In this document: positions 1 to 64,000 of the stretch, piece by piece
How the letters are laid out: every line of letters begins with the position of its first letter
How positions within the stretch are numbered: the stretch's first letter is position 1
Origin: Aggregatilineales bacterium
GTDB taxonomy: Bacteria; Chloroflexota; Anaerolineae; Aggregatilineales; Phototrophicaceae
Reading direction: 5' to 3'
DNA length: 64,000 bases
Assembly (NCBI GenBank): GCA_038207205.1
Contig: JBBRAA010000016.1
Span: forward strand, 3,578 to 67,577
Notes under the pieces: model-generated
Database searches by the model: none
Told to the model about the DNA's origin: nothing
What the model saw: the letters and a program-made list of their open reading frames with translations, nothing else
Program-made: the position numbers and the translations under genes

Positions 1-105
1 GTCGATATCAGCGGGTCGATTCAGGTTCAGTTCATCATGGCGATGAATATCGTCGTCGTCGCGTGGCTGTTCGAACAGATTGCGCGGCAGTTGTCGGTTA
101 TCTAA
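1..105 (+). CDS. 3' end of a hydrophobic, probably membrane, protein truncated by the window start
   Basis: Frame 1 is open to TAA at 103-105: VDISGSIQVQFIMAMNIVVVAWLFEQIARQLSVI*. Confidence 0.5.
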   Translation, partial: VDISGSIQVQFIMAMNIVVVAWLFEQIARQLSVI

Positions 106-117
106 ACCGTGTCACTT

Positions 118-192
118 CGGTTACAATACATCGTCGATGGGCGGACTAATATCACCGCCCCGCCGACGATGTTAGGGACAAACCTGTAACCG
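118..192. repeat. Long interrupted inverted repeat filling the intergenic region
   Basis: Three nested stems: CGGTTACA(118-125)/TGTAACCG(185-192), ACATCGTCG(128-136)/CGACGATGT(164-172), GGGCGG(139-144)/CCGCCC(155-160). Confidence 0.7.
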
Positions 193-193
193 T

Positions 194-586
194 ATGAACC
201 TCAGTGACTTTCACAACATTCTCTTTAACGCCCACATTCTGTATTCGGTCGTGCTCGGTTTGTGGAGCGCGTCACTCGCGCTTCGCAGCCAGTCGATTTC
301 CGGCAATTTCTGGGGCGCGGTCGCCACGATCACGATTATGGCGGGCGCGGTGCTGCTTGTCGGCGTCATCATGCTCGCGCAAGGCTTGCAGCCACCCCGC
401 TTGACGCTGTATTTGCTGTATATGAGCTGGTTGATCGTCATTATGCCGGGCGTGTTCAGCCTGTTACGTGGGCGCGACGACCGCAATGCGGCGATCGCGT
501 TTTCCATTCTCAGTTTCTTCAATGTCACGGTTTCAATCAGCATGTTGCAGCGCGGCGTCATCGGACCGTGGATACTGCCTTCATGA
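194..586 (+). CDS. Small integral membrane protein (about 4 TM), hypothetical
   Basis: 130 aa with four hydrophobic segments; AGGGA upstream; ATGA overlap with the next gene. Confidence 0.75.
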   Translation: MNLSDFHNILFNAHILYSVVLGLWSASLALRSQSISGNFWGAVATITIMAGAVLLVGVIMLAQGLQPPRLTLYLLYMSWLIVIMPGVFSLLRGRDDRNAAIAFSILSFFNVTVSISMLQRGVIGPWILPS

Positions 587-1119
587 AATTGCGCTTTTGC
601 GCCGCCGCATTATGTTTATTTCTGTGCGCGACGGGTTGTTCGGATTCACCGACGCCCCTGCCAATCAACGCGCCCGCAACTGAAACACAAACGCCATCTC
701 CGATATTGACGACAACCCCCATGCCGATGTTTTTGACATTGGCAATTAATCCGCGCGTGCCGCCGTTCGATGACGCACAGCTACCAACTTTATACACGCT
801 TTTGACCGACACCGACAATCGTCTTGTTCAACGGGAACGCATAGCGAGCGCCGGGTACCCTGACGGATTCGCGGTGGTCATCGCAGTTGTGGATATGACC
901 GACTCGGCAGTGGCGACTTTTGCGACACGATTGGCGACCATACCAATCGCCGTGACCTTCGAACAGGTAACCAACCCACAGGCGCGCCAGATGTTCATCG
1001 ATGGCTACGTCCATGCAGTGATTTTCGCGTGGAATGACCAAAGCGTATACGATGGCTGGGACGGGTTGGCGGATGATGGCATGATATTCGATTTTACGGC
1101 ACTCTCACAGGGAACTTGA
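583..1119 (+). CDS. Hypothetical lipoprotein with Pro/Thr linker
   Basis: Start reassigned to ATG 583 (in frame with ORF 262..1119, overlaps upstream TGA); MKLRFCAAALCLFLCATG|C is lipobox-like, followed by SDSPTPLP...TETQTPSP. Confidence 0.65.
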   Translation: MKLRFCAAALCLFLCATGCSDSPTPLPINAPATETQTPSPILTTTPMPMFLTLAINPRVPPFDDAQLPTLYTLLTDTDNRLVQRERIASAGYPDGFAVVIAVVDMTDSAVATFATRLATIPIAVTFEQVTNPQARQMFIDGYVHAVIFAWNDQSVYDGWDGLADDGMIFDFTALSQGT

Positions 1120-2495
1120 TGTCGAACCACAGCATCACGACCGCGTATGTCGCCGACATATTGGGCGACACCGTCGCTGGGCTGATTAAACTCATTGTCG
1201 ATCACGCGGTTCAGCACGATATAACCCTGTACATGGTCGGCGGCGGCGTGCGCGACTTACTGCTCAGCCGCCGCACACTGGATATCGATTTTATGATCGA
1301 TTCAGCGCAAGAAGGTGAGGCGATCCGCTTTGCGGAGACGTTGCGAGCGCGCTTCGGTGGCGATGTGACAGTCTTCAAGCCGTTTGGCACAGCAAAATGG
1401 AGACTCGATCAAAGCGCTGGTGATTCGCTCGGATTAACGTTGAGAGACTTACCCGATCACGTTGATTTTTCCGCCGCGCGAGGCGAAACTTACACGCATC
1501 CAGGTGCGCTTCCGACGATCTTTCGTGCTGACCTCAAGACCGATCTCGCACGCCGCGATTTTACCATCAATACACTGGCGATACAGTTGACCCGCAACGA
1601 TACAAGCGAATCGTATCCTGTTATCGATCTCTTTGACGGCGTACGCGATTTGAACGACGGTGTGATCCGTGTTTTGCACGACATCAGCTTCACTGATGAC
1701 CCCACACGGATTTTTCGCGCTGCGCGCTTTGAACATCGTTTTGGTTTCCAACTCGAATCACATACCGCCAATTTGATGAGCGCCGCCGTCCCCATCATAA
1801 AGCGGGTTACTGGCGAGCGATTGCGTAATGAGATCATGCTGTTGCTAAAAGAGCACGAACCCGAACGCGCACTGCTCAAATTGAACGAGCGCGGTGTTTT
1901 ACACGCGATTCATCCAGCATTGATAGTTACCGAGCGCATCGTACCCGTCTTTGAGAAGATTCGGACGCTGTATCCCGACAAACGTCCAGTATGGGCAGCT
2001 CCAGGCATGTCAGTAGACGATCTCTATTTGCACCTCATGGCGGCATATATCGACCTAAAGGCGCTGCCGGACATATGCACGCGCCTGTTGATTCCCAAAA
2101 GTACCAGCGAGTCGCTCATTGATACTGCACAAATTGTTCAGAATCCGGGCTTACTCAGTGACTTAAACGCGCAGCCCAGTCAAATCACCGCCGACATGGA
2201 AAAAAAGTTGCTCGATGTACACAACAGCGCGTCATTTTGGGCGGCGTGGCTGTGCCTTTCTGATGACCACGCAAAAAATAACCTTGCCCAGTTTGCGTCG
2301 TCGTGGAGGTATACGCGCCCTAGCACAACGGGAGAAACACTCAAACAATTGGGCTTGAAACCCGGCAAGTGTTACGGAATCATTCTCAATCGCTTGCGTA
2401 CGGCGCGGTTGGATGGTGAAGTGAAGACCGATAATGAAGAACACATGCTGATCGAGTGGTTGATCGAAAAAGAGATTTGTCGTGACCACAATTGA
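1119..2495 (+). CDS. cca: Class II tRNA nucleotidyltransferase (CCA-adding/poly(A) polymerase family, possibly A-adding subtype)
   Basis: Motifs YMVGGGVRDLLL..LDIDF, DLARRDFTINTLA, SFTDDPTRIFRAARFE, ERLRNE; TGATG coupling with upstream stop (TTG 1116 is an alternative start). Confidence 0.9.
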   Translation: MSNHSITTAYVADILGDTVAGLIKLIVDHAVQHDITLYMVGGGVRDLLLSRRTLDIDFMIDSAQEGEAIRFAETLRARFGGDVTVFKPFGTAKWRLDQSAGDSLGLTLRDLPDHVDFSAARGETYTHPGALPTIFRADLKTDLARRDFTINTLAIQLTRNDTSESYPVIDLFDGVRDLNDGVIRVLHDISFTDDPTRIFRAARFEHRFGFQLESHTANLMSAAVPIIKRVTGERLRNEIMLLLKEHEPERALLKLNERGVLHAIHPALIVTERIVPVFEKIRTLYPDKRPVWAAPGMSVDDLYLHLMAAYIDLKALPDICTRLLIPKSTSESLIDTAQIVQNPGLLSDLNAQPSQITADMEKKLLDVHNSASFWAAWLCLSDDHAKNNLAQFASSWRYTRPSTTGETLKQLGLKPGKCYGIILNRLRTARLDGEVKTDNEEHMLIEWLIEKEICRDHN

Positions 2496-3003
2496 ACCCG
2501 TTCCATCGATGTCTGTGCAGTTGGATATTTCTTTTCGATTGGCGCGCGCCGACGATTTGCCTAAACTCGAATGGTATGGGCAGTACACGCATTTTCGAGA
2601 AGTTTTTCGGCGCACGTACCGTGAACAAGTTAACGGCACACGCCTGATGCTCATTGCAGATTGCAATCATTTTCCAATTGCACAGCTTTTTATGCAGGTT
2701 GGTGCCAAGAAGCAAAAACGTACCTATTTTTACTCGTTTCGAGTCATGGAGCATTTTCGTGGACAAGGCATCGGCTCACGCTTGCTCGAAGAAGCCGAAA
2801 CGATTGCACTGGCATATGGGTATCAAGGCGCGACGATTGCCGCCGCCAAAAATAACCTGCGCGCCCGTGATTTATACCAGCGTTTAGGCTATCGAATCGT
2901 TTCTGAAGACGAGGGGCGCTGGAGCTATAATGATCATGAAGGACGCACGCGCCATATTCATGAACCATGTTGGGTCTTGGAAAAACGTCTGACTATGCGT
3001 TAG
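2482..3003 (+). CDS. GNAT family N-acetyltransferase
   Basis: Acetyl-CoA motif FRGQGIGSRLL and NNLRARDLYQRLGY. Confidence 0.85.
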   Translation: MTTIEPVPSMSVQLDISFRLARADDLPKLEWYGQYTHFREVFRRTYREQVNGTRLMLIADCNHFPIAQLFMQVGAKKQKRTYFYSFRVMEHFRGQGIGSRLLEEAETIALAYGYQGATIAAAKNNLRARDLYQRLGYRIVSEDEGRWSYNDHEGRTRHIHEPCWVLEKRLTMR

Positions 3004-3097
3004 AATGCTTGATCATTACATATTTTTGCGACGACGTTATGTAAAATACATCGTCGTTTTGTCCTATCATCGTCCAGTTACATAGAAGGATTTTGTT

Positions 3098-3433
3098 ATG
3101 GCGATTGAACATAGTGTAGCCGTCCGGGTCATGCGTTGGACTGGCGGTCAACACCCAACGCTTTCCTCTATCACCCGCCAGATGCAAAAAGAAAATCTAC
3201 GTCCCTATTTCTGGGAAAACGCGCCAAATTATCGTTATGGCGTGCGCAGTCATGGGTATTCCAAAGTCTTATACGTCGTCGAAGGCATCGTCGAATTAAG
3301 CTTCCCCGATACCAATACGCGCGTCAAACTGCGTGCTGGCGACCGTATCGAAATCCCTGCCAGCATCCGCTACGGCACGATTATCGGCAGCACGGGCGGT
3401 AAATGCGTCGAAGCTGCGCTCGGCAGTCGGTAA
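3098..3433 (+). CDS. Cupin-fold protein
   Basis: SHGYSKVLYVVEGIVEL...LRAGDRIEIPA cupin pattern. Confidence 0.7.
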   Translation: MAIEHSVAVRVMRWTGGQHPTLSSITRQMQKENLRPYFWENAPNYRYGVRSHGYSKVLYVVEGIVELSFPDTNTRVKLRAGDRIEIPASIRYGTIIGSTGGKCVEAALGSR

Positions 3434-3448
3434 TTTATTACCCGCCGC

Positions 3449-4249
3449 ATGGAATTTATTCAGCACATTCAACAGATTCCAAGTCTTAACGCTCGTCATT
3501 GGGGATTCGTCATCAATGGTGCGGTGCGTCACCCACTTCTGTTGGACGCCGCCGATATACGCGCGTTCCCGTCAATAAATATTCCCGCCGCGCTGATATG
3601 TGCGCATCAACCGGATAAATACGCGCCCGATGATCCACTCGCGTACAATGCGACATGGACAGGCGTACCGCTTTCTACATTACTCTCCGAAATCGAAATC
3701 GACTCTACTGTCATCGGCGCGACCCTGTACGCCGCCGATGGTTATACGTGTAATTTGTCACTCACCCATTTGCAAAACGCCTTGCTGGTCTACAAAATGA
3801 ACGAGCAGCCGCTCACGCCCGAACACGGCTATCCAGCGCGGATCGTCGTCCCCGGCTTATACGGCTACAAAATGCCCAAGTGGATCGAACGGATCGAACT
3901 GTCGGCGCTGCCCCACATCGGCTTTTGGGAGGCGCGTGGATTTGAAGGCGAGGGCATAGCACAGGCAGCCGCTTGGATCACCATGCCGCAAAAAAATCAG
4001 GTGTTTGCCGTCGGTCAACCAATCAACATCATGTGGTCTTGGTTCGTACGCGAGGGAAGCCTTCCGATACCCCGACCAAAGCTATACGTTAACGGGGTGT
4101 GGATCGATTATGCGACATATGGGCGACAACGCCCGAACCAGTTGACAAATCAAACCGCTATCTGGACGCCGCCAGTGCCTGGTGATTATGCACTCACCGT
4201 GCGTATTCTGGATCGTGATAGTACTACCATTGTCGTCCATGTTCGCTGA
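3449..4249 (+). CDS. Sulfite oxidase family molybdopterin-dependent oxidoreductase
   Basis: Mo-ligand Cys in ALICA, NATWTGVPL, LVYKMNEQPLTPEHGYPARIVVPGLYGYKMPKWIERIEL, GFWEARG. Confidence 0.85.
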   Translation: MEFIQHIQQIPSLNARHWGFVINGAVRHPLLLDAADIRAFPSINIPAALICAHQPDKYAPDDPLAYNATWTGVPLSTLLSEIEIDSTVIGATLYAADGYTCNLSLTHLQNALLVYKMNEQPLTPEHGYPARIVVPGLYGYKMPKWIERIELSALPHIGFWEARGFEGEGIAQAAAWITMPQKNQVFAVGQPINIMWSWFVREGSLPIPRPKLYVNGVWIDYATYGRQRPNQLTNQTAIWTPPVPGDYALTVRILDRDSTTIVVHVR

Positions 4250-4256
4250 GAAATTC

Positions 4257-5150
4257 ATGCTCACACGCCGCCAGTTTCTTCAAGTGTTGGGGATTACGAC
4301 CGCGGCTTCGACGCTGGGATTGATGACCGCGCTCGATTTGTCCGTTCCCATCGACCCGTTTATCCCTCCAACCGGTGATTTACTGGCGCGTACACTCGTG
4401 CGTAAGCGCACTCACCCAACGGATAGGGTCGCGCCGATACTAGAAACAACAGACCGACAGATTCGTACTTGGGAAGGCTGGATACACCGCGAACACATCC
4501 AGCCAATTCTCGCATTGGATTATCACCCGCCAACGACATTCTACACAGAGCATCACAGCGTCTCAGGATGGGTAAACGTCGCCGCACCTTCTGCCGCCGT
4601 TTGGCAAAGCGCGAGCGCGTTGAGTGTGCTGCTTACAACCATCGGACATGGCGGCAGCATGCGTGTGATCGATAGATTACCGCCACAAAACGCCGACTCC
4701 CCCGCTTGGATCGCGCTGGCAACTGCCGACGGCGATTTACTTGGTTGGTCACAGGCGCATTTATGGCGCGCCGCGCATGACCATACGCCAATCGCCAACA
4801 ATCGCTATGCTGCCATCGACCGGGAAGCGCGGAGCATCACCGCTTATCAAGATGACCAAGCGGTTTTTTCCGCGCCCATCTCCATTCATGGAACACTGCA
4901 CGCATCGATGCTGACGATTGACGCACATCGGCTCGGCGCAAGCATCATTCATAACAACCAGCAATTTTATGGTGTTGCTCATACGCTGGCATTCGGTGAA
5001 CAACCGACGCAGGTCATTGGTGGCGCATGGTGGCATAATCGGTTTGGCACCAACACTGAGGTGCAGGGTCATGCCGTGCAAACAACCATCCACGCGGCGC
5101 GCGCGTTGTATACGTTCTTGCCGGATGGCGCTGAACTGCACATCGTGTAA
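4257..5150 (+). CDS. Tat-signal L,D-transpeptidase-like protein lacking the catalytic Cys
   Basis: Start reassigned to ATG 4257 (MLTRRQFLQVLG twin-arginine motif); C-terminal AIDREARSITAYQDDQAVFSAPIS and GGAWWHNRFG resemble YkuD domains, but there is no SHGC. Confidence 0.6.
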   Translation: MLTRRQFLQVLGITTAASTLGLMTALDLSVPIDPFIPPTGDLLARTLVRKRTHPTDRVAPILETTDRQIRTWEGWIHREHIQPILALDYHPPTTFYTEHHSVSGWVNVAAPSAAVWQSASALSVLLTTIGHGGSMRVIDRLPPQNADSPAWIALATADGDLLGWSQAHLWRAAHDHTPIANNRYAAIDREARSITAYQDDQAVFSAPISIHGTLHASMLTIDAHRLGASIIHNNQQFYGVAHTLAFGEQPTQVIGGAWWHNRFGTNTEVQGHAVQTTIHAARALYTFLPDGAELHIV

Positions 5151-5214
5151 TATCCGCGTAAGCTAGTTCGTCTACAATCTTTACGAAAACGTCGTTCCGT
5201 AGAGGCGACCCGGT

Positions 5215-6303
5215 GTGTCGCTGCAAAAGGATTATGAGGTGGAAATCAATGTATGGGTCGCGTTCATTGCGGGGTTGGCATCGTTTTTGTCGCCTTGCGT
5301 GCTGCCGCTCGTCCCGGCATATATCGCCTACATGGGCGGACGCGCGACACACACCGCCGCCGCGCAAGCCGACTCGCCTACGATTACCCGTCGTATATCC
5401 GTCTTCACACATGGCATCGCGTTCGTCGCCGGCTTTACATTCGTCTTCGTTGTCATCGGACTGCTTTCGACGGCGTTTATTCAGCAAGTCGGCGGACAAA
5501 ATATCGCGTTCGTCCGTGACGTGCTTGCACGTGTCGGCGGCGTGACGATTATTTTCTTCGGACTTCATTTCACTGGCGTGCTGCAACGCGCGTTTACCCT
5601 GCTGCTTACGCGCCCAACGTTGATGAGCAGTATGTTATTTACGCTCGCTTTTGCGCTAGCGGCGACGCTCTTGATCGTGTGGGCGTTTATAGATTTGCTC
5701 TTAGCACTGCCGATTATTGGTATGTTGTGGTTGTGGTTGTTTTTGAGCAGCGCGTTTATACAGCCGAACGTTTTCTGGACGCGCACGATCAACAGTGTGC
5801 AAAACGCGCTGTACAGCGATACGCGCCGTCAACTGACCGCGCAGGGTAAACAGAATTATCTGACATCGGCGTTTATGGGTGTGGTTTTTGCCGCAGGGTG
5901 GACGCCGTGCATCGGACCGATTTACGGCAGTATTCTCAATCTGGCATGGGGCGGCGCGGAAATCGAACGTGCTGGCTCCTTGATGATTGCTTACTCGCTT
6001 GGGCTAGGCGTGCCCTTCCTGCTCGCAGCACTGCTTATGGAACAAGCGACGGCAATTCTGCGTCGGCTCAACCGTCATGTTCACACGATTGAACGGTTCG
6101 CAGGCGTATTTTTGATCGCAATCGGCATTTTGGTTGCCAGTGGACAACTGCAAACGCTGAGCGTGAGTCTGAATGGACAGTTTGCAGATATTTCGTACCA
6201 GATCGAAGACTGCGCATCGCAGCTCAGCAGTGGACAAATCGCACTCGGTGAGTTTTTCCCGTGTGTCAATACGCTTGAAACCGTCGATGAAGCCACAACC
6301 TAA
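5215..6303 (+). CDS. ccdA: CcdA/DsbD-family thiol-disulfide transporter with extra TM insert and C-terminal extension
   Basis: ASFLSPCVLPLVPAY and AAGWTPCIGPI redox Cys motifs; AYSLGLGVPFLLAA. Confidence 0.88.
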   Translation: MSLQKDYEVEINVWVAFIAGLASFLSPCVLPLVPAYIAYMGGRATHTAAAQADSPTITRRISVFTHGIAFVAGFTFVFVVIGLLSTAFIQQVGGQNIAFVRDVLARVGGVTIIFFGLHFTGVLQRAFTLLLTRPTLMSSMLFTLAFALAATLLIVWAFIDLLLALPIIGMLWLWLFLSSAFIQPNVFWTRTINSVQNALYSDTRRQLTAQGKQNYLTSAFMGVVFAAGWTPCIGPIYGSILNLAWGGAEIERAGSLMIAYSLGLGVPFLLAALLMEQATAILRRLNRHVHTIERFAGVFLIAIGILVASGQLQTLSVSLNGQFADISYQIEDCASQLSSGQIALGEFFPCVNTLETVDEATT

Positions 6304-6844
6304 CCGTTTGATCCGATCGATCATCGCGCTTGCGTGTTTCGTCGCAGCGCTGTGGGTAGTCAACGCGGCGGGGTTGCCGTCACGGGCGCTATACACGGGG
6401 CAAATCAACCCCGACGGCAGTGCAACGGCGCCGGAAGTGGACGCGACTGCGCCGAACTTCACGACGTTGACCTTGTACGGGGATGCGTTTGAACTGCGCT
6501 CGACCCGCGGCTCACCCGTCATTCTCAATTTTTGGGCGACGTGGTGTGCGCCGTGTGCAATCGAAATGCCTGAACTGCAAGCCTTCCACGAACGTTACCC
6601 CGATGTGCGCCTGATCGGTATCAATCTAAGCGAATCGCGTTCGGTAATCGCAGCATGGGTGACACGCGGCGGCTACACGTTTGACATCGCGCTCGATCCT
6701 TCTGGTGAAATCGCCCGACTTTACGCCTTGCGTGGTCAACCGACGACGATTATCCTCTCTCCAGGCGGCGTCATCCTGCAAATCATATACGGCGCGACCA
6801 CCCGTGCCGCCCTAGAAGGTGCGCTCGCCCCGTTTTTGGGATAA
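6287..6844 (+). CDS. Membrane-anchored TlpA/ResA-family thioredoxin
   Basis: Start reassigned to ATG 6287; N-terminal TM; VILNFWATWCAPCAIEMP; YALRGQPTT cis-Pro loop. Confidence 0.88.
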   Translation: MKPQPNRLIRSIIALACFVAALWVVNAAGLPSRALYTGQINPDGSATAPEVDATAPNFTTLTLYGDAFELRSTRGSPVILNFWATWCAPCAIEMPELQAFHERYPDVRLIGINLSESRSVIAAWVTRGGYTFDIALDPSGEIARLYALRGQPTTIILSPGGVILQIIYGATTRAALEGALAPFLG

Positions 6845-6848
6845 CCGC

Positions 6849-7661
6849 ATGACTACAAACCCGTCACCCGACTCGAATCGGGCGCTGGCGCGCAGCATCA
6901 ACCGCTCTACGCTGCGTTTTAGCCGCAACTGGCTCAAGATAGCGCTGGTCGTTTTAGGACTCTATTCGACGCTGCCGATCATTACACCCATCCTGATGAA
7001 AATCGGTCTCGAAGCACCCGCGCGCGCGCTGTATACGATCTATAGTCCGTTTTGTCATCAATTTGCCTTCCGGTCGTTGTTCTTGTTTGGCGAACAACCC
7101 GCCTACCCTCGCGCCGTCTCCAATTCCACGCTCCCAGATTATGAACCTTATGCCGCCGCTGATCCGTCGTTTCAAGCAGCGTATGCGTATTGGTACGAAT
7201 TTTACCGAGATCAACCGCTGACCGCCCCAATCACCGAAACCGAACTGCTCACCTTCACGCCCTGGTTGCAATTTGCATCACGCGATTTCGTTGGCAACGA
7301 ACAAATGGGCTATAAAACTGCATTGTGCGCGCGCGATGTCGGCATTTATCTGGCGCTGTTTGCCGGCGGCTTGATCTACAGCATCCCGGCAGTACGCCGT
7401 CGTTTGCGTCCGGTGCCGCTCTTATTGTATGGACTATTAGGCATTACGCCGATTGGTATCGATGGGTTTAGCCAACTACTCGGTTATCCACCGTTTAATT
7501 TGTGGGAAGCACGCGAAACCACGCCGATTTTTCGTATTTTGACCGGTGTTATTTTTGGCTTGATGACGGCATGGCTGATGTATCCTCATTTTGAGGCAGC
7601 GATGCACGACACACGCGCACAAATCGAAGCCAAATTCGCGCGGGCTGGCTTGAAGATTTAG
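6849..7661 (+). CDS. DUF2085-like membrane protein
   Basis: YSPFCHQFAFRSLF and ALCARDVGIY motifs, IGIDGFSQLLG; ATG 6849 follows the TlpA stop. Confidence 0.75.
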   Translation: MTTNPSPDSNRALARSINRSTLRFSRNWLKIALVVLGLYSTLPIITPILMKIGLEAPARALYTIYSPFCHQFAFRSLFLFGEQPAYPRAVSNSTLPDYEPYAAADPSFQAAYAYWYEFYRDQPLTAPITETELLTFTPWLQFASRDFVGNEQMGYKTALCARDVGIYLALFAGGLIYSIPAVRRRLRPVPLLLYGLLGITPIGIDGFSQLLGYPPFNLWEARETTPIFRILTGVIFGLMTAWLMYPHFEAAMHDTRAQIEAKFARAGLKI

Positions 7662-7728
7662 CAAACTTAGCGACTCGCTGGATGATGTGAATTGCAGTGA
7701 GTTCCAGTCCTGCCGCCACCAGGAAAAC

Positions 7729-7758
7729 AAAAAGCCCCCTCTTTCAAGGGGACTTTTT
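7729..7758. terminator. Bidirectional intrinsic terminator between convergent genes
   Basis: AAAAAGcCCCCT-ctttca-AGGGGaCTTTTT, one mismatch, with A and T tracts. Confidence 0.65.
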
Positions 7759-7785
7759 GTTAACCGAGTCACACAGTTTCGCTCA

Positions 7786-10700
7786 TTAACACGGGGGTTG
7801 TCCCTCACGACCGCAGTCCGGCAGTGGCGTAGACGTGCGGGTTGCCGTTGCCGTGCGCGTGTTGGTGCGCGTCGACGTCGGCGCAATCGTATTTGTAGCT
7901 GTCGCCGTACTCGTCGCCGTAATCGTCGGCGTAATCGGGGTATTCGTCGGCGTTATTGTCGGCGTAATCGGTGTGTTCGTCGGCGTAATCGGTGTGTTCG
8001 TCCGCGTATTAGTCGGTGTAATCGGTGTGTTCGTCGGCGTAATCGGTGTGTTCGTCGGCGTATTTGTCGGCGTGATCGGTGTGTTCGTCGGCGGAATCGG
8101 GGTATTCGTCCGCGTATTCGTCGGCGTAATCGGTGTGTTCGTCGGCGGAATCGGGGTATTCGTCGGCGTATTCGTCGGCGTAATCGGTGTGTTCGTCGGC
8201 GGAATCGGGGTATTCGTCCGCGTATTCGTCGGCGTAATCGGTGTGTTCGTCGGCGGAATCGTCGGTGTGAATGTATTCGTCGGTGTGAATGTATTCGTCG
8301 CGGTCGGCGTTGGCGTCGGAGTCAAGCAGCTCTCTTGCACCACCTGAGTGACCAAACCGGTGTAGGCGAGCGCGGTCGTGTTATACAACCGATCCGAAAT
8401 CGGTGTGTAGAATGTGATATCCAGAGAACCCAAATCGATACCCACGTTGTAGATGAGCACGCCAGCAGCACGCGCCGCATTGCTCGAAGCGATCATCGCG
8501 TTTCGGTAGGCGTCTGTACTCGGGCGATTACCAATGAGATTGATGATTATACGCACGACGGAACGCGGACTACCGTTAAACTGGGCGACCGCCGAGTTGA
8601 CTGCGGGAGCAGGATTACGATTTCCGCTGGTTGGATCATCGATTTGGGTGTTGATGACATTGTAAATCGATGTCGCGTTTCCGCTCAGCGCCAGTTCCAA
8701 ATCGTTCGTCGTACCACGGTAACGGATGATGCCCACCCGCGTATCGGCGATTCCAATTGTGTATGACGCCACCGCATCGCGCATGAAGTTCTTCTGCGCT
8801 GTGAAATCACTCGGATTACCCGCTAAGCCAATCGCATCCGAGTTATCAAGGATAAACATAATATCCACGTCGGTCGGGCAAATCGGTGTACGCGTCGCTG
8901 TCGGCGTACGCGTCGCGGTCGCGGTCGGCGTATTGGTCGCGGTCGCGGTATTGGTCGCGGTCGCAGTCGCGGTATTGGTCGCGGTCGCAGTGGCAGTCGC
9001 AGTCGGTGTCGCGCTGGCGAAGATACCCGTCGGCGAACCTGTTGTAATACTGCACGCGGGAACCGCTACACTGATCGTCGACCCACCCGGAGCGCCGCCT
9101 GTGGCAATCGTCGGGTTTGCATAACCCCCGAATACGACGTACATATACTCCGAAACACCAGGGTCAATCGCATAAACCAGTAAGCGCGTACCGACGGTCG
9201 CACTATTGGTCGGCGATGTCGTAATGCCCGTACTCGCCTGCCAGAATTTAGTCGATCCAGCGGCTGTCGAAGGACCTGTACCGCCGAACCAAACTTCCGT
9301 GATTGAACGTCCTGCGCTCGCTGCCCATACGATATTGAAGTTCTGAATCGTAATTGGCACTTCGAGCAAGTTCGTCGTCAACACGCGGGCGTGAGTGCTG
9401 CCCGGCGTCGCCTGCGCGAATGCATAGGGCGGAACTGTCGTGCAATCTGGGATTGGCGTGCTAGGTGGCGTATAGGTGAGCGGAATTTCGCAGTCAGTGG
9501 TGCTCAGTGGATCATCGAAGCGCAGCGTGATCGCTGTCACATACGGTTGCATATCCAGTGGGCTATCATCATACACGAATGTAAATTTGTTCTGACCCGT
9601 GGTGATGAACACGCTGCCAGTACCGTTGAAGTCACCATCTGCACCAGTCGGACCGACGATGGTGTTGGGTGCCACATCAGGACCGACCCACACCTGACCG
9701 GTGACAGCGGGTGGTGATGAGATATCAGTGGTCAAACGCATTTCGGTCAAATTTGTACTGGGGAAGAATGACGGGATCGTCCAATTGATTTGCGCGCCTG
9801 TGACCGATGTCGGAATACCATATGTGTAGCTGATATTGACATCAATCTGCGATGTGGATAAGAACGTCGTCCCCGACACGGTGATCGACGCGCACGTAAA
9901 GGCAGGCGTCGCTGTGCGCGTCGCTGTATTTGTGCGCGACGCCGTTGGGGTCAATGTCGCCAAGCCTGTCGCCGTCGCGGTGTTGGTGGGTGAACCGCCA
10001 AGCAGCGGATTCGTGGCTGTTGCGGTGGCGGTCAACGTATTCGTTGATGTAGGCGTGAACGCGTTCGTGGCGGTATTGGTCGCAGTATTGGTCGGGTTGA
10101 TAATCGCCGTTGCAGCGAGCGGCAGTGCACCCACTAACGGCGCGGCGCGCGGACTGCGGAACGCTTCGTTGATGGCGGTGCGGCGCGCTTGCAGACGTAT
10201 AAACGGACCCAAACCCAGCGGCGTGACCAGCGGGTGATTGAAAGTGACAACCACATTGACTGTGTCGCCCGGACCGCCTGCGTCCAACCACGGAATACCG
10301 TCATCCTGACTGCCGGGACCCAGGTTACGATAGTTCATATCGGCGGTGTCAACATCGAGATTACACATGGGTGCGAGTGTATTATTTGCGCTCGCTTCCC
10401 ACACAGTCTGATACCTCGGCACAGCGCTATTATCGCGGGTACGCGAGCTGCACATCATCACATCGAAGAAGCCAGGCTCATCCCACCCGCGCAGCGCGCT
10501 GTTCGGATTAGGCGTGCCCGCCCATTCGACATCGATCGTGCGCATCCATACATAAAACCATGGCACATCCTGCAAGTCCGTAACGTTTGGACTACCCGTG
10601 CCATACGGATTAGAGTTCAGCGCGGTGTAGACCTCTGGAACTAACAGATTGCTCAACTGAAAATCGACGATCGACGACGAGTCGCCGCCAAGTGCCAGCC

Positions 10701-11253
10701 CTGCCGAGCCACGTCGCGCTTCATCATAAATCGACAAGATACGCATCAGGTCGCGGCGGCGGTTTTGGTCATCTGGGTCGAACGGGTCGCAATCTTCGTC
10801 GCGGACGTTGTCCACAGTACTCACATCGCCGTCGCCATACCATGTGGCGTAGATGCTTTCAGCGCCGCCCCAGAAAACATCGATGCTGCGTCCATAAACA
10901 TCGACCGTTTGCCGCGCCCCGACTTGTGCGACGGCGTCGGCAAGTACCAGTCTGTTGTCCGCATCGTTGGCTTCGATACACGGGATCATCGTATTGTACT
11001 GATCGGATGGATCAAGACCGATATAGTTCAGGTTGACGCGAAACTTTTCTTCGTCATACTGACCGGTCGTCGCATAGCGTGCCGCAGCGCGTGCCGCATT
11101 TTGCAGCGTCACCCATGCCTGAAAAATACGCCCAAATTCAATGATGCCGAATAAGAGCGCCAGCAAAATCGGCAATGTCAGGGCAAACTCGGCTAACGTT
11201 TGCCCCTGCCGCCGTCGTTTATAGCGTACCTGCGGTTCGGTTTGTGCTTCCAT
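7786..11253 (-). CDS. tadE: Giant TadE-family minor pilin with vWA domain and Thr/Pro-rich repeats
   Basis: RRRQG|QTLAEFALTLPILLALLFGIIEFG prepilin motif, LQNAARAAARYA; vWA segment DIMFILDNSDAIG...RVGIIRY...IYNVGI; three T/P-rich linkers. Confidence 0.85.
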   Translation of the reverse strand: MEAQTEPQVRYKRRRQGQTLAEFALTLPILLALLFGIIEFGRIFQAWVTLQNAARAAARYATTGQYDEEKFRVNLNYIGLDPSDQYNTMIPCIEANDADNRLVLADAVAQVGARQTVDVYGRSIDVFWGGAESIYATWYGDGDVSTVDNVRDEDCDPFDPDDQNRRRDLMRILSIYDEARRGSAGLALGGDSSSIVDFQLSNLLVPEVYTALNSNPYGTGSPNVTDLQDVPWFYVWMRTIDVEWAGTPNPNSALRGWDEPGFFDVMMCSSRTRDNSAVPRYQTVWEASANNTLAPMCNLDVDTADMNYRNLGPGSQDDGIPWLDAGGPGDTVNVVVTFNHPLVTPLGLGPFIRLQARRTAINEAFRSPRAAPLVGALPLAATAIINPTNTATNTATNAFTPTSTNTLTATATATNPLLGGSPTNTATATGLATLTPTASRTNTATRTATPAFTCASITVSGTTFLSTSQIDVNISYTYGIPTSVTGAQINWTIPSFFPSTNLTEMRLTTDISSPPAVTGQVWVGPDVAPNTIVGPTGADGDFNGTGSVFITTGQNKFTFVYDDSPLDMQPYVTAITLRFDDPLSTTDCEIPLTYTPPSTPIPDCTTVPPYAFAQATPGSTHARVLTTNLLEVPITIQNFNIVWAASAGRSITEVWFGGTGPSTAAGSTKFWQASTGITTSPTNSATVGTRLLVYAIDPGVSEYMYVVFGGYANPTIATGGAPGGSTISVAVPACSITTGSPTGIFASATPTATATATATNTATATATNTATATNTPTATATRTPTATRTPICPTDVDIMFILDNSDAIGLAGNPSDFTAQKNFMRDAVASYTIGIADTRVGIIRYRGTTNDLELALSGNATSIYNVINTQIDDPTSGNRNPAPAVNSAVAQFNGSPRSVVRIIINLIGNRPSTDAYRNAMIASSNAARAAGVLIYNVGIDLGSLDITFYTPISDRLYNTTALAYTGLVTQVVQESCLTPTPTPTATNTFTPTNTFTPTIPPTNTPITPTNTRTNTPIPPTNTPITPTNTPTNTPIPPTNTPITPTNTRTNTPIPPTNTPITPTNTPTNTPITPTNTPITPTNTRTNTPITPTNTPITPTITPTNTPITPTITATSTATATNTIAPTSTRTNTRTATATRTSTPLPDCGREGQPPC
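7969..8238 (-). repeat. Coding tandem array: five 54-bp (18-aa) units ITPTNT(R/P)TNTPI(P/T)PTNTP
   Basis: Units parsed from the translation; residue 7 alternates R,P,R,P,R, giving a 108-bp higher-order period. Confidence 0.9.
8885..9012 (-). repeat. Low-complexity (TA)n/TNT coding linker
   Basis: gtcgcg/gtattg 6-bp units encoding ATPTATATATNTATATATNTATATNTPTATATRTPT. Confidence 0.8.
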
Positions 11254-11290
11254 AATCCCCTCGGATAATTGCGTCGATGACTGATTCGCG

Positions 11291-14230
11291 CTATTGCGAA
11301 AGCCGTGTGAACAGGCGAGATGCGATTTCGTTGAATACGCGCGTCAGTTCTTCGGTGGTTCCCGCGCTGAAATAATTACCACAGCTTGTTTGCGGCGCAA
11401 GCGGTGCATAGTCTTCACGAGGTGTTCCACCCAAATCTTCGAGTTGAACTTCGCACGCACCACGTGGACCCCATGCCTGGTCTTGTGGCGGATCTGTCAG
11501 GTCAACACCGTTGCTGATGCGATCCCCCATGAATGCCTGCCAGTGATCGCTGTCGATGCGGAAGTTATCGCCCGCATCGGCGATATAGCGCAGCAGTTCT
11601 TCGCCCAGATAGTCAGCGCGGCGCGGTTCGCTAGCGGGGTTGATGCCGCGCAAGCAGTTGTATTGAGCGGTGCTGCCCACAACGTAAAGCGCCGCATCAT
11701 TGCAGTTGAAGGTTGCTCCCGTATTGGCTGGCTGCGAATAATCGAGTCCGAAACCAATCGTGTAAATCGATGGCAGCAGTTGATCCTGTACGCGACCCAA
11801 AGCAGCCGCGGCTGCCGGGTCGATAGTCAGGTCAGCGACGGCGACCCAGTCCGCCCAATCACGCGCATAATCGTCTACGTCATAGAAGGTTTCACAGCCG
11901 GCTGATTCCAAAGGTTCCAGGTTCGGCTCACCAGCTTGAAACAGGTCGCCGCAGAATGTGCGCGTGTCCGGGTCGACATCCGAACACTGCGGGAAGGTAC
12001 GATCGTCGGTCAGCTCGCCTGGATCGGAAGATGTTCCGTAAGGACACAAACCAAACGCCCCATATTGACCTGCCACCGGCTCGATGACCGTGTAAATGCC
12101 TGTCACATACAACCCTGAGTCAGGTCCCGGAAAAGAACGTGGGCTGTCTGATGCTCGAAAGGCATCGGGCAAAACGGCGGTCGTGTTCTCCGCCGCTGTA
12201 CGCCGAAACGGGTCACTCGCGCCTGCCGCGCCGTCGCTCAACATCACCATCAACCAGACCGCGCCTTCACGCCGCCCGTTCAGGTACAGCATGTTACTGG
12301 CATTCGCAAGCGCGCCGCCGATGTTGGTGCCCGCACACGACGCCACATATTCATAACTCAGGTTACGCGGGCGTCCACCCGTTACCGTACTTGCCTCTGC
12401 AACCGCCCAAGCAGGCATTGTGCCGCCACGACCCGCATTCGTGGTGATGTCGTCGAGCGGTGTTTGCCCGTCTGTCAACGAAGTAGAACGCGTTTCAAGG
12501 AGAGTAGTAGCGGTATTGTAATAATAGCGGATGCTCGTGCCATATTGGGCGTCCATCGAAATTGAGTCGAGCGGACACGCACCGCTGACCGGATGATAGC
12601 GAATCGATTCCAGTGTCAGTGGCGGCGTCCCCACAGGATCAAGGGCGCTGTCGCCTTCAATTTCATCGTAAGTGTAGCAGCCGTTATCTGCGTTCGGATT
12701 GCCGGCGCTGCGTGCGTCTGGGCGCAGTTTCAAACAATCCCATACACCATTGGTATCAATATCGCCGTAGAAATTAGGTTCGGCGCGCACACCGATGTTT
12801 TCAGCCAACACCGCTTCAGCGCCACGCCGACCGATAATATCTGTCTGCGTTTCGATCATTGGGATTTGAGCGCCTTCCCCATCCGGGTCGATGACGAACG
12901 CGGAGCGGTCAAACGTGACATACGCCACGCGGTCGCCGCGCAAAAAGTCCAGTCGCCCTAAGAAGGAAGCGGCAGAGTCGCGCGCGGTTTTGAACGGTTC
13001 GCATACCAAATCGCCGAAATCAAAATCGCCGTTCGGATCATTGCAGCAGCCGTAGAAATTGTAGGTAGGCACAAAACCAACCGCGAATCCCGCATTCGAG
13101 CCATTAAAGTACGCGTTGTATTCCGCTTGAGTCGCGAAGGGCTGCACTGGGTCTGCACCCACATATTCAGTAGTGTACAAATCGTTACTCAAGCCAAAAA
13201 CATTATATGACGACCGCGGCCACACGCGCGATTGACACATAGCGTGTCCTTGCAAATCCTGATGATCGGCGGGGTCTAAGCCAGTCGGCAGCCATTCGTC
13301 CGCGGTGAACAACGCTGGCGCGCAGAAAAATGATTCCATGACGACGTTGTCCGTAGCAGGGTCGATATAGACCGCATAGTTGTTTGATGGGTCACGCTGC
13401 CTTGCTTGCACGGTGAACCCGGCTTGAATTTGTTCCTGGGTCATGTTCATGAACTGCGACCAGTTCCAGCATTCTGGGCGACCGGACGGGTCTGCAAGAT
13501 ATTCCTGATCGGTGAAATATGGCATTCCTGAAACCCAATTTATGGTGCGCGGCAGATAGCGATAGCCATAACCGCCCGCTTCCCAGTCTTCAAAATTCGT
13601 ATCATTGAGCATCGACTCGGATACGTCGAAGATCAATGCCACGTCCAGAACCGCCGTCTGCGAAATCGCTTCGACGCTCAGCGTGACGGTGCCATAGCCG
13701 AGCAAATTCAGGAAAGTGGTCGGCGCCAGAATTTGTGCGGTGACGCGTACCAGCTTGAGTTCGTCATCCGTGCACAACGCTTCAAAACGCTTAATATCTT
13801 CCGGGTTCGCACCGACGCCATACAAAGGCGCCCCAGTGCGGTCGACCGGGTTGCCATTGGTATCGCGCAAACGCTGCACACGGCACGTTTCTACCACCAC
13901 CGTCGATGTGTTGATGCCGTAAGCATCGATAAATTGGCGCGCAGCGAGTTGAAGCTTCGTGATGCTGGCGGCTTCACCGTTCACATCGTCAGTGGGGTCG
14001 GTGGTTCCCAGGTCATCGGGGATGCGGCGCATCTGCCCGGCGGCAGAGACCGCCGCCGCGTCCACTGCACGGCTGAGCGCGCTGTAACGAACGAACAGCA
14101 GCGACACATCGGTGACAATGCCGACGAAACCGAGCAGCGCGACAAATCCAATCGCCAGCACGATGATCGATTGCCCACTCTGTCCGCGTCCGCGTCTCTT
14201 GATGTGTTTCACAGGTTCATTATTCATCAT
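11291..14230 (-). CDS. tadG: TadG-like pilus tip protein with vWA domain
   Basis: GQSG|QSIIVLAIGFVALLGFVGIVTDVS..LSRAVDAAAVSAA Tad N-terminus; intact MIDAS LIFDVSESM; GTNIGGAL, LMVMLSDGAA, IYTIGFG. Start could extend to 14296. Confidence 0.85.
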   Translation of the reverse strand: MMNNEPVKHIKRRGRGQSGQSIIVLAIGFVALLGFVGIVTDVSLLFVRYSALSRAVDAAAVSAAGQMRRIPDDLGTTDPTDDVNGEAASITKLQLAARQFIDAYGINTSTVVVETCRVQRLRDTNGNPVDRTGAPLYGVGANPEDIKRFEALCTDDELKLVRVTAQILAPTTFLNLLGYGTVTLSVEAISQTAVLDVALIFDVSESMLNDTNFEDWEAGGYGYRYLPRTINWVSGMPYFTDQEYLADPSGRPECWNWSQFMNMTQEQIQAGFTVQARQRDPSNNYAVYIDPATDNVVMESFFCAPALFTADEWLPTGLDPADHQDLQGHAMCQSRVWPRSSYNVFGLSNDLYTTEYVGADPVQPFATQAEYNAYFNGSNAGFAVGFVPTYNFYGCCNDPNGDFDFGDLVCEPFKTARDSAASFLGRLDFLRGDRVAYVTFDRSAFVIDPDGEGAQIPMIETQTDIIGRRGAEAVLAENIGVRAEPNFYGDIDTNGVWDCLKLRPDARSAGNPNADNGCYTYDEIEGDSALDPVGTPPLTLESIRYHPVSGACPLDSISMDAQYGTSIRYYYNTATTLLETRSTSLTDGQTPLDDITTNAGRGGTMPAWAVAEASTVTGGRPRNLSYEYVASCAGTNIGGALANASNMLYLNGRREGAVWLMVMLSDGAAGASDPFRRTAAENTTAVLPDAFRASDSPRSFPGPDSGLYVTGIYTVIEPVAGQYGAFGLCPYGTSSDPGELTDDRTFPQCSDVDPDTRTFCGDLFQAGEPNLEPLESAGCETFYDVDDYARDWADWVAVADLTIDPAAAAALGRVQDQLLPSIYTIGFGLDYSQPANTGATFNCNDAALYVVGSTAQYNCLRGINPASEPRRADYLGEELLRYIADAGDNFRIDSDHWQAFMGDRISNGVDLTDPPQDQAWGPRGACEVQLEDLGGTPREDYAPLAPQTSCGNYFSAGTTEELTRVFNEIASRLFTRLSQ

Positions 14231-14285
14231 TTGGTCTGCCTGTCTACTTAATTCAGACACTCTTGAAAACCAGCGAAGTAAATCG

Positions 14286-15611
14286 TTAATCTGCACCGGG
14301 TTTATCGATCAATTCGATGTACGGTTCGACCGACGGCAGTGGGAACATTGCCCACAGGTATAAATCGGGACGTCCATCGCGCGAAAACGCTTCAAAGACG
14401 GGCGACAATACCGGAATTTTCAGCAGCATTTCGTGTTCCCAGTACATTTCGACCAGCGCCACGCCTTGACTGGGCAGCAGACGGCGTTCTTCATACACAT
14501 TGGTATCGGGGTCTAACGAGTCGACTGTGTACTCAGCGAGATTGAACAATTCTTCAATATCGGCGATTCTGAATTCGCTACCAATGCACCCAGTCCCGCC
14601 GATGACATGATTACCGAACCACATGAAGCCGACCTGTTTTTCGATGGTGCCCTGCGTGTAATTATCATCGCTTGGATCATCCGGGTCGATGCCAAAATCA
14701 ACGAAACCTGCAGCCGTCGTACCCCCTACATCGAAGCCTGGAAGCTCTTCAAATTCGTCGCTCACGTTGTAAAGCGCAGCAGTCGGTCCGCTAGGGATGT
14801 TGCCAGCGAACGCATCGATAAATCCGTTGCCGTTGAAATCGAACGGGTCGCGCGCATCAAAAATATCTGGGTCGCTGACAAAGGTCTCAGACGCCTGGCA
14901 TTCGTTCGCATTAACGGGGTAACGTCCTACAACCAACAACTGCGGCACATTGGCGGCAATCGGTCGCATCGAGAGCGTCGTCCAACGATCGATACCGCCG
15001 CCTTCGTCGTCTTTGGTCACATCGATCAGTTCGAGCGCGAACGCCGAGACGATGATGTCATCCACGCCGTTATAAGGATTCATAAAGAGCGGCGTCATCG
15101 AACTCAACATCGTACATGCCACATCGTTATAAAAACCGATGAGCGTCTGATCCGCACCACCGCAAGGGCTGGTAGTGCGCGCCGCCACGACATCCGCAGG
15201 TTCTGCAGATAGAATCCCTCCAAGATATTCATCGCGTACATTCACGCGCTGCTGATTTTCAATCAAAGCAGCAGCCGCGTCGATATACGGCATTTGATAC
15301 TGCACCCGAATATTCGCATTTGGGACATAACTGCTGCGGTCATCCCAAAATAACGGTGAGCGCGTATCCGTTAGCGTGGTCGCGCGGCGCGCGCCATAGC
15401 GCGTCACATCCAATATATTGAGATAGTTGTTCGCTAACCAGCCGATTTCGACTAAGCCCGCGAATAGGATGATCAAGACCGGCGTCAGGAACGCCATTTC
15501 GACCAAGCTTTGTCCGCGCTGTCGGCGCTGACGTTTTTCGTCCTTCGAAGGAGCATGTGCCGCAGGGCTGCCATCAAGGATTTCGATCACGCGAGTCCAA
15601 AATTGTCGCAT
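14286..15611 (-). CDS. tadE: TadE-family minor pilin, large
   Basis: RQRG|QSLVEMAFLTPVLIILFAGLVEIG..TRYGARRA; start reassigned to ATG 15611 after GAGGACAAGGG. Confidence 0.82.
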   Translation of the reverse strand: MRQFWTRVIEILDGSPAAHAPSKDEKRQRRQRGQSLVEMAFLTPVLIILFAGLVEIGWLANNYLNILDVTRYGARRATTLTDTRSPLFWDDRSSYVPNANIRVQYQMPYIDAAAALIENQQRVNVRDEYLGGILSAEPADVVAARTTSPCGGADQTLIGFYNDVACTMLSSMTPLFMNPYNGVDDIIVSAFALELIDVTKDDEGGGIDRWTTLSMRPIAANVPQLLVVGRYPVNANECQASETFVSDPDIFDARDPFDFNGNGFIDAFAGNIPSGPTAALYNVSDEFEELPGFDVGGTTAAGFVDFGIDPDDPSDDNYTQGTIEKQVGFMWFGNHVIGGTGCIGSEFRIADIEELFNLAEYTVDSLDPDTNVYEERRLLPSQGVALVEMYWEHEMLLKIPVLSPVFEAFSRDGRPDLYLWAMFPLPSVEPYIELIDKPGAD

Positions 15612-15660
15612 AAGCCGCCGTACCCTTGTCCTCAACCATCTCTCAATGAGAGGGCTTTTT

Positions 15661-15700
15661 CGCCATGATGATAATACCATACAGACTTTCGTCATGGCGT
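15661..15700 (-). promoter_or_regulatory. Candidate extended -10 promoter for the minor-pilin operon, inside an inverted repeat
   Basis: Minus strand TGgTATTAT at 15679-15671; CGCCATGATG(15661-70)/CGTCATGGCG(15690-99) 9/10 inverted repeat. Confidence 0.35.
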
Positions 15701-15735
15701 TCGCGTTGTGTGCAGAAGTTGATAAGGTTTTGTAC

Positions 15736-15764
15736 AAACAAAAAGCGGTTCAATCATGAACCGC
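15736..15764 (-). terminator. Intrinsic terminator downstream of response regulator 15828..16538
   Basis: Minus strand GCGGTTCA-tgat-TGAACCGC followed by TTTTTGTTT. Confidence 0.75.
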
Positions 15765-15827
15765 CTCAATCTCAGCATTTATGGGGCATTAGTGCCGCCC
15801 CCGACAGCATAATATCGGGGTTAGCCC

Positions 15828-16538
15828 TCAACGATACGCGAGTTCATCTTCGATATGAACGCGCGCCTTCACAACATACCCGCGCCCATGACGCGATTGA
15901 ATGACCAGAGGACGATCCGGATCATGCTCGATTTTGCCGCGCAAATTGTGAATATGATTACGAACCAGCGCTGCATCTCCAATTCCGTTGGGATACAGCC
16001 AGACATGTTCAAGCAGGTTTTCGGTCGAATGCGCATCGCCCGGCGTTTGACACAGGTGTTTGAGCAAATCGAATTCGACACGCGTCAGCGAAATTTCGCG
16101 GTCGTTCATATAAACGCGGTAGCTGGATGGAAAAATGCGTATCACAGGTTCATCGATGTTGGCGAACTGCGATGCGCGTCGTATGTGCGCACGCACACGC
16201 GCGGCGAGTTCACGCGGCATGATAGGTTTACGCAAATAATCGTCGCCGCCGCTGTTGAGTGCTTGCACAGCAATCTCAGTATCACGCATTCCACTTAAAA
16301 ATAAAATCGGCGTGTTCATCGTCGTTTTCGTCTCACGCAGTTGTCGGCACAAGTGGATTCCGTCGATGTCGAGCAATCCTGCGTCGATTATAAATAAATC
16401 GGGCGGTTGTGCCTCAGCGATACGCAGTGCATCGCGCCCACTCGACGCCCTGACCACGTCGAAGCCTTCACGACGCAGCGTTAGTTCGACCATATCGAGA
16501 ACACCAGCGTCATCATCAACGACCAAGATTGTTGTCAT
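15828..16538 (-). CDS. OmpR/PhoB-family response regulator
   Basis: ILVVDDD, LFIIDAG (phospho-Asp), FLSG, DDYLRKP; winged helix LTRVEFDLL...LVRNHIHNLRGKIE. Confidence 0.9.
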   Translation of the reverse strand: MTTILVVDDDAGVLDMVELTLRREGFDVVRASSGRDALRIAEAQPPDLFIIDAGLLDIDGIHLCRQLRETKTTMNTPILFLSGMRDTEIAVQALNSGGDDYLRKPIMPRELAARVRAHIRRASQFANIDEPVIRIFPSSYRVYMNDREISLTRVEFDLLKHLCQTPGDAHSTENLLEHVWLYPNGIGDAALVRNHIHNLRGKIEHDPDRPLVIQSRHGRGYVVKARVHIEDELAYR

Positions 16539-16624
16539 TACACACCCTATTCATAAATTTTGCAAAGCCAAATCAAGTCAACTTAATCATAGCCTCAAGG
16601 ATAGCGAAATATTCAATGATAGCG

Positions 16625-16650
16625 TGTGAAAAATTTGTGAATTTTGTGGA
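16625..16650 (-). promoter_or_regulatory. Three T(T/C)CACA direct repeats upstream of the response regulator
   Basis: Minus strand TCCACA-AAA-TTCACA-AATTT-TTCACA; hexamers start 9 and 11 bp apart in an AT-rich spacer. Confidence 0.4.
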
Positions 16651-16688
16651 CAAAAAGCTGAAAAGACGAAGAGTTCCTACATCGAGTC

Positions 16689-16724
16689 AAACAAAAGGAC
16701 GGTCATTATGCCGTCCTTTTGTTT
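16689..16724. terminator. Intrinsic terminator after response regulator 16765..17457
   Basis: AAACAAAAGGACGG-tcattatg-CCGTCCTTTTGTTT, perfect 14-bp stem with tracts on both sides. Confidence 0.85.
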
Positions 16725-16764
16725 TGGCAATTGCCCAAGTATGAAGATTTAATTGCGAACCCCG

Positions 16765-17457
16765 TTAATTGCCCGTCGAAATCATGTATCCGACGCCATG
16801 AATCGTGCGTATATAACGCCGCCGACTCTCTTTTTCGATTTTGGCACGCAAATTGCGGATATGCGCGCGCACGAGATCAGGGTCGCCTGTTCCTGGAGGA
16901 TATTCCCATACATGTTGCAGCAGCACCCCCGGCGATAACGCTTGATCAGGGTGCTCCATCAAATAACGCAGCAGTTTATGTTCTGTCATCGTCAACTGAA
17001 TCGTCAATTCTCCAGGACACGCTTGATACGTATCGGAGTCCAGTCGAAGATCGCCAATTTGCAGCATTGTCGAAGGCGATTTATCGCGTTTACCGCGCCG
17101 AAGCAGCGCTGCAATGCGCGCGCGTAGTTCCGAAAGCTCGAACGGTTTGATCACGTAATCATCCGCACCCGCGTCCAACCCAGTCACAATATCATCGACA
17201 TTGCCTTTTGCAGTGAGAAACAAAATCGGCAGCGTGATAAAGCGCGGGTCACGCCGCAAACGGCGGCACAGCGTCACGCCGTCCATTTCGGGCATAATGA
17301 TATCGAGAATTAACAAATCAGGTTTTTGTTTTTCTAAAGCGATCAGTGCTTGCTGACTGGAACTCATCAACAAAACGTCATAATTTTCATGCTCCAAGAC
17401 GCGTCCCACCGTTTGCAGCACTTCATTTTCGTCATCTACCGCATAAATAAGCGTCAT
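16765..17457 (-). CDS. OmpR/PhoB-family response regulator
   Basis: YAVDDE, LLILDIIMPEMDG, FLTAK, DDYVIKPF; wHTH LTMTEHKLL...LVRAHIRNLRAKIE...IRTIHGVGY. Confidence 0.92.
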   Translation of the reverse strand: MTLIYAVDDENEVLQTVGRVLEHENYDVLLMSSSQQALIALEKQKPDLLILDIIMPEMDGVTLCRRLRRDPRFITLPILFLTAKGNVDDIVTGLDAGADDYVIKPFELSELRARIAALLRRGKRDKSPSTMLQIGDLRLDSDTYQACPGELTIQLTMTEHKLLRYLMEHPDQALSPGVLLQHVWEYPPGTGDPDLVRAHIRNLRAKIEKESRRRYIRTIHGVGYMISTGN

Positions 17458-17463
17458 AGAGTT

Positions 17464-20088
17464 TTACTCCTTCACGATAGGCAACCGGATGATAAATTGC
17501 GTTCCACTAGCGGCATTACTGTTCACACGGACATTGCCGCCAAGCCGATCAATAATTTGACGGCAAATATGCAGCCCCAGCCCGGTTCGTTCGTCCATCG
17601 GCTTGGTCGTAAAAAACGGATCAAATATCCGGTCGATCACGTCATCCGCGATTCCCAGACCATTATCCCATACAACGACTTCAACCGCGTTATCACCAGG
17701 TTGAAAACGGACATCGACGCCTAACTCGGCTTTCGCGCGTCCGTTCAATGCGTCATGGGCGTTCAAAAGCAAGTTTAGCCATAAATCGTTTAACTCATCA
17801 CGCGTCGCCATGACAAAGGGCGTATCATACACGTCCACGCGCGATAAAACAGTAATGCCCTCGCGCTGTATATGCGACCGAATCACCCCCAGCGACTCAT
17901 CGATCGTCTCGATAACAGGTATACGTTCCGGTTTGGTGGGCTGTTCGGTTTGCGTCGTTGTCAATAAACGGCGCACGACCGCCGCAGCCTTTTTACCACT
18001 TCTCAAAATCGCATTCAATGATTCTTTAGCACGCTCGTTCAAGGATGGATTGAGCAGCAGCAGTTCGGCATCCAACACAATCGTCGTTAAAGGGTTATTG
18101 ACTTGATGCGCGACCGCGCCCGCCAATTCGCCTTTTGCAGATAACCGCGCCGCACGTATCAAACGATCTTGCGCCATTTTTAGTTCTTGATAGCTCAGTT
18201 CGAGCCGCCGCATCAAATCGGCATTCTTCATCGCGGTCGTGCCTTGCGAGATCACCGCTTTTGCCATGTTGATCTCTCGTTCGGTGAACGTGCGTGTCCG
18301 TTCGGTATCGATGACGAGCATAAAGCCGAGCGGCTCCCCTTGTGCGATCATCGGTAAGCCCAGCATCGAGCGCCCATTCACTGCATCCAAGACCGAGAGC
18401 GAACCAAGCGTACTGGTATCACCATTGGCAGATGCCCAAACCGGATTTTGTTCCACCAACATTTGCAGCATATCACTGAACCCTAATAATACAGGTTCTT
18501 CAAACGGGCGCTGTAACCAGACTGATTCACCGATGGTGATCAAGACCAATAGACTACGCCGATCTTGTCCCAAGAGCGTAAACTCAACCCATGAAGCGCC
18601 TAATAGTTTCTTTACATCTTCCGCGTTTTTATAGATATGCGCATGTTGCGTATCGTTTGAATCCAATTGCAGCGATAACAGTTCAACGCCGATCGCTTGC
18701 GCACGCTGAATGACTTCGGGCGGCACAACCCCTGGCTCGGCGGTGTAATACGCCAGTACCAAACCGAGCGGCTGCTTCTCGACCATGATCGGAATGGACA
18801 GGACAGCATGTGCGCCGACCTGTCGCAAATACTCGACTTCTTCGGGGAGTTCCTGACGGGCAGTCGTCACCGTGACAACTTTATTTCGCAATGCTGCCAC
18901 CAAAGCAGGACGTGATTTGAGCGCGAGTGCGGGCGCATAACTGACGCGCCACACCGCGCGCCGATAACGAGCGACCAACATGGGCGTCCGAATATGAATT
19001 TCGCCTTCAGGGGTCGTCCGTTTCTCTTTTTTCCACTGATAAATATCGATACGCCCGCCATTGAGCAGTGCATGTAACTGCTGCGCGATATGGATCAGCG
19101 TGGCTTCTAATGAAAGCGACGAATTGATGACATGACTCGCGCCCACTAACGCGGTCAAATCTTGCGCACGCTGAATGCTCATACCATGTACGCGCGCATT
19201 TTCGATGGCAATCGCCGCGTATGACGCCAGATGAATTAACAGTTCTTGATGGCGTCGGTTGAATACGGCTTTTTTACGACGATTGTTTACACCTAAAACA
19301 CCAATCCGCTCACCTTTCAAGCTGATCGGTACGTACAAGAGCGAATTGACAAAATACTGCGTTTTGATCTTGTGTGGTCCAGCGTCAGGACCTACCAGCA
19401 GGGGTTCGCCTGAGTTGAAAACTTCACCCGCGAACGAGTCATTAAGCCGGACACGAAATGTTTGCACCATCTCGGTTTCGACGCCGACTTCTGCACGCAG
19501 ATAAAATTGTCCGGTTTCGCGGTCGGGCATCAGCAGAATTCCCTCATCTGCGTCGGTCAAATGACGACCCGCCTGCACTACCCGATGCAGCACTTCATTG
19601 ATATCCAACACTTCGGTCAGAGAACGGCTTAAAGCGAACAAGGTCTGAATTTCATCGTCGCGCCATAACGTCTGTTCTTTGGGAGACGTATCAAATTTTG
19701 AATCGTCACTTTCAAACGCGGGAAGTGCTGTATTGAGTGCTTCGGATAAGCCTTTGACCAGCGCGAGTTTATCCAGCTTTTCGATATAGGTGACTGACGC
19801 GCGCCCAAGCAGGCTTTGCGCCGAACTGACTGCCGATGCTGTCGGTGCATAGGCGATCATCGTCGGCGCGCTCACCAACCGCGATAAGGTTACAAGTGTT
19901 TTTTCACCGCTTGTCCGATCAAACATGGCGCAGTCAATGACGACAGCATCCATAGGTTGGCTACGAAGCATGAACAGCGTATCGCGGTGCGAATAAGCTG
20001 TATGAAGCTCGTAATACGAACCATTCAACGACTGTTTCACTTGATGAACGATGTCGTAGTTTCCTGCGGCGATTAGTAAGTTTTTCAT
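17464..20088 (-). CDS. Cytoplasmic multi-GAF sensor histidine kinase with N-terminal receiver-like domain
   Basis: H-box VAHQVNNPL, N-box WLNLLLNAHDA, G1 WDNGLGI, F IFDPFFTTK, G2 TGLGL; GAF segments LLYVPISLKGERIGVLGV, LSIPIMVEKQPLG, LGLPMIAQGEPLG; no TM. Confidence 0.9.
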   Translation of the reverse strand: MKNLLIAAGNYDIVHQVKQSLNGSYYELHTAYSHRDTLFMLRSQPMDAVVIDCAMFDRTSGEKTLVTLSRLVSAPTMIAYAPTASAVSSAQSLLGRASVTYIEKLDKLALVKGLSEALNTALPAFESDDSKFDTSPKEQTLWRDDEIQTLFALSRSLTEVLDINEVLHRVVQAGRHLTDADEGILLMPDRETGQFYLRAEVGVETEMVQTFRVRLNDSFAGEVFNSGEPLLVGPDAGPHKIKTQYFVNSLLYVPISLKGERIGVLGVNNRRKKAVFNRRHQELLIHLASYAAIAIENARVHGMSIQRAQDLTALVGASHVINSSLSLEATLIHIAQQLHALLNGGRIDIYQWKKEKRTTPEGEIHIRTPMLVARYRRAVWRVSYAPALALKSRPALVAALRNKVVTVTTARQELPEEVEYLRQVGAHAVLSIPIMVEKQPLGLVLAYYTAEPGVVPPEVIQRAQAIGVELLSLQLDSNDTQHAHIYKNAEDVKKLLGASWVEFTLLGQDRRSLLVLITIGESVWLQRPFEEPVLLGFSDMLQMLVEQNPVWASANGDTSTLGSLSVLDAVNGRSMLGLPMIAQGEPLGFMLVIDTERTRTFTEREINMAKAVISQGTTAMKNADLMRRLELSYQELKMAQDRLIRAARLSAKGELAGAVAHQVNNPLTTIVLDAELLLLNPSLNERAKESLNAILRSGKKAAAVVRRLLTTTQTEQPTKPERIPVIETIDESLGVIRSHIQREGITVLSRVDVYDTPFVMATRDELNDLWLNLLLNAHDALNGRAKAELGVDVRFQPGDNAVEVVVWDNGLGIADDVIDRIFDPFFTTKPMDERTGLGLHICRQIIDRLGGNVRVNSNAASGTQFIIRLPIVKE

Positions 20089-20100
20089 CGTAAATAACGA

Positions 20101-20634
20101 TCAGTCTTTTTTCGTCAAGCGCGAACGGCGTTTATCAAGGTCATCTTGCGCCGTTGGTATCGTGTCGGTCGCTGGGTTTTCATCGCCAGCGATGATTGTT
20201 TCTGGCAACGACGTGGTGCGCGCTTGCGTGATAATACTTTCCATCTCGTTGACCCGATCGATTAGTTCACCCGCCGCCTGGCGATGCGCTTGTAAATCCT
20301 GCTGTAGACGAACAAGATATGCTTCGCCTCGATTCGTCTGTCCGACGAGTACACGTGCTTTTTCATCATCGCCGCGCGCTAAAGCCGCATCAGCTTCGGC
20401 ACTCCATAGTCGGATATCAGCGTCATGCTGGGCAATCTGTGCGCTCAATTTATCTTCATATGCCAATGCGTCATCGATACTGGTGCGCAGTGTGGCGACT
20501 TCTTTATCGAGATTGGCACCGGCTTGCTGCGGCGTCTGCGGCGGCGGCGCGACGCGTTCGCCCCGTTCAGCGTTCATTGCATCGTTGACACCTGCTCGCA
20601 GCAATATACTTAGTTTTCTAAATAAATCTGCCAT
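20101..20634 (-). CDS. PspA/IM30-like coiled-coil protein, short
   Basis: N-terminal amphipathic MADLFRKLSILLRAG; W..EADAALARGDDEKAR segment; AGGA RBS before ATG 20634. Confidence 0.65.
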   Translation of the reverse strand: MADLFRKLSILLRAGVNDAMNAERGERVAPPPQTPQQAGANLDKEVATLRTSIDDALAYEDKLSAQIAQHDADIRLWSAEADAALARGDDEKARVLVGQTNRGEAYLVRLQQDLQAHRQAAGELIDRVNEMESIITQARTTSLPETIIAGDENPATDTIPTAQDDLDKRRSRLTKKD

Positions 20635-20708
20635 GACCAATCCTGAAACAGTTGATAATATTCATCATATGCTGTTGTTCTGTTTCTTATCCCATTTAGA
20701 TTATAGGC

Positions 20709-22388
20709 TCAATTCAATGGAGAGTCTGCACAATTCCCAGTATTCGCAATTCTATATACGACCATCGCTGCCCCGCCTGCCACACGTGTAACCAGATTAT
20801 TAGTTGTAAACAACGGACACAAGCGTGCATCGTTCGGGTTTTCGTTTGGCGTTTGATACCCATATGCCATTAAATACGCCGCACCGCGTGCTCGCATCAA
20901 TGCCCATATCGCATCACCATCACGAATAATTGGGATCACTTCTGGGCTGATCAACCCGCCGATATCGAGCATCGGACGCGGTGCAAAATACCCGACCGCT
21001 CCAATATCGTGGATCGCCAGCAGTTGATCCGGCGCGATATTCGCTTGAATCCACGCTGCTGCTGCGACCATATCGCCGTCAATGATGCGAACATCCTGGA
21101 TATATACACCGCGACCGATAACCAGTGCAAAATAAGCGAATACCAGCACCGCCCCTAGCATCAACGCCTGTACACCCGCACGCACAATAATATTACGTCC
21201 TCGGCTGATCATACTCCACAGTTCGAGGGTTCCCAACACCCCCGCTGTGATCAACGCCGGCAGCGCGGGAATCACGTAACGTCCATGCTGAATATCAAGC
21301 GGCAAGTAGGCGGCATACAACGCGATTAAGCCAAAACCCCAGACTAATAACAACAATCGTAACGGAGTTGCTCTGCGCTGACCGTCTTTATCATCGCGCG
21401 ACCACCGCAGCGTATTCATTCCAAACACGACTAAACCAGGGACAAGTAAAATTTGACCCCCTGCCGCGAGCGGCAACAGTACATGTATAAGGCGTTCGCC
21501 ATATGACAGCGCAAATAACGCATCTGCTTGCGCCCGTTTTGCGCCTGCTGTGTTGGGGAGCAAGCCCCCAGTAACATCGAAATTGGCGATCATATACGGC
21601 GTGATCACTATCATGAACGACACCACCGCTGCAATCAACCAACCAAACGTCACGGCAAGGCTTTTTCCATATATCTTTGCGTTAAAAAATACATTCCCTA
21701 AGACAGCCACGCCGCACAACCCGACGATCAGCACGCCCTCCGGTCGTGCCAACACGGTAAACCCGCTCAACACGCCGAACACTAACCCGCTTCGTAAAAA
21801 CGATATCGAGTCTGGTCGGTTATCACGTCTCTGCGCCTCCCTGTATACGGGCAGAGAGGCATGGGGTGGGCGCAATATTGACACTGTATACGCGATCACA
21901 CATAATGCCAACGCTGCGAACAGCGCCGTTTCCATACCGCTCGCAGCCGCCCAGACTAAATGCCACGCGCTGACCAACGCAGCGCCAACCGCGAGCGCAA
22001 CGATCCGCCGCGCGTGCAGCCGTGATGCGATGTGTGTGCCAATCAGCCCAATCGCCGCGAGGGAAAACGCACCAAGCATATGCGTCCACACGCGATAATC
22101 GATTCGCAGCGCATAACCGACTGCCAGCACTACCGTGTAAAGCGGCGACGTGCTCGCAGCGCTTGGTGTATCGGGATAAAACGTGAACTGACCCAACACG
22201 CCCAGATTACGTCCGTAGGTCTGATGAATCCAACTATCATCCAACGGAAAGCCACCACCCGCCGACGCGATGTAGTACGCCGTCAGCGCGAACGCCGCTG
22301 CGATGATAAGTATTTCACCCATCTTGATTTTTACGGTGCGTTTTTGCAACGTTGTACCTTTGCGTTGTCGCTTGCCTTCGTATTTCAC
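20709..22388 (-). CDS. GT-C-fold membrane glycosyltransferase candidate
   Basis: Multi-TM; GFPLDDSWIHQTYGRNL acidic motif after TM1; SGMETALF, LARPEG, HGRYVIP; GTGA overlap with upstream stop. Confidence 0.72.
   Translation of the reverse strand: MKYEGKRQRKGTTLQKRTVKIKMGEILIIAAAFALTAYYIASAGGGFPLDDSWIHQTYGRNLGVLGQFTFYPDTPSAASTSPLYTVVLAVGYALRIDYRVWTHMLGAFSLAAIGLIGTHIASRLHARRIVALAVGAALVSAWHLVWAAASGMETALFAALALCVIAYTVSILRPPHASLPVYREAQRRDNRPDSISFLRSGLVFGVLSGFTVLARPEGVLIVGLCGVAVLGNVFFNAKIYGKSLAVTFGWLIAAVVSFMIVITPYMIANFDVTGGLLPNTAGAKRAQADALFALSYGERLIHVLLPLAAGGQILLVPGLVVFGMNTLRWSRDDKDGQRRATPLRLLLLVWGFGLIALYAAYLPLDIQHGRYVIPALPALITAGVLGTLELWSMISRGRNIIVRAGVQALMLGAVLVFAYFALVIGRGVYIQDVRIIDGDMVAAAAWIQANIAPDQLLAIHDIGAVGYFAPRPMLDIGGLISPEVIPIIRDGDAIWALMRARGAAYLMAYGYQTPNENPNDARLCPLFTTNNLVTRVAGGAAMVVYRIANTGNCADSPLN
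21835..21870. repeat. REP-like hairpin (family 2) read in frame
   Basis: GCCTCCCT-GTATAC-GGGC-AGAGAGGC-ATGGGGTGGG, encoding PPHASLPVYREA on the minus strand. Confidence 0.5.
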
Positions 22389-24001
22389 TCATTGATTTGA
22401 TACACAATGGCGTCGCCAATCCGCCCGATTTCTCGCAAAAATGGCGGCGGATTTTCCAGAATTACGCGCATCGGCGCGGGAAGTCCGGCGGGTTCGATGA
22501 CCACGTAATCAAGTTGATAACGCACCCCCAGCTCCGCGATCACATCAGGCGCGGCGTTCGGCACAACCACACCGCCCAAACCCAGGTTGCCGTACAGCGC
22601 CGCTGGATCATTGATCATGACGCGCGCATTAGTCGGCAGCAGTGCATCTAAATCGGTATAGAACGACGGCATACCAGCATTTTCGACACGCCCGCGCTCG
22701 CCAATCCACAGACTTAAGCCGACAGCAAACACCATCAACGCCGCCGAAAATACCCAGCGCGCCGCGCCGATGTTCCAGCGCCGCCGCTTGCCTAACCAGC
22801 CGACCACATCGTCCAAGCCGATAACACCGAGCGTCACCCAAAACGGAATCAACGCTGCCGACGAATGCAGCAGCCCACCCCGATAACCCGGAAACGGAAA
22901 TATCAGCGTAAATACCAGATGCAGACCGATTACATAGAAGAGAAATGGGCGCAAAAATGGGTTCCGCCGACGCCTGATCAAACCAATCAGCATCAGCGGT
23001 GTTAGCACGATCATACCCTCAACGGCGACAAATGTCGTCAAATTACTGGTCAATGCCTCTAAACGTGCGGTGAATAGAGCCGCTGTACCATCCGCGAGCG
23101 CCGTTTGAAACGTGTTGACGGGCGGATAATTGAACAGGTCGTCATAAGACTGAAACCAGATCGCTTGCGCGCCACCTGTGGGCAGCAGCACACCGATTTC
23201 GTTCAGGTTGCGCGCGAACCACAATCCCATCACACACAAATAGCCTGTCGTCAGTAAAACAATCTTTGTGGCTTTGTGCCTGCGCGCCTTCGTGTTATGC
23301 GGTTCACTTTTTTCCAATAACACCGCCGCCACGCCGACGATCAGCATCAATACGCCATCGGCACGCGTCAAATGTGCCAGTCCCGCGCATACGCCCGCCG
23401 CAAAAATAACCGCCCACCGAGTGCTTTTGCCGCTTTGCACCTTTGCGCCGAACCCCATTTGTCCCAGCAGCACCAGACAAGCAGCACCGACCGCTGCGTA
23501 CGGCGCGAACGTATCGATCACGCCCCAGTATCGTGTGAAAAAGCCGCTGAACAACGTGAGTAGCCCCGCCATCCATGCATGACGACGCGATCCGCCCAGG
23601 CGCGCACCAAGCCAGTAACCAATGCCCGCCGTGATTGTCAATAAGATCACATTAGGAAGTTGTGCGCCAGCGTGATCGACGCCCAATATCTGCATCCCCG
23701 CCGCAGCGATCAATGACGTGAGCGGCATCCAATACAGATGCGATGGAAAGACACCACTTTCGGGCAATACTTCCGGCGCACCGATATATGTCCACAAATA
23801 CGGCTCGGTCAATCCCTGCCGCGTTACCACGCGCAGCGCCGCGTTAAAATGATAATGTGCGTCGGTGTAACCGGGTGCGTCGATGAGCCGCACCATCCAG
23901 AATGCAACGATCACACTCATGATCACGAAAATTAACGCGCTTCGCCTACTGGTTTTCCGCGTCTCCGTATAGGTGGGAAAAGAGTCAGGGGGTGAAGACA
24001 T
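22385..24001 (-). CDS. GT-C-fold (ArnT/PMT-like) membrane glycosyltransferase candidate
   Basis: Start reassigned to ATG 24001; PGYTDAHYHF after TM1, HLYWMPLTS, LAHLTRADG, YRGGLLHS; small C-terminal soluble domain. Confidence 0.72.
   Translation of the reverse strand: MSSPPDSFPTYTETRKTSRRSALIFVIMSVIVAFWMVRLIDAPGYTDAHYHFNAALRVVTRQGLTEPYLWTYIGAPEVLPESGVFPSHLYWMPLTSLIAAAGMQILGVDHAGAQLPNVILLTITAGIGYWLGARLGGSRRHAWMAGLLTLFSGFFTRYWGVIDTFAPYAAVGAACLVLLGQMGFGAKVQSGKSTRWAVIFAAGVCAGLAHLTRADGVLMLIVGVAAVLLEKSEPHNTKARRHKATKIVLLTTGYLCVMGLWFARNLNEIGVLLPTGGAQAIWFQSYDDLFNYPPVNTFQTALADGTAALFTARLEALTSNLTTFVAVEGMIVLTPLMLIGLIRRRRNPFLRPFLFYVIGLHLVFTLIFPFPGYRGGLLHSSAALIPFWVTLGVIGLDDVVGWLGKRRRWNIGAARWVFSAALMVFAVGLSLWIGERGRVENAGMPSFYTDLDALLPTNARVMINDPAALYGNLGLGGVVVPNAAPDVIAELGVRYQLDYVVIEPAGLPAPMRVILENPPPFLREIGRIGDAIVYQINE
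23264..23296. repeat. 8-bp-period REP-like repeat (family 1) read in frame
   Basis: CTTTGTGGCTTTGTGCC..CTTCGTGTT, encoding NTKARRHKATK. Confidence 0.6.
23962..23997. repeat. REP-like element (family 2) forming the N-terminus of the GT-C gene
   Basis: TCTCCGTATAGGTGGGAAAAGAGTCAGGGGGTGAAG, encoding SSPPDSFPTYTE. Confidence 0.45.
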
Positions 24002-24006
24002 GTTTC

Positions 24007-25260
24007 TCAAGCGCTCACTGGCGTTTGCCGCAGCCGCCGATACAACGCGACACACACGCCGACTAAAATCAGCGTCCGCAGCACGATGATCATCACAAAC
24101 GGAGTCACTAGTACACCCGTGATCACCCCACCCGTATCCCCCGTACGGATGAACAGGAATGGATACTCTGCAAACGTCAGCACACTCAACAGCACCACAA
24201 TCAAGATGCCGTCGCGCGTCGGGAAACACAGCAGAATCAACGGAGCGATCTGCGCGATCCACTGCGGACTCCACCCTTGCGCCTGAAGAAAAAAGATCAG
24301 CAGCGTGATCGACGTAAAAGCAACCAACCCCTTATCGTCGAAACGCCGCGTCCGCGCGAACACAAATGCGCCAATGCCCGCCGCGACCATCAAGCGTACG
24401 ATGCTGGGAATTACCGCGGGATTGCCCACCAAGTCATTGGCGCGCGCTGGATCGAGATGATCAAAGACCGTACCAAAATTTCCCGTGCGGTAATTGCCAT
24501 CTATCAGCGCCCATACCGTTTGATAACTCGCTTTGTTGAACTGTGCCGTCAGCGAAGGCAGCGTCATTGCGGCATTTTGCGCGAACAATAATCCATACAC
24601 GACACCAAAAATGATCACGATGATCAGCGTATAAAGCAGTGCTTTGGTCGTCGGTCTAAAGCGCCACACCGCGCCTAAGATCACCGCCGGTGTAAACTTG
24701 ACCAACGCCCCGACCGCCGCCCATACCGCCGACCGCGCGTCACGTTTCGCCAACAGCGCCGAAATCGAAAGTAAAAGGAAAAACGCGACCATTGGCTCGA
24801 AATTCCACCATACAAAGATCAAGGGGGCGGCTGCAACTGTGTACACCCACGCCAATGCCGTCCCGATCGCGCCGCCATGCAAGCGCGTGCCAATCGTGCG
24901 GATCAAAAGCAAGTTACCCGTGTCAAACCCGACCATGATCAAGCCGAGCAGCATGGCGAAACTCGTATAATTGGCGTTTGCGCCGAGCAGCGTATAAATC
25001 GCGGTGAACATGAATGCCGGAATCGGTGGGAACTCGCTCCACCAATTGCGAAACGGCAGCAAGCCGTCAGCGCTTAGCCCACCGAGTTGAAAGTAATAAA
25101 AGAAATCACCGCCCGCCGTTACGCCGCGCTCACTGCCTGCTGTGAAGATCGGCAGATACGTAATCAACAGGATCAGGCGCAAGCTGATGAATAAAATGAC
25201 CAGCAGCCGCCGATCTGCCAACAATCCAGTTAAGTTAATTTCGCTTGAAGTCGTTCGCAT
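24007..25260 (-). CDS. GT87/DUF2029-like membrane glycosyltransferase
   Basis: GGDFFYY after TM1, WSEFPP, GALVKFTPAV, GWSPQW; polytopic. Confidence 0.75.
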   Translation of the reverse strand: MRTTSSEINLTGLLADRRLLVILFISLRLILLITYLPIFTAGSERGVTAGGDFFYYFQLGGLSADGLLPFRNWWSEFPPIPAFMFTAIYTLLGANANYTSFAMLLGLIMVGFDTGNLLLIRTIGTRLHGGAIGTALAWVYTVAAAPLIFVWWNFEPMVAFFLLLSISALLAKRDARSAVWAAVGALVKFTPAVILGAVWRFRPTTKALLYTLIIVIIFGVVYGLLFAQNAAMTLPSLTAQFNKASYQTVWALIDGNYRTGNFGTVFDHLDPARANDLVGNPAVIPSIVRLMVAAGIGAFVFARTRRFDDKGLVAFTSITLLIFFLQAQGWSPQWIAQIAPLILLCFPTRDGILIVVLLSVLTFAEYPFLFIRTGDTGGVITGVLVTPFVMIIVLRTLILVGVCVALYRRLRQTPVSA

Positions 25261-25338
25261 AGAAACATTTGAACCGCAAATGATGCAGGCAACGGACAGA
25301 GTTTTTTATACCTCGATGCGTTTCTGCGTCCAGTGCGG

Positions 25339-26787
25339 TTAACCTTCCTTTACGTATAAACTTGCTTGCGCGTCTTGATAATCAAGTCGCCAACCGGGTT
25401 CGATCATCAGATTATTGGATAGTCCGCTTCCGGTTTCGACCAGCACCCAGCTAATATCATAATGTGACAACGTCTCGCGCCACTCCAACCCGCCGCGCGC
25501 CGTGTTCAAATACTCGCTCAAAATCGTGTCACCGTACAAGTCGGTGCGTCCATCGACAAATACCGGGTACTCTGGCAGCGCATACAATAAATACCCGCCC
25601 CAGTTATACGCATTGAACAAGTTGCCCGTTTGCGGATTCGCGCGCACATAATCGACCGCGCGTACAGGCAGTGTCGTGTTGATCGCTTGCTGAAGTGTGA
25701 TCGGTTCGAATACCAGCAGCACTTTGAGCGCCGCTGCGATCACGATCAGCACAATAATCGCCGCGTTCAAGCGCCCCCTACCCGGCAATACAGTGCGACT
25801 TAGCCCCGTCAACCAACCGCGTTCTTCGATCATCGACGCCAGATGATACGTCAGCACAGGTGTCGCCGCGACCGCGAATACGGCGATATTGCGCCCAGCC
25901 AGCAGCGATAAAAATGCCGTGCCGCTCACCAAAGCAAAATCTGTCCAGTTCAAACGCCGACGGCTCGCGCCGACTGCCCCAAACAGGACAATTGCCAACA
26001 GGATGAAGCCCCATGTTTGCCGTTCTTGAAAATTCGGCGTGTTCCATTCTTGAATTTCGGCGCGCAGCACCCCAATACCGACCGTTTGAAACGGAACTGC
26101 CAGCATTTGCAGTCCATATGGATTGATGACTAATGCGCCTGCGCTCACCAGTGTGATCAGTGCCATTTTGCCGATGCCGCGCGGTGGGATAACCAGCTCA
26201 CCTTTTGGATTAAACAGATTACCCAGCACTTCACCGCCAATCGTCCCGATTAAAAAGATGAAGCCAATCGAAAACCCAGCGTGCAAATTCCCCCATATCC
26301 CCATAATAATTGGAATCAGCCATAAACGGTCGATTTTTTCGCGCTTATAGAGATGAATCAAATACAAAATCAGCGCGCTCAGCACAAACGAAATCATTTG
26401 GGGGCGCGGTGACCAGAATACTGCCGCCGCCGCCGCACCTAAAATCAAGGCAAATGCCCGTACATAATGGTTGCCCGCACTGGCTTTCCACACGAAAAAC
26501 ATGCCCAGCGTCGCTAGCCCAGCCGTGTATACCATTAACCCGAACAAGCCGCCGACCTGCCAGATCGCATATAAAATGAGCTGCGACCCCCAACTGTGAT
26601 CGATCCAGGCTTGTCCAAAAGCGGTATGCGAAAACGGATCCGCGTAAATGATCCCATTTTGCAGAATGTGCGCGCCGCTCCGCAAATGCCACCATGTATC
26701 GGTATCGATAGGGACGCGCGCCGCCAATGCAAACAGCAGTATAAACGCGATAATCCCCATTGCCCGTTCGGTCGTCAGTCGTCGCAA
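25339..26787 (-). CDS. Polytopic membrane protein, GT-C-like (DxDxWWHL family)
   Basis: PIDTDTWWHLRSG, WIDHSWGSQ, RPQMISF, WGNLHAGF, NPYG, FNAYNWGGYL, FVDGRTDLYG. Confidence 0.72.
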   Translation of the reverse strand: MRRLTTERAMGIIAFILLFALAARVPIDTDTWWHLRSGAHILQNGIIYADPFSHTAFGQAWIDHSWGSQLILYAIWQVGGLFGLMVYTAGLATLGMFFVWKASAGNHYVRAFALILGAAAAAVFWSPRPQMISFVLSALILYLIHLYKREKIDRLWLIPIIMGIWGNLHAGFSIGFIFLIGTIGGEVLGNLFNPKGELVIPPRGIGKMALITLVSAGALVINPYGLQMLAVPFQTVGIGVLRAEIQEWNTPNFQERQTWGFILLAIVLFGAVGASRRRLNWTDFALVSGTAFLSLLAGRNIAVFAVAATPVLTYHLASMIEERGWLTGLSRTVLPGRGRLNAAIIVLIVIAAALKVLLVFEPITLQQAINTTLPVRAVDYVRANPQTGNLFNAYNWGGYLLYALPEYPVFVDGRTDLYGDTILSEYLNTARGGLEWRETLSHYDISWVLVETGSGLSNNLMIEPGWRLDYQDAQASLYVKEG

Positions 26788-26839
26788 TCCAATTTCGTCC
26801 TTCGTCGTACTTTATAGCGTGTAAATGTCTTTCTGTGTA

Positions 26840-26876
26840 TCTGCGTGGCTTTGTGCCTTCGTGTTCTGTTTTTCGC
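26840..26876. repeat. Family 1 REP-like repeat, intergenic
   Basis: TCTGCGTGGCTTTGTGCCTTCGTGTTCTGTTTTTCGC aligns with the copy at 30021-30065. Confidence 0.65.
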
Positions 26877-26952
26877 TTTTGCGTGTATCGTGTTTGTTCC
26901 GAGCTTAGTCCCAGTTCATCACGCGTGACTCAGTACTGATAAGTGTTTTGCG

Positions 26953-28392
26953 TTACATCCCGCTCATACTTACAACCTTGCCGACTGTACGCAATAATAT
27001 ATTTAAGTCAAGCAAAATCGATTGATGCCGTATGTAATACAGATCATATTGTAGTTTGATCAGCGCATCTTCGTCGTTCGACCCGTAATCGTACCGTACC
27101 TGCGCCCACCCCGTCAGACCAGGGCGTACGATCAAACGCGTGCGGTAAAACGGAATTTTCTCGGTCAGCCGTGTCACATGTTCCGGGCGTTCCGGTCGCG
27201 GACCAACCAGGCTCATATCGCCACGCAGCACATTGATCAACTGCGGCAGCTCATCCATGCGCGTCTTGCGGATGAATCGACCGACGCTCGTCACACGTGG
27301 ATCACCACGTTCGGAAAAAACCGCGCCCGTCACCGCTTCGGCGTTTTGCACCATCGACCGATATTTCCAGATGCGAAATACGCGCCCGTTGCGCCCGACT
27401 CGTTCTTGCGAGTAAAAAATGCCGCCGTGTGAGTCGAGACGAATCGCCAGCGCGACCAACGGCGCGGTCATGAAAAAGAGCATCAACCCAAACAACGATA
27501 GCACAATATCGATCCCCCGTTTGAGCGGCGGAAACGGATCAAAGATCGCGTCGCTGTTTTTGACAGGTAAGAATACGACCGTCCATTCGTCCTTGACGTG
27601 TTCGACTGGAACGCGTTCGGTGATGCGCTCGTATAAAATAGGCATCGGTGTGATGGCGATCCCCAGTTCATACGCATCCATAACTGCCTGAAAGACTTCG
27701 CCTCCAAGTCCGTTTGTGCTCGTCACAATCAGTTCGCGGATGTCATCGCGGCGCACAAAGTTTGCGAGATCCGCCGCCGTGCCTAGCACGGGGATACCTT
27801 CGATTTGCTGACCAACATCGCCCAGCCCGCCGATTACCCCGCGCAAATCGTATTCCGACGCAGCATGTTCCGCAATCGCGCGAATGATCAAACGGCTGCC
27901 TGCTTCAGTACCGATGATCAACGCGCGGCGTTTTTCACTCATCCAGCCCACTAGTGCCGGACGCGCGAACCGCCACACCCCAATGAAAATGAAGGCGATA
28001 ATCCCAAAATAAAGGATGAACAAACGTGGCAGCGCGCCGACCGGTGATAAGAAAAATACCAGCACGTAGACGATCATCATCTGTACGGTGACGATGACGA
28101 TGCGCTGAAAGGTTTTCCAACGCTGTGCCGCGACCCGCAGGTCGTACAGGTCATAGGCGCTGGCAAGAAACACCCACAGCGCGGGCAGCAGCACCAACCA
28201 GTAACTTTGACCTAACAAGAAGCTGGCACCAAACACGTATTGACCACTGATATCGACCAGCGTCCAAAACCACAGCGCCAATAGAGCCGCAAGCACGATG
28301 GCGCAGACATCTCCAATCGCCAAGAGCAGTTTGCGCTCGCTGATTTGCAATTGAGCGCGACCGCCGCGCTTTGGCGTCATGCCCATCGTCAT
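26953..28392 (-). CDS. Priming polyprenyl-phosphate hexose-1-phosphate transferase (WcaJ/WbaP-like)
   Basis: Five N-terminal TM, Rossmann-like ALIIGT; C-terminal [73 protein letters not shown]. Confidence 0.93.
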
Positions 28393-30710
28393 CAGTCTCG
28401 CACGCGCAGCAGCGCGATCGTCAAAATGCCCGATAAAGTGCTAAGCGCTAATGCAGACAACAGCCAACCCGGTGTATACGCAAATTCGACTGTATGCACG
28501 CCGTCATCGATTTGAATCGCGCGAAACATGCCGTTGGCGCGATATATCGGCGCTTCGATACCATCGACATACGCCCGCCAACCGGGATAATCGGTATCTG
28601 ACAGCACCAACCACGACAACCGATCCGCATTGACGCGCACCATGACGCGCGTGCTGATATCGTCACGCCGGATCGACGCGCTGCCACCCGACACTTCACG
28701 CGGGGGCGCGCACTCGCCATCGCCCAACAGATGAAGCTGTGTATGCGCGTCCCATGTCGGCGCGCTGATCGCCGCGTCAAGCGACGCTTGCGTCTCGTGC
28801 CAGCATACTGCATCATCCCCGACCACGTAGGCGCGGCTTATAAAGCGATCTGTCGTTTGCATCCCGTCCAGCGTATAGACCGTATCGACGTTCGCCGCCG
28901 CCAACAACGCGCGGTTATCTTCGACTTGATTGGTCAAACGCATATAATTTGCGTAATGCCCAACCAACAGCGGATCAAAATTGTTCAGTGACGCCACATC
29001 ATCGAGCAAATTAATGTTGGCAAGCTGACTGTGGCGCAGTCGAGCCAGACGTTCTTCCAGTGTCAACGACTCATCGCGCGTGACAAAATAATAATCATTG
29101 AACAGCAATAGATCGTTGTAGCGCGTCGCTTGGTCGTCATCGGCGCGCCAATAAGTGCGTCCGTCGGCGGTTTCCGGTCGGCTTGGACGGTACAAATCGT
29201 TCGTCATCGGGTTTAATCCCCAATTCGACCATGCCAGCTCGACGCATACTGTTACCAATACCACACCCGACCAACGCCAATGCGCGCCTGTCTCCCGTTC
29301 TGGCTGGCGCAATGTCAGCCATGCAGCAACCGCACCGATGATCGCAGGCGCGAGAATACCACGCGCCAAAATCGCGGTGTCGGCGCGCGCGTCACGCCCA
29401 ATTAACAGGATAAACATCAAGACAGCCGCGCCCAATCCTGCAACTAATCCGTAACGGGCGATACGTCGCGTCAGCGTATCACGTCCCCACGCGCTCACGC
29501 CGATGCCCGCCAGAATGCTTAAGCCGAATACCGTCCATAAATGCCAGCGCACAGGTGCTTGAAACAGATCGAACGTCGGGACGCTGTCGTATAAAAACGG
29601 GAAAATCGGCGAATACTGACCCAGTGCCAGCACAAAACCGATGACCACAATAATCACCGCAAATGGAACATGGTTGCTGGCAGCGATGAATGCATCGCGC
29701 TTACGCCGCCGCACAAACGCGATCACGGCAGCAATCGCGCTGATTAACGGGATCAAGCCGATATACACGGCGTCTTCAAAGTACGCACCAACCGTAAAAT
29801 ACGTGCCATCGACGGGCGTGCCAAAGAATTGTGGACTGATAAAATTAATCGAGCGCACAGGTGCGTAACTAAAGTTGACTGCGAAACTGTATTCCGCGCC
29901 GTCGCTGCGCTGTGATTGACCGAGCAATTCCGCCGTTGCCGAAAGTTGCAGCGACGCCACACCCGCGCCGAGCAATATCCCCACAATCACGCCGCCCAGC
30001 CGTGATAATTCCTTGAGTTCTCTGCGTGTGTTTGTGTCTTCGTGTCTTTGTGTTCTGCTTTTCGCAGTTAAATTTCTTATCCCTAACCACACCGCAAACA
30101 CACCGACCATCAACAAGCTGTACCATGCGGTTTGCGCGTGACCCGCCAACAGCAGCAGCGCCGTAAAACATGCCAGCGAGCCGATTTTGCGCGTCATACC
30201 CGTCGTCATCACGTCATACGTGATGACTAACAGCCACGGCAGCCATGCCGCAGCCATAATCATCGGGTACGTTCCCAGTCGCGCAACGAGATAGCCGCCC
30301 AATGCGAACGAGATCGCACTCATGCCGCGCCCAAAATCGCTCAAACCAAGCCGCCCGGTCAGCCGATACATGCCCCAACCAGCGATGAACAAATGCAGCA
30401 CCGCGACGATGCTCATGATCGACGCCATCAAGCCGACATAACCTGTCGTCGTCGGGTCAGCAGGCGCGATCAAACTTAACCAGTTGAACGGGTATAAAAG
30501 CCCCGATTGGTAATTGGCAAACAACGGCGCGCCCGCCCCATTAAGCGCGTTCCACAACGGCAAAATGCCATCGCCTAACTGCTCAGCCGCATACATACGC
30601 CACGGCACAAATTGTAGTGTCGGCAGTCCCCACCAGAAACTCGTCAGATTTGCCAATGGGTAAAAGAGGGTCGCCAACGCCAGCACAAGCAATATCAACG
30701 GACGCTTCAT
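28392..30710 (-). CDS. YfhO-family membrane protein (GT-C-fold)
   Basis: LPLWNALNGAGAPLFANYQSGLLYP, HLFIAGWGMY, LAGHAQ; C-terminal LVLSDTDYPGWRAYVDG..YRANGMFRAI..GVHTVEFAY. Confidence 0.85.
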   Translation of the reverse strand: MKRPLILLVLALATLFYPLANLTSFWWGLPTLQFVPWRMYAAEQLGDGILPLWNALNGAGAPLFANYQSGLLYPFNWLSLIAPADPTTTGYVGLMASIMSIVAVLHLFIAGWGMYRLTGRLGLSDFGRGMSAISFALGGYLVARLGTYPMIMAAAWLPWLLVITYDVMTTGMTRKIGSLACFTALLLLAGHAQTAWYSLLMVGVFAVWLGIRNLTAKSRTQRHEDTNTRRELKELSRLGGVIVGILLGAGVASLQLSATAELLGQSQRSDGAEYSFAVNFSYAPVRSINFISPQFFGTPVDGTYFTVGAYFEDAVYIGLIPLISAIAAVIAFVRRRKRDAFIAASNHVPFAVIIVVIGFVLALGQYSPIFPFLYDSVPTFDLFQAPVRWHLWTVFGLSILAGIGVSAWGRDTLTRRIARYGLVAGLGAAVLMFILLIGRDARADTAILARGILAPAIIGAVAAWLTLRQPERETGAHWRWSGVVLVTVCVELAWSNWGLNPMTNDLYRPSRPETADGRTYWRADDDQATRYNDLLLFNDYYFVTRDESLTLEERLARLRHSQLANINLLDDVASLNNFDPLLVGHYANYMRLTNQVEDNRALLAAANVDTVYTLDGMQTTDRFISRAYVVGDDAVCWHETQASLDAAISAPTWDAHTQLHLLGDGECAPPREVSGGSASIRRDDISTRVMVRVNADRLSWLVLSDTDYPGWRAYVDGIEAPIYRANGMFRAIQIDDGVHTVEFAYTPGWLLSALALSTLSGILTIALLRVRD
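30021..30065. repeat. Family 1 REP-like repeat read in frame in YfhO
   Basis: TCTGCGTGTGTTTGTGTCTTCGTGTCTTTGTGTTCTGCTTTTCGC, encoding AKSRTQRHEDTNTRR. Confidence 0.65.
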
Positions 30711-30788
30711 CGGACACGGCTCACCTTGTGACTTTATTACATATGACGATCCAGTAAAATTCTTGTGCGGAAGTTTTGGGAAGTATTT

Positions 30789-32807
30789 TTACTTCCGCTT
30801 TCGCATCAACAGCGACAATACCCCAACCGCCCCGCATAGCGCAAACGCGCCTAACCCGAATACCTGCAAATTCACGGTATGTTCATTCAGTTCGCGCACG
30901 CGTGCTGAATCGGGCAGATTGATATCAACCCAATCTGGCACCCGCTCAGTCGCTGCTGATCGACGGTCGATTTCCCCGACCGTATAAATATTGACCCCAC
31001 TTACAGTACCGCTCAACATCAAGTCATCCTGATCGATGGCATACGGCGCAATCACATGACTGACACCCCATGTCGCCAACGCTGAAACATCGAGACGCGC
31101 GCCTTGATTAGCGGTTGCCAAGTCTTCGTCGGTGATGTCGCTGATCGGCGGCACAACCACGCTATAACCTGTATCGTTAACCCCGCCCGCCGCGTTGATC
31201 GCATCCGTCACCGCCGCGACCTGAAACGGATCGACGCCGCCGAACAAGCGTAAGCCGTAAAGTTCCGCGACCGACTGCGGCAAGCTGTATGCGGGCGCAT
31301 AAATTCGACCCGGTTCAAGCGCGATCAGCCGTTCGGCAAGCGGCACATAGGGGTCAAACCAGTCATCCGCACCGCGCCATTCCACCCACCCGCGCCCGAT
31401 GATCACCGCATCTATAACAATGATCACGACCAAAATCATTGCCCCTGCTCTCCATACAGAGGGATTGGGGGGTGAGGTTTGGCTTGTCCACAATAACACG
31501 ACGCCGATTCCCGCCGCGCCGACAATCAAACTCCACCCCGCCGCAGCGGGTACAGGCAGTGCAATCAGCGTAAATACACCAGCGATACTCGCCGCCGCGA
31601 TCAAAATCACCAGTGCGACTCTATAGGGATGACGTATACGCCGCCCGTTTTCCCCTACACTCCATTCGACGCCATAACCTGCTAGGAGCGCGACCACCAG
31701 CGCAACGATGATCCACGCCCGCGACGGCACACGAAACCACAACAGCGCCGGGATCGCGTCTGTAAGTGTCGTCCATAATATGCCGTTCGCGCCCAACGCA
31801 TACCAGCCAGCGACGCCGATCACCACGACCCAAAACCAACGCTTGCGCGGCGCACTTAGTACACCGATGAACGCCAAAATCAAGCCTGGCAAGCCGAGCA
31901 TGGTCACGGTTTCGGGGTTACTTTGCTGGGCGGGCAGCAATACGCCCAGTAAATGTCCAGCATCGAGCGAGAAAATTCCGGCGTCCGCTTGTGTCAGCGC
32001 AGCACGCGATAAATACCCGCTCCACTCGATCAATGGCACGGTCACGCCAATCGTTAACACAACCGTGAGAACCGCTGCTCCGATCAACATCCCGATCCGT
32101 CTTTGAGACGACTGTGCAGGCGCGAGTCTTAACCCGCCCACCATCAACCACAGCGCATACGCGACCGCCACCATCAGCCCGTATAACGCGATTCGTACAT
32201 CGCTGATCACCAAAAGTGCCGCCGCCAGACCCAACCCGATAACATGAAGTGCTGGAGGGGTTTGGCGTGCCAAACTCGCCGGTGCCGGGGTGAACATTAC
32301 ACATATTCCCCCCATGACCCATGGCAGCCATGCCAGCGCGTAGACAATATCGAGATGTCCCGCACCCAAATGCACCATCACGCGCGGGCTGAGCATCCAC
32401 GCCACCGCGCTGACTAACGCTGCTTCTCGTCGTAAGCCAAGTGCGTGCGCCCAACGCCACATGCCGAACCCCGCAACCGCCAAATGCAAAACGATCATGA
32501 CGTTGATGAAGATCGGCGGCGGCACGACCAATACTAACCATTGAAGCGGATACGCGGTCTTATTGAGCGGATTAGCAGCAAATGGCTGTCCTGCCATGAT
32601 CGTGTCGCGCCAGACCGGAAACGACTCGGAGACGATGAAGTTTTCGCGCAAAAACTGGGCGGCAGGCAAATGAGACGTAACCGCATCGCTGAACCGCGCA
32701 TCGGGGATGAATGGCAGCGCGTCCGGTCGAAACCCGACCGTCACCAAGAATACGATGAGCGCAAGCAGTACGAACAGCGCTGACCGTGTATCGATTTTAG
32801 GGGACAT
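30789..32807 (-). CDS. YfhO-like membrane protein (GT-C-fold), second paralog
   Basis: Start reassigned to ATG 32807; FSDAVTSHLP, FPVWRDTIMAGQPFAANPLNKTAYP, HLAVAGFGMW, FRVPSRAW, FGGVDP. Confidence 0.75.
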   Translation of the reverse strand: MSPKIDTRSALFVLLALIVFLVTVGFRPDALPFIPDARFSDAVTSHLPAAQFLRENFIVSESFPVWRDTIMAGQPFAANPLNKTAYPLQWLVLVVPPPIFINVMIVLHLAVAGFGMWRWAHALGLRREAALVSAVAWMLSPRVMVHLGAGHLDIVYALAWLPWVMGGICVMFTPAPASLARQTPPALHVIGLGLAAALLVISDVRIALYGLMVAVAYALWLMVGGLRLAPAQSSQRRIGMLIGAAVLTVVLTIGVTVPLIEWSGYLSRAALTQADAGIFSLDAGHLLGVLLPAQQSNPETVTMLGLPGLILAFIGVLSAPRKRWFWVVVIGVAGWYALGANGILWTTLTDAIPALLWFRVPSRAWIIVALVVALLAGYGVEWSVGENGRRIRHPYRVALVILIAAASIAGVFTLIALPVPAAAGWSLIVGAAGIGVVLLWTSQTSPPNPSVWRAGAMILVVIIVIDAVIIGRGWVEWRGADDWFDPYVPLAERLIALEPGRIYAPAYSLPQSVAELYGLRLFGGVDPFQVAAVTDAINAAGGVNDTGYSVVVPPISDITDEDLATANQGARLDVSALATWGVSHVIAPYAIDQDDLMLSGTVSGVNIYTVGEIDRRSAATERVPDWVDINLPDSARVRELNEHTVNLQVFGLGAFALCGAVGVLSLLMRKRK
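31442..31477. repeat. REP-like element (family 2) read in frame
   Basis: CCCCTGCTCTCCATACAGAGGGATTGGGGGGTGAGG, encoding TSPPNPSVWRAG. Confidence 0.55.
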
Positions 32808-34458
32808 AAACTTGCACGTCGTCGAAACCCATGACAAAGCGCAGTGTATCAAAGCATACGGTTTGACCGAGCATCGTTTCGCGCGGTCCACGCAGGATGT
32901 AGCGCACATTGTATTGTGCAATCAGTGCACCACATTGGCTGGCGTCAGTGGTGGTGTACCATTCAATCACCTGTTGTTGTTTTACATCGGCGTCCAGCGT
33001 CTCATACTGATGCCCGTAAACGACACGTGCACCCGCCCAGCCAGGTATCCAAATACTGCTATCAGGCGACGCTAAAATCACATCATCGCCGTCCGTGCGC
33101 GCGTCGATCCAGCGATACGCCGCTGCATAATCAGAGTCCAGGAAAATTACCGCGGCGGTTTCCGGGCTGCCCGTCATAGCGGGGATCGCAGGCAAAAACA
33201 GCATCAGCAGTGGAGTCACGGCGATCAACGGGATGAATATCGCAAACAGTCGCCGTGCGCGCCGTCGAATGCGTGCATACCAAAAATCCTGAATGGCGCG
33301 CGTGGCAAAATATGCCACAGGCAGCATAATGCCCACTGAGAACCGACGCTGCACGTTGGTGGGCAGATACATAACGACGAAAATACATACCAACCACAGC
33401 AGCATCAAACGATCGCCATCTTCTTCCATGCGCCGCACCGCGCGCCAGATAGCGGGCACCGCAATCAAAAGCGGCAAACCCAAACCGATTACCCATGTCC
33501 AGATGGGCGGTGCGGATGTGATATTTTGCTGATTCCATGTGCGCATGGCAGGGTTATCGACCACAATCAGCGCGTAATATACCGCCACCGGAATTACTGG
33601 CACGACTACCGCTAACAGCCAGCGCACGAGACGCAAATCGAGCGCGCGGCGCTTGGCATAGCCGATCAGCACATACAAAACAAGCGCGCCGCCCAGCGGC
33701 ACGAGCGTTTGTGGATACAGAATGGACAAGATCGAACTCAGAATGCTCGCCATCCACCAACCATTATCGAACGCTGAGTCGTCTTTCATTGATGGACGAA
33801 ACGCCGTGATCAACAGGCTGACAAGCAGGGCAAGACACGCAATCGCCAACGGAAAATGGACATTGGCGAAGGTACTGTACATTGGGAATGCTTCGGGGAT
33901 ACTGAGATCGGGTATTTCTGCCATGCCTAACAACGGTCCGAACAACCAGCCCAAGCCCCCGCCGACCGCCGCGATTACGAAAAATATGCGCCGCGCTTCG
34001 ATGCGCATCCAGATACTCGCCGCCAATTGATAAATCGCCGTGTACATCAGCAGCGATGCGATGACGCGTGCCGAGTGAAACATCACGAGGAGCGGCACAC
34101 CTGTCGCTTGCGATAGCTGACCCAGCAGCGGATAAATAAGCATGATGAATGCAGCTTCGTGCGTTTCTGGCGTGTGCTGAAACGTCACCGCCCAACCGCC
34201 ATCGGCACCAATGCGCATTTTGGAAAGATACGTCGCACCATCCTGATAATTGTGCAGCGTTCCCATAAATTGATAACCGGGCGTGCCGCGCAGCGCAACC
34301 CACACCAGTGGTATAAATGCGATCAGCACAAGCGCACAGCTTATAATGATGACCCAGCGCCATTCGTGCGCGGCAATAAAAGCGGTGTAGCGTGAACCCA
34401 TCGATTCTAGAGGGCGCGTGTTAGGCGGAATATTGGGCGCTTGAGTTTGCATTCTCAT
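32797..34458 (-). CDS. Polytopic membrane protein, GT-C-like
   Basis: HNYQDGATYLSKMRIG after TM1, IPEAFP, HFPLA, QRRF; C-terminal soluble domain ARVVYGHQYET..YNVRYI. Confidence 0.68.
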   Translation of the reverse strand: MRMQTQAPNIPPNTRPLESMGSRYTAFIAAHEWRWVIIISCALVLIAFIPLVWVALRGTPGYQFMGTLHNYQDGATYLSKMRIGADGGWAVTFQHTPETHEAAFIMLIYPLLGQLSQATGVPLLVMFHSARVIASLLMYTAIYQLAASIWMRIEARRIFFVIAAVGGGLGWLFGPLLGMAEIPDLSIPEAFPMYSTFANVHFPLAIACLALLVSLLITAFRPSMKDDSAFDNGWWMASILSSILSILYPQTLVPLGGALVLYVLIGYAKRRALDLRLVRWLLAVVVPVIPVAVYYALIVVDNPAMRTWNQQNITSAPPIWTWVIGLGLPLLIAVPAIWRAVRRMEEDGDRLMLLWLVCIFVVMYLPTNVQRRFSVGIMLPVAYFATRAIQDFWYARIRRRARRLFAIFIPLIAVTPLLMLFLPAIPAMTGSPETAAVIFLDSDYAAAYRWIDARTDGDDVILASPDSSIWIPGWAGARVVYGHQYETLDADVKQQQVIEWYTTTDASQCGALIAQYNVRYILRGPRETMLGQTVCFDTLRFVMGFDDVQVYVP

Positions 34459-34619
34459 GATTCCGTTCGTGTAAGTCTATTCTAAAGCGGATGTTATGAG
34501 ACTGTGCGTTGTGTTTGCGGATTGTGACATATGGGCGTAAAAATTGAAATGTTCTGCATGAAACTAGTGTTAAAATCAGAGGCATCTTTTGTTGCGGTTT
34601 CATTTCATAGAGGATGATC

Positions 34620-37343
34620 ATGGGCTTCGACCTCGAAAATTTTGGTGTCGGCGTTGCCGCAGGCTGGTTGAGTGCGTATGGCGTCTATCGTTCGCGTCAT
34701 TTAATCAGTTCCACCGTGCGGGCGGTGCAGCAAGGCGCACAGCAAGCGCAGACTTCCGCGACGCGCAGCGCAGACAGCCGCTTTGTCAATGACTTAATTG
34801 AAATGTGCGAGACCGATCATCTGGCAGCTTCCAATGTACGACTGAGCGATATTGCCGTCGAACCACGTTTCATCCCTGCGCCTGCGTTCGCCACGCCAGG
34901 TGAAGAAGATTTAAGTGCAGTGCTCAAAGTCGTCCCCGAAATTGTCGATCATCCGTACCTGCACGCGATGTATAACGTCGATACACTGACCATCAACGAC
35001 CTGGCGACGGGCGATCGGGCGATCGCCATTTTGGGTGCGCCGGGCACTGGGCGTACTACCGCGTTGATGGCGATGACGCTGCAAAGTTTAGGTAAAATCA
35101 CATTTCCGCCGCCGTTCGACAAAGTTCAGGCAAAGCTCGACCAGGAAGAAGCGGAAATGAGCGAGAAACAGCGTGCCGTGCGTGTCAAAGAACGCGTGTT
35201 GATGGAACAACGCGCGCGTGAACGATTGGCGACCGAAAAAGGTATGACATGGAACGCCGAAACCAATGAAGAACTCAAGAATAAGATACCTTTGTTTAAT
35301 CAATTGATGCCGATTTACGTGCATATGGGCAACCTGAACTTGAGCGCACTCAACGAATATGGCGCAGAGGTTGACCCCGCCGAACCGATCGTTCGTTCGG
35401 TACAGTATACAGTTGCGCGCGTGACCGCCAGCACCATCCCGCGTTATTTGTACGACCGCCTCAACAAAGGCTTGGTCTTACTGCTCATCGATGGCTATGA
35501 CGAATTGCCCACAAGCGAACAACCGTTGGCGCGTGCGTGGCTGAAAGCGCTGCTGGAACAATACAAAGATAATTTTATCATCGTGACGGGACCTCATGTC
35601 GGCTTTGCCGATTTAACCGGATTAGGGTTTACCCCTGTTTTCATGCGTCCGTGGTCAGAAATGGACGCGCACTGGTCATCGCATCGACTGGCGGAATCAT
35701 GGGGCTCGTTCGGTAAAAAACGCCGTTCCAAAACCGCAAAACCAGACGATGACGCGATCACCCGCGCTCGCGCCAATATAAGAGCCTACACGCCATTTGA
35801 AATCACACTTAAGACATGGACAAGCTTTGCCGACGACAGCGATCGTGCCGGCTTTGAAGGTTGGATTCAGGCGTACCTGGCGCGTCAGCTAAGCGCCAAT
35901 ACCGATCAACCGTTAGCGACGCTGCTCCCAAACCTGGTTCGCATCGCGGCGCTGCAAATCGACGAAGGCTATATCACCACGCAGCGCTTACAAGCGTTGG
36001 CGATTACAGGCGAGGCATTCGGAATCAAAGAATCGCAGGCGGTCGCGTCAGATAAACAGGAGCCACAAACCGTCGATGCGCTCCGACCAGAAGCCGATAT
36101 CAAGTCCAACGAGAAAAAAGAAGAAGACGCCGAAACGACCACCGCGCAAGGGCGTTTGCTCGGTTTTCTGCGCCGAAGCGGTTTGTTGATCCGTTATCGT
36201 GGTGACCGCTATCAGTTTAAGCACCCATCAATCGCCGCTTATCTGGCGGGGTTAAGCTTCAAAGAAATGGCGAAAGACAGTTTACGCGCCAGAGCCAATC
36301 AGCCAAATTGGATACCCGTATTCACTTACGCAGCGGCGCATACCAATCTCGATCTGGTCGTACGTGACCGTTTGACCGCCCCGCCTGACCTCCTGTATAC
36401 CAGCATTATGGAAGTGGCGCGCTGGATGGCGTTCGCACCTCAGGACGCGGCGTGGCGCGGCGCAATCTTGAAACTGCTCACCGATATGCTGTCCGCGCCA
36501 TCGCAGTATGGATTGATTCGCTCACGCGCCGCGGCGGCTTTGATCAGCACGCGCGATTTCAAAAATGCGGCGTATATTTTCCGGCGCGCAGCACGCAATC
36601 TCAGCCCAGAAATTCGTCGATTGGCAGCGCTCGGCATGGGCGCTACGGGCGAAGCCGAAACCGCCAACGATTTGATTCCGTTGTTGGATGATAAAGATAT
36701 GCAAACGCGCATCGCGGCGGGCTTGGCACTCGGTGCGATTGGCACTGACGAAGCGCTCGAGTCGATGGTGATCGCCTTCACCAGCAGCGATGAACCGGTG
36801 CGTCAGGCAATTGGCGAACAACTCGCTTTACTGCCTGAAGAAGGGCACGCGGTTTTGTTCGAAGCGATGAACGAGCAAGATATGGCGGTACGCCGCGCTG
36901 CTATTTTCGGGCTGCATCGCACGCGCACGGTATGGGGCTTGATCGCAATTTACCGCGCGTTCTTAGAAGACGAGCAGTGGTATGTCCGCAGCGCAGCACA
37001 ACAAGCTTTCGAGGAACTTCAGTTTGGGCGCGCTGAACCGCAGACACGTCGCTACCCTGCGCCTGATCAAATTACGTGGTTGAGCGAATGGGCTGCCGAA
37101 AAAGGCGAGCAGTTGCCCAGTGGTCAGGGCGCTGCCGATATGTTGATCCGTGCGCTGCAAGAAGGTGAACAACCCGTGCGTACACTGGCGGCGCGCAATA
37201 TCGGTCAGTTAAGCCACATGTTGTTGATCAAATCGTTGTATACGGCATTACGCGACAAAAATGAAATGGTACGCGCAGCGGCGCATCATGCGCTCGGTGA
37301 TGTCCAGATCGCACTCGGCAAACCGCTGCCCGCAGCGACTTAA
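34620..37343 (+). CDS. NACHT/STAND-like NTPase with C-terminal HEAT repeats
   Basis: AGAGGA RBS before ATG 34620; Walker A AILGAPGTGRTT, Walker B LLLIDGYDEL, YQFKHPSIAAYLAG; HEAT units EIRRLAALGMG, TRIAAGLALG, AVRRAAIFGL, YVRSAA, PVRTLAARNIG, MVRAAAHHALG. Confidence 0.78.
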   Translation: MGFDLENFGVGVAAGWLSAYGVYRSRHLISSTVRAVQQGAQQAQTSATRSADSRFVNDLIEMCETDHLAASNVRLSDIAVEPRFIPAPAFATPGEEDLSAVLKVVPEIVDHPYLHAMYNVDTLTINDLATGDRAIAILGAPGTGRTTALMAMTLQSLGKITFPPPFDKVQAKLDQEEAEMSEKQRAVRVKERVLMEQRARERLATEKGMTWNAETNEELKNKIPLFNQLMPIYVHMGNLNLSALNEYGAEVDPAEPIVRSVQYTVARVTASTIPRYLYDRLNKGLVLLLIDGYDELPTSEQPLARAWLKALLEQYKDNFIIVTGPHVGFADLTGLGFTPVFMRPWSEMDAHWSSHRLAESWGSFGKKRRSKTAKPDDDAITRARANIRAYTPFEITLKTWTSFADDSDRAGFEGWIQAYLARQLSANTDQPLATLLPNLVRIAALQIDEGYITTQRLQALAITGEAFGIKESQAVASDKQEPQTVDALRPEADIKSNEKKEEDAETTTAQGRLLGFLRRSGLLIRYRGDRYQFKHPSIAAYLAGLSFKEMAKDSLRARANQPNWIPVFTYAAAHTNLDLVVRDRLTAPPDLLYTSIMEVARWMAFAPQDAAWRGAILKLLTDMLSAPSQYGLIRSRAAAALISTRDFKNAAYIFRRAARNLSPEIRRLAALGMGATGEAETANDLIPLLDDKDMQTRIAAGLALGAIGTDEALESMVIAFTSSDEPVRQAIGEQLALLPEEGHAVLFEAMNEQDMAVRRAAIFGLHRTRTVWGLIAIYRAFLEDEQWYVRSAAQQAFEELQFGRAEPQTRRYPAPDQITWLSEWAAEKGEQLPSGQGAADMLIRALQEGEQPVRTLAARNIGQLSHMLLIKSLYTALRDKNEMVRAAAHHALGDVQIALGKPLPAAT

Positions 37344-37350
37344 AAACTTT

Positions 37351-37386
37351 AACGCAAAGGCGCTAAGGCAAAAAACAAGGCGCAAG
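37351..37386. repeat. Degenerate family 1-like repeat between convergent genes
   Basis: AACGCAAAGGCGCTAAGGC..AAGGCGCAAG, CGC(A/T)AAG 8-bp period. Confidence 0.4.
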
Positions 37387-37444
37387 ACATTAAATCATTA
37401 CGCCTTGCACTTCAACTTTCCGTCTTTACATTTATGTCTTGCCG

Positions 37445-38017
37445 TTAATTTTCTTCGGTGGCTTCGACTACATCAGGGAGAATTTCGTTGGTGGGGTCGC
37501 ACGCCAACACCCGATCAATATCGGTATGGAACAAATACTCCGAGTCGCCCGCCTGTAACAGGATGCGATAACCGGGGGTTTCCACTTCCGTGACCAGTTG
37601 ATTAGGGAGCGGGCAGCCCAGACTGCTGTCGCGCCATGTATATGCTTCAACGCTGATTGTTTGCACGCGGCGCGTAGGCAAGCCAGTTTGTTCCGCGACC
37701 AAACGCTGGGCGATAAACACGAGTTCTTCGGCAAGCGGGTCAAGCCCGAATGGAGAGTCATCAACGTCGTCGGGCGTCGGTGTCAGCGATGCATCAGCTT
37801 CGATGGTGATGAGTGCGTCGGCGGTCGCGTCGGGAGTTTCGGTCGGTGGCACGGCTGTTGGGATGGTCGTCTCGGTTGCGACGACCAATGCGACCGTCGG
37901 CACAGGGATTGCCGTAGCGGTATCGCCTGTACACCCCACCAACATCAAAATGACAAAACTCAATGATGTAGTTTGCGGTACGACGTACCAAGCCCTTCGG
38001 CGTCTGACAAGCGACAT
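37445..38017 (-). CDS. Lipoprotein with Thr/Pro linker and small Cys-containing domain
   Basis: Lipobox VILMLVG|C; WRDSSLGCP..PGYRILL..YLFHTD..C; ATG 38017 just after the DUF167 stop. Confidence 0.72.
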   Translation of the reverse strand: MSLVRRRRAWYVVPQTTSLSFVILMLVGCTGDTATAIPVPTVALVVATETTIPTAVPPTETPDATADALITIEADASLTPTPDDVDDSPFGLDPLAEELVFIAQRLVAEQTGLPTRRVQTISVEAYTWRDSSLGCPLPNQLVTEVETPGYRILLQAGDSEYLFHTDIDRVLACDPTNEILPDVVEATEEN

Positions 38018-38018
38018 G

Positions 38019-38336
38019 TTATTCTGTAGCATCCGAAAGCAGCGCGCCTTCGACTTGCGCGCTCGTCAGCCCTTCGATACTGATGATTTTGTCGCGTCCG
38101 GTCGTGCCGGCAACGATCTCGATGTGCTTGACAGGAATATCCAATTGTGCCGCAAGGAACGCGATCAGTTCACTGTTGGCGTCGGGCAAATCGGCGGCGG
38201 CGGCGCGCAGACGAATCTTGATCGCACCTTCTTGTAAACCCGCGACTTCGGTGTTGGCAGAACCCGTCAGCACGCGTACGGTGATTGCCGCGCCGCTGCG
38301 GGCATCGGTGATTTTGAAATCTCGTTTTAGTGGCAT
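38019..38336 (-). CDS. DUF167/YggU family protein
   Basis: ITVRV, AIKIRL, ANSELIAFLA, IVAGTTGRDKII pattern; position after yggT. Confidence 0.8.
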   Translation of the reverse strand: MPLKRDFKITDARSGAAITVRVLTGSANTEVAGLQEGAIKIRLRAAAADLPDANSELIAFLAAQLDIPVKHIEIVAGTTGRDKIISIEGLTSAQVEGALLSDATE

Positions 38337-38374
38337 GGCGTCGTTTCCTTAGCCGCGTTTCGCAGGCGAGGACG

Positions 38375-38411
38375 ATAAAGACGGGCTGTTTTTCCAACAA
38401 TCCGTCTTTAT
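38375..38411 (-). terminator. Stem-loop between yggT and DUF167
   Basis: ATAAAGACGG...CCGTCTTTAT 10-bp stem with inner TGTT/AACA. Confidence 0.4.
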
Positions 38412-38429
38412 TTTATCACACCCTAGCGC

Positions 38430-38675
38430 TTAACGCAGAATGTTTGAGATCACCGAAATTACGATGATCACGATCAATGGGCTGAGATCCATCATGCCGG
38501 TTTGCGGAAGCAAATTGCGAATCGGCGCTAATACCGGCTCAGTCACGTCGAAGACCAGTTTAATCAGCGGATTACTGCGATCCACGTTTGGGAACCAGCT
38601 CAGCAGCACCCGCGCCAACACGACAAACTGGAATAATTGCAATACCAAGACAATTGCACCGGTGAAAGTATTCAT
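38430..38675 (-). CDS. yggT: YggT/YlmG family membrane protein
   Basis: ARVLLSWFP..VTEPVLAPIRNLLPQTGMMDLSPLI; start reassigned to ATG 38675. Confidence 0.88.
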   Translation of the reverse strand: MNTFTGAIVLVLQLFQFVVLARVLLSWFPNVDRSNPLIKLVFDVTEPVLAPIRNLLPQTGMMDLSPLIVIIVISVISNILR

Positions 38676-38691
38676 TGTAACGTCCTGTCCT

Positions 38692-39426
38692 TTACGTTTT
38701 GTCCATTGTCCGACGATCTCCAAAAATTGCGCGCCCTACACGAATGCAGGTCGCGCCCTCTTGAATCGCTATCGGGTAATCATCGGTCATTCCCATGCTC
38801 AGTTCCGGCAGCTCGACGCCAATATCAGCGCGCAACGCGTCACGTAATTCACGTAGTCCCGCGAACACGGGGCGCGTCGCTTCCATATCCTCGACAATCG
38901 GCGCCATCGTCATCAAGCCGCGTATGACTACGCGCGGCATGGCTGTGATTTGACGGATTTCTTCGACCAATCGTGTACGCATTGACCTATCGTGTTCCCA
39001 TCCATGCGCCGCGAAACCCGACTTGCTCTCTTCGCCGCTCACGTTGATCTCCAGATAGACGCCAATCGGATGCTCGCCTTCGACCGCTGCTGCTAATTTA
39101 GCGGCTAGCTTCAGGCTGTCCACACTGTGCACGACCTGAAACAGATGCGCGACTTCTTTGGCTTTACGACTTTGTATATGCCCGATCATGTGCCATATCA
39201 ATGGCGTATCGAACGCGACAGTCACCGCCGGAATTTTGATGGTGCTTTCTTCTACGCGATTTTCGCCAAAATGTTGCACACCTGCCGCTGCTGCTTCTAT
39301 GACTGCCGCCGCCGAATGTGTCTTGCTCACGGCGACCAATATAACGTCTGTCGGGTTGCGCCCAACTTGAGCACACGCCACCGCAATTTGTTCTCTTACG
39401 CGCTCGATATTTTCAGCAATCGTCAT
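38692..39426 (-). CDS. yggS: YggS/PLPBP pyridoxal phosphate homeostasis protein
   Basis: LVAVSKT (PLP Lys), FGENRVEE, WHMIGHIQSRK, GLMTMAP, LSMGMTDD, GATCIRVGRAIFG. Confidence 0.95.
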   Translation of the reverse strand: MTIAENIERVREQIAVACAQVGRNPTDVILVAVSKTHSAAAVIEAAAAGVQHFGENRVEESTIKIPAVTVAFDTPLIWHMIGHIQSRKAKEVAHLFQVVHSVDSLKLAAKLAAAVEGEHPIGVYLEINVSGEESKSGFAAHGWEHDRSMRTRLVEEIRQITAMPRVVIRGLMTMAPIVEDMEATRPVFAGLRELRDALRADIGVELPELSMGMTDDYPIAIQEGATCIRVGRAIFGDRRTMDKT

Positions 39427-39434
39427 TGGTTTTT

Positions 39435-39457
39435 CTTCGCGACTTCGCGCTTTTGCG
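39435..39457. repeat. Family 1-like repeat, intergenic
   Basis: CTTCGCGACTTCGCGCTTTTGCG, 8-bp period. Confidence 0.4.
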
Positions 39458-39475
39458 ATTTATATTTGTTCTACT

Positions 39476-40255
39476 TTAGGTCATGCAAATGACCGCGCCG
39501 AACCGCCCTGTTTTGCCTTTTTCCGCGCGATGCGAGAAAAATTCGTCGGTTCGCTGCGCCGTACAAATATCGGTGATTTCAATCTGCTCGACCCCTACAT
39601 GCTGAAGATCGCGCGCGTTCGCTGCCCATAAATCAAAATACGATGTGCCATCAGTCGGGTCGATTCGTACCAGTCCGTCGATATCGCCAAAATACGCATG
39701 CGCCGCATCGATCACTTCTGCGCCGACCTGATACCGTTCGACGCTGATCGAAGGACCAATGCCCGCGACGATGTTTACGGGCTTACATCCATATGTTTTC
39801 ATCATCGCGCCGATAATACCCGCTGCCATTCCTTTGACTGTGCCGCGCCACCCCGCGTGTGCCATGCCGATCACGCCTTGCACCGGGTCATGCAGCAGTA
39901 TTGGTGTACAATCCGCGAAGCGCATCGATAATGATGTATCGTATCGATCCGTGATCATTCCGTCAGCATGAATAAAACTCGTTTGTTCACGCACCGAGCG
40001 ATCCGCAATCACAACCTCAACGCCGTGAACTTGCCACACGCTGCACGAACGGGCGTCATCGACGCCGAGCGCGTCATACATACGCATGTGATTTTCACGC
40101 ACGCACGTCGGGTCATCACCGACACTGCCACCCAGATTGAGTGAGTCGAATGGTGCAGCGCTCACGCCGCCCAAGCGCGTGAACACGCCGTGTGTAACCC
40201 CATTCAACCGCTCGAATTGATAATAGGTTAAACCATTACATTCGAATCGCTGCAC
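39476..40255 (-). CDS. pgeF: PgeF/YlmD (DUF152) purine nucleoside phosphorylase/laccase-like protein
   Basis: TRLGGVS, QVHG, ADG, FADCTPILL, HAGWRG, IGPSI, CT, FFSHR; GTG start after CAAGGGG. Confidence 0.92.
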   Translation of the reverse strand: MQRFECNGLTYYQFERLNGVTHGVFTRLGGVSAAPFDSLNLGGSVGDDPTCVRENHMRMYDALGVDDARSCSVWQVHGVEVVIADRSVREQTSFIHADGMITDRYDTSLSMRFADCTPILLHDPVQGVIGMAHAGWRGTVKGMAAGIIGAMMKTYGCKPVNIVAGIGPSISVERYQVGAEVIDAAHAYFGDIDGLVRIDPTDGTSYFDLWAANARDLQHVGVEQIEITDICTAQRTDEFFSHRAEKGKTGRFGAVICMT

Positions 40256-40284
40256 AAATGCCCCTTGTTTTTTGGTATCGTTGG

Positions 40285-40313
40285 TTTACATCGTTTCATA
40301 ATAGCGTTATACT
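40285..40313 (+). promoter_or_regulatory. Candidate sigma70-type promoter for degU-degS
   Basis: TTTACA-N17-TATACT. Confidence 0.55.
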
Positions 40314-40489
40314 CGGATTGGTTTGGTACTAATGTCCTTCTCATACGAGAAAGACGTTTACAAATTTAAGAAAATTGATACATCACGATATGCTTACGCA
40401 TGATCAACTCGACATCAATTACGATCATTGCAGTCCGTGACAGCGGAAACAAGCCCCATCTCGTATGGGCACGTGGAGATTGAGGAATC

Positions 40490-41221
40490 ATGAACGAACG
40501 TGAACGGGGACGCGCCGACAAAATTCACCTGATGATCGTCGATGATCATCAGCTTGTGCGCGATGGCATCAAAAGAACGTTGGAATTTGAAGACGATATT
40601 GAGGTGATTGCAGAATGCAACGATGGCGAAAGCGCGGTACGTGTAGCGGCGCAGCGCAAGCCCGATGTTGTGATTCTCGATGTCAACCTGCCTGTCGTCA
40701 ACGGTTTACAGGTCGCCAAGCATCTGCGCGCCAACCATGAACGGCTCGCGATCATTGTTTTGACGGGCTACGATGATATTGGTCAGGTGCTGCACGCCCT
40801 AAAAGCGGGCGCACAGGCATACTGTCGTAAAGATATGCCGCCAGATCAATTAATTCAAACGATTCGAGATGTGGCGCGCGGCTACTATGTGATCGAAAAT
40901 AAACGCATGGATACGCGCGAGGTACAGGCGTGGTATCAGCAAAAAGTTCAAGAGACCGCCGGGACATATGCCTCAGAAACGCAAGAAGCCTATGGCAATC
41001 TCAGCCCGCGCGAGATGGAAATTCTAAAATGTGTCACCAATGGACAGAGCAATAAAGAGATCGCACGCCGCTTGAAAATCAGCCAGCAAACAGTCAAGAA
41101 TCATATGACATCGATTTTGAAAAAGCTGAACGTCCAGGATCGTACTCAAGCCGCTGTTATGGCATTGAATCGTGGTTGGGTGCGCGTCGAAAGCGAAAAA
41201 TCGAGTAACGGCAAAGTTTAA
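40490..41221 (+). CDS. NarL/LuxR-family response regulator, DegU-like
   Basis: IVDDHQLVRDG, VILDVNLP, VLTG, YCRKD; LuxR HTH LSPREMEILKCVTNGQSNKEIARRLKISQQTVKNH. Confidence 0.92.
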   Translation: MNERERGRADKIHLMIVDDHQLVRDGIKRTLEFEDDIEVIAECNDGESAVRVAAQRKPDVVILDVNLPVVNGLQVAKHLRANHERLAIIVLTGYDDIGQVLHALKAGAQAYCRKDMPPDQLIQTIRDVARGYYVIENKRMDTREVQAWYQQKVQETAGTYASETQEAYGNLSPREMEILKCVTNGQSNKEIARRLKISQQTVKNHMTSILKKLNVQDRTQAAVMALNRGWVRVESEKSSNGKV

Positions 41222-41241
41222 TCTGCAAAGGACTCACAATC

Positions 41242-42330
41242 ATGGTCGAATATCGCAGCGAATCAACCAGAGCGAAAGACGAACTGATCGAAGTGATCAC
41301 CCAACAAATGAAAACGGTTCGCAACAAGTTGACTGAATTGAAATTGCAAATCGATCAGACACAAATCATTATCGACCGTGAGCAAACGCGCAACGCCGAT
41401 GTCGCCAGTGAACTGCGCACGATTCAAGACAACATCGAAACCGTGCCGCGCCAAGATATTCGCGTCAAATATGACGAAGCCTTAGAAGCGCGTTTTCGCT
41501 TGACAACCATGCGCGGACAAATGGAAAAGTTCCAATCGACACGCGGTTCGCTCGAAGAACAACAGCAGTTGATGTCGGCGATCCTCAACAAAATGCAGGG
41601 TGTCGATATAATGGCGGCGACCAACGCACCTACCGAAGGCGGCACGGGCGGTAAGACCATCAACGTCGTCCGTATCATTCAAGCCCAGGAAGACGAACGT
41701 CAGCGCCTTGCCCGACAGATGCACGATGGACCCGCCCAATCACTGACCAACTTCATTTTGCAGAGCGAAATTTGTCAGCGCTTGTTCGACCGTAACCCAG
41801 CACGCGCCGCCGAAGAACTCGTTAACCTTAAAACAGTCGCCAGCGTTACGTTTCAAAAAGTGCGCGACTTTATCTTCGACTTGCGCCCAATGATGCTGGA
41901 TGATCTTGGCATCGTGCCGACCGTACGCCGCTACGTCGAAGCATTCCGCGAGAAAAATGACCTCAACGTCAAACTGGATATTTTGGGCGAAGAACGACGT
42001 TTGCAAATTCACCGCGAAGTCACCATTTTTCGCGGCATTCAGGAATTAATGGGCTATGCCCGCGATTATGCGAACGCCAACGAACTGACGATTCGGCTCG
42101 ATTTGAGCGGCACACGTATCAAGATTAGCGTTGAAGACAACGGGCGCGGCTTTGACGCGAACGCAGCATTTAGCGGCGAAGACGGACATCAGGACGTGCG
42201 CGTTTCTGGATTGATCACCTTACGCGAAAAGTTCGAGTTGATCGGTGGATCGATGCAAGTATTGAGCAGCGCCGAAGCCGAAGGCACATCAGTACGCCTG
42301 GAACTGCCCGAATCCGACGATATGATGTAA
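41242..42330 (+). CDS. DegS-like soluble HisKA_3 kinase with degenerate N-box
   Basis: N-terminal coiled coil, no TM; EDERQRLARQMHDGPAQSLTN, FDLRPMMLDDLG, EDNGRGF. Confidence 0.85.
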   Translation: MVEYRSESTRAKDELIEVITQQMKTVRNKLTELKLQIDQTQIIIDREQTRNADVASELRTIQDNIETVPRQDIRVKYDEALEARFRLTTMRGQMEKFQSTRGSLEEQQQLMSAILNKMQGVDIMAATNAPTEGGTGGKTINVVRIIQAQEDERQRLARQMHDGPAQSLTNFILQSEICQRLFDRNPARAAEELVNLKTVASVTFQKVRDFIFDLRPMMLDDLGIVPTVRRYVEAFREKNDLNVKLDILGEERRLQIHREVTIFRGIQELMGYARDYANANELTIRLDLSGTRIKISVEDNGRGFDANAAFSGEDGHQDVRVSGLITLREKFELIGGSMQVLSSAEAEGTSVRLELPESDDMM

Positions 42331-42379
42331 CGATTCGTCAACATGTGTTCCCGTTGGGTACACAGGACGTTAGACCTGT

Positions 42380-42407
42380 TTGACAATCGAGTACGAATGT
42401 TTACACT
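42380..42407 (+). promoter_or_regulatory. Candidate sigma70-type promoter for the tad assembly genes
   Basis: TTGACA-N16-TACACT, 84 bp upstream of cpaB. Confidence 0.5.
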
Positions 42408-42490
42408 AGGGTCACACAAGAACCAGTACAATTGAACATGCGCGTCGTGTGCGGACAGTTGTTGACCGCGCAGCCGAACGGAGGGAATTG

Positions 42491-43606
42491 ATGAGTCGTT
42501 TGCGGATATTTTTGTTGATCGCCATTCTGGTGTTAGTGGTCGCCGTTGTGGCAGTCTTTGTTATACCCAGCCTTACCCCTGCGCCCGCGCCTGCTGTCGT
42601 ACAAGGCACAGATAGCGCAACCGCAGTCCCCGCAGAACCAGAAGGAACACCAATCCCGACGGCAACGCCGATCTTGTTCGTCGATCTCGTGCTGGCGGTG
42701 CAAGACCTGCCACGCGGTTTCCGCATCACACCCAATGCGGTCGTGCTGCGTCAGTGGCCCGAAGCATCGGCGCCTTTCAATGCTATCACCAGCCTCGAAG
42801 ATGTTGTCAATAAGATCGCCCGCACGGATATTTTCCGCGAGCAGCCGATTTTGACCAACATGGTCGTCGATGACATTCTCGATTTGGCACGTGTCGGCTC
42901 GGATGTCGCGGCGATTTTGCCCGAAGGTCTGGTCGCCGTCTCGCTGCCAGTCGACCGACTGACGGGCGTCGCCAACGGTATTCAAGATGGTGACCACGTC
43001 GATTTGATCATTTCGTTGTTATTTGTCGAAGTCGATGAAGACTTTCAATCACTATCGCCAAACCGCCTGACACTCTTCAGTCGTGCCGAAGACGGTACGA
43101 TTGAACTGCAAGAAGGCATCGAAGGACGCCCAGACCAATCAGCGTTAGGACCCGTCATCGTCGGTCCATCCGAACGTCAACGCCCGCGTCTGGTGACACA
43201 ACGTACCATTCAAGATGCAATTGTCCTTCATGTCGGCAACTTCCCGGCAGATGGTCGTTACATCGGCATCCCTACCCCGACGCCCGTCCCGCCATCCGAT
43301 AACCCAGATGAGGAATCGACGCCAGTGCCACCGACGCCGACACCCGCCCGTGATATTGTCACGCTGGGCATCACGCCTCAGGATGCAGTCACATTGACGT
43401 GGTATATTGAAGCACGCGTGCCCGTCTCACTCGCGATCCGCGCTGTCAATGACACCTCGCGCACATCGACAAGCGCAGTTACGCTTGATTACGTCATGAC
43501 CACTTATGGAATTGAACTGCCGGGCAAACTCCCCTACACGATTGAACCCGCCGTTCGCAGCATTCGTCAGTTGGTTGCCGAAAACCAAATCACGTTGGGC
43601 GAATAA
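42491..43606 (+). CDS. cpaB: Flp pilus assembly protein CpaB/RcpC
   Basis: GAGG RBS and ATG 42491; N-terminal TM; SAF domain VLAVQDLPRG..IARTDIFREQPI; VAVSLPVDRLTGVANGIQDGDHVDLI; VTLGITPQDA. Confidence 0.85.
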   Translation: MSRLRIFLLIAILVLVVAVVAVFVIPSLTPAPAPAVVQGTDSATAVPAEPEGTPIPTATPILFVDLVLAVQDLPRGFRITPNAVVLRQWPEASAPFNAITSLEDVVNKIARTDIFREQPILTNMVVDDILDLARVGSDVAAILPEGLVAVSLPVDRLTGVANGIQDGDHVDLIISLLFVEVDEDFQSLSPNRLTLFSRAEDGTIELQEGIEGRPDQSALGPVIVGPSERQRPRLVTQRTIQDAIVLHVGNFPADGRYIGIPTPTPVPPSDNPDEESTPVPPTPTPARDIVTLGITPQDAVTLTWYIEARVPVSLAIRAVNDTSRTSTSAVTLDYVMTTYGIELPGKLPYTIEPAVRSIRQLVAENQITLGE

Positions 43607-43626
43607 CCGTCGCCAATTTGATGAAT

Positions 43627-43660
43627 AGGGGCATGGTGGATTTTCTTCACCATGCCCTTT
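43627..43660 (+). terminator. Strong stem-loop between cpaB and cpaE
   Basis: GGGCATGGTG/CACCATGCCC 10-bp stem extended by GU and AU pairs, followed by TTTCGCCTTTT. Confidence 0.55.
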
Positions 43661-43764
43661 CGCCTTTTAACACGTTATCAGGATTTATTGTTACTGGGTG
43701 GTAATTTTGCCGCCCGCCCAAGTGAACCATGATTGGAAAATAGTCAGACGATAGAGAGCAATGT

Positions 43765-45114
43765 ATGCTGAACAGAGGCGGTAACGTTCCTTCCGAAAGC
43801 AAAAGCCAGATCAGCGTCCTGCTTGTGGACGACATCCCCGAAACGCGCGAAAACATCAAGAAACTGCTGGCATTCGAAGAACAGGAATTTCGCGTGGTTG
43901 GCTCGGTCGGCACCGGGCGTGAGGCACTAAAAGCGGCGCAGGAAACGCGCCCAGATATTATCATTATGGACATCAATATGCCGGATATGGACGGCATTGC
44001 GGCGACCACCGAAATCACCAAAGCCGTGCCAACATCAGGCGTAATTATGATGTCGGTCAACAATGATGCTGATTATTTGCGCCGCGCCATGCAGGCGGGC
44101 GCGCGCAACTTTCTGACCAAGCCCATCGACCCGGACGAGTTGTATAACACCATCCGTGCTGTGTATCGCAGCTATGATGCGATCCGCAATCAGCAGCGCG
44201 TCATGATGGATTTGCCCGTCGATGTGCGTCAGCCCATCAAGCCCGCGGCGAACGGGGATGGTGAAATCCGTCCCGGTCATGTCCTCGTCGTGTATAGCCC
44301 ACAAGGGGGCGCCGGCTGCACGACTATTGCCACCAACCTGGCGAGCGGCTTGATGAAGAAAAATATCAAGGTGCTGCTGGTGGATGCCGATTTGCAGTTC
44401 GGTGACATCGGCGTATTTTTGAAAGTTCAGTCACAATCCAACCTGATCGATTTGGTGAACAAAGTCGATGACCTGGACACCGACTTTTTCGACTCGGTTG
44501 TCAGCAATCACGACAGCGGTTTGAAAATCCTCTTAGGACCGCAACGCCCTGAATTTGCCGAAGAAATCGAAGCGAACCCGACCGCCGTCGCCCGTATCAT
44601 CGAAAAAGTCGCCAACAGCTACGATTTTATCGTCGTCGATACCGGGCGTCACCTTGATGAAACGCTGCTTTCGCTAACAGACATTGCTACGCGCATCATC
44701 ATGGTATTGACGCCGACGCTTTCAGCAGTCAAAAATACCAAATTCATGCTCGACTTGTTCGACAAACTGAATTACCCGCTGGAGAAAACCTCGCTGGTAC
44801 TCAACCGCGTCGAAGATGAGCGCGCGCGTAACCGCGTTACTTTAGCGACGGAAAGCATCGAGAAATTTCTCAAGCGTCCTATCGAAGCGAAAATTCCGGA
44901 TAGTCAATCGACTGTTTTAAGCGCCGTCATGAAAGGCGTTCCGGCGGTTGCCGTCAACAAAGCGGATCGTACCAAGCCCGTTGTCAAAGAACTGCTTGAT
45001 TACTCTGACTCGCTGTTCAACGCGTTGATGGGGTCGCAAGGAATCGCCAAAGATGAAGAAGACGACGATAAAAATAAGAAAAAACAAGGTCTAGGGCTGC
45101 GACGCGACAAATAA
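43765..45114 (+). CDS. cpaE: CpaE/TadZ: receiver domain plus MinD/ParA-like ATPase
   Basis: LLVDD, IIMDINMPDMDG, FLTKP; deviant Walker A SPQGGAGCTT, LLVDADLQFGD, FIVVDTG, LVLNR. Confidence 0.88.
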   Translation: MLNRGGNVPSESKSQISVLLVDDIPETRENIKKLLAFEEQEFRVVGSVGTGREALKAAQETRPDIIIMDINMPDMDGIAATTEITKAVPTSGVIMMSVNNDADYLRRAMQAGARNFLTKPIDPDELYNTIRAVYRSYDAIRNQQRVMMDLPVDVRQPIKPAANGDGEIRPGHVLVVYSPQGGAGCTTIATNLASGLMKKNIKVLLVDADLQFGDIGVFLKVQSQSNLIDLVNKVDDLDTDFFDSVVSNHDSGLKILLGPQRPEFAEEIEANPTAVARIIEKVANSYDFIVVDTGRHLDETLLSLTDIATRIIMVLTPTLSAVKNTKFMLDLFDKLNYPLEKTSLVLNRVEDERARNRVTLATESIEKFLKRPIEAKIPDSQSTVLSAVMKGVPAVAVNKADRTKPVVKELLDYSDSLFNALMGSQGIAKDEEDDDKNKKKQGLGLRRDK

Positions 45115-45147
45115 CAGTTGGGTATCAAAATCCCAACCCCGCCTGCA

Positions 45148-45177
45148 TTGACGCGCCACGCAATTTCGTCGTATTGT
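45148..45177 (+). promoter_or_regulatory. Possible internal promoter before cpaF
   Basis: TTGACG-N18-TATTGT. Confidence 0.3.
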
Positions 45178-45222
45178 AAATAATCATATCACCCGCCCTA
45201 TCGAGCAGTTTGGAGTTAAGCG

Positions 45223-46695
45223 ATGTCATCACTACTCAATCGCATTCAAAAAGGTGGAAATTCGAGCGGCGGCTCTGGTGGCAATGGGGGCGACCAGGAA
45301 CCACCCAATCGAAATTCTTCCACCAGTCCATTGGCGGAATCGGGCACGGGCGGGGCGGACGAATCTCGTCTTTCTGCCATGCGTATGCGTAATCAGGCGG
45401 TCGCCGGTCGTCAAGGCAGTGGCACGCGCGATAACACCTATGTCGATTTGAAGACCCGCGTGCAAAATCGGTTGCTTTCAGAACTCGATCAATCCATGGA
45501 CCTGAGCCGTAAACAGGAAGTCCGCGCGCACATCGAAGAATTGTTCAATGCCGTCCTTGCAGAAGAAAGCATGGTGTTGGCACGTGCCGAACGGCAACGT
45601 TTGTTCGAGTCGATTGTCGCTGAAATTATGGGTTTTGGACCGCTCGAACCGTTGTTGGCAGATGAAACCATCACCGAAATCATGGTGAATGGTCCGAAGA
45701 ATATCTTCGTCGAACGCAAAGGCAATATCTCGCGTGCCAACGTCGCGTTTGAAGATGACGACCATGTTATGCGTATTCTAGATCGGATCGTCGCCCCGCT
45801 CGGTCGTCGCGTTGACGAACAATCACCGATGGTTGACGCTCGTTTGCCCGATGGATCGCGTGTGAACGCCATCATCCGTCCAATCTCGCTGGTAGGTCCG
45901 ACGATCACCATCCGCAAATTCTTCAAGAAACCACTTTCTGTCGAAGACTTGATCGCCTACGGAACGATCTCGCGCGAAATGATCGAATTCTTGCGCGCTT
46001 GTATCATCTCGCGCTTGAATCTGGTGGTATCCGGTGGTACGGGGTCTGGCAAAACCACACTCCTTAATATTCTGTCGGGTTTCATCCCCAATGACGAACG
46101 TATCGTCACGATAGAAAACGCCGCCGAATTACAGCTCCGTCAGGAACATGTCATCACGCTGGAAACGCGCCCACCGAACATCGAAGGCAAAGGACAGGTC
46201 AGTATTCAAGACCTGGTCGTCAACAGCTTGCGTATGCGCCCTGACCGTATCGTCGTCGGAGAATGCCGGAGCGGCGAAGCGCTCGACATGCTCCAAGCAA
46301 TGAACACTGGTCACGACGGTTCGCTGACTACCCTGCACAGCAACAGCCCACGCGATACGATTGCGCGCCTCGAAGTGATGTGCTTGATGGCAGGCATGGA
46401 CTTACCCGTGCGCGCCATCCGCGAACAGATTGCCAGTGCGGTCGATGTCATCTGCCATCAGGAACGTTTGCGCGACGGTACACGCAAGGTTGTTAAAATC
46501 ACCGAAGTACAAGGCATGGAAGGTGATATGATCACGATGTCTGACATTTTTGAATATGAACAGACGGGCGTTGAAGGTGGCAAAATCGTCGGTCGTTTGC
46601 GCCCGACTGGCATCCGTCCGAAGTTCACCGACCGGATCGAATCAGCGGGCATCTACCTGCCGCCGTCCGTGTTCGGCGTTGGACGCACGTACTAA
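45223..46695 (+). CDS. cpaF: CpaF/TadA pilus assembly ATPase
   Basis: [25 protein letters not shown], Walker [41 protein letters not shown]. Confidence 0.95.
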
Positions 46696-46832
46696 ATCTA
46701 ACGGACGCTCAAGCGGCGTAATATGAATATGGCAGCGCCATCGCCATTCGTAAGAACCAACATCCAGGGGTGCGCTTTGACGGGCTCGCCCCTGGCAAAC
46801 AAGCAGTTCGTTTTAGAGAAAGTGGTGGGGTC

Positions 46833-47834
46833 GTGGGCATTGAAGTCATTATTCTGATAGGAGCGGTGATCGCCGCTGTCGGCATTCTGATTTGGGGTGT
46901 TGTCAGCGTGCGGACGGAAAAAGACATTATCGAAGAACGTCTTGGCGCTTACGAAGAGAACAATCAGCAAGCATTTCTGGAATTGAGCGAAAAAGCCAAA
47001 GAAGAAGAAAAAGACCGCGAAAAAGAGCGCCGTCGCGGTATGCTCCAGGAACGCCTGGACAGCATCATCGCAGAACGCAATTTCGCTAAACGCTTTCGTA
47101 TGCAGCTTGCACGAGCCGATATTAAACTGACCGTTTCTGAATACGCCGCGCTCCACGTGATTAGTGTATTCGCGTTTTTCACGGTCGGTTATTTCGTGCT
47201 GTTCGGCAATCAATTGGTCATGGGCGTGCTGTCTGCATTCGTCGGCTTTTTCGCACCACGCATTTATGTCGCGCGCGCCACGCAGCAGCGTTTGATCCGG
47301 TTTGAAAGTCAACTACCCGATACGCTCGGTCTGTGGGTCAACGCCCTGCGTTCTGGGTACAGCGTACTGCAATCGATGGAAGCAATTGCGCGTGATGCGC
47401 CGGATCCGACCGCGACCGAATTCAAGCGCGTCGTGCAAGAAGTCCAAATCGGTATCGATATGGAATCCGCGCTCAATCACTTGCTCAACCGCGTCGAAAG
47501 CGACGACCTGGACCTGGTGCTGACTGCCGTCAATATCAATCGTGAAGTCGGCGGTAACCTGGCAGAAATTCTGGACGTTATCGGTCACACGGTGCGCGAA
47601 CGTATCAAGCTCAAGGGCGAGATTCGTGTGCTCACCGCGCAGGGTCGTATTACCGGTTATGTCATTTCGTTCCTGCCGATCATTTTGGCGCTGTTTCTGT
47701 ATACCATCAACCCCAACTACATGTCGAACTTGTTTGAAAATCGCGCGTGTGGGTGGCCGCTGCTTGGCACTGGCTTAGCGATGATTGGGATTGGTATGGC
47801 ATTGATTCAGAAGATCGTGGATATCGAGGTGTAA
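46833..47834 (+). CDS. tadB: TadB inner-membrane platform protein
   Basis: GTG 46833 after GGTGGGG; QLPDTLGLWVNALRSGYS, EVGGNLAEIL, KLKGEIRVLTAQGR. Confidence 0.9.
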   Translation: MGIEVIILIGAVIAAVGILIWGVVSVRTEKDIIEERLGAYEENNQQAFLELSEKAKEEEKDREKERRRGMLQERLDSIIAERNFAKRFRMQLARADIKLTVSEYAALHVISVFAFFTVGYFVLFGNQLVMGVLSAFVGFFAPRIYVARATQQRLIRFESQLPDTLGLWVNALRSGYSVLQSMEAIARDAPDPTATEFKRVVQEVQIGIDMESALNHLLNRVESDDLDLVLTAVNINREVGGNLAEILDVIGHTVRERIKLKGEIRVLTAQGRITGYVISFLPIILALFLYTINPNYMSNLFENRACGWPLLGTGLAMIGIGMALIQKIVDIEV

Positions 47835-47837
47835 TTC

Positions 47838-48785
47838 ATGGATCCTATTTTTGTATTGATCATTGCGGTTGTTGGCGCAGCAGTCGTCGGCGCGCTGGTT
47901 TATGTTGGCGTGCGTGAGGACGAAGGACGCGATCCGCTCCAGGAACGTCTGGCGCAGTACGAAGATAAAGACATTCCGCAGTCGCTGGAAGAGATCGAAC
48001 TATCGCTCTCGTTCAAAGATCGTGTTTTGATGCCGACCGTCAAGCGAGTCGCCAATATCACGACAACCTTCACGCCGCAAAAGCAACTTGAAGATATTCG
48101 CCATCAGATCGAACTGGCAGGCATGACCACCGATGCGGCATCGTTCTTCACGCTGCGTATTTTGGTTACGGTGGCGATGGGCGTCGGCGCATTTCTCGTG
48201 TTCTGGGTCATCGCCCCAAATGCGTTCCCGCGCACGCAAGCGCTCGCCTTCACGGTCGGCTTTACCGCCATCGGTTACTTCTTGCCGATTATGCTCGTCA
48301 AAAGCCGCATCAAGCGTCGCCAGAATTCAATTATCAAGGCGTTGCCCGATGCGCTCGACTTGCTGGTGATTTGCGTCGAAGCAGGTCTCGGCTTCGATAT
48401 GGCGATGGGCAAAGTGTTTGAAAAGTGGGATAACGACCTCGCGGTCGCGTTCGGTCGCGTGCTGCGTGAACTTCAATTAGGCAAAAGCCGCCGCGAAGCG
48501 TTGCGCGATATGGCAACTCGTATGGATGTCCCCGACGTGACCACGTTTGTCGCGGCGATCATTCAGGCGGATCAACTCGGCGTTAGCATGGGCAAGATTT
48601 TGCGCGTCCAAGCCGACCAGATGCGCGTCAAGCGCCGTCAGCGCGCACAAGAAAAAGCGCATCAAGCGCCAGTCAAGATGATTATCCCGATGGTATTCCT
48701 GATATTCCCATCGATCTGGATCGTGTTGTTGGGTCCGTCGATTATCTTGCTGTTCGGCAGCCAGGAAGCTAACGCAGTCTTCTAA
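47838..48785 (+). CDS. tadC: TadC inner-membrane platform protein
   Basis: LPDALDLLVICVEAGLGFD, LGKSRREAL, QADQLGVS, EKAHQAPVKMIIP. Confidence 0.92.
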   Translation: MDPIFVLIIAVVGAAVVGALVYVGVREDEGRDPLQERLAQYEDKDIPQSLEEIELSLSFKDRVLMPTVKRVANITTTFTPQKQLEDIRHQIELAGMTTDAASFFTLRILVTVAMGVGAFLVFWVIAPNAFPRTQALAFTVGFTAIGYFLPIMLVKSRIKRRQNSIIKALPDALDLLVICVEAGLGFDMAMGKVFEKWDNDLAVAFGRVLRELQLGKSRREALRDMATRMDVPDVTTFVAAIIQADQLGVSMGKILRVQADQMRVKRRQRAQEKAHQAPVKMIIPMVFLIFPSIWIVLLGPSIILLFGSQEANAVF

Positions 48786-48847
48786 ACCATCGAAACATGG
48801 ATACACGACGACAGGCATAACCATCAAGCTGCTTAAGACTTCACCGG

Positions 48848-48880
48848 AGAAGCTCAGATAAGCCTGAGCTTCTTTCGTTT
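48848..48880 (+). terminator. Intrinsic terminator after tadC
   Basis: AGAAGCTCAG-ataagc-CTGAGCTTCT followed by TTCGTTT. Confidence 0.75.
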
Positions 48881-48911
48881 GCGGGTGATAACCCGCACGT
48901 GAGTTTCAACT

Positions 48912-49556
48912 ATGAATGCTTTTCTCGATTTACTTTTTCCTCCGCGCTGTGCGGTATGTACGCGCGTTGATTATCTTTTGTGTCCGCGCTGCTTGGCATC
49001 ACTGCCCCCACCATCAACCTTCAATCGTGCCGCGCCCTCTCCTCTCCACGCCGTCACTGCAACAGGTTATCATGTCGATGCGCTTCGTGCGCTCGTCAAG
49101 ACGATGAAATACGCCAGTGATCTCAAAACGGCGCGCCATTTGACCGTCATTTTGGCAAAGCGGCTGCATAATGCGCTTACCCTAACGGGCTGGCAAGTCG
49201 ATTTATTGGTGGCAGTACCGCTCCATAACAGCCGCCAGCATAAACGCGGATTTAATCAAGCGGCGCTGCTGGCATCGGCACTGGCAGATCAAACCGGGCT
49301 GCTTTATGCGCCGTCTGCCCTACAGCGCACGCGCGCGACCCGATCTCAGGTTGGTTTGGATATGCACCAACGACGGCTGAATATGTATGGCGCATTCCAG
49401 GCGGAGTCGTCACTGGTGGCAGGCAGGCACATCGTGCTCATTGACGATGTATTTACCACAGGGGCAACACTGGCGGCAAGCGCAGAGGCATTGATGAATG
49501 CAGGCGCGCACAGTGTATATGGTTTGACCGTGACAACAGCCCCACTTACCCCTTAA
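48912..49556 (+). CDS. comF: ComF/ComFC family zinc-ribbon phosphoribosyltransferase-like protein
   Basis: LFPPRCAVC..LLCPRC, VPLH..RGFNQA, QVGL..R..N, LIDDVFTTGATL. Confidence 0.9.
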   Translation: MNAFLDLLFPPRCAVCTRVDYLLCPRCLASLPPPSTFNRAAPSPLHAVTATGYHVDALRALVKTMKYASDLKTARHLTVILAKRLHNALTLTGWQVDLLVAVPLHNSRQHKRGFNQAALLASALADQTGLLYAPSALQRTRATRSQVGLDMHQRRLNMYGAFQAESSLVAGRHIVLIDDVFTTGATLAASAEALMNAGAHSVYGLTVTTAPLTP

Positions 49557-49585
49557 AATTACTTTTTCACGAGGAGTGAATCATC

Positions 49586-50185
49586 ATGGATATTAAAGTT
49601 CGTGCCGATAACATCAACATCAATCCGGTAATGGAGGAGCACATTCTCAAAAAGTTAAATCGATTAACGCGCTATTTACCGAATATTGCCGATGTCTATG
49701 TTGAATTTACACGCCAGCGCAGTCGTCACGGCGACGACCAAACCATCGCCCAGATCACGGTGCGCCATATGCGTGGCACAATTTTACGCGCCGAAGAAGC
49801 GGTCGAAGGCGAAAACATCGAAGCCGCGTTGACCAAGGCGTTGGATAATATGTACCGCCGAATCGAACGCTTTAAGGGCAAACAAACGCGCAAGGGGAAA
49901 ACACGTTTTAGCCTGTCGTTGGAAGAACTCGATCTCGCGGAAGAAAGTCCGCACGAAGAACCAGCATCCCAGGCACTCGCGACCGCGACTAACCCACAGC
50001 CTGAAGAAATTATCAGGCGCAAAACGGTCGATCTTGTCACGATGAACGAAGAAGAAGCCGTCGAACAACTTGAATTGCTCGGTCACACATTTTTCATGTT
50101 TTTCAACGAAGGCACCATGTCGGTCAATGTGCTGTATAAGCGCAAAGACGGCGGCTACGGCATTCTTGTCCCCAATTTGGTATAG
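49586..50185 (+). CDS. hpf: Long-form ribosome hibernation promoting factor
   Basis: GGAG RBS; KKLNRLTRY, LRAEE, RRIERFKGK; C-terminal domain MNEEEAVEQLELLGHTFFMFFN..VNVLYKRKDGGYG. Confidence 0.9.
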   Translation: MDIKVRADNININPVMEEHILKKLNRLTRYLPNIADVYVEFTRQRSRHGDDQTIAQITVRHMRGTILRAEEAVEGENIEAALTKALDNMYRRIERFKGKQTRKGKTRFSLSLEELDLAEESPHEEPASQALATATNPQPEEIIRRKTVDLVTMNEEEAVEQLELLGHTFFMFFNEGTMSVNVLYKRKDGGYGILVPNLV

Positions 50186-50190
50186 ATACC

Positions 50191-50223
50191 TTATCGGAGC
50201 GACCTGGTGGATCGCTCCGATAA
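50191..50223. terminator. Perfect 12-bp hairpin between convergent hpf and GT2
   Basis: TTATCGGAGCGA-cctggtgga-TCGCTCCGATAA; weak T tract. Confidence 0.6.
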
Positions 50224-50280
50224 CATTCTTTAATGACTTCTAATGTAAAGAAAAATGTTAGTTTTAACACGACCAGCATG

Positions 50281-51042
50281 TCAGCGAAAATCATCTTTTT
50301 GCCACAACGCCCGCAGCGTAAGATATTTGCGCAGTTCGTACCATGCCATTAAGCCGCTCAAACGCAGTCCATGCAGCCCAACCCGATAACCTTTAAGCGT
50401 GATAAATCGCCACCAAAAATGGCGAAGCGGCTGCAAGATATAATTTTGCGGCTTAGGACGACTCCCCTGCTCATACATAATTTGGGCATCATAACGTGTA
50501 TAGCGGCGCTGTTTATCGCGAAATTGACGCGCATCGCGATAGTTATGATGCACGATGGGGTGTTCAAGCACGCCCTCACGTCCATTTAAGCGCACTAATT
50601 CGTGAACGCGCACCGCCGGGTCGTAATTCGCCGCACCGACTTTGAGCACGCGTAACTGATAATCGGGATACCATCCCGCACCCAACGTGAGCTTGCCAAA
50701 AATGAAATTGTGACGCGGCATTTTGAATCCGGCATAACCATCCTGCAAGATCGCCGCCCGAATTTCTGCGCCGAGTTCCGGGGTAATGCGTTCATCGGCA
50801 TCGACGAAAACAACCCAATCAGCACCGCCCATAACCGCATTGAGCGCCATGTTTCGCTGCTGTGCATAATCTTCAAAGGGATGCTGCATAACTTCTGCGC
50901 CCGACATACGCGCAACATCAACGGTATCATCCGTACTGTGCGAATCGACGACAATCACACGATCTGCCCAGCACACACTGGCAATACACGCAGCGATATG
51001 ATGACCTTCGTTATAGGTCAAAATGATGGCAACCAGCGTCAT
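50281..51042 (-). CDS. GT2 glycosyltransferase (LgtF/KdtX-like)
   Basis: ILTYNE, VVDSHSTDDT, QRNMAL, FVDADE, YPDYQLR, VHE, IVHH. Confidence 0.88.
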   Translation of the reverse strand: MTLVAIILTYNEGHHIAACIASVCWADRVIVVDSHSTDDTVDVARMSGAEVMQHPFEDYAQQRNMALNAVMGGADWVVFVDADERITPELGAEIRAAILQDGYAGFKMPRHNFIFGKLTLGAGWYPDYQLRVLKVGAANYDPAVRVHELVRLNGREGVLEHPIVHHNYRDARQFRDKQRRYTRYDAQIMYEQGSRPKPQNYILQPLRHFWWRFITLKGYRVGLHGLRLSGLMAWYELRKYLTLRALWQKDDFR

Positions 51043-51055
51043 GGTGACTTTCTTT

Positions 51056-52075
51056 TCAATTTGTGTCTTTGTGTTGATAGTTTTTTATCGCCAGTTGTTC
51101 GATTTGGCGATAAGCATCGCGGAGCGCGGCATCGTCGGTTTGAGCGATCTTACGACGCATCCCCTGGATGATCATCCAGCGGGCTAAACGCGCCTTCCAA
51201 GTCGGGTAATGCTTATCGTATAAGCACAGTCGGCTTTGCCACAAATAGACCATCGCTTGCGGACGCATCTGCGCCGTGCTTTTTCCCGCTAGATGTACGC
51301 TATGCGCCGACGGGACACACATCACACTGTAGCCCGTATTGCGAATACGCCATGCCCAGTCGATTTCTTCACAGTACATAAAAAACTCGTGATCGAACGC
51401 GCCAGTCCGTTCGATCACCTCACGCTTGAGCATCATCGTCGCGCCCAGCACAAAATCAACCGGAAACGGCTGAACGCCCTCATAAAACGCGCGTGGATAC
51501 CGTCCGTTGAACCGATTTTCGATCAAGCGTCCGGGCGTCGGAAAAAATTCTGTCCACAACTGGCGTAAGCCAGGAAACATAAAGGCGCTGTGTTGAAAAC
51601 TGCCATCTTCATACGTGAGCCGCGCCCCGACCAACCCAACTTTAGGATCGTGCATGAGCGCCTCGTATAACGCGCGCGTCGCCCCACTTGTCGTGATCGT
51701 ATCGGGGTTAAGCAAATAAACCGCGTTAGGAAGTGCGATTTTGGCGTCTCCTATCCTCGCTTGTGTAACAGCGGCGTTTAGAGGGAGAGGCGTATCCGGT
51801 AACTTGAATCCAATCTGGCGCAACACGCGATTATTACCGCGCACAAAACCGAGATTTTCTGCACTGGCGATCACGCGTACATCCGAAAACTGCGCCTGAA
51901 TCGCCTCGACCGTATCATCTGTAGACGCATTATCGATCACCCATATCTCACTGGATAATCCGCTTGCACGCAAATCATCGCGCACCGAGCGGATCGCCTG
52001 TAAGACCAGATCGCGCACGTTCCACGACACGATGACGACCGCTAGATCAAGAGTGCTATTCCGTTCATTGGGCAT
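51056..52075 (-). CDS. GT2 glycosyltransferase (WbbL-like)
   Basis: VIVSWN, IDNASTD, ENLGFVRGNN, LLNPD, GATMML, FFMYCEEIDW, VHLAGKS. Confidence 0.88.
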   Translation of the reverse strand: MPNERNSTLDLAVVIVSWNVRDLVLQAIRSVRDDLRASGLSSEIWVIDNASTDDTVEAIQAQFSDVRVIASAENLGFVRGNNRVLRQIGFKLPDTPLPLNAAVTQARIGDAKIALPNAVYLLNPDTITTSGATRALYEALMHDPKVGLVGARLTYEDGSFQHSAFMFPGLRQLWTEFFPTPGRLIENRFNGRYPRAFYEGVQPFPVDFVLGATMMLKREVIERTGAFDHEFFMYCEEIDWAWRIRNTGYSVMCVPSAHSVHLAGKSTAQMRPQAMVYLWQSRLCLYDKHYPTWKARLARWMIIQGMRRKIAQTDDAALRDAYRQIEQLAIKNYQHKDTN

Positions 52076-52104
52076 GGAGTGCCATGCCCCTACAATCGCG
52101 CATC

Positions 52105-53085
52105 TTAATTCCCAATCGTCGCTAGGTTTAAGCCCGTAGCAGCGATGAAGGCATCCCAGCCCTCAAGATCAATTTCCGTGACGCGGACAATACGAGTCTG
52201 GGTAAGCAGCGGCTGTAAAAGTGCAGCGCTATCCGCATTTTCCGCCAACGCAATCAGTGCATCTTTAAGTGCCTCGCGTGAGCCAAGCGGCAGCGACGGC
52301 GGCATCATCAAAATGGCGTGTGGCATGGTAGCGTTTTGCGGCAGTTCACGCACATCGCCGTCGAACGCCGTGAGATCGGCGCTCGCAATACCAGCAGCAT
52401 CGCAATCACGGTCGGCAACAGCCTGAAGCAGCGCTTCGGTATCATCGTAATCAGTGATATTACGCAGCGAAGTCGGTGAGACACCGCTTGCCTGCATCAT
52501 CAACGCTGGGACAAGCCATGTAAACGCGTCACTCACACTGATACGACAGAAGCGGCGGTTCTCCAGTTCGATGATGTTATCGATGGTCGATGCACTCGGC
52601 ACGACGATGACGATTTGTTCACCCGTTCCGTTTTCACGCTCGATAAATAACGCTGGTACGGCGCACGCTTGCGCGAGCGCGGCGGCATATGTAATGCCAT
52701 CCACCCATGCCACTGCAACAGGACCTGCGGGCGATGCACATAACGCCGTCAATGCATCTGCGCCACGTTCAGCGACCTGTATGTCTACAGCAATGCCAGC
52801 GCTCTCCAGCAGCGCCGCGCTCACATCATCGACCGCGATGTTGATTTCACTGCGCGACACATTGCGCACGTCCGTGAACAGCATAACGATCGGGTTATCT
52901 TCACTCCCCGGGGGTGGCGGGGTGGCGATAGTCGGGAGCGGCGTCGAGCGCGGTGTAAAGGTCGGTGTCGGCTGCGACGTGGGTCCTAAATCCGGCGCAG
53001 CGCTGCGACAGCCTGCCAGCATAACAACGGCGATCAAGATGACCACCAAAACATGATGTGTGAAAAAGCGTGAGTCGGTAGGCAC
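52105..53085 (-). CDS. PhnD/SsuA-like substrate-binding lipoprotein (orphan)
   Basis: GAGGAAGG RBS; lipobox MLAG|C; T/P linker; QIVIVVP..LENRRFC..DAFTWLVP..LLQAVADRDCDAAG pattern. Confidence 0.65.
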   Translation of the reverse strand: MPTDSRFFTHHVLVVILIAVVMLAGCRSAAPDLGPTSQPTPTFTPRSTPLPTIATPPPPGSEDNPIVMLFTDVRNVSRSEINIAVDDVSAALLESAGIAVDIQVAERGADALTALCASPAGPVAVAWVDGITYAAALAQACAVPALFIERENGTGEQIVIVVPSASTIDNIIELENRRFCRISVSDAFTWLVPALMMQASGVSPTSLRNITDYDDTEALLQAVADRDCDAAGIASADLTAFDGDVRELPQNATMPHAILMMPPSLPLGSREALKDALIALAENADSAALLQPLLTQTRIVRVTEIDLEGWDAFIAATGLNLATIGN

Positions 53086-53129
53086 TTGTGCGCCTTCCTC
53101 ATGATAAAAGCGGATAAAGTTTCCCTATT

Positions 53130-53843
53130 CTATCGCGGATTCTTCTTGCCGAACGTAAGTTTAGTCGTCACTTCGCGGATCGTGGTTTTTGGCAAACTTG
53201 TCACGTATACAGCCAGATAATTTTCGACCCTCGGGCGATGCAGTTTGATCGCCTCACGCAGCACCCATGAGATCGCCTTGATAATACGCTTGTCCTTTTC
53301 GCTTTTGAGCGCGTCGATATGCGCGAACGCCAGCGCGACTGGGCGTTCATCCGATGACTCGCGCACAGAACGGATTAGGATGACGAGACTGGCACGCTGC
53401 AAATTCAAGTTCGGTGACGCACACAAGCGCTGCAAAAACGCACGCCACGCCTCCCATCGTGCCAACAGTTCATCCGCCGTGAAAGTCGATTGACATGTGC
53501 CATCGATTTCTTTCCAACCCTCTAATTGACGTAACCAGCGCTCGAAGTTCTCAAGCGGCATAAGCTGCCTTAACGACTTGTATTCGCCCAACACCATCCC
53601 TGCCAACAGCCGATGATCGACTGATTCTCCACTATACAGCACGTCGAGCACTGCTATCCAATCGTCTAACATCAGTGTTCGATGTGCTGACGCCCATGTC
53701 TTCACGAAAAGACGTAAGTGTGGCACAGGTATTCCATATTCGGGGCGGCTTGATCCACTATTGTTTTCTGTAGTGCCTTTGCGACCGCCTCCATGCAGCG
53801 CCATTTGAATAAAATCTTCAAAATCTGTCGCCTTTTCACTCAC
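53130..53843 (-). CDS. DNA alkylation repair (AlkD-like) HEAT protein
   Basis: YGIPVPHLR, WKEIDG, DKRIIKAISWVLRE; GTGA overlap with upstream stop. Confidence 0.7.
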   Translation of the reverse strand: MSEKATDFEDFIQMALHGGGRKGTTENNSGSSRPEYGIPVPHLRLFVKTWASAHRTLMLDDWIAVLDVLYSGESVDHRLLAGMVLGEYKSLRQLMPLENFERWLRQLEGWKEIDGTCQSTFTADELLARWEAWRAFLQRLCASPNLNLQRASLVILIRSVRESSDERPVALAFAHIDALKSEKDKRIIKAISWVLREAIKLHRPRVENYLAVYVTSLPKTTIREVTTKLTFGKKNPR

Positions 53844-55222
53844 GGGATTAACTCAATTTGACGTGCACCGACATTTCGATTGACCTCCGAAATTTCGACC
53901 TGTTCATGTATCAAGCCCGCCCAGCAGTTTTGCGGGTTACGCGCTTCTAACCGTGTCATGCGAATCGCGCCCCAGACCACACTGCGCGTGCCCGGTGCGA
54001 GATAGCTGTAAGTATTACCCGTTTCGGGGTCTTGTACCGTCGTCAGCGTTTCAGCATCTCCGACCGCCCACCGCCAGGGATAATCACGTGCCGCCGTCGT
54101 ACAGTCGATGCCGACACGCCACGCGCCCGCCTCTTCAAACCAACCAAGCGTACTTTCAAACTGATCCCAGTCATAGACCGTACCGGGCGGCGGACCGCTC
54201 GTACGAATCGGCACATCGCTGTAATTTTCGATTGTCAACTTGAACACCAGCAGGTCGCCAATCGGCATGGTGATCGCCGTCATGCTTAGGCTTTCAGCGT
54301 TGGTAGGCGGTGTGATCAAGTCGCCTGGCTGTTCACGGGTCGCAGTATAGCGATTGTCAAACGGCTGAGTCTCAAAGACAACCGTTGCCCCGTTGGGCTG
54401 CGCCACGATTTGCGCCAGCGGCTTACCGCCCTGCTCGATACGGAAATCGACTGAACGGCGCACTTCCTGACCCACCAGATCACGGGCGAACGCCACCAGT
54501 GTGTAATCGCCATCCGGCGGTGGATTTGCGCCCAGATCAACGCCACCATCGAAGTCGTACAGATGCCGCCCTGCTTCGCCGCGCTGTGTTTCTTCAATCC
54601 GTTCAGGAATGAAAATCAGCGCGCCACCCTCGCGCGGCTGCAAATATACAGAGAGTGTTGAGTCTTTGACCAAAAAGACATTGACCTGTGTTCGATCTGA
54701 GATTCCGTCCTGATTGGGCGTAAAGGTCGTCGGGAATACCGTAAACTCGGTAATTTCGGGCAGCGGCGCGTCACCATCCTCGATGAGCAAGATACCAGTG
54801 ACTTCGGCGGCTTCAGAACTTTCTGTAGCAGTCGCGGATAGTCGCCATGTATACGTGCCATCTGGAATTAATCGGCGAAGCACTTCACCGCTGATCGTTT
54901 CGCCACCGCGTGTAAATCCATCGACGACGCCGCTAAACGCAACATTGTAATCACCAGGCGCGCGTGCTTCGTCTTGCCGAAAAACGAACGTCGTCCCGTC
55001 ATCGCTTGTCAGCGCCAGCGTAACGGTAGCCGCGCGTGACAGTCCATAGCTAAATACTGTCACATCGTCACTGCCATCAGCGTTCGGGGTGATCGTTGTC
55101 GGTTCAAACGCCGCCGCCGAGATCAATGCACGCGGCGGGTCAAGCAGCGCCATACCAGCGACAATCACGATGATTCCCGCGACCAACGCTGCCAGCACAG
55201 TCAAAATAATGGGTAGCCGCAT
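53840..55222 (-). CDS. Membrane-anchored secreted protein with two FlgD-Ig-like modules
   Basis: N-terminal TM; duplicated ITPNADGSDD..PDGTYTW and FTPNQDGISD..PDGDYTL modules; C-terminal GPPPGTVY..WRVGID..YPWRW domain. Confidence 0.65.
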   Translation of the reverse strand: MRLPIILTVLAALVAGIIVIVAGMALLDPPRALISAAAFEPTTITPNADGSDDVTVFSYGLSRAATVTLALTSDDGTTFVFRQDEARAPGDYNVAFSGVVDGFTRGGETISGEVLRRLIPDGTYTWRLSATATESSEAAEVTGILLIEDGDAPLPEITEFTVFPTTFTPNQDGISDRTQVNVFLVKDSTLSVYLQPREGGALIFIPERIEETQRGEAGRHLYDFDGGVDLGANPPPDGDYTLVAFARDLVGQEVRRSVDFRIEQGGKPLAQIVAQPNGATVVFETQPFDNRYTATREQPGDLITPPTNAESLSMTAITMPIGDLLVFKLTIENYSDVPIRTSGPPPGTVYDWDQFESTLGWFEEAGAWRVGIDCTTAARDYPWRWAVGDAETLTTVQDPETGNTYSYLAPGTRSVVWGAIRMTRLEARNPQNCWAGLIHEQVEISEVNRNVGARQIELIP

Positions 55223-55292
55223 CGCACCTCAGGTTTAGTATGGGGTCGTTTAGATAGACAATCAGTCTAGTCGATGCGTTCCGTTTTTTCGA

Positions 55293-55378
55293 GTAACGAT
55301 TGTTGGGGTTATTGCGAACGACATCCCCCCACAAACCGTTACGGACTGCGCTTTGCAGGGGCAGAACTCAGACCCGCC
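55293..55378. repeat. Intergenic hairpin plus degenerate GTAG-type REP-like arm
   Basis: GTAACG..TGGGG/CCCC..CGTTAC stem (55293-55342); GCAGGGGCAGAACTCAGACCCGCC (55355-55378). Confidence 0.3.
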
Positions 55379-55404
55379 GGCACTGGCGACTCACTGGGTC
55401 GCAC

Positions 55405-56406
55405 TTACTGCTGCTGCTGTTGCTGCTGAATTTGAATATCGAGCGGGACTGGAGGCGCGGCTTTGCGACTACTGCTGATAGGCAACGACGATGGCGGTTC
55501 GACGCGATCATACTGGATCGGCTGCATCGACTCGTCGGTCGGTATCGAGTCCATGAGTTGAATTTTCACACCGACCTCTAAAATTTGTTCGCCGACGCCC
55601 TTATACACACCGCGCGTTGGCGGCACATCGTCATAGTCGCGCCCGATTGCAACGCGGATGTGATGCTCGTTGGCAATCACATCGTTAGTGGGGTCGATTC
55701 CTACCCACCCCAACGATGGAATGTAGCATTCGACCCACGCATGGCTTTGATCAATGGTCGCCGCGCTGCCGAAACGGTTTTCTTGCACCAGATAACCACT
55801 GACATAGCGCGCAGGAATGTGTAATTCGCGGCAGATCGAGAGCATAACGTGCGCATAATCCTGACAAACGCCTTTGCCATCGGTCAAAATATCGTCGATG
55901 GTCGAATCGACCGTCGTCGTATTGGGCATATATTCAAAATGCCTATACAAGCGCGATCCGATCATACGCACCGTCGAAAGCGGATCATTCAGCCATCTTA
56001 TATCAAGCTGATTCATCAACTGGATGAGGTGAGGCGTGGTATAGACGAACTTGCTCGGCAGCAGCGTATCGAACAAATCGGGTTGTGCCGCCGCTGCGCG
56101 CAGGTCGTCCCACTCATGTGCACCGACAGACAGCGGCGGTTCAGTTGGCGGACGTATTTCAACGAGCGACTCGGCGATTACGGTCAGTCGTTCGTGCGCA
56201 CCGGGAATGTTGAAGCTGTGGATCACATTGGAGAGATGGTCTCGGTACGAATGCAGTACCGCCTTCGGGTCGAGCCGGACACGAAAGCTGAATGTATGTT
56301 GGCTGCCTTCAGAACGCGGCTGCATGTGCAGCACCATGACGCTTTCGCGCACGGCTTGACTGTAACGGAAAATCGTCGTGTGTTGAATCGTGTAATACAC
56401 AGTCAT
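55405..56406 (-). CDS. Transglutaminase-like protein with N-terminal domain and poly-Gln tail
   Basis: YTIQHTTIFRY N-domain; triad GVCQDYAH, SHAWVE, GIDPTN; IGRDYDDVPPTRG; ends QQQQQQQ*; ATGA overlap with alpha-E. Confidence 0.92.
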   Translation of the reverse strand: MTVYYTIQHTTIFRYSQAVRESVMVLHMQPRSEGSQHTFSFRVRLDPKAVLHSYRDHLSNVIHSFNIPGAHERLTVIAESLVEIRPPTEPPLSVGAHEWDDLRAAAAQPDLFDTLLPSKFVYTTPHLIQLMNQLDIRWLNDPLSTVRMIGSRLYRHFEYMPNTTTVDSTIDDILTDGKGVCQDYAHVMLSICRELHIPARYVSGYLVQENRFGSAATIDQSHAWVECYIPSLGWVGIDPTNDVIANEHHIRVAIGRDYDDVPPTRGVYKGVGEQILEVGVKIQLMDSIPTDESMQPIQYDRVEPPSSLPISSSRKAAPPVPLDIQIQQQQQQQ

Positions 56407-57359
56407 GATGCACTTTCAATCGTATACGAAATATAGGTTTCAAAGAGGGCTTCGTGAATGTGATGACACAAACTTTGAATTTCGTGCAGGTACGTGTGTA
56501 AATCGGCGTTCAACACATCATCGACCATATCGTAACTGAGCATACTGTGCAGCCGTCCGGCAGCGCGATGCAGCCGGCTTTGTTTAGGCGCGCCGGTTTC
56601 ATCAGAGATTTCGCGCAGCGCCCCGGTCAATTGTTCGACACAAAAACGCACGGCATGCGGAAATAACGGATTAAACAACAGGAATTCGATGATCCAGCGC
56701 GATTGCAAATCGCCGTGGTACACCTTGCTGAACGCTTCAAACGACGTGACTGATTTAAGCAGACCAATCTTTTGGATGTAATCGTCGCTCAGACTGTCAC
56801 CATCAAGCATCCCACCAAAATGGACATCGAGCACGTGCGCGACCGCTTGCGCGCGTTCGATATAGCGACCGACTTGAATGAACTGCCAGCCTTCGTTGCG
56901 GTTCATGGTCGCGTCGGTGATGCCCTGAAACAAATGTGATCCTTCGCGAATGACGCGGAAAAATTCGTGCGGTTGGTGTCCCCACACTTCTTCCATACTG
57001 GCGCATTTCATATCCAGATAGACTTTGTTAATCTGCGTCCACATCTCGCTGCTGATTTGTTCGCGTATTTGACGCGCATTTTCGCGCGCCAGCGCGATTG
57101 TCTCGCTGATAGATATGGCGTTGGTCGCATCGAAGGTGAGAAAGTCCGTCAACGCGTAGTCATCTTCCAGAATTTCACCGACGGGCGGCGTCCACAGGCT
57201 GTATAACAAACGTTCACGACGTTGACGCAGCGGCGCGGTCGATGATTCATCCAACACAAGATTGAGATGGACATCGACCATACGCGCGGCGTGTTCGGCG
57301 CGCTCCAGATTTCGGCTCAACCAATAGAGACTATCCGCGACTCGTGAGAGCATCATCAT
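56403..57359 (-). CDS. Alpha-E domain protein (DUF403)
   Basis: MLSRVADSLYWLSRNLERAEH, ARENARQIREQISSEMW, GRYIERA ER motifs, FPHAVRF; start among ATGs 57359/57356/57353. Confidence 0.92.
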   Translation of the reverse strand: MMMLSRVADSLYWLSRNLERAEHAARMVDVHLNLVLDESSTAPLRQRRERLLYSLWTPPVGEILEDDYALTDFLTFDATNAISISETIALARENARQIREQISSEMWTQINKVYLDMKCASMEEVWGHQPHEFFRVIREGSHLFQGITDATMNRNEGWQFIQVGRYIERAQAVAHVLDVHFGGMLDGDSLSDDYIQKIGLLKSVTSFEAFSKVYHGDLQSRWIIEFLLFNPLFPHAVRFCVEQLTGALREISDETGAPKQSRLHRAAGRLHSMLSYDMVDDVLNADLHTYLHEIQSLCHHIHEALFETYISYTIESAS

Positions 57360-57367
57360 CCTTCTTA

Positions 57368-57402
57368 GGTGAAAGGTGAAAGCAGTTCGTGTGACTTTCA
57401 CC
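57368..57402. repeat. Short direct/inverted repeat in the ATP-grasp to alpha-E spacer
   Basis: GGTGAAAG tandem (57368-82) and CTTTCACC (57395-402). Confidence 0.35.
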
Positions 57403-57421
57403 GTTTGTCTTTTATGTGCTT

Positions 57422-58891
57422 TTACTCGTATAAAACCCATGTGTCTTTGCTGCCGCCGCCTTGCGACGAATTCACGACTAACGATCCACGCCGAAGCGCG
57501 ACGCGCGTTAGCCCCCCTGGAACGATCTTGACGCTTTCGCCGCTCAAGATATACGGACGCAGATCGACATGGCGTGATTCGATTTGACCATCGATAAAGC
57601 ACGGTGCGCGCGACAATTGAATCGTCGGCTGCGCGATGTAATTACGCGGGTTGGCTTCGAGGCGTGCCTTGAATTCCTGACGTTCGGCAGCAGTGCTGTG
57701 CGGTCCAATCAACATGCCATAGCCACCGCTTTCGCCCACCGCTTTGACGACCAGTTTATCGAGATTATCGATGACATAAGCGCGGTGCGTTTCTTGATCA
57801 CACAAAAACGTCTCGATATTCGGCAAGATCGCGTCTTCGCCCAGATAATACTTAATGATCGCCGGAACGTAATAGTAAACCGCTTTGTCATCGGCAACGC
57901 CTGTGCCAATCGCGTTCGCCAGCGCGACATTGCCCGCACGATAGGCGTTGAACAAACCCGGAACCCCCAAAATTGAATCAGGGCGGAACGCCAACGGATC
58001 GATAAAGTCGTCATCGACGCGGCGATAGATCACATCGACACGACGCAGCCCTGCCGTCGTCCGCATATAGACGATGTTGTTATGCACGAGCAGGTCACGC
58101 CCTTCGACGAGTTCGATTCCCATCAAGCGCGCCAGAAATGTATGCTCGAAATAGGCAGAGTTATGCACGCCCGGTGTGAGCAGGACAATCGTCGGCGCGG
58201 GGTTGCCATTCGGCGCGAGATGTCGCAGCGTATTGAGCAGCGCTTGTCCGTAATAATCCACCGGTCGCACGCCGTAATTGGCGAATACTTTGGGGAATAC
58301 CCGCTTCATGACCTGACGATTCGCCAGCATATAGCTGACGCCGCTCGGTACGCGCAGATTGTCCTCCAAAATGGCGAACCTTCCATCGGGCATACGAATC
58401 AGGTCAGTCCCGCACACGCTGACATACAAATTGTGGGGAATATCGACACCGCGCATTTCGCGCCGGAAATGATGACTGCTGTAAATCAGTTCGTGCGGCA
58501 CGACACGATCCGCGATGATTTTGCCACTATGATAAATATCGTGCAGAAATAAATTGAGCGCGGTAATCCGTTGAGTCAGCCCTTTTTCGATAGTTTGCCA
58601 TTCGACACTGGGGATGATGCGCGGGATCAGGTCATATGGAAAGATTTTTTCCGTGCCTTCTTCATGCCCATATACGGTAAAGGTGATTCCCTGATGTAAG
58701 AAATTCATGTCTGCCGACGACTGACGATAACGTAGTTCTTCCGCCGTCAAATCGAGCAGCCGTTCGTGCATAGTGGCGTAATGCCCGCGCGCGCTGCCGT
58801 CATCATTAAACATTTCGTCATAACAACCCGCTTCGAGCGTGTAATTGATAAACGGTTGAGAAATGGCGCGGGTCGTGGCTTTTTGCATCAT
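57422..58891 (-). CDS. Circularly permuted ATP-grasp type 2 amidoligase
   Basis: [105 protein letters not shown]. Confidence 0.95.
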
Positions 58892-59073
58892 GAATGAACC
58901 TTTTAAGCCTTCGTTCGATCAAATCGCAGAGTATAGAACAGTCGCGATACGAACGGTCTAGGCGAACTATGCTAAGTTTAGCGTGAGATCGATTATACAA
59001 AGTGACGAAAAATTTAGGTACAATACTAGTTACACCCCGCAACGCTTCAACATCGTTGAACTGAGGACACACG

Positions 59074-61575
59074 TTGACCGACTCTTTAGGTGCAAACGAA
59101 TTTTACGCCATCCCCAACGCCGAAGCGGATGCCGACGGCATCATCACGCTGCCGTTGATCCCTTTACGCGGGATGGTGATTTTCCCGAACGTAGTTTCGC
59201 CCGTCTCATTGATCACACCCGGCGCACGCAGCGCCGCCGAATTTGCGCATAAACAAACAGCCGTCGCGCTGGCACTTCGCAGCCTGGATTATGGCAAAAC
59301 GAGTTACATACTGGACGATTTTTACAGCGTCGGTGTCGAAATTGCAATCGGACGGACTTTTAAACTCCCAGACGATATGCAAAGCGCATTGGTGCAGGGA
59401 CGGCGGCGCTTGCAAATCGTCGAAGTCGTGCAATCGACGCCCTACCCTACCGTCAAGGCGCGTGTTATAGAAGAAGAAAAGGGCGACGCCGACAATACGG
59501 ATGCGATGGTCGAAATGGTCTTGTCATTGTTTCAGCGTGCCAGCGACATGAGCGAAAACATGCCGGACGATGTGCTGATCTACGCACTCAACATCGATGA
59601 TCCGAGCTGGCTGGCAGATTTGATCGCGTCAACGCTCACGCTGCCAATCGAAGAACGTCAGGGGCTTTTGGAAACCGGCAATGTCGAAGCACGCTTACGA
59701 CAGCTTGCAACCTTGCTCAGCCAACAGTTGAATATGTTGGAAATAAAGGATGAGATCAGCAGTCAAATTCACGCCGAAATGGATCGTGGTCAACGCGAAA
59801 TGTATCTGCGTGAACAGGTGCGCGTGATTCAGGAAGAATTAGGCGAAAGCGATTTTTTCCAAGCAGAGATGGACGAAGTTCGCGAGCAGATCATGAAAGC
59901 CGAACTGCCGCCTGAAATCCTCGAAAAGGCGCTGAAAGAACAGCAGCGCCTGGCGATGATGACGCCTATGGCGCCGGAAGTCGGCATGGTGCGCACCTAC
60001 ATCGACTGGCTGACGAGTTTGCCATGGCAGCAGCAAAGCGAAGATCAACTCGATTTGAAGCACGCCGAAATCATCCTTGACCGCGAACACTACGGCTTGC
60101 CGAAGATCAAGGAGCGCATTCTCGAATACATCGCCGTGCGTAAAGTGCTGGCGGAACGCGATGCCAAAGTCGTCGAAACCGGTGAGACCATCGTGACCGA
60201 AAAAGTAAAAACACCGGATGCCAGCCCAATTTTGTGCTTCGTTGGACCTCCAGGGGTTGGCAAAACATCGCTCGGTAAAAGCATCGCGTCAGCGCTCGGT
60301 CGCACGTTCGTGCGCGTCAGTTTGGGCGGCGTGCGCGATGAAGCTGAAATTCGGGGACATCGGCGCACCTATATCGGTGCAATGCCCGGTCGCATCATCC
60401 AAACTATGAAACGTGCGGGAACCGTCAACCCAGTATTTGTGCTGGACGAAATCGATAAGCTTGGCATGGATTTTCGCGGCGACCCGGCGGCGGCGCTCTT
60501 GGAAATACTCGACCCCGAACAAAACTACGCCTTCAGCGATCATTATCTTGACGTACCTTATGATCTCTCCAAGGTGTTCTTCATCACGACCGCCAATGAC
60601 CTCGATCCACTGCCGCCTGCCCTCTTGGATCGGCTGGAAATCATCGAACTGAACGGCTACACCGAAGAAGAAAAGATCGCCATCGCGCGCCAGTTCTTAA
60701 TTCCGCGCCAGCTTGAAGCACACGCACTCGAAGACAAGAAAATCTCATTCGAGACACCGTCGCTGCAAACCATCATCCGTGAATACACGTATGAGGCAGG
60801 CGTGCGAAATTTGAACCGCGAGATCGCCAATATTTCGCGTAAAATTACGCGTCTTGTGGCGGAAAATAAGAAAGCGCCGTCGCGCATTGGCAAAGCACAC
60901 GTCCACAAGTTTTTGGGGACGCCACCGTTCGATGATTTGCGCGCTAACGAAATCGATGAGGTCGGGGTTGCGACTGGACTGGCATGGACACCCTACGGCG
61001 GCGATGTGCTAACCATCGAAGTGCAGGTATTACCCGGCAAAGGCACCTTGATGATGACGGGGTCGCTTGGCGACGTGATGCAGGAATCAGCACAAGCCGC
61101 CTTAAGCTACCTGCGCTCAACATCCGAAACGCTGAACGTGCCATACGACGACTTTGAAGATTTCGATATTCACATCCACATCCCCGAAGGCGCGGTGCCG
61201 AAGGACGGACCCAGCGCAGGTATTACGTTGGCAGCGGCGATGATCAGCGCGTTCACCGAGCGCAAAATTCGTCACGACATTGCGATGACGGGCGAAGTCA
61301 CGCTGCGTGGCAAGGTGCTGCCTGTCGGCGGCATTAAAGAGAAAGTATTGGCGGCACGGCGCGCACGAGTGCTGCGTGTACTCATGCCCAAACAAAATGA
61401 GAAAGACCTACAGGATATTCCCAAAGAAGCGCTGGCGGACATGCAGATCATATTCATCGAGAATATGGAACAAGTGTTGGAACATGTGCTGACCGATGTA
61501 CCGACGGGTGAGCTTAAACGCGATAAAATTCGCCGCGAACGCAGCGAAAAAGACAAAGAACAGGACGAGAAATAA
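59074..61575 (+). CDS. lon: ATP-dependent protease La (LonA)
   Basis: GAGGA RBS with TTG; LON N-domain [13 protein letters not shown]; Walker [29 protein letters not shown]; catalytic PKDGPSAG and VGGIKEK. Confidence 0.97.
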
Positions 61576-61597
61576 CCACATTACCGGACTTTGAACG

Positions 61598-63031
61598 ATG
61601 ACGACTCTCGACCTTTGGCAGACGATCAAGAATGGACGCACCGCGCAGCTCGATTGGTTGAGCGAAAACGCGCCGATTGAAACAATTGCGACCGCGCTGA
61701 CAGCGATGGCGAACAGTGAAGGCGGCACGCTGCTTATTGGCGTGCTGGGACCCACCGGGACGGTGGTGGGCGTCAAAGACTCGGACAATGCCATTGACCG
61801 TGTGCTTCAAGCCGCTCTGTCGCTGGAGCCGCCGTTGATCATGCCCATGCCACGCGCGACACACGTTAAAGATCGTCCGATCGTGGTCATCTCAATCCCA
61901 TCGGGGATGCCGCATGTATATGCGCTGGATGGGCGCTATTTGTTCCGCCAGGGCGCAGACAATGCCGCGCTCAAGCCGCGCGATCTGCGCCGTTTGTTAT
62001 TCGAGCGTGGCGATGCGAGTTTTGAAACAGAAATCGCATCGGGTGCAACGCTGGATGATCTGGATTGGATCAAAATCAAGGCGTATGCGGGCAGCGTCGG
62101 CGCGGCGAACGACGACGCAGAACTCCTGCTGCTCAAACGAGGGTGTTTGGCACGGCGTGACGAACACATGAAGCCAACTCACGCAGGAATTTTGTTGTTT
62201 GGCAAAGATCCACAGTCGTTCAATCGCGGCGCGATCATCACAGCAGTGCGCTTCGCAGGCACGATGATGAGCGATACGTTTACGCGCTTGGATATTGCCG
62301 GAACGCTGCCAGAACAAGTGCGCCGCGCCGAAACATTCTTGATCGATCACATGCGCAAAGATGTAACGTTGGGCAAAACAATGGCACGCGATGAACAGTT
62401 CGAGTATCCGCTCGAAGCAGCGCGTGAATTAGTGGTCAACGCCGTCGCGCATCGTGACTACAACATCACTGGCGATGAAATTCGCCTGTTCATTTTCAGC
62501 GATCATATGGAAGTGAGCAGTCCAGGCGGCTTGCCGGGACCAGTCACAGTCAGCAATATCAAAAACGAGCGCTTCTCGCGCAATCCAGCAATCGTGCAGG
62601 TGCTTTCGGATATGCGGTTTATCGAGCGGCTCGGTTATGGTGTTGACCGCATTTATGATTTGTTGGACGAGAAAGAACTGCCACCGCCGCGCTTTGAAGA
62701 GACCGCGGGTGGGTTTCGCGTCACCATGTTCAGCCGCCCAGAAGCAGGACAAGCGACCATGCCACCGTCCGCCGCTCATGCCGCACCCATCGTGCATTTC
62801 GATGGTACCTATCAGGGTGTCGCCATAAATCCGCGCCAGGAAGCAGCGTTGATCCATCTGCACGAAGGCAGTACGCGCATCACCAACAGCGATTTGCAAG
62901 AACTCTGCCCCGATGTCCACGCCGAAACCATCCGGCGTGATCTGGTTGATCTGGTCAATAAACGCATCCTGAAAAAACTTGGCGCGAAGCGTGGGTCGTA
63001 TTACGTACTAAACGCAGATTTCACGCCGTAG
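61598..63031 (+). CDS. AlbA_2 (Schlafen-like) + HATPase_c_4 + winged-HTH protein
   Basis: AMANSEGGTLLIGV..VVGV; ELVVNAVAHRDY..IFSDHMEVSSPGGL..RNP..IERLGYGV; C-terminal ITNSDLQELCP..ETIRRDLVDLV. Confidence 0.85.
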   Translation: MTTLDLWQTIKNGRTAQLDWLSENAPIETIATALTAMANSEGGTLLIGVLGPTGTVVGVKDSDNAIDRVLQAALSLEPPLIMPMPRATHVKDRPIVVISIPSGMPHVYALDGRYLFRQGADNAALKPRDLRRLLFERGDASFETEIASGATLDDLDWIKIKAYAGSVGAANDDAELLLLKRGCLARRDEHMKPTHAGILLFGKDPQSFNRGAIITAVRFAGTMMSDTFTRLDIAGTLPEQVRRAETFLIDHMRKDVTLGKTMARDEQFEYPLEAARELVVNAVAHRDYNITGDEIRLFIFSDHMEVSSPGGLPGPVTVSNIKNERFSRNPAIVQVLSDMRFIERLGYGVDRIYDLLDEKELPPPRFEETAGGFRVTMFSRPEAGQATMPPSAAHAAPIVHFDGTYQGVAINPRQEAALIHLHEGSTRITNSDLQELCPDVHAETIRRDLVDLVNKRILKKLGAKRGSYYVLNADFTP

Positions 63032-63109
63032 TCAAATCATCATTTGTCCAGCGGACGAAATTCGCCTATGCTGAGTATTGTCATCAACACCGTATTCAAG
63101 TGGAGGTAT

Positions 63110-64000
63110 ATGCACAGCACACTGGTGAATGATCCTTCTCTATGGAATCGTGCCGTACGTCATGGACTGCGTTGGCTGTTGTTCACCGCGCTGCTGTTTA
63201 TATCGACCGCATCGACGTTTGCTGTACCGGAGGTGGAACTTGACTATTCTCCCGTCGCGCAGTTTCCACCAGTGGGCGGCAGCTGCGGCGCCGAGATTGA
63301 AGACGCACTAGAGCGCGTTGGTACGGTGTGCGAAGGTGTCGGGCGCAACCAAGCCTGTTATGGCAACGCCATGATCGATGTACGGCTGCGACCCAACCTG
63401 CAAGCCGTCGCATTCGAGCGCGTGGGCGATATTGCCGATCTTGCTGTATTCGAGCGCATTCAAACGACGCCATACAGCGATATGATGGAAACGTGGGGAA
63501 TCGCGCTGCTCAAAGCCCAGGTCAATTTGCCGCGCTCACTACCCGGTCAAAATGTAACCTTTTTGTTGTATGGAGATGTCGTGCTGGATACCGATACGTC
63601 GACGATGCGGGCATTCACCGTGCAGACGCGCGTTGGCGGCATCGCGTGCGACGAAGTCCCAACATCCGCGCTGCTCATTCAAACGCCCGACAATCGCCGC
63701 GTGCGGATGGAGATCAACGGCGCAGAATTGATCCTCGGTTCGACAGCACATGTAACCGCGATTAAAAATGACGAGATGATTATTTCGCTCTTAGAAGGCG
63801 AAGGCATCTTGAATGTGATGGATGAACAACGCATCCTGATGCCGGGTTCGGAAGTGTGGATGCCCCTTGGCGGCGAAGACGGCTTGACGATTATTGATGT
63901 GCCGTCAGAAGTGCGCGCGTTCGATTTGAGCGACGACTCGAATTTACCACTCGATTTACTCGAACGCGATGTTGAAATTCCCGAACCGATTCCTGTTGAG
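63110..64000 (+). CDS. Secreted hypothetical protein running off the window end
   Basis: GGAGG RBS and ATG 63110; open through 64000 (297 codons, absent from the ORF track because it has no stop); signal-like WLLFTALLFISTASTFA; Cys-rich CEGVGRNQACYGN, GQNVTFLLYGD, CDEVPTSALLIQTP. Confidence 0.8.
   Translation, partial: MHSTLVNDPSLWNRAVRHGLRWLLFTALLFISTASTFAVPEVELDYSPVAQFPPVGGSCGAEIEDALERVGTVCEGVGRNQACYGNAMIDVRLRPNLQAVAFERVGDIADLAVFERIQTTPYSDMMETWGIALLKAQVNLPRSLPGQNVTFLLYGDVVLDTDTSTMRAFTVQTRVGGIACDEVPTSALLIQTPDNRRVRMEINGAELILGSTAHVTAIKNDEMIISLLEGEGILNVMDEQRILMPGSEVWMPLGGEDGLTIIDVPSEVRAFDLSDDSNLPLDLLERDVEIPEPIPVE

Follow-up and report, generated by a model that had tools for sequence, protein, structure and literature searches.

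In a 64,000-nucleotide stretch of DNA from an uncultured Aggregatilineales bacterium (hereafter, the window), the Tad pilus genes form two separate operons, one for pseudopilins and one for assembly proteins; each has a two-component system of its own beside it, and the two operons flank an island of genes for GT-C glycosyltransferases. This layout raises the question of whether island and pilus serve one function, as an earlier note on this DNA had supposed when it proposed a pathway dedicated to glycosylating Tad adhesins in a bacterium without a secretin.

The split Tad locus

The two tad blocks are divergent and lie about 27 kb apart, and Pfam domains, strands and coordinates bore out the earlier description of split blocks that point away from each other. 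The pseudopilin block comprises the following features:

7786-15737, minus strand: tadE-tadG-tadE' block, with Pfam TadE/TadG N-terminal domains in all three genes
7786..11253, minus strand: tadE', giant TadE-type pseudopilin, 1155 aa (Pfam TadE 61 bits, VWA 38 bits)
7923..8261, no strand: 54-nt tandem repeat, 6.3 copies, 93% matches (Tandem Repeats Finder)
11291..14296, minus strand: tadG-like pseudopilin, 1001 aa (Pfam PF13400, Tad, 25 bits)
14286..15737, minus strand: tadE pseudopilin, longest ORF 483 aa (Pfam TadE 35 bits; G/QSLVEM motif)
15742..15767, minus strand: terminator-like hairpin with an 11-bp stem between regulator gene and tadE, the top-ranked site

TadE' starts with a prepilin-like helix with G/QTLAEF, and both it and TadE carry the prepilin-type G/QxxxE motif in their sequences. 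The VWA domain of TadE' (aa 797-942) matches PDB 4cn8, and the protein is a likely tip adhesin. The 54-nt repeat codes for an 18-aa TNTPITPTNT... unit in its C-terminal stalk; neither this repeat (6.3 copies at 93% identity) nor the run of seven consecutive GT-C genes is a chance feature. A plus-strand ORF at 7687-8766 was rejected as a gene, being a mirror artefact of the same repeat. TadG1001 contains 20 Cys and a DxSxS MIDAS-like motif (FDVSESM). The true start of tadE probably lies near 15611, because its orthologues are about 380-420 aa long. The hairpin at 15742..15767 weakly suggests that tadE-tadG-tadE' form a separate transcription unit, since the total hairpin count was not above that of shuffles; a second hairpin lies at 7735-7751, beyond the tadE' end.

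The assembly block reads:

42449-48785, plus strand: cpaB-tadZ-tadA-tadB-tadC block
42449..43606, plus strand: cpaB/rcpC (Pfam RcpC, SAF; TIGR03177 86 bits, above cut-off)
43765..45114, plus strand: cpaE/tadZ, REC domain and ParA/MinD-like ATPase
45223..46695, plus strand: cpaF/tadA secretion ATPase (Pfam T2SSE 220 bits; TIGR03819 346 bits, below the 373 cut-off)
46770-47834, plus strand: tadB platform protein (Pfam T2SSF)
47838-48785, plus strand: tadC platform protein (Pfam T2SSF)

No gene for an Flp pilin or an A24 prepilin peptidase was found within the window, and none of its scanned ORFs contained a secretin domain, so that the claim of a system without a secretin held for the window.

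Those genes between the blocks that share the orientation of the pilin genes encode seven polytopic proteins and a phosphoglycosyl transferase, together with a PspA-like protein, a cytoplasmic GAF histidine kinase and two regulators of the OmpR type. This agrees with the two-component block and the eight pilin-oriented glycosylation genes of the earlier note, whose list was nevertheless incomplete, since the gap also holds a NACHT/HEAT protein, yggU-yggT-yggS-yfiH and a second two-component system. The regulatory genes and their neighbour are:

15828-16538 and 16765-17457, minus strand: two OmpR-type response regulators (Pfam Response_reg and Trans_reg_C)
17464..20088, minus strand: cytoplasmic sensor histidine kinase (weak REC, GAF domains, HisKA, HATPase; no TM segment)
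20101..20640, minus strand: PspA/IM30-like coiled-coil protein (Pfam 33.4 bits, slightly under the 33.9 cut-off)
40490..42330, plus strand: NarL-type response regulator and cytoplasmic DegS-like HisKA_3 kinase

The OmpR-type regulators keep their position across the loci that are split like the window (type A), a PspA/IM30-like gene follows M559 in 50 related loci, and the NarL-DegS-like pair is always directly upstream of flp/cpaB in relatives. A GT2 gene pair at 50281-52075 is without TM segments and far under every NCBIfam cut-off; GT2b weakly matches the hormogonium polysaccharide transferases HpsE/HpsN.

The GT-C island

The island genes, all on the minus strand, are:

20709..22388, minus strand: M559, GT-C-fold glycosyltransferase (AF2 and Foldseek)
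22385..23998, minus strand: M629, M559 paralogue of about 537 aa true length (hhalign 97.9%, E 5e-13; weak PMT_2 19 bits)
24007..25260, minus strand: M417, GT87-like GT-C membrane protein (Pfam GT87 in family)
25339..26787, minus strand: M482, GT-C-fold protein of a family without a Pfam model (AF2 and Foldseek)
26953..28392, minus strand: polyprenyl-phosphate phosphoglycosyl transferase (PGT), WbaP/WcaJ/EpsB type (Pfam Bac_transf 224 bits; TIGR03025 384 bits, cut-off 295.55)
28392..30710, minus strand: YfhO-family GT-C glycosyltransferase, 772 aa (Pfam YfhO 66 bits, above cut-off)
30789..32921, minus strand: M710, YfhO-like GT-C paralogue (hhalign to the YfhO772 family 99.8%, E 7e-29)
32797..34458, minus strand: M553, distant member of the M559/M629 GT-C group (hhalign to M559 89%, E 2e-6, 427 columns)

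All seven polytopic proteins are GT-C-fold or GT-C-family, on a basis that differs per protein (AlphaFold/Foldseek, hhalign or Pfam), and they fall into four sequence groups. Conserved Asp motifs sit directly after TM1 and are invariant, as FPLDDSWIHQ in M559 and D28-x-D30..WWH in M482. With the AF2 model of M559 (pLDDT 89, pTM 0.91) the top 38 PDB matches in Foldseek were all GT-C, as were the top 19 with that of M482 (pLDDT 84, pTM 0.85); the best structural matches of both are protein-modifying GT-Cs (STT3, DPY19), by small margins only. M559, which abuts the tad genes in relatives, has more than 1000 homologues and no Pfam match. Across its more than 2000 homologues, M482 keeps 59-77% identity, and such identity across species suggests a core envelope role. 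M417 was placed as GT-C-like because 20 of 26 members of its family match Pfam GT87 (best 1.5e-7), the window copy being under threshold. The 629-aa ORF of M629 was rejected, its extension overlapping M417 being spurious by orthologue lengths. The start of the PGT gene and the stop of yfhO share 1 nt.

In relatives, islands hold up to about 10 GT-Cs, and above-threshold PMT_2 proteins (one at 71 bits, another with PMT_2 and a weak PMT match), GT87 proteins and, at locus L013, a Wzy_C-TPR protein occur in them. The PGT-YfhO-M710 module is missing from many relatives that retain the tad-proximal core.

Linkage of island and tad genes in relatives

On the GT-C side, we considered 74 species-level genome loci with at least 1.5 kb after M559, and tad genes came right after it in 43-53 of them: 33 have tadE-tadG(-tadE'), 10 are alike but truncated, and 10 show regulator-kinase-cpaB..tadC on the same strand. 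Islands without adjacent tad genes were found at 16 loci (22%). On the tad side, 33 metagenome loci were anchored on the tad-side kinase, with at least 3 kb upstream of the regulator, and GT-C genes lay upstream in 25 (directly in 15, within 10 kb in 10). The earlier note had named absence of linkage in relatives as an observation that would count against it; in both samples the two gene sets were linked.

This linkage takes three layouts, namely the window-like split, a direct same-strand form and a single contiguous GT-C-flp-tadE/G-cpaB cluster. In the direct layout (type B), M629-M559 are followed after 43-158 nt by same-strand regulator-kinase-(flp)-cpaB...tadC; at L071, the four core GT-C genes have 4-nt overlaps, and an 80-nt gap lies ahead of the regulator. 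Deep lineages have the single co-oriented cluster, and L137 presents one co-oriented run of PMT_2, GT87, PMT_2, M553-like, M629-like, regulator, kinase, flp, tadE adhesin, tadE, tadG and cpaB.

Thr/Pro tracts and the possible role of the island

The pilins and local lipoproteins had been described as dense in Thr and Pro. This is true of TadE', which is far richer in Thr and Pro than any other protein of the window (18% Thr) and in which four tracts (aa 385-451, 580-620, 746-800 and 965-1147) cover 346 of 1155 aa (30%), and of one lipoprotein-like protein:

37445..38032, minus strand: o195, lipoprotein-like, with LVGC lipobox and Thr/Pro tract

It did not hold for TadG1001 and its 35 orthologues or TadE483 and its 33 orthologues, all without a tract, and none was found in relatives' Flp pilins. 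The extracytoplasmic tracts are conserved, in 9/9 TadE' orthologues of sufficient length, 18/56 of CpaB (aa 269-306 in the window) and 7/11 of o195, which is kept between island and yggS in type A loci and is possibly a further substrate. The window also has tracts in ORF 262-1119 and a solute-binding protein (52105-53085). In these lineages, 10 of 50 unrelated exported-like proteins bear them, versus 2 of 279 others (Fisher p = 1.5e-7); by this comparison, tracts are confined to exported-like proteins.

Our tentative preference is for extracytoplasmic O-glycosylation of the Thr/Pro stalks of exported proteins, TadE' and CpaB included, by a system not dedicated to the pilus. The seven GT-Cs would lie in the cytoplasmic membrane with the conserved acidic loop facing outside and draw sugars from polyprenyl-phosphate carriers, and in genomes having its gene the PGT would make a polyprenyl-diphosphate-linked primer. 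Thr/Pro-rich stalks would be O-glycosylated, locally those of the likely tip adhesin TadE' and of CpaB; the system would be common to other exported proteins, and the short Flp filament subunit would probably be no target. We infer donor, acceptor and the existence of any glycan. The linkage, the conserved tracts and the PMT_2 proteins in relatives' islands speak for this reading, and there are precedents. In streptococci, YfhO-type GT-Cs add sugars to adhesins and membrane proteins in their Ser/Thr-rich regions, and the Pgf cluster includes adhesin genes (PMC12041528); a type IV pilin is arabinosylated by the GT-C TfpW (bioRxiv 10.1101/2020.04.19.049825). Counting against it, no glycan density is seen in the Tad filament of Caulobacter (PMC10710030), and neither a polyprenyl-phosphate sugar synthase nor a flippase is recognisable in the island.

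Nearly as likely is an envelope glycan line; a wall polymer was also an alternative in the earlier note. Here the PGT would prime polyprenyl-diphosphate as the carrier, and the GT-Cs, acting outside the membrane, would lengthen or modify a lipoglycan, sheath, slime or secondary wall polysaccharide, much as in mycobacterial arabinogalactan/lipoarabinomannan assembly. To our knowledge, a PGT with 7-10 different GT-Cs exceeds any known bacterial protein O-glycosylation system, and in this the island resembles envelope-glycan lines instead. The EPS-type (TIGR03025) PGT beside four GT-C groups, the PMT_2, GT87 and Wzy_C-TPR proteins of relatives, the wide occurrence and high conservation of M559 and M482, the PspA-like protein and two-component system adjoining M559, the GT2b matches and the islands without adjacent tad genes all fit this reading, as does the GT87-like M417, lipoglycans being what known GT87 enzymes act on (PMC12041525). 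The tad genes might then lie nearby because pilus and surface glycan cooperate when cells adhere or glide, for which the holdfast and Tad pili of Caulobacter and the hormogonium polysaccharide and type IV pili of cyanobacteria are parallels, or simply because both are envelope functions. However, the window's island contains no LCP-type ligase, flippase, ABC exporter, Wzx/Wzy or cytoplasmic glycosyltransferase; the PGT module is dispensed with in many relatives; the closest structures of M559 and M482 are, narrowly, protein-modifying; and this reading leaves unexplained why deep lineages have M629/M559 in particular so close upstream of the tad regulator pair.

Rather unlikely, in our view, is that island and Tad system are independent and their adjacency is gene order inherited on a chromosome backbone of unusual stability. 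Synteny is just as strong for unrelated genes: comF-hpf follow tadC in nearly all loci, and yfiH-yggS-yggT-yggU, the NACHT/HEAT gene and DUF2085-thioredoxin-DsbD recur in window-like loci. We know of no role of hpf in pili, so that long-range synteny here does not on its own prove a shared function. At L079, yfiH-yggS...GT-C core...DUF2085-Trx-DsbD-CCA is retained and no tad gene intervenes. In a rough neighbour-joining tree of M559, type B occupies deep branches, the split form is one derived clade and the islands without tad neighbours are scattered over about 8 or more places, which suggests essentially one B-to-A rearrangement and about 8 or more independent losses of the link. Against independence, adjacency persists down to 33-45% M559 identity in records labelled Anaerolinea, Thermoflexus, Ardenticatenia and Aggregatilineales, the link has withstood rearrangement, occurring in three or more layouts, the deep one of which has same-strand gaps below 160 nt, and L074 has a flp-like gene across the island from cpaB.

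Least probable is the narrow form of the preferred reading, the dedicated pathway of the earlier note, which shares the linkage evidence and would suit the conserved TadE' stalk but is undercut by the tracts on about 20% of unrelated exported-like proteins, their absence from TadG, TadE and Flp, the 22% of loci without adjacent tad genes, a PGT and up to about 10 GT-Cs that suit an envelope glycan equally well, and the implausibility of seven to ten GT-Cs for a single adhesin.

The GT-C island and the secretin-less Tad (type IVc) system are an old, widely kept neighbourhood of Anaerolineae and related Chloroflexota, and their pairing in most of the relatives checked suggests, as far as gene order can, that the sugars decorate the pilus or other surface proteins.

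Tad genes and pseudopilins in the window

A gene map was built from Pfam and NCBIfam scans of all large ORFs of the window. Except for genes that the earlier note had omitted, this map bore out the anatomy and coordinates which that note proposed:

7786-11253, minus: tadE', encoding a 1155-aa TadE-type pseudopilin with a TadE N-terminus and a VWA domain
11291-14296, minus: tadG (Tad PF13400, 25 bits, above cut-off)
14286-15737, minus: tadE (Pfam TadE, 35 bits)
between tadE and the GT-C genes, minus: two OmpR-type regulators, a cytoplasmic GAF histidine kinase and a PspA-like protein
20709-34458, minus: eight glycosylation genes (the island)
mid-region: a NACHT/HEAT STAND protein; o195, a small lipoprotein-like protein; yggU-yggT-yggS-yfiH
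40490-42330, plus: NarL-type regulator and DegS-like cytoplasmic kinase
42449-48785, plus: cpaB, cpaE/tadZ, cpaF/tadA, tadB and tadC

The Tad core set was complete in the Pfam scans, comprising TadA/CpaF (T2SSE, 220 bits), TadB and TadC (two T2SSF matches), TadZ/CpaE (ParA-like and REC domains) and RcpC/CpaB (RcpC and SAF domains, with TIGR03177 above cut-off). Both TadE proteins exceeded the Pfam TadE cut-off (61 and 35 bits) and carry the prepilin-type motif G/QxxxE, as G/QTLAEF in TadE' and G/QSLVEM in TadE, while TadG has a DxSxS motif; cysteines number 12 in TadE' and 20 in TadG. Since TadE orthologues are 380-420 aa long, the true start of tadE is probably near 15611. CpaE/TadZ (43765-45114) consists of a canonical receiver (Response_reg, 108 bits) fused to the ParA-like ATPase, which may place pilus assembly under direct phosphorelay control. 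A plus-strand ORF at 7687-8766 (359 aa, GVFVGVIGVF...) is misleading, being the mirror of the tadE' Thr/Pro repeat. Just beyond tadE', DsbD/CcdA-like, thioredoxin-like and DUF2085 genes (5215-7661) form a group that stays in place in the related loci L020, L060, L062 and L079, though L079 has no tad genes; a disulfide-handling link to the Cys-rich TadE' and TadG is conceivable.

Motif and small-ORF scans of the 64-kb window revealed no flp gene for the major pilin (~50 aa, G/xxxxEY), which presumably lies elsewhere in the same genome, and none of the scanned ORFs matched the prepilin peptidase TadV/CpaA (peptidase A24), which may also lie outside. As expected from an envelope that is likely monoderm, no domain of the secretin RcpA/CpaC, present in diderm systems only, was found in the window; this agrees with secretin-less Chloroflexota loci (PMC7332563) and is therefore no argument against Tad membership. 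Promoter and terminator scans gave totals not above those of shuffled controls, with two gene-end hairpins as weak evidence only.

Chloroflexota Tad/Flp (type IVc) loci consist of rcpC-tadZABC, tadEEG and flp (Gaisin 2020, PMC7332563; Xia 2016, PMC4877987), and papers on them cover the cpaB-tadC cluster, tadEEG, flp, expression and pili seen by microscopy (PMC4877987, PMC7332563, 10.1101/2025.08.19.671072). The window resembles these loci in its cpaB-cpaE-cpaF-tadB-tadC order, its TadE/TadE/TadG trio and the lack of a secretin, whereas it differs in being split by ~27 kb and in having flp and the prepilin peptidase outside its 64 kb. The terms "glycos" and "glycosyl" are absent from these three papers, which mention no neighbouring glycosyltransferase island, and our literature searches returned nothing linking Tad genes to glycosylation in Chloroflexota.

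The glycosyltransferase island

The phosphoglycosyl transferase (PGT) encoded beside yfhO is of the WbaP/WcaJ type (Bac_transf 224 bits; TIGR03025 384 bits against a cut-off of 295.55), that is, the initiating enzyme of EPS/O-antigen-type clusters. The other seven island proteins (M559, M629, M417, M482, M710, M553 and YfhO772) are polytopic, with 8-16 hydrophobic segments in a crude hydropathy scan. Among the curated GT-C models PMT_2, GT87, YfhO and DUF2079, only that of YfhO was matched above its gathering threshold, by YfhO772 (66 vs 28.5), leaving three of the four GT-C sequence groups in the window without a curated model above threshold; M629 scored 19 against PMT_2 (threshold 26.1) and M710 15.5 against DUF2079 (threshold 28.2). 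GT87 was matched by 20 of 26 members of the M417 family and not by the window copy, and M559, M482 and M553 had no match in Pfam or NCBIfam.

Searching PDB sequences with profiles of the M629, M417 and M482 families gave nothing useful, and folds had to be compared instead. An AlphaFold model of M559 built from 30 homologues (pLDDT 89.4, pTM 0.91) retrieved GT-C structures as all of its top 38 PDB matches, the best at TM 0.45-0.61, among them STT3, AglB, PglB, ArnT, AftA, AftB, AftD, ALG9/12, DPY19, Pmt4, Pmt1-Pmt2 and EmbA-EmbB. The top 19 matches of the M482 model (pLDDT 84.3) were likewise all GT-C. Profile comparison tied M629 (97.9%, E 5e-13) and M553 (89%, E 2e-6) to M559 and placed M710 with the YfhO protein (99.8%). 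We assign all seven proteins to the GT-C class, in four sequence groups, from predicted folds for M559 and M482 and from profile similarity for the other five; M559/M629/M553 and M482 represent new GT-C families, each with more than 1000 homologues. An invariant Asp directly after the first transmembrane segment (D50-D51 in M559, D46 in M629, D28/D30 in M482) probably corresponds to the acidic motif of the first extracytoplasmic loop of GT-Cs. STT3 and DPY19 ranked top as fold matches, with small margins over ArnT and the Aft enzymes, a ranking that is at most a hint of a protein acceptor. A 629-aa reading of M629 (22385-24274, minus) was rejected, as orthologues are ~530 aa long; the first ~92 codons of that ORF overlap M417 and are missing from orthologues.

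Island content varies among relatives around a conserved core, M482-M417-M629-M559. The PGT-YfhO-M710 module occurs in only a subset of them, and members absent from the window include proteins matching PMT_2 (71 bits) and GT87 (63 bits), both above threshold, an M553 paralogue and, in L013, a Wzy_C-TPR protein (L013:2037-4484; L026:3960-5561 and 7096-8397; L137:9-4717). Divergent from M553, a 909-aa STAND protein (34614-37343) with a P-loop/NACHT-like N-terminus and HEAT repeats is kept at the same spot in L062, L081, L085, L086, L093-L096, L101 and L122.

The main rival to protein glycosylation, possible if well short of an even chance, is that the island serves as an envelope-glycan line working alongside the pilus. 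The PGT, the many and varied GT-Cs, the resemblance of M417 to GT87, the very high conservation of M482 and the existence of islands without adjacent tad genes all speak for such a role, against which stands the absence from the window's island of genes for a flippase or ABC exporter, a polymerase, chain-length or ligase parts and cytoplasmic glycosyltransferases. No synthase for a polyprenyl-phosphate sugar donor was recognisable in the island either. After hpf lie GT2a and GT2b (50281-52075, minus), a soluble pair without TM segment, conserved there in most relatives, together with a phosphonate-type binding protein (52105-53085). Considered as the missing donor synthases, they gave weak family matches below threshold (PpgS 28 bits vs 370) and resembled, faintly, polyprenyl-phosphate sugar synthases, rhamnosyltransferases and enzymes of hormogonium polysaccharide; a part in supplying the island is possible. 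Further on, 55405-58891 encodes a trio of a circularly permuted ATP-grasp (566 bits), an Alpha-E domain and a transglutaminase-like protein.

Synteny of the island and tad genes in relatives

Aligned M559 homologues served to retrieve 80 species-level genome loci, each with 10-kb flanks, onto which all window proteins were mapped; counts on the M559 side refer to the 74 of these that extend 1.5 kb or more beyond M559. tadE-tadG(-tadE') lay within reach of M559 in 33 of these, mostly behind the same PspA-kinase-regulator block, and 10 more looked the same on contigs that end early. Loci of this window-like split layout were scored as type A when they had the block and as type C when they lacked a two-component system. 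In another 10 (type B), a NarL regulator, a DegS-like kinase and cpaB...tadC were encoded immediately after M559 on its strand, across gaps of 43-158 nt. The PspA/kinase block stood without a pilin gene in 5 loci, and unrelated genes followed M559 in 16. A second survey, a metagenome scan anchored on the tad-side kinase, yielded 33 loci with at least 3 kb upstream. A GT-C gene was directly upstream on the same strand in 15 and the island was within 10 kb in the window-like layout in 10; two had unknown 13-TM ORFs and six had no GT-C, three of the latter being window-like contigs that end just short of the expected island. The linkage that the earlier note had seen in a single locus is hence recurrent, with tad genes after M559 in 43-53 of 74 loci and GT-Cs upstream of the kinase in 25 of 33. 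The record labels of the linked loci (Aggregatilineales, Anaerolinea, Thermoflexus and Ardenticatenia) indicate that they span several orders or classes.

Many type B loci have a canonical 48-52-aa flp between the kinase and cpaB. In five of them (L137, L148, L149, L150 and L156) pseudopilin genes are found there too, so that GT-Cs, regulator, kinase, flp, tadE/G and cpaB form a single series in one orientation. L074 carries a canonical flp-like gene (3514-3696) 1.6 kb upstream of M482; cpaB lies beyond the opposite end of the GT-C island, which thus sits between flp and the remaining tad genes. In the window the nearest GT-C, M559, is ~5 kb from tadE and separated from it by four genes; in relatives the distance from M629/M559 is two genes to flp and three to tadE. 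The first pseudopilin of L137 (11441-14620) has 1059 aa and is a TadE protein in which Big_1, CARDB and SdrD_B-like domains take the place of VWA, which suggests interchangeable adhesin modules on a pseudopilin scaffold.

In a rough neighbour-joining tree of M559, type B loci occupied deep branches, type A loci formed one derived clade and unlinked loci were scattered over ~8 or more places. From this the genes appear to have been adjacent in the ancestor, to have stayed close through a single rearrangement and to have lost the link repeatedly. This does not resemble a series of independent gains, and the variety of layouts was given less weight as evidence, as the tree calls for essentially one B-to-A change plus repeated losses.

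Gene order kept at 33-45% protein identity is commonly read as evidence of shared function. Within this lineage such order does not suffice alone, because hpf is equally syntenic: comF and hpf directly follow tadC as faithfully as the GT-C link is kept, in almost every locus and in all layouts. The housekeeping genes that separate and flank the blocks are likewise conserved in window-like genomes, and L079 has kept its housekeeping neighbours and GT-C core, with tad genes missing from the interval. We regard pure inherited synteny as unlikely and a real functional link between island and tad genes as somewhat more likely than not. The genes after tadC in the window (48912-50185, plus) encode a ComFC/GntX-like phosphoribosyltransferase and a ribosome hibernation factor, found in the same place in, for example, L065, L069, L081, L085, L094, L116 and L120; the position of comF may point to a part of this Tad system in DNA uptake. 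No RNA sequencing runs with sequence of this organism were found, and the DNA runs containing it were microbial-mat, freshwater and sediment metagenomes.

Thr/Pro tracts and the possible role of the island

The earlier note had the pilins carrying dense Thr/Pro tracts, which holds for TadE' and fails for TadG and TadE. TadE' has four tracts covering 346 of 1155 residues, its Thr content is 18% against 7% for window proteins overall, and its C-terminal stalk is encoded by a 54-nt repeat (6.3 copies, 93% identity). The stalk was kept in all nine TadE' orthologues that extend past ~residue 380, including four full-length ones. No tract was found in TadG, TadE and all their orthologues, nor in the Flp pilins of relatives, while tracts occurred in 18 of 56 CpaB and 7 of 11 o195 orthologues. 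Among unrelated ORFs of at least 200 aa in related loci, 10 of 50 exported-like proteins had tracts as opposed to 2 of 279 others (p = 1.5e-7), so that in these lineages tracts characterise extracytoplasmic proteins at large and are not a pilus-specific feature.

Our tentative preference, held at somewhat less than even confidence, is that the GT-Cs would act outside the membrane to O-glycosylate the Thr/Pro stalks of exported proteins, with TadE' and CpaB as locally encoded candidate substrates, in a pathway shared with other exported proteins. The linkage and tract data, the PMT_2-type island members of relatives and the streptococcal and TfpW precedents point to this reading, in which donor, acceptor and glycan are all putative, while gene content, folds, linkage and the conserved extracytoplasmic tracts are established. 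The observation of the earlier note is mostly confirmed and its interpretation supported in part. A pathway strictly dedicated to Tad adhesins, as that note proposed, is nested within the preferred reading and very unlikely, given that the acceptor motif is present on unrelated exported-like ORFs and absent from Flp, TadG and TadE.

In streptococcal Pgf and GtrB/PgtC2 systems, YfhO-type GT-Cs act outside the membrane on Ser/Thr-rich disordered regions, and in S. mutans adhesin substrate genes lie inside the Pgf cluster (PMC12041528). Those systems have one or two GT-Cs and a clear GT-A polyprenyl-phosphate sugar synthase, whereas the window has seven GT-Cs of four groups, a PGT and no recognisable synthase, and its putative substrate is a pilus pseudopilin. 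TfpW is a GT-C arabinosyltransferase of Pseudomonas aeruginosa group IV pilins (bioRxiv 10.1101/2020.04.19.049825). Both cases join GT-C enzymes and a pilus, but TfpW is a single enzyme acting on a type IVa major pilin, whereas the major Flp pilin of relatives has no Thr/Pro tract and the candidate here, a minor pilin, is 1155 aa long. No glycan density is seen in the Caulobacter Tad filament (PMC10710030), which by analogy would fit any target being the large pseudopilin rather than Flp.

The combination of several different GT-Cs recalls the actinobacterial sets, namely PMT for protein O-mannosylation and Emb/Aft/Mpt/PimE for envelope glycans, as do the fold matches to AftA, AftB, AftD, EmbA-EmbB and ArnT in the M559/M482 models and the GT87 likeness of M417. 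Actinobacterial PMTs target Thr/Pro-rich secreted proteins, and no link between these GT-C sets and pili is known in Actinobacteria. The actinobacterial sets use polyprenyl-phosphate sugars (e.g., PMC12041525, PMC12041299); they belong to a different phylum, and the island has no detectable GT39, GT53 or GT85 sequence membership. The locus appears akin both to pilin/adhesin glycosylation loci and to multi-GT-C envelope lines. Archaeal type IV pili and archaella are glycosylated through the GT-C oligosaccharyltransferase AglB, and the best M559/M482 fold matches include STT3 and AglB, a likeness confined to the fold (TM 0.5-0.6). A recent preprint (10.1101/2025.08.19.671072) cites the view that Tad systems descend from archaeal pili.

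In filamentous Chloroflexota, Tad pili appear to serve as the chief appendage for adhesion and probably for motility. The physical coupling of their genes to a large, mostly unannotated GT-C set is a testable lead, bearing either on protein O-glycosylation in Chloroflexota, whose exported proteins often have Thr/Pro stalks, or on a wall or sheath glycan pathway. Microbial mats, sediments and wastewater flocs harbour these filamentous bacteria in abundance. A more ambitious and improbable proposal is an ancestral glyco-pilus module of Anaerolineae and related Chloroflexota, in which PGT would prime a lipid carrier, the GT-C series would extend the glycan outside the membrane, as ALG enzymes do in the ER lumen, and an STT3-like GT-C of the M559/M629 family would attach it to the Tad tip pseudopilin at its Thr/Pro stalk. 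If true, this module would be a bacterial counterpart of the glycosylated type IV filaments of archaea, the presumed ancestors of Tad pili.
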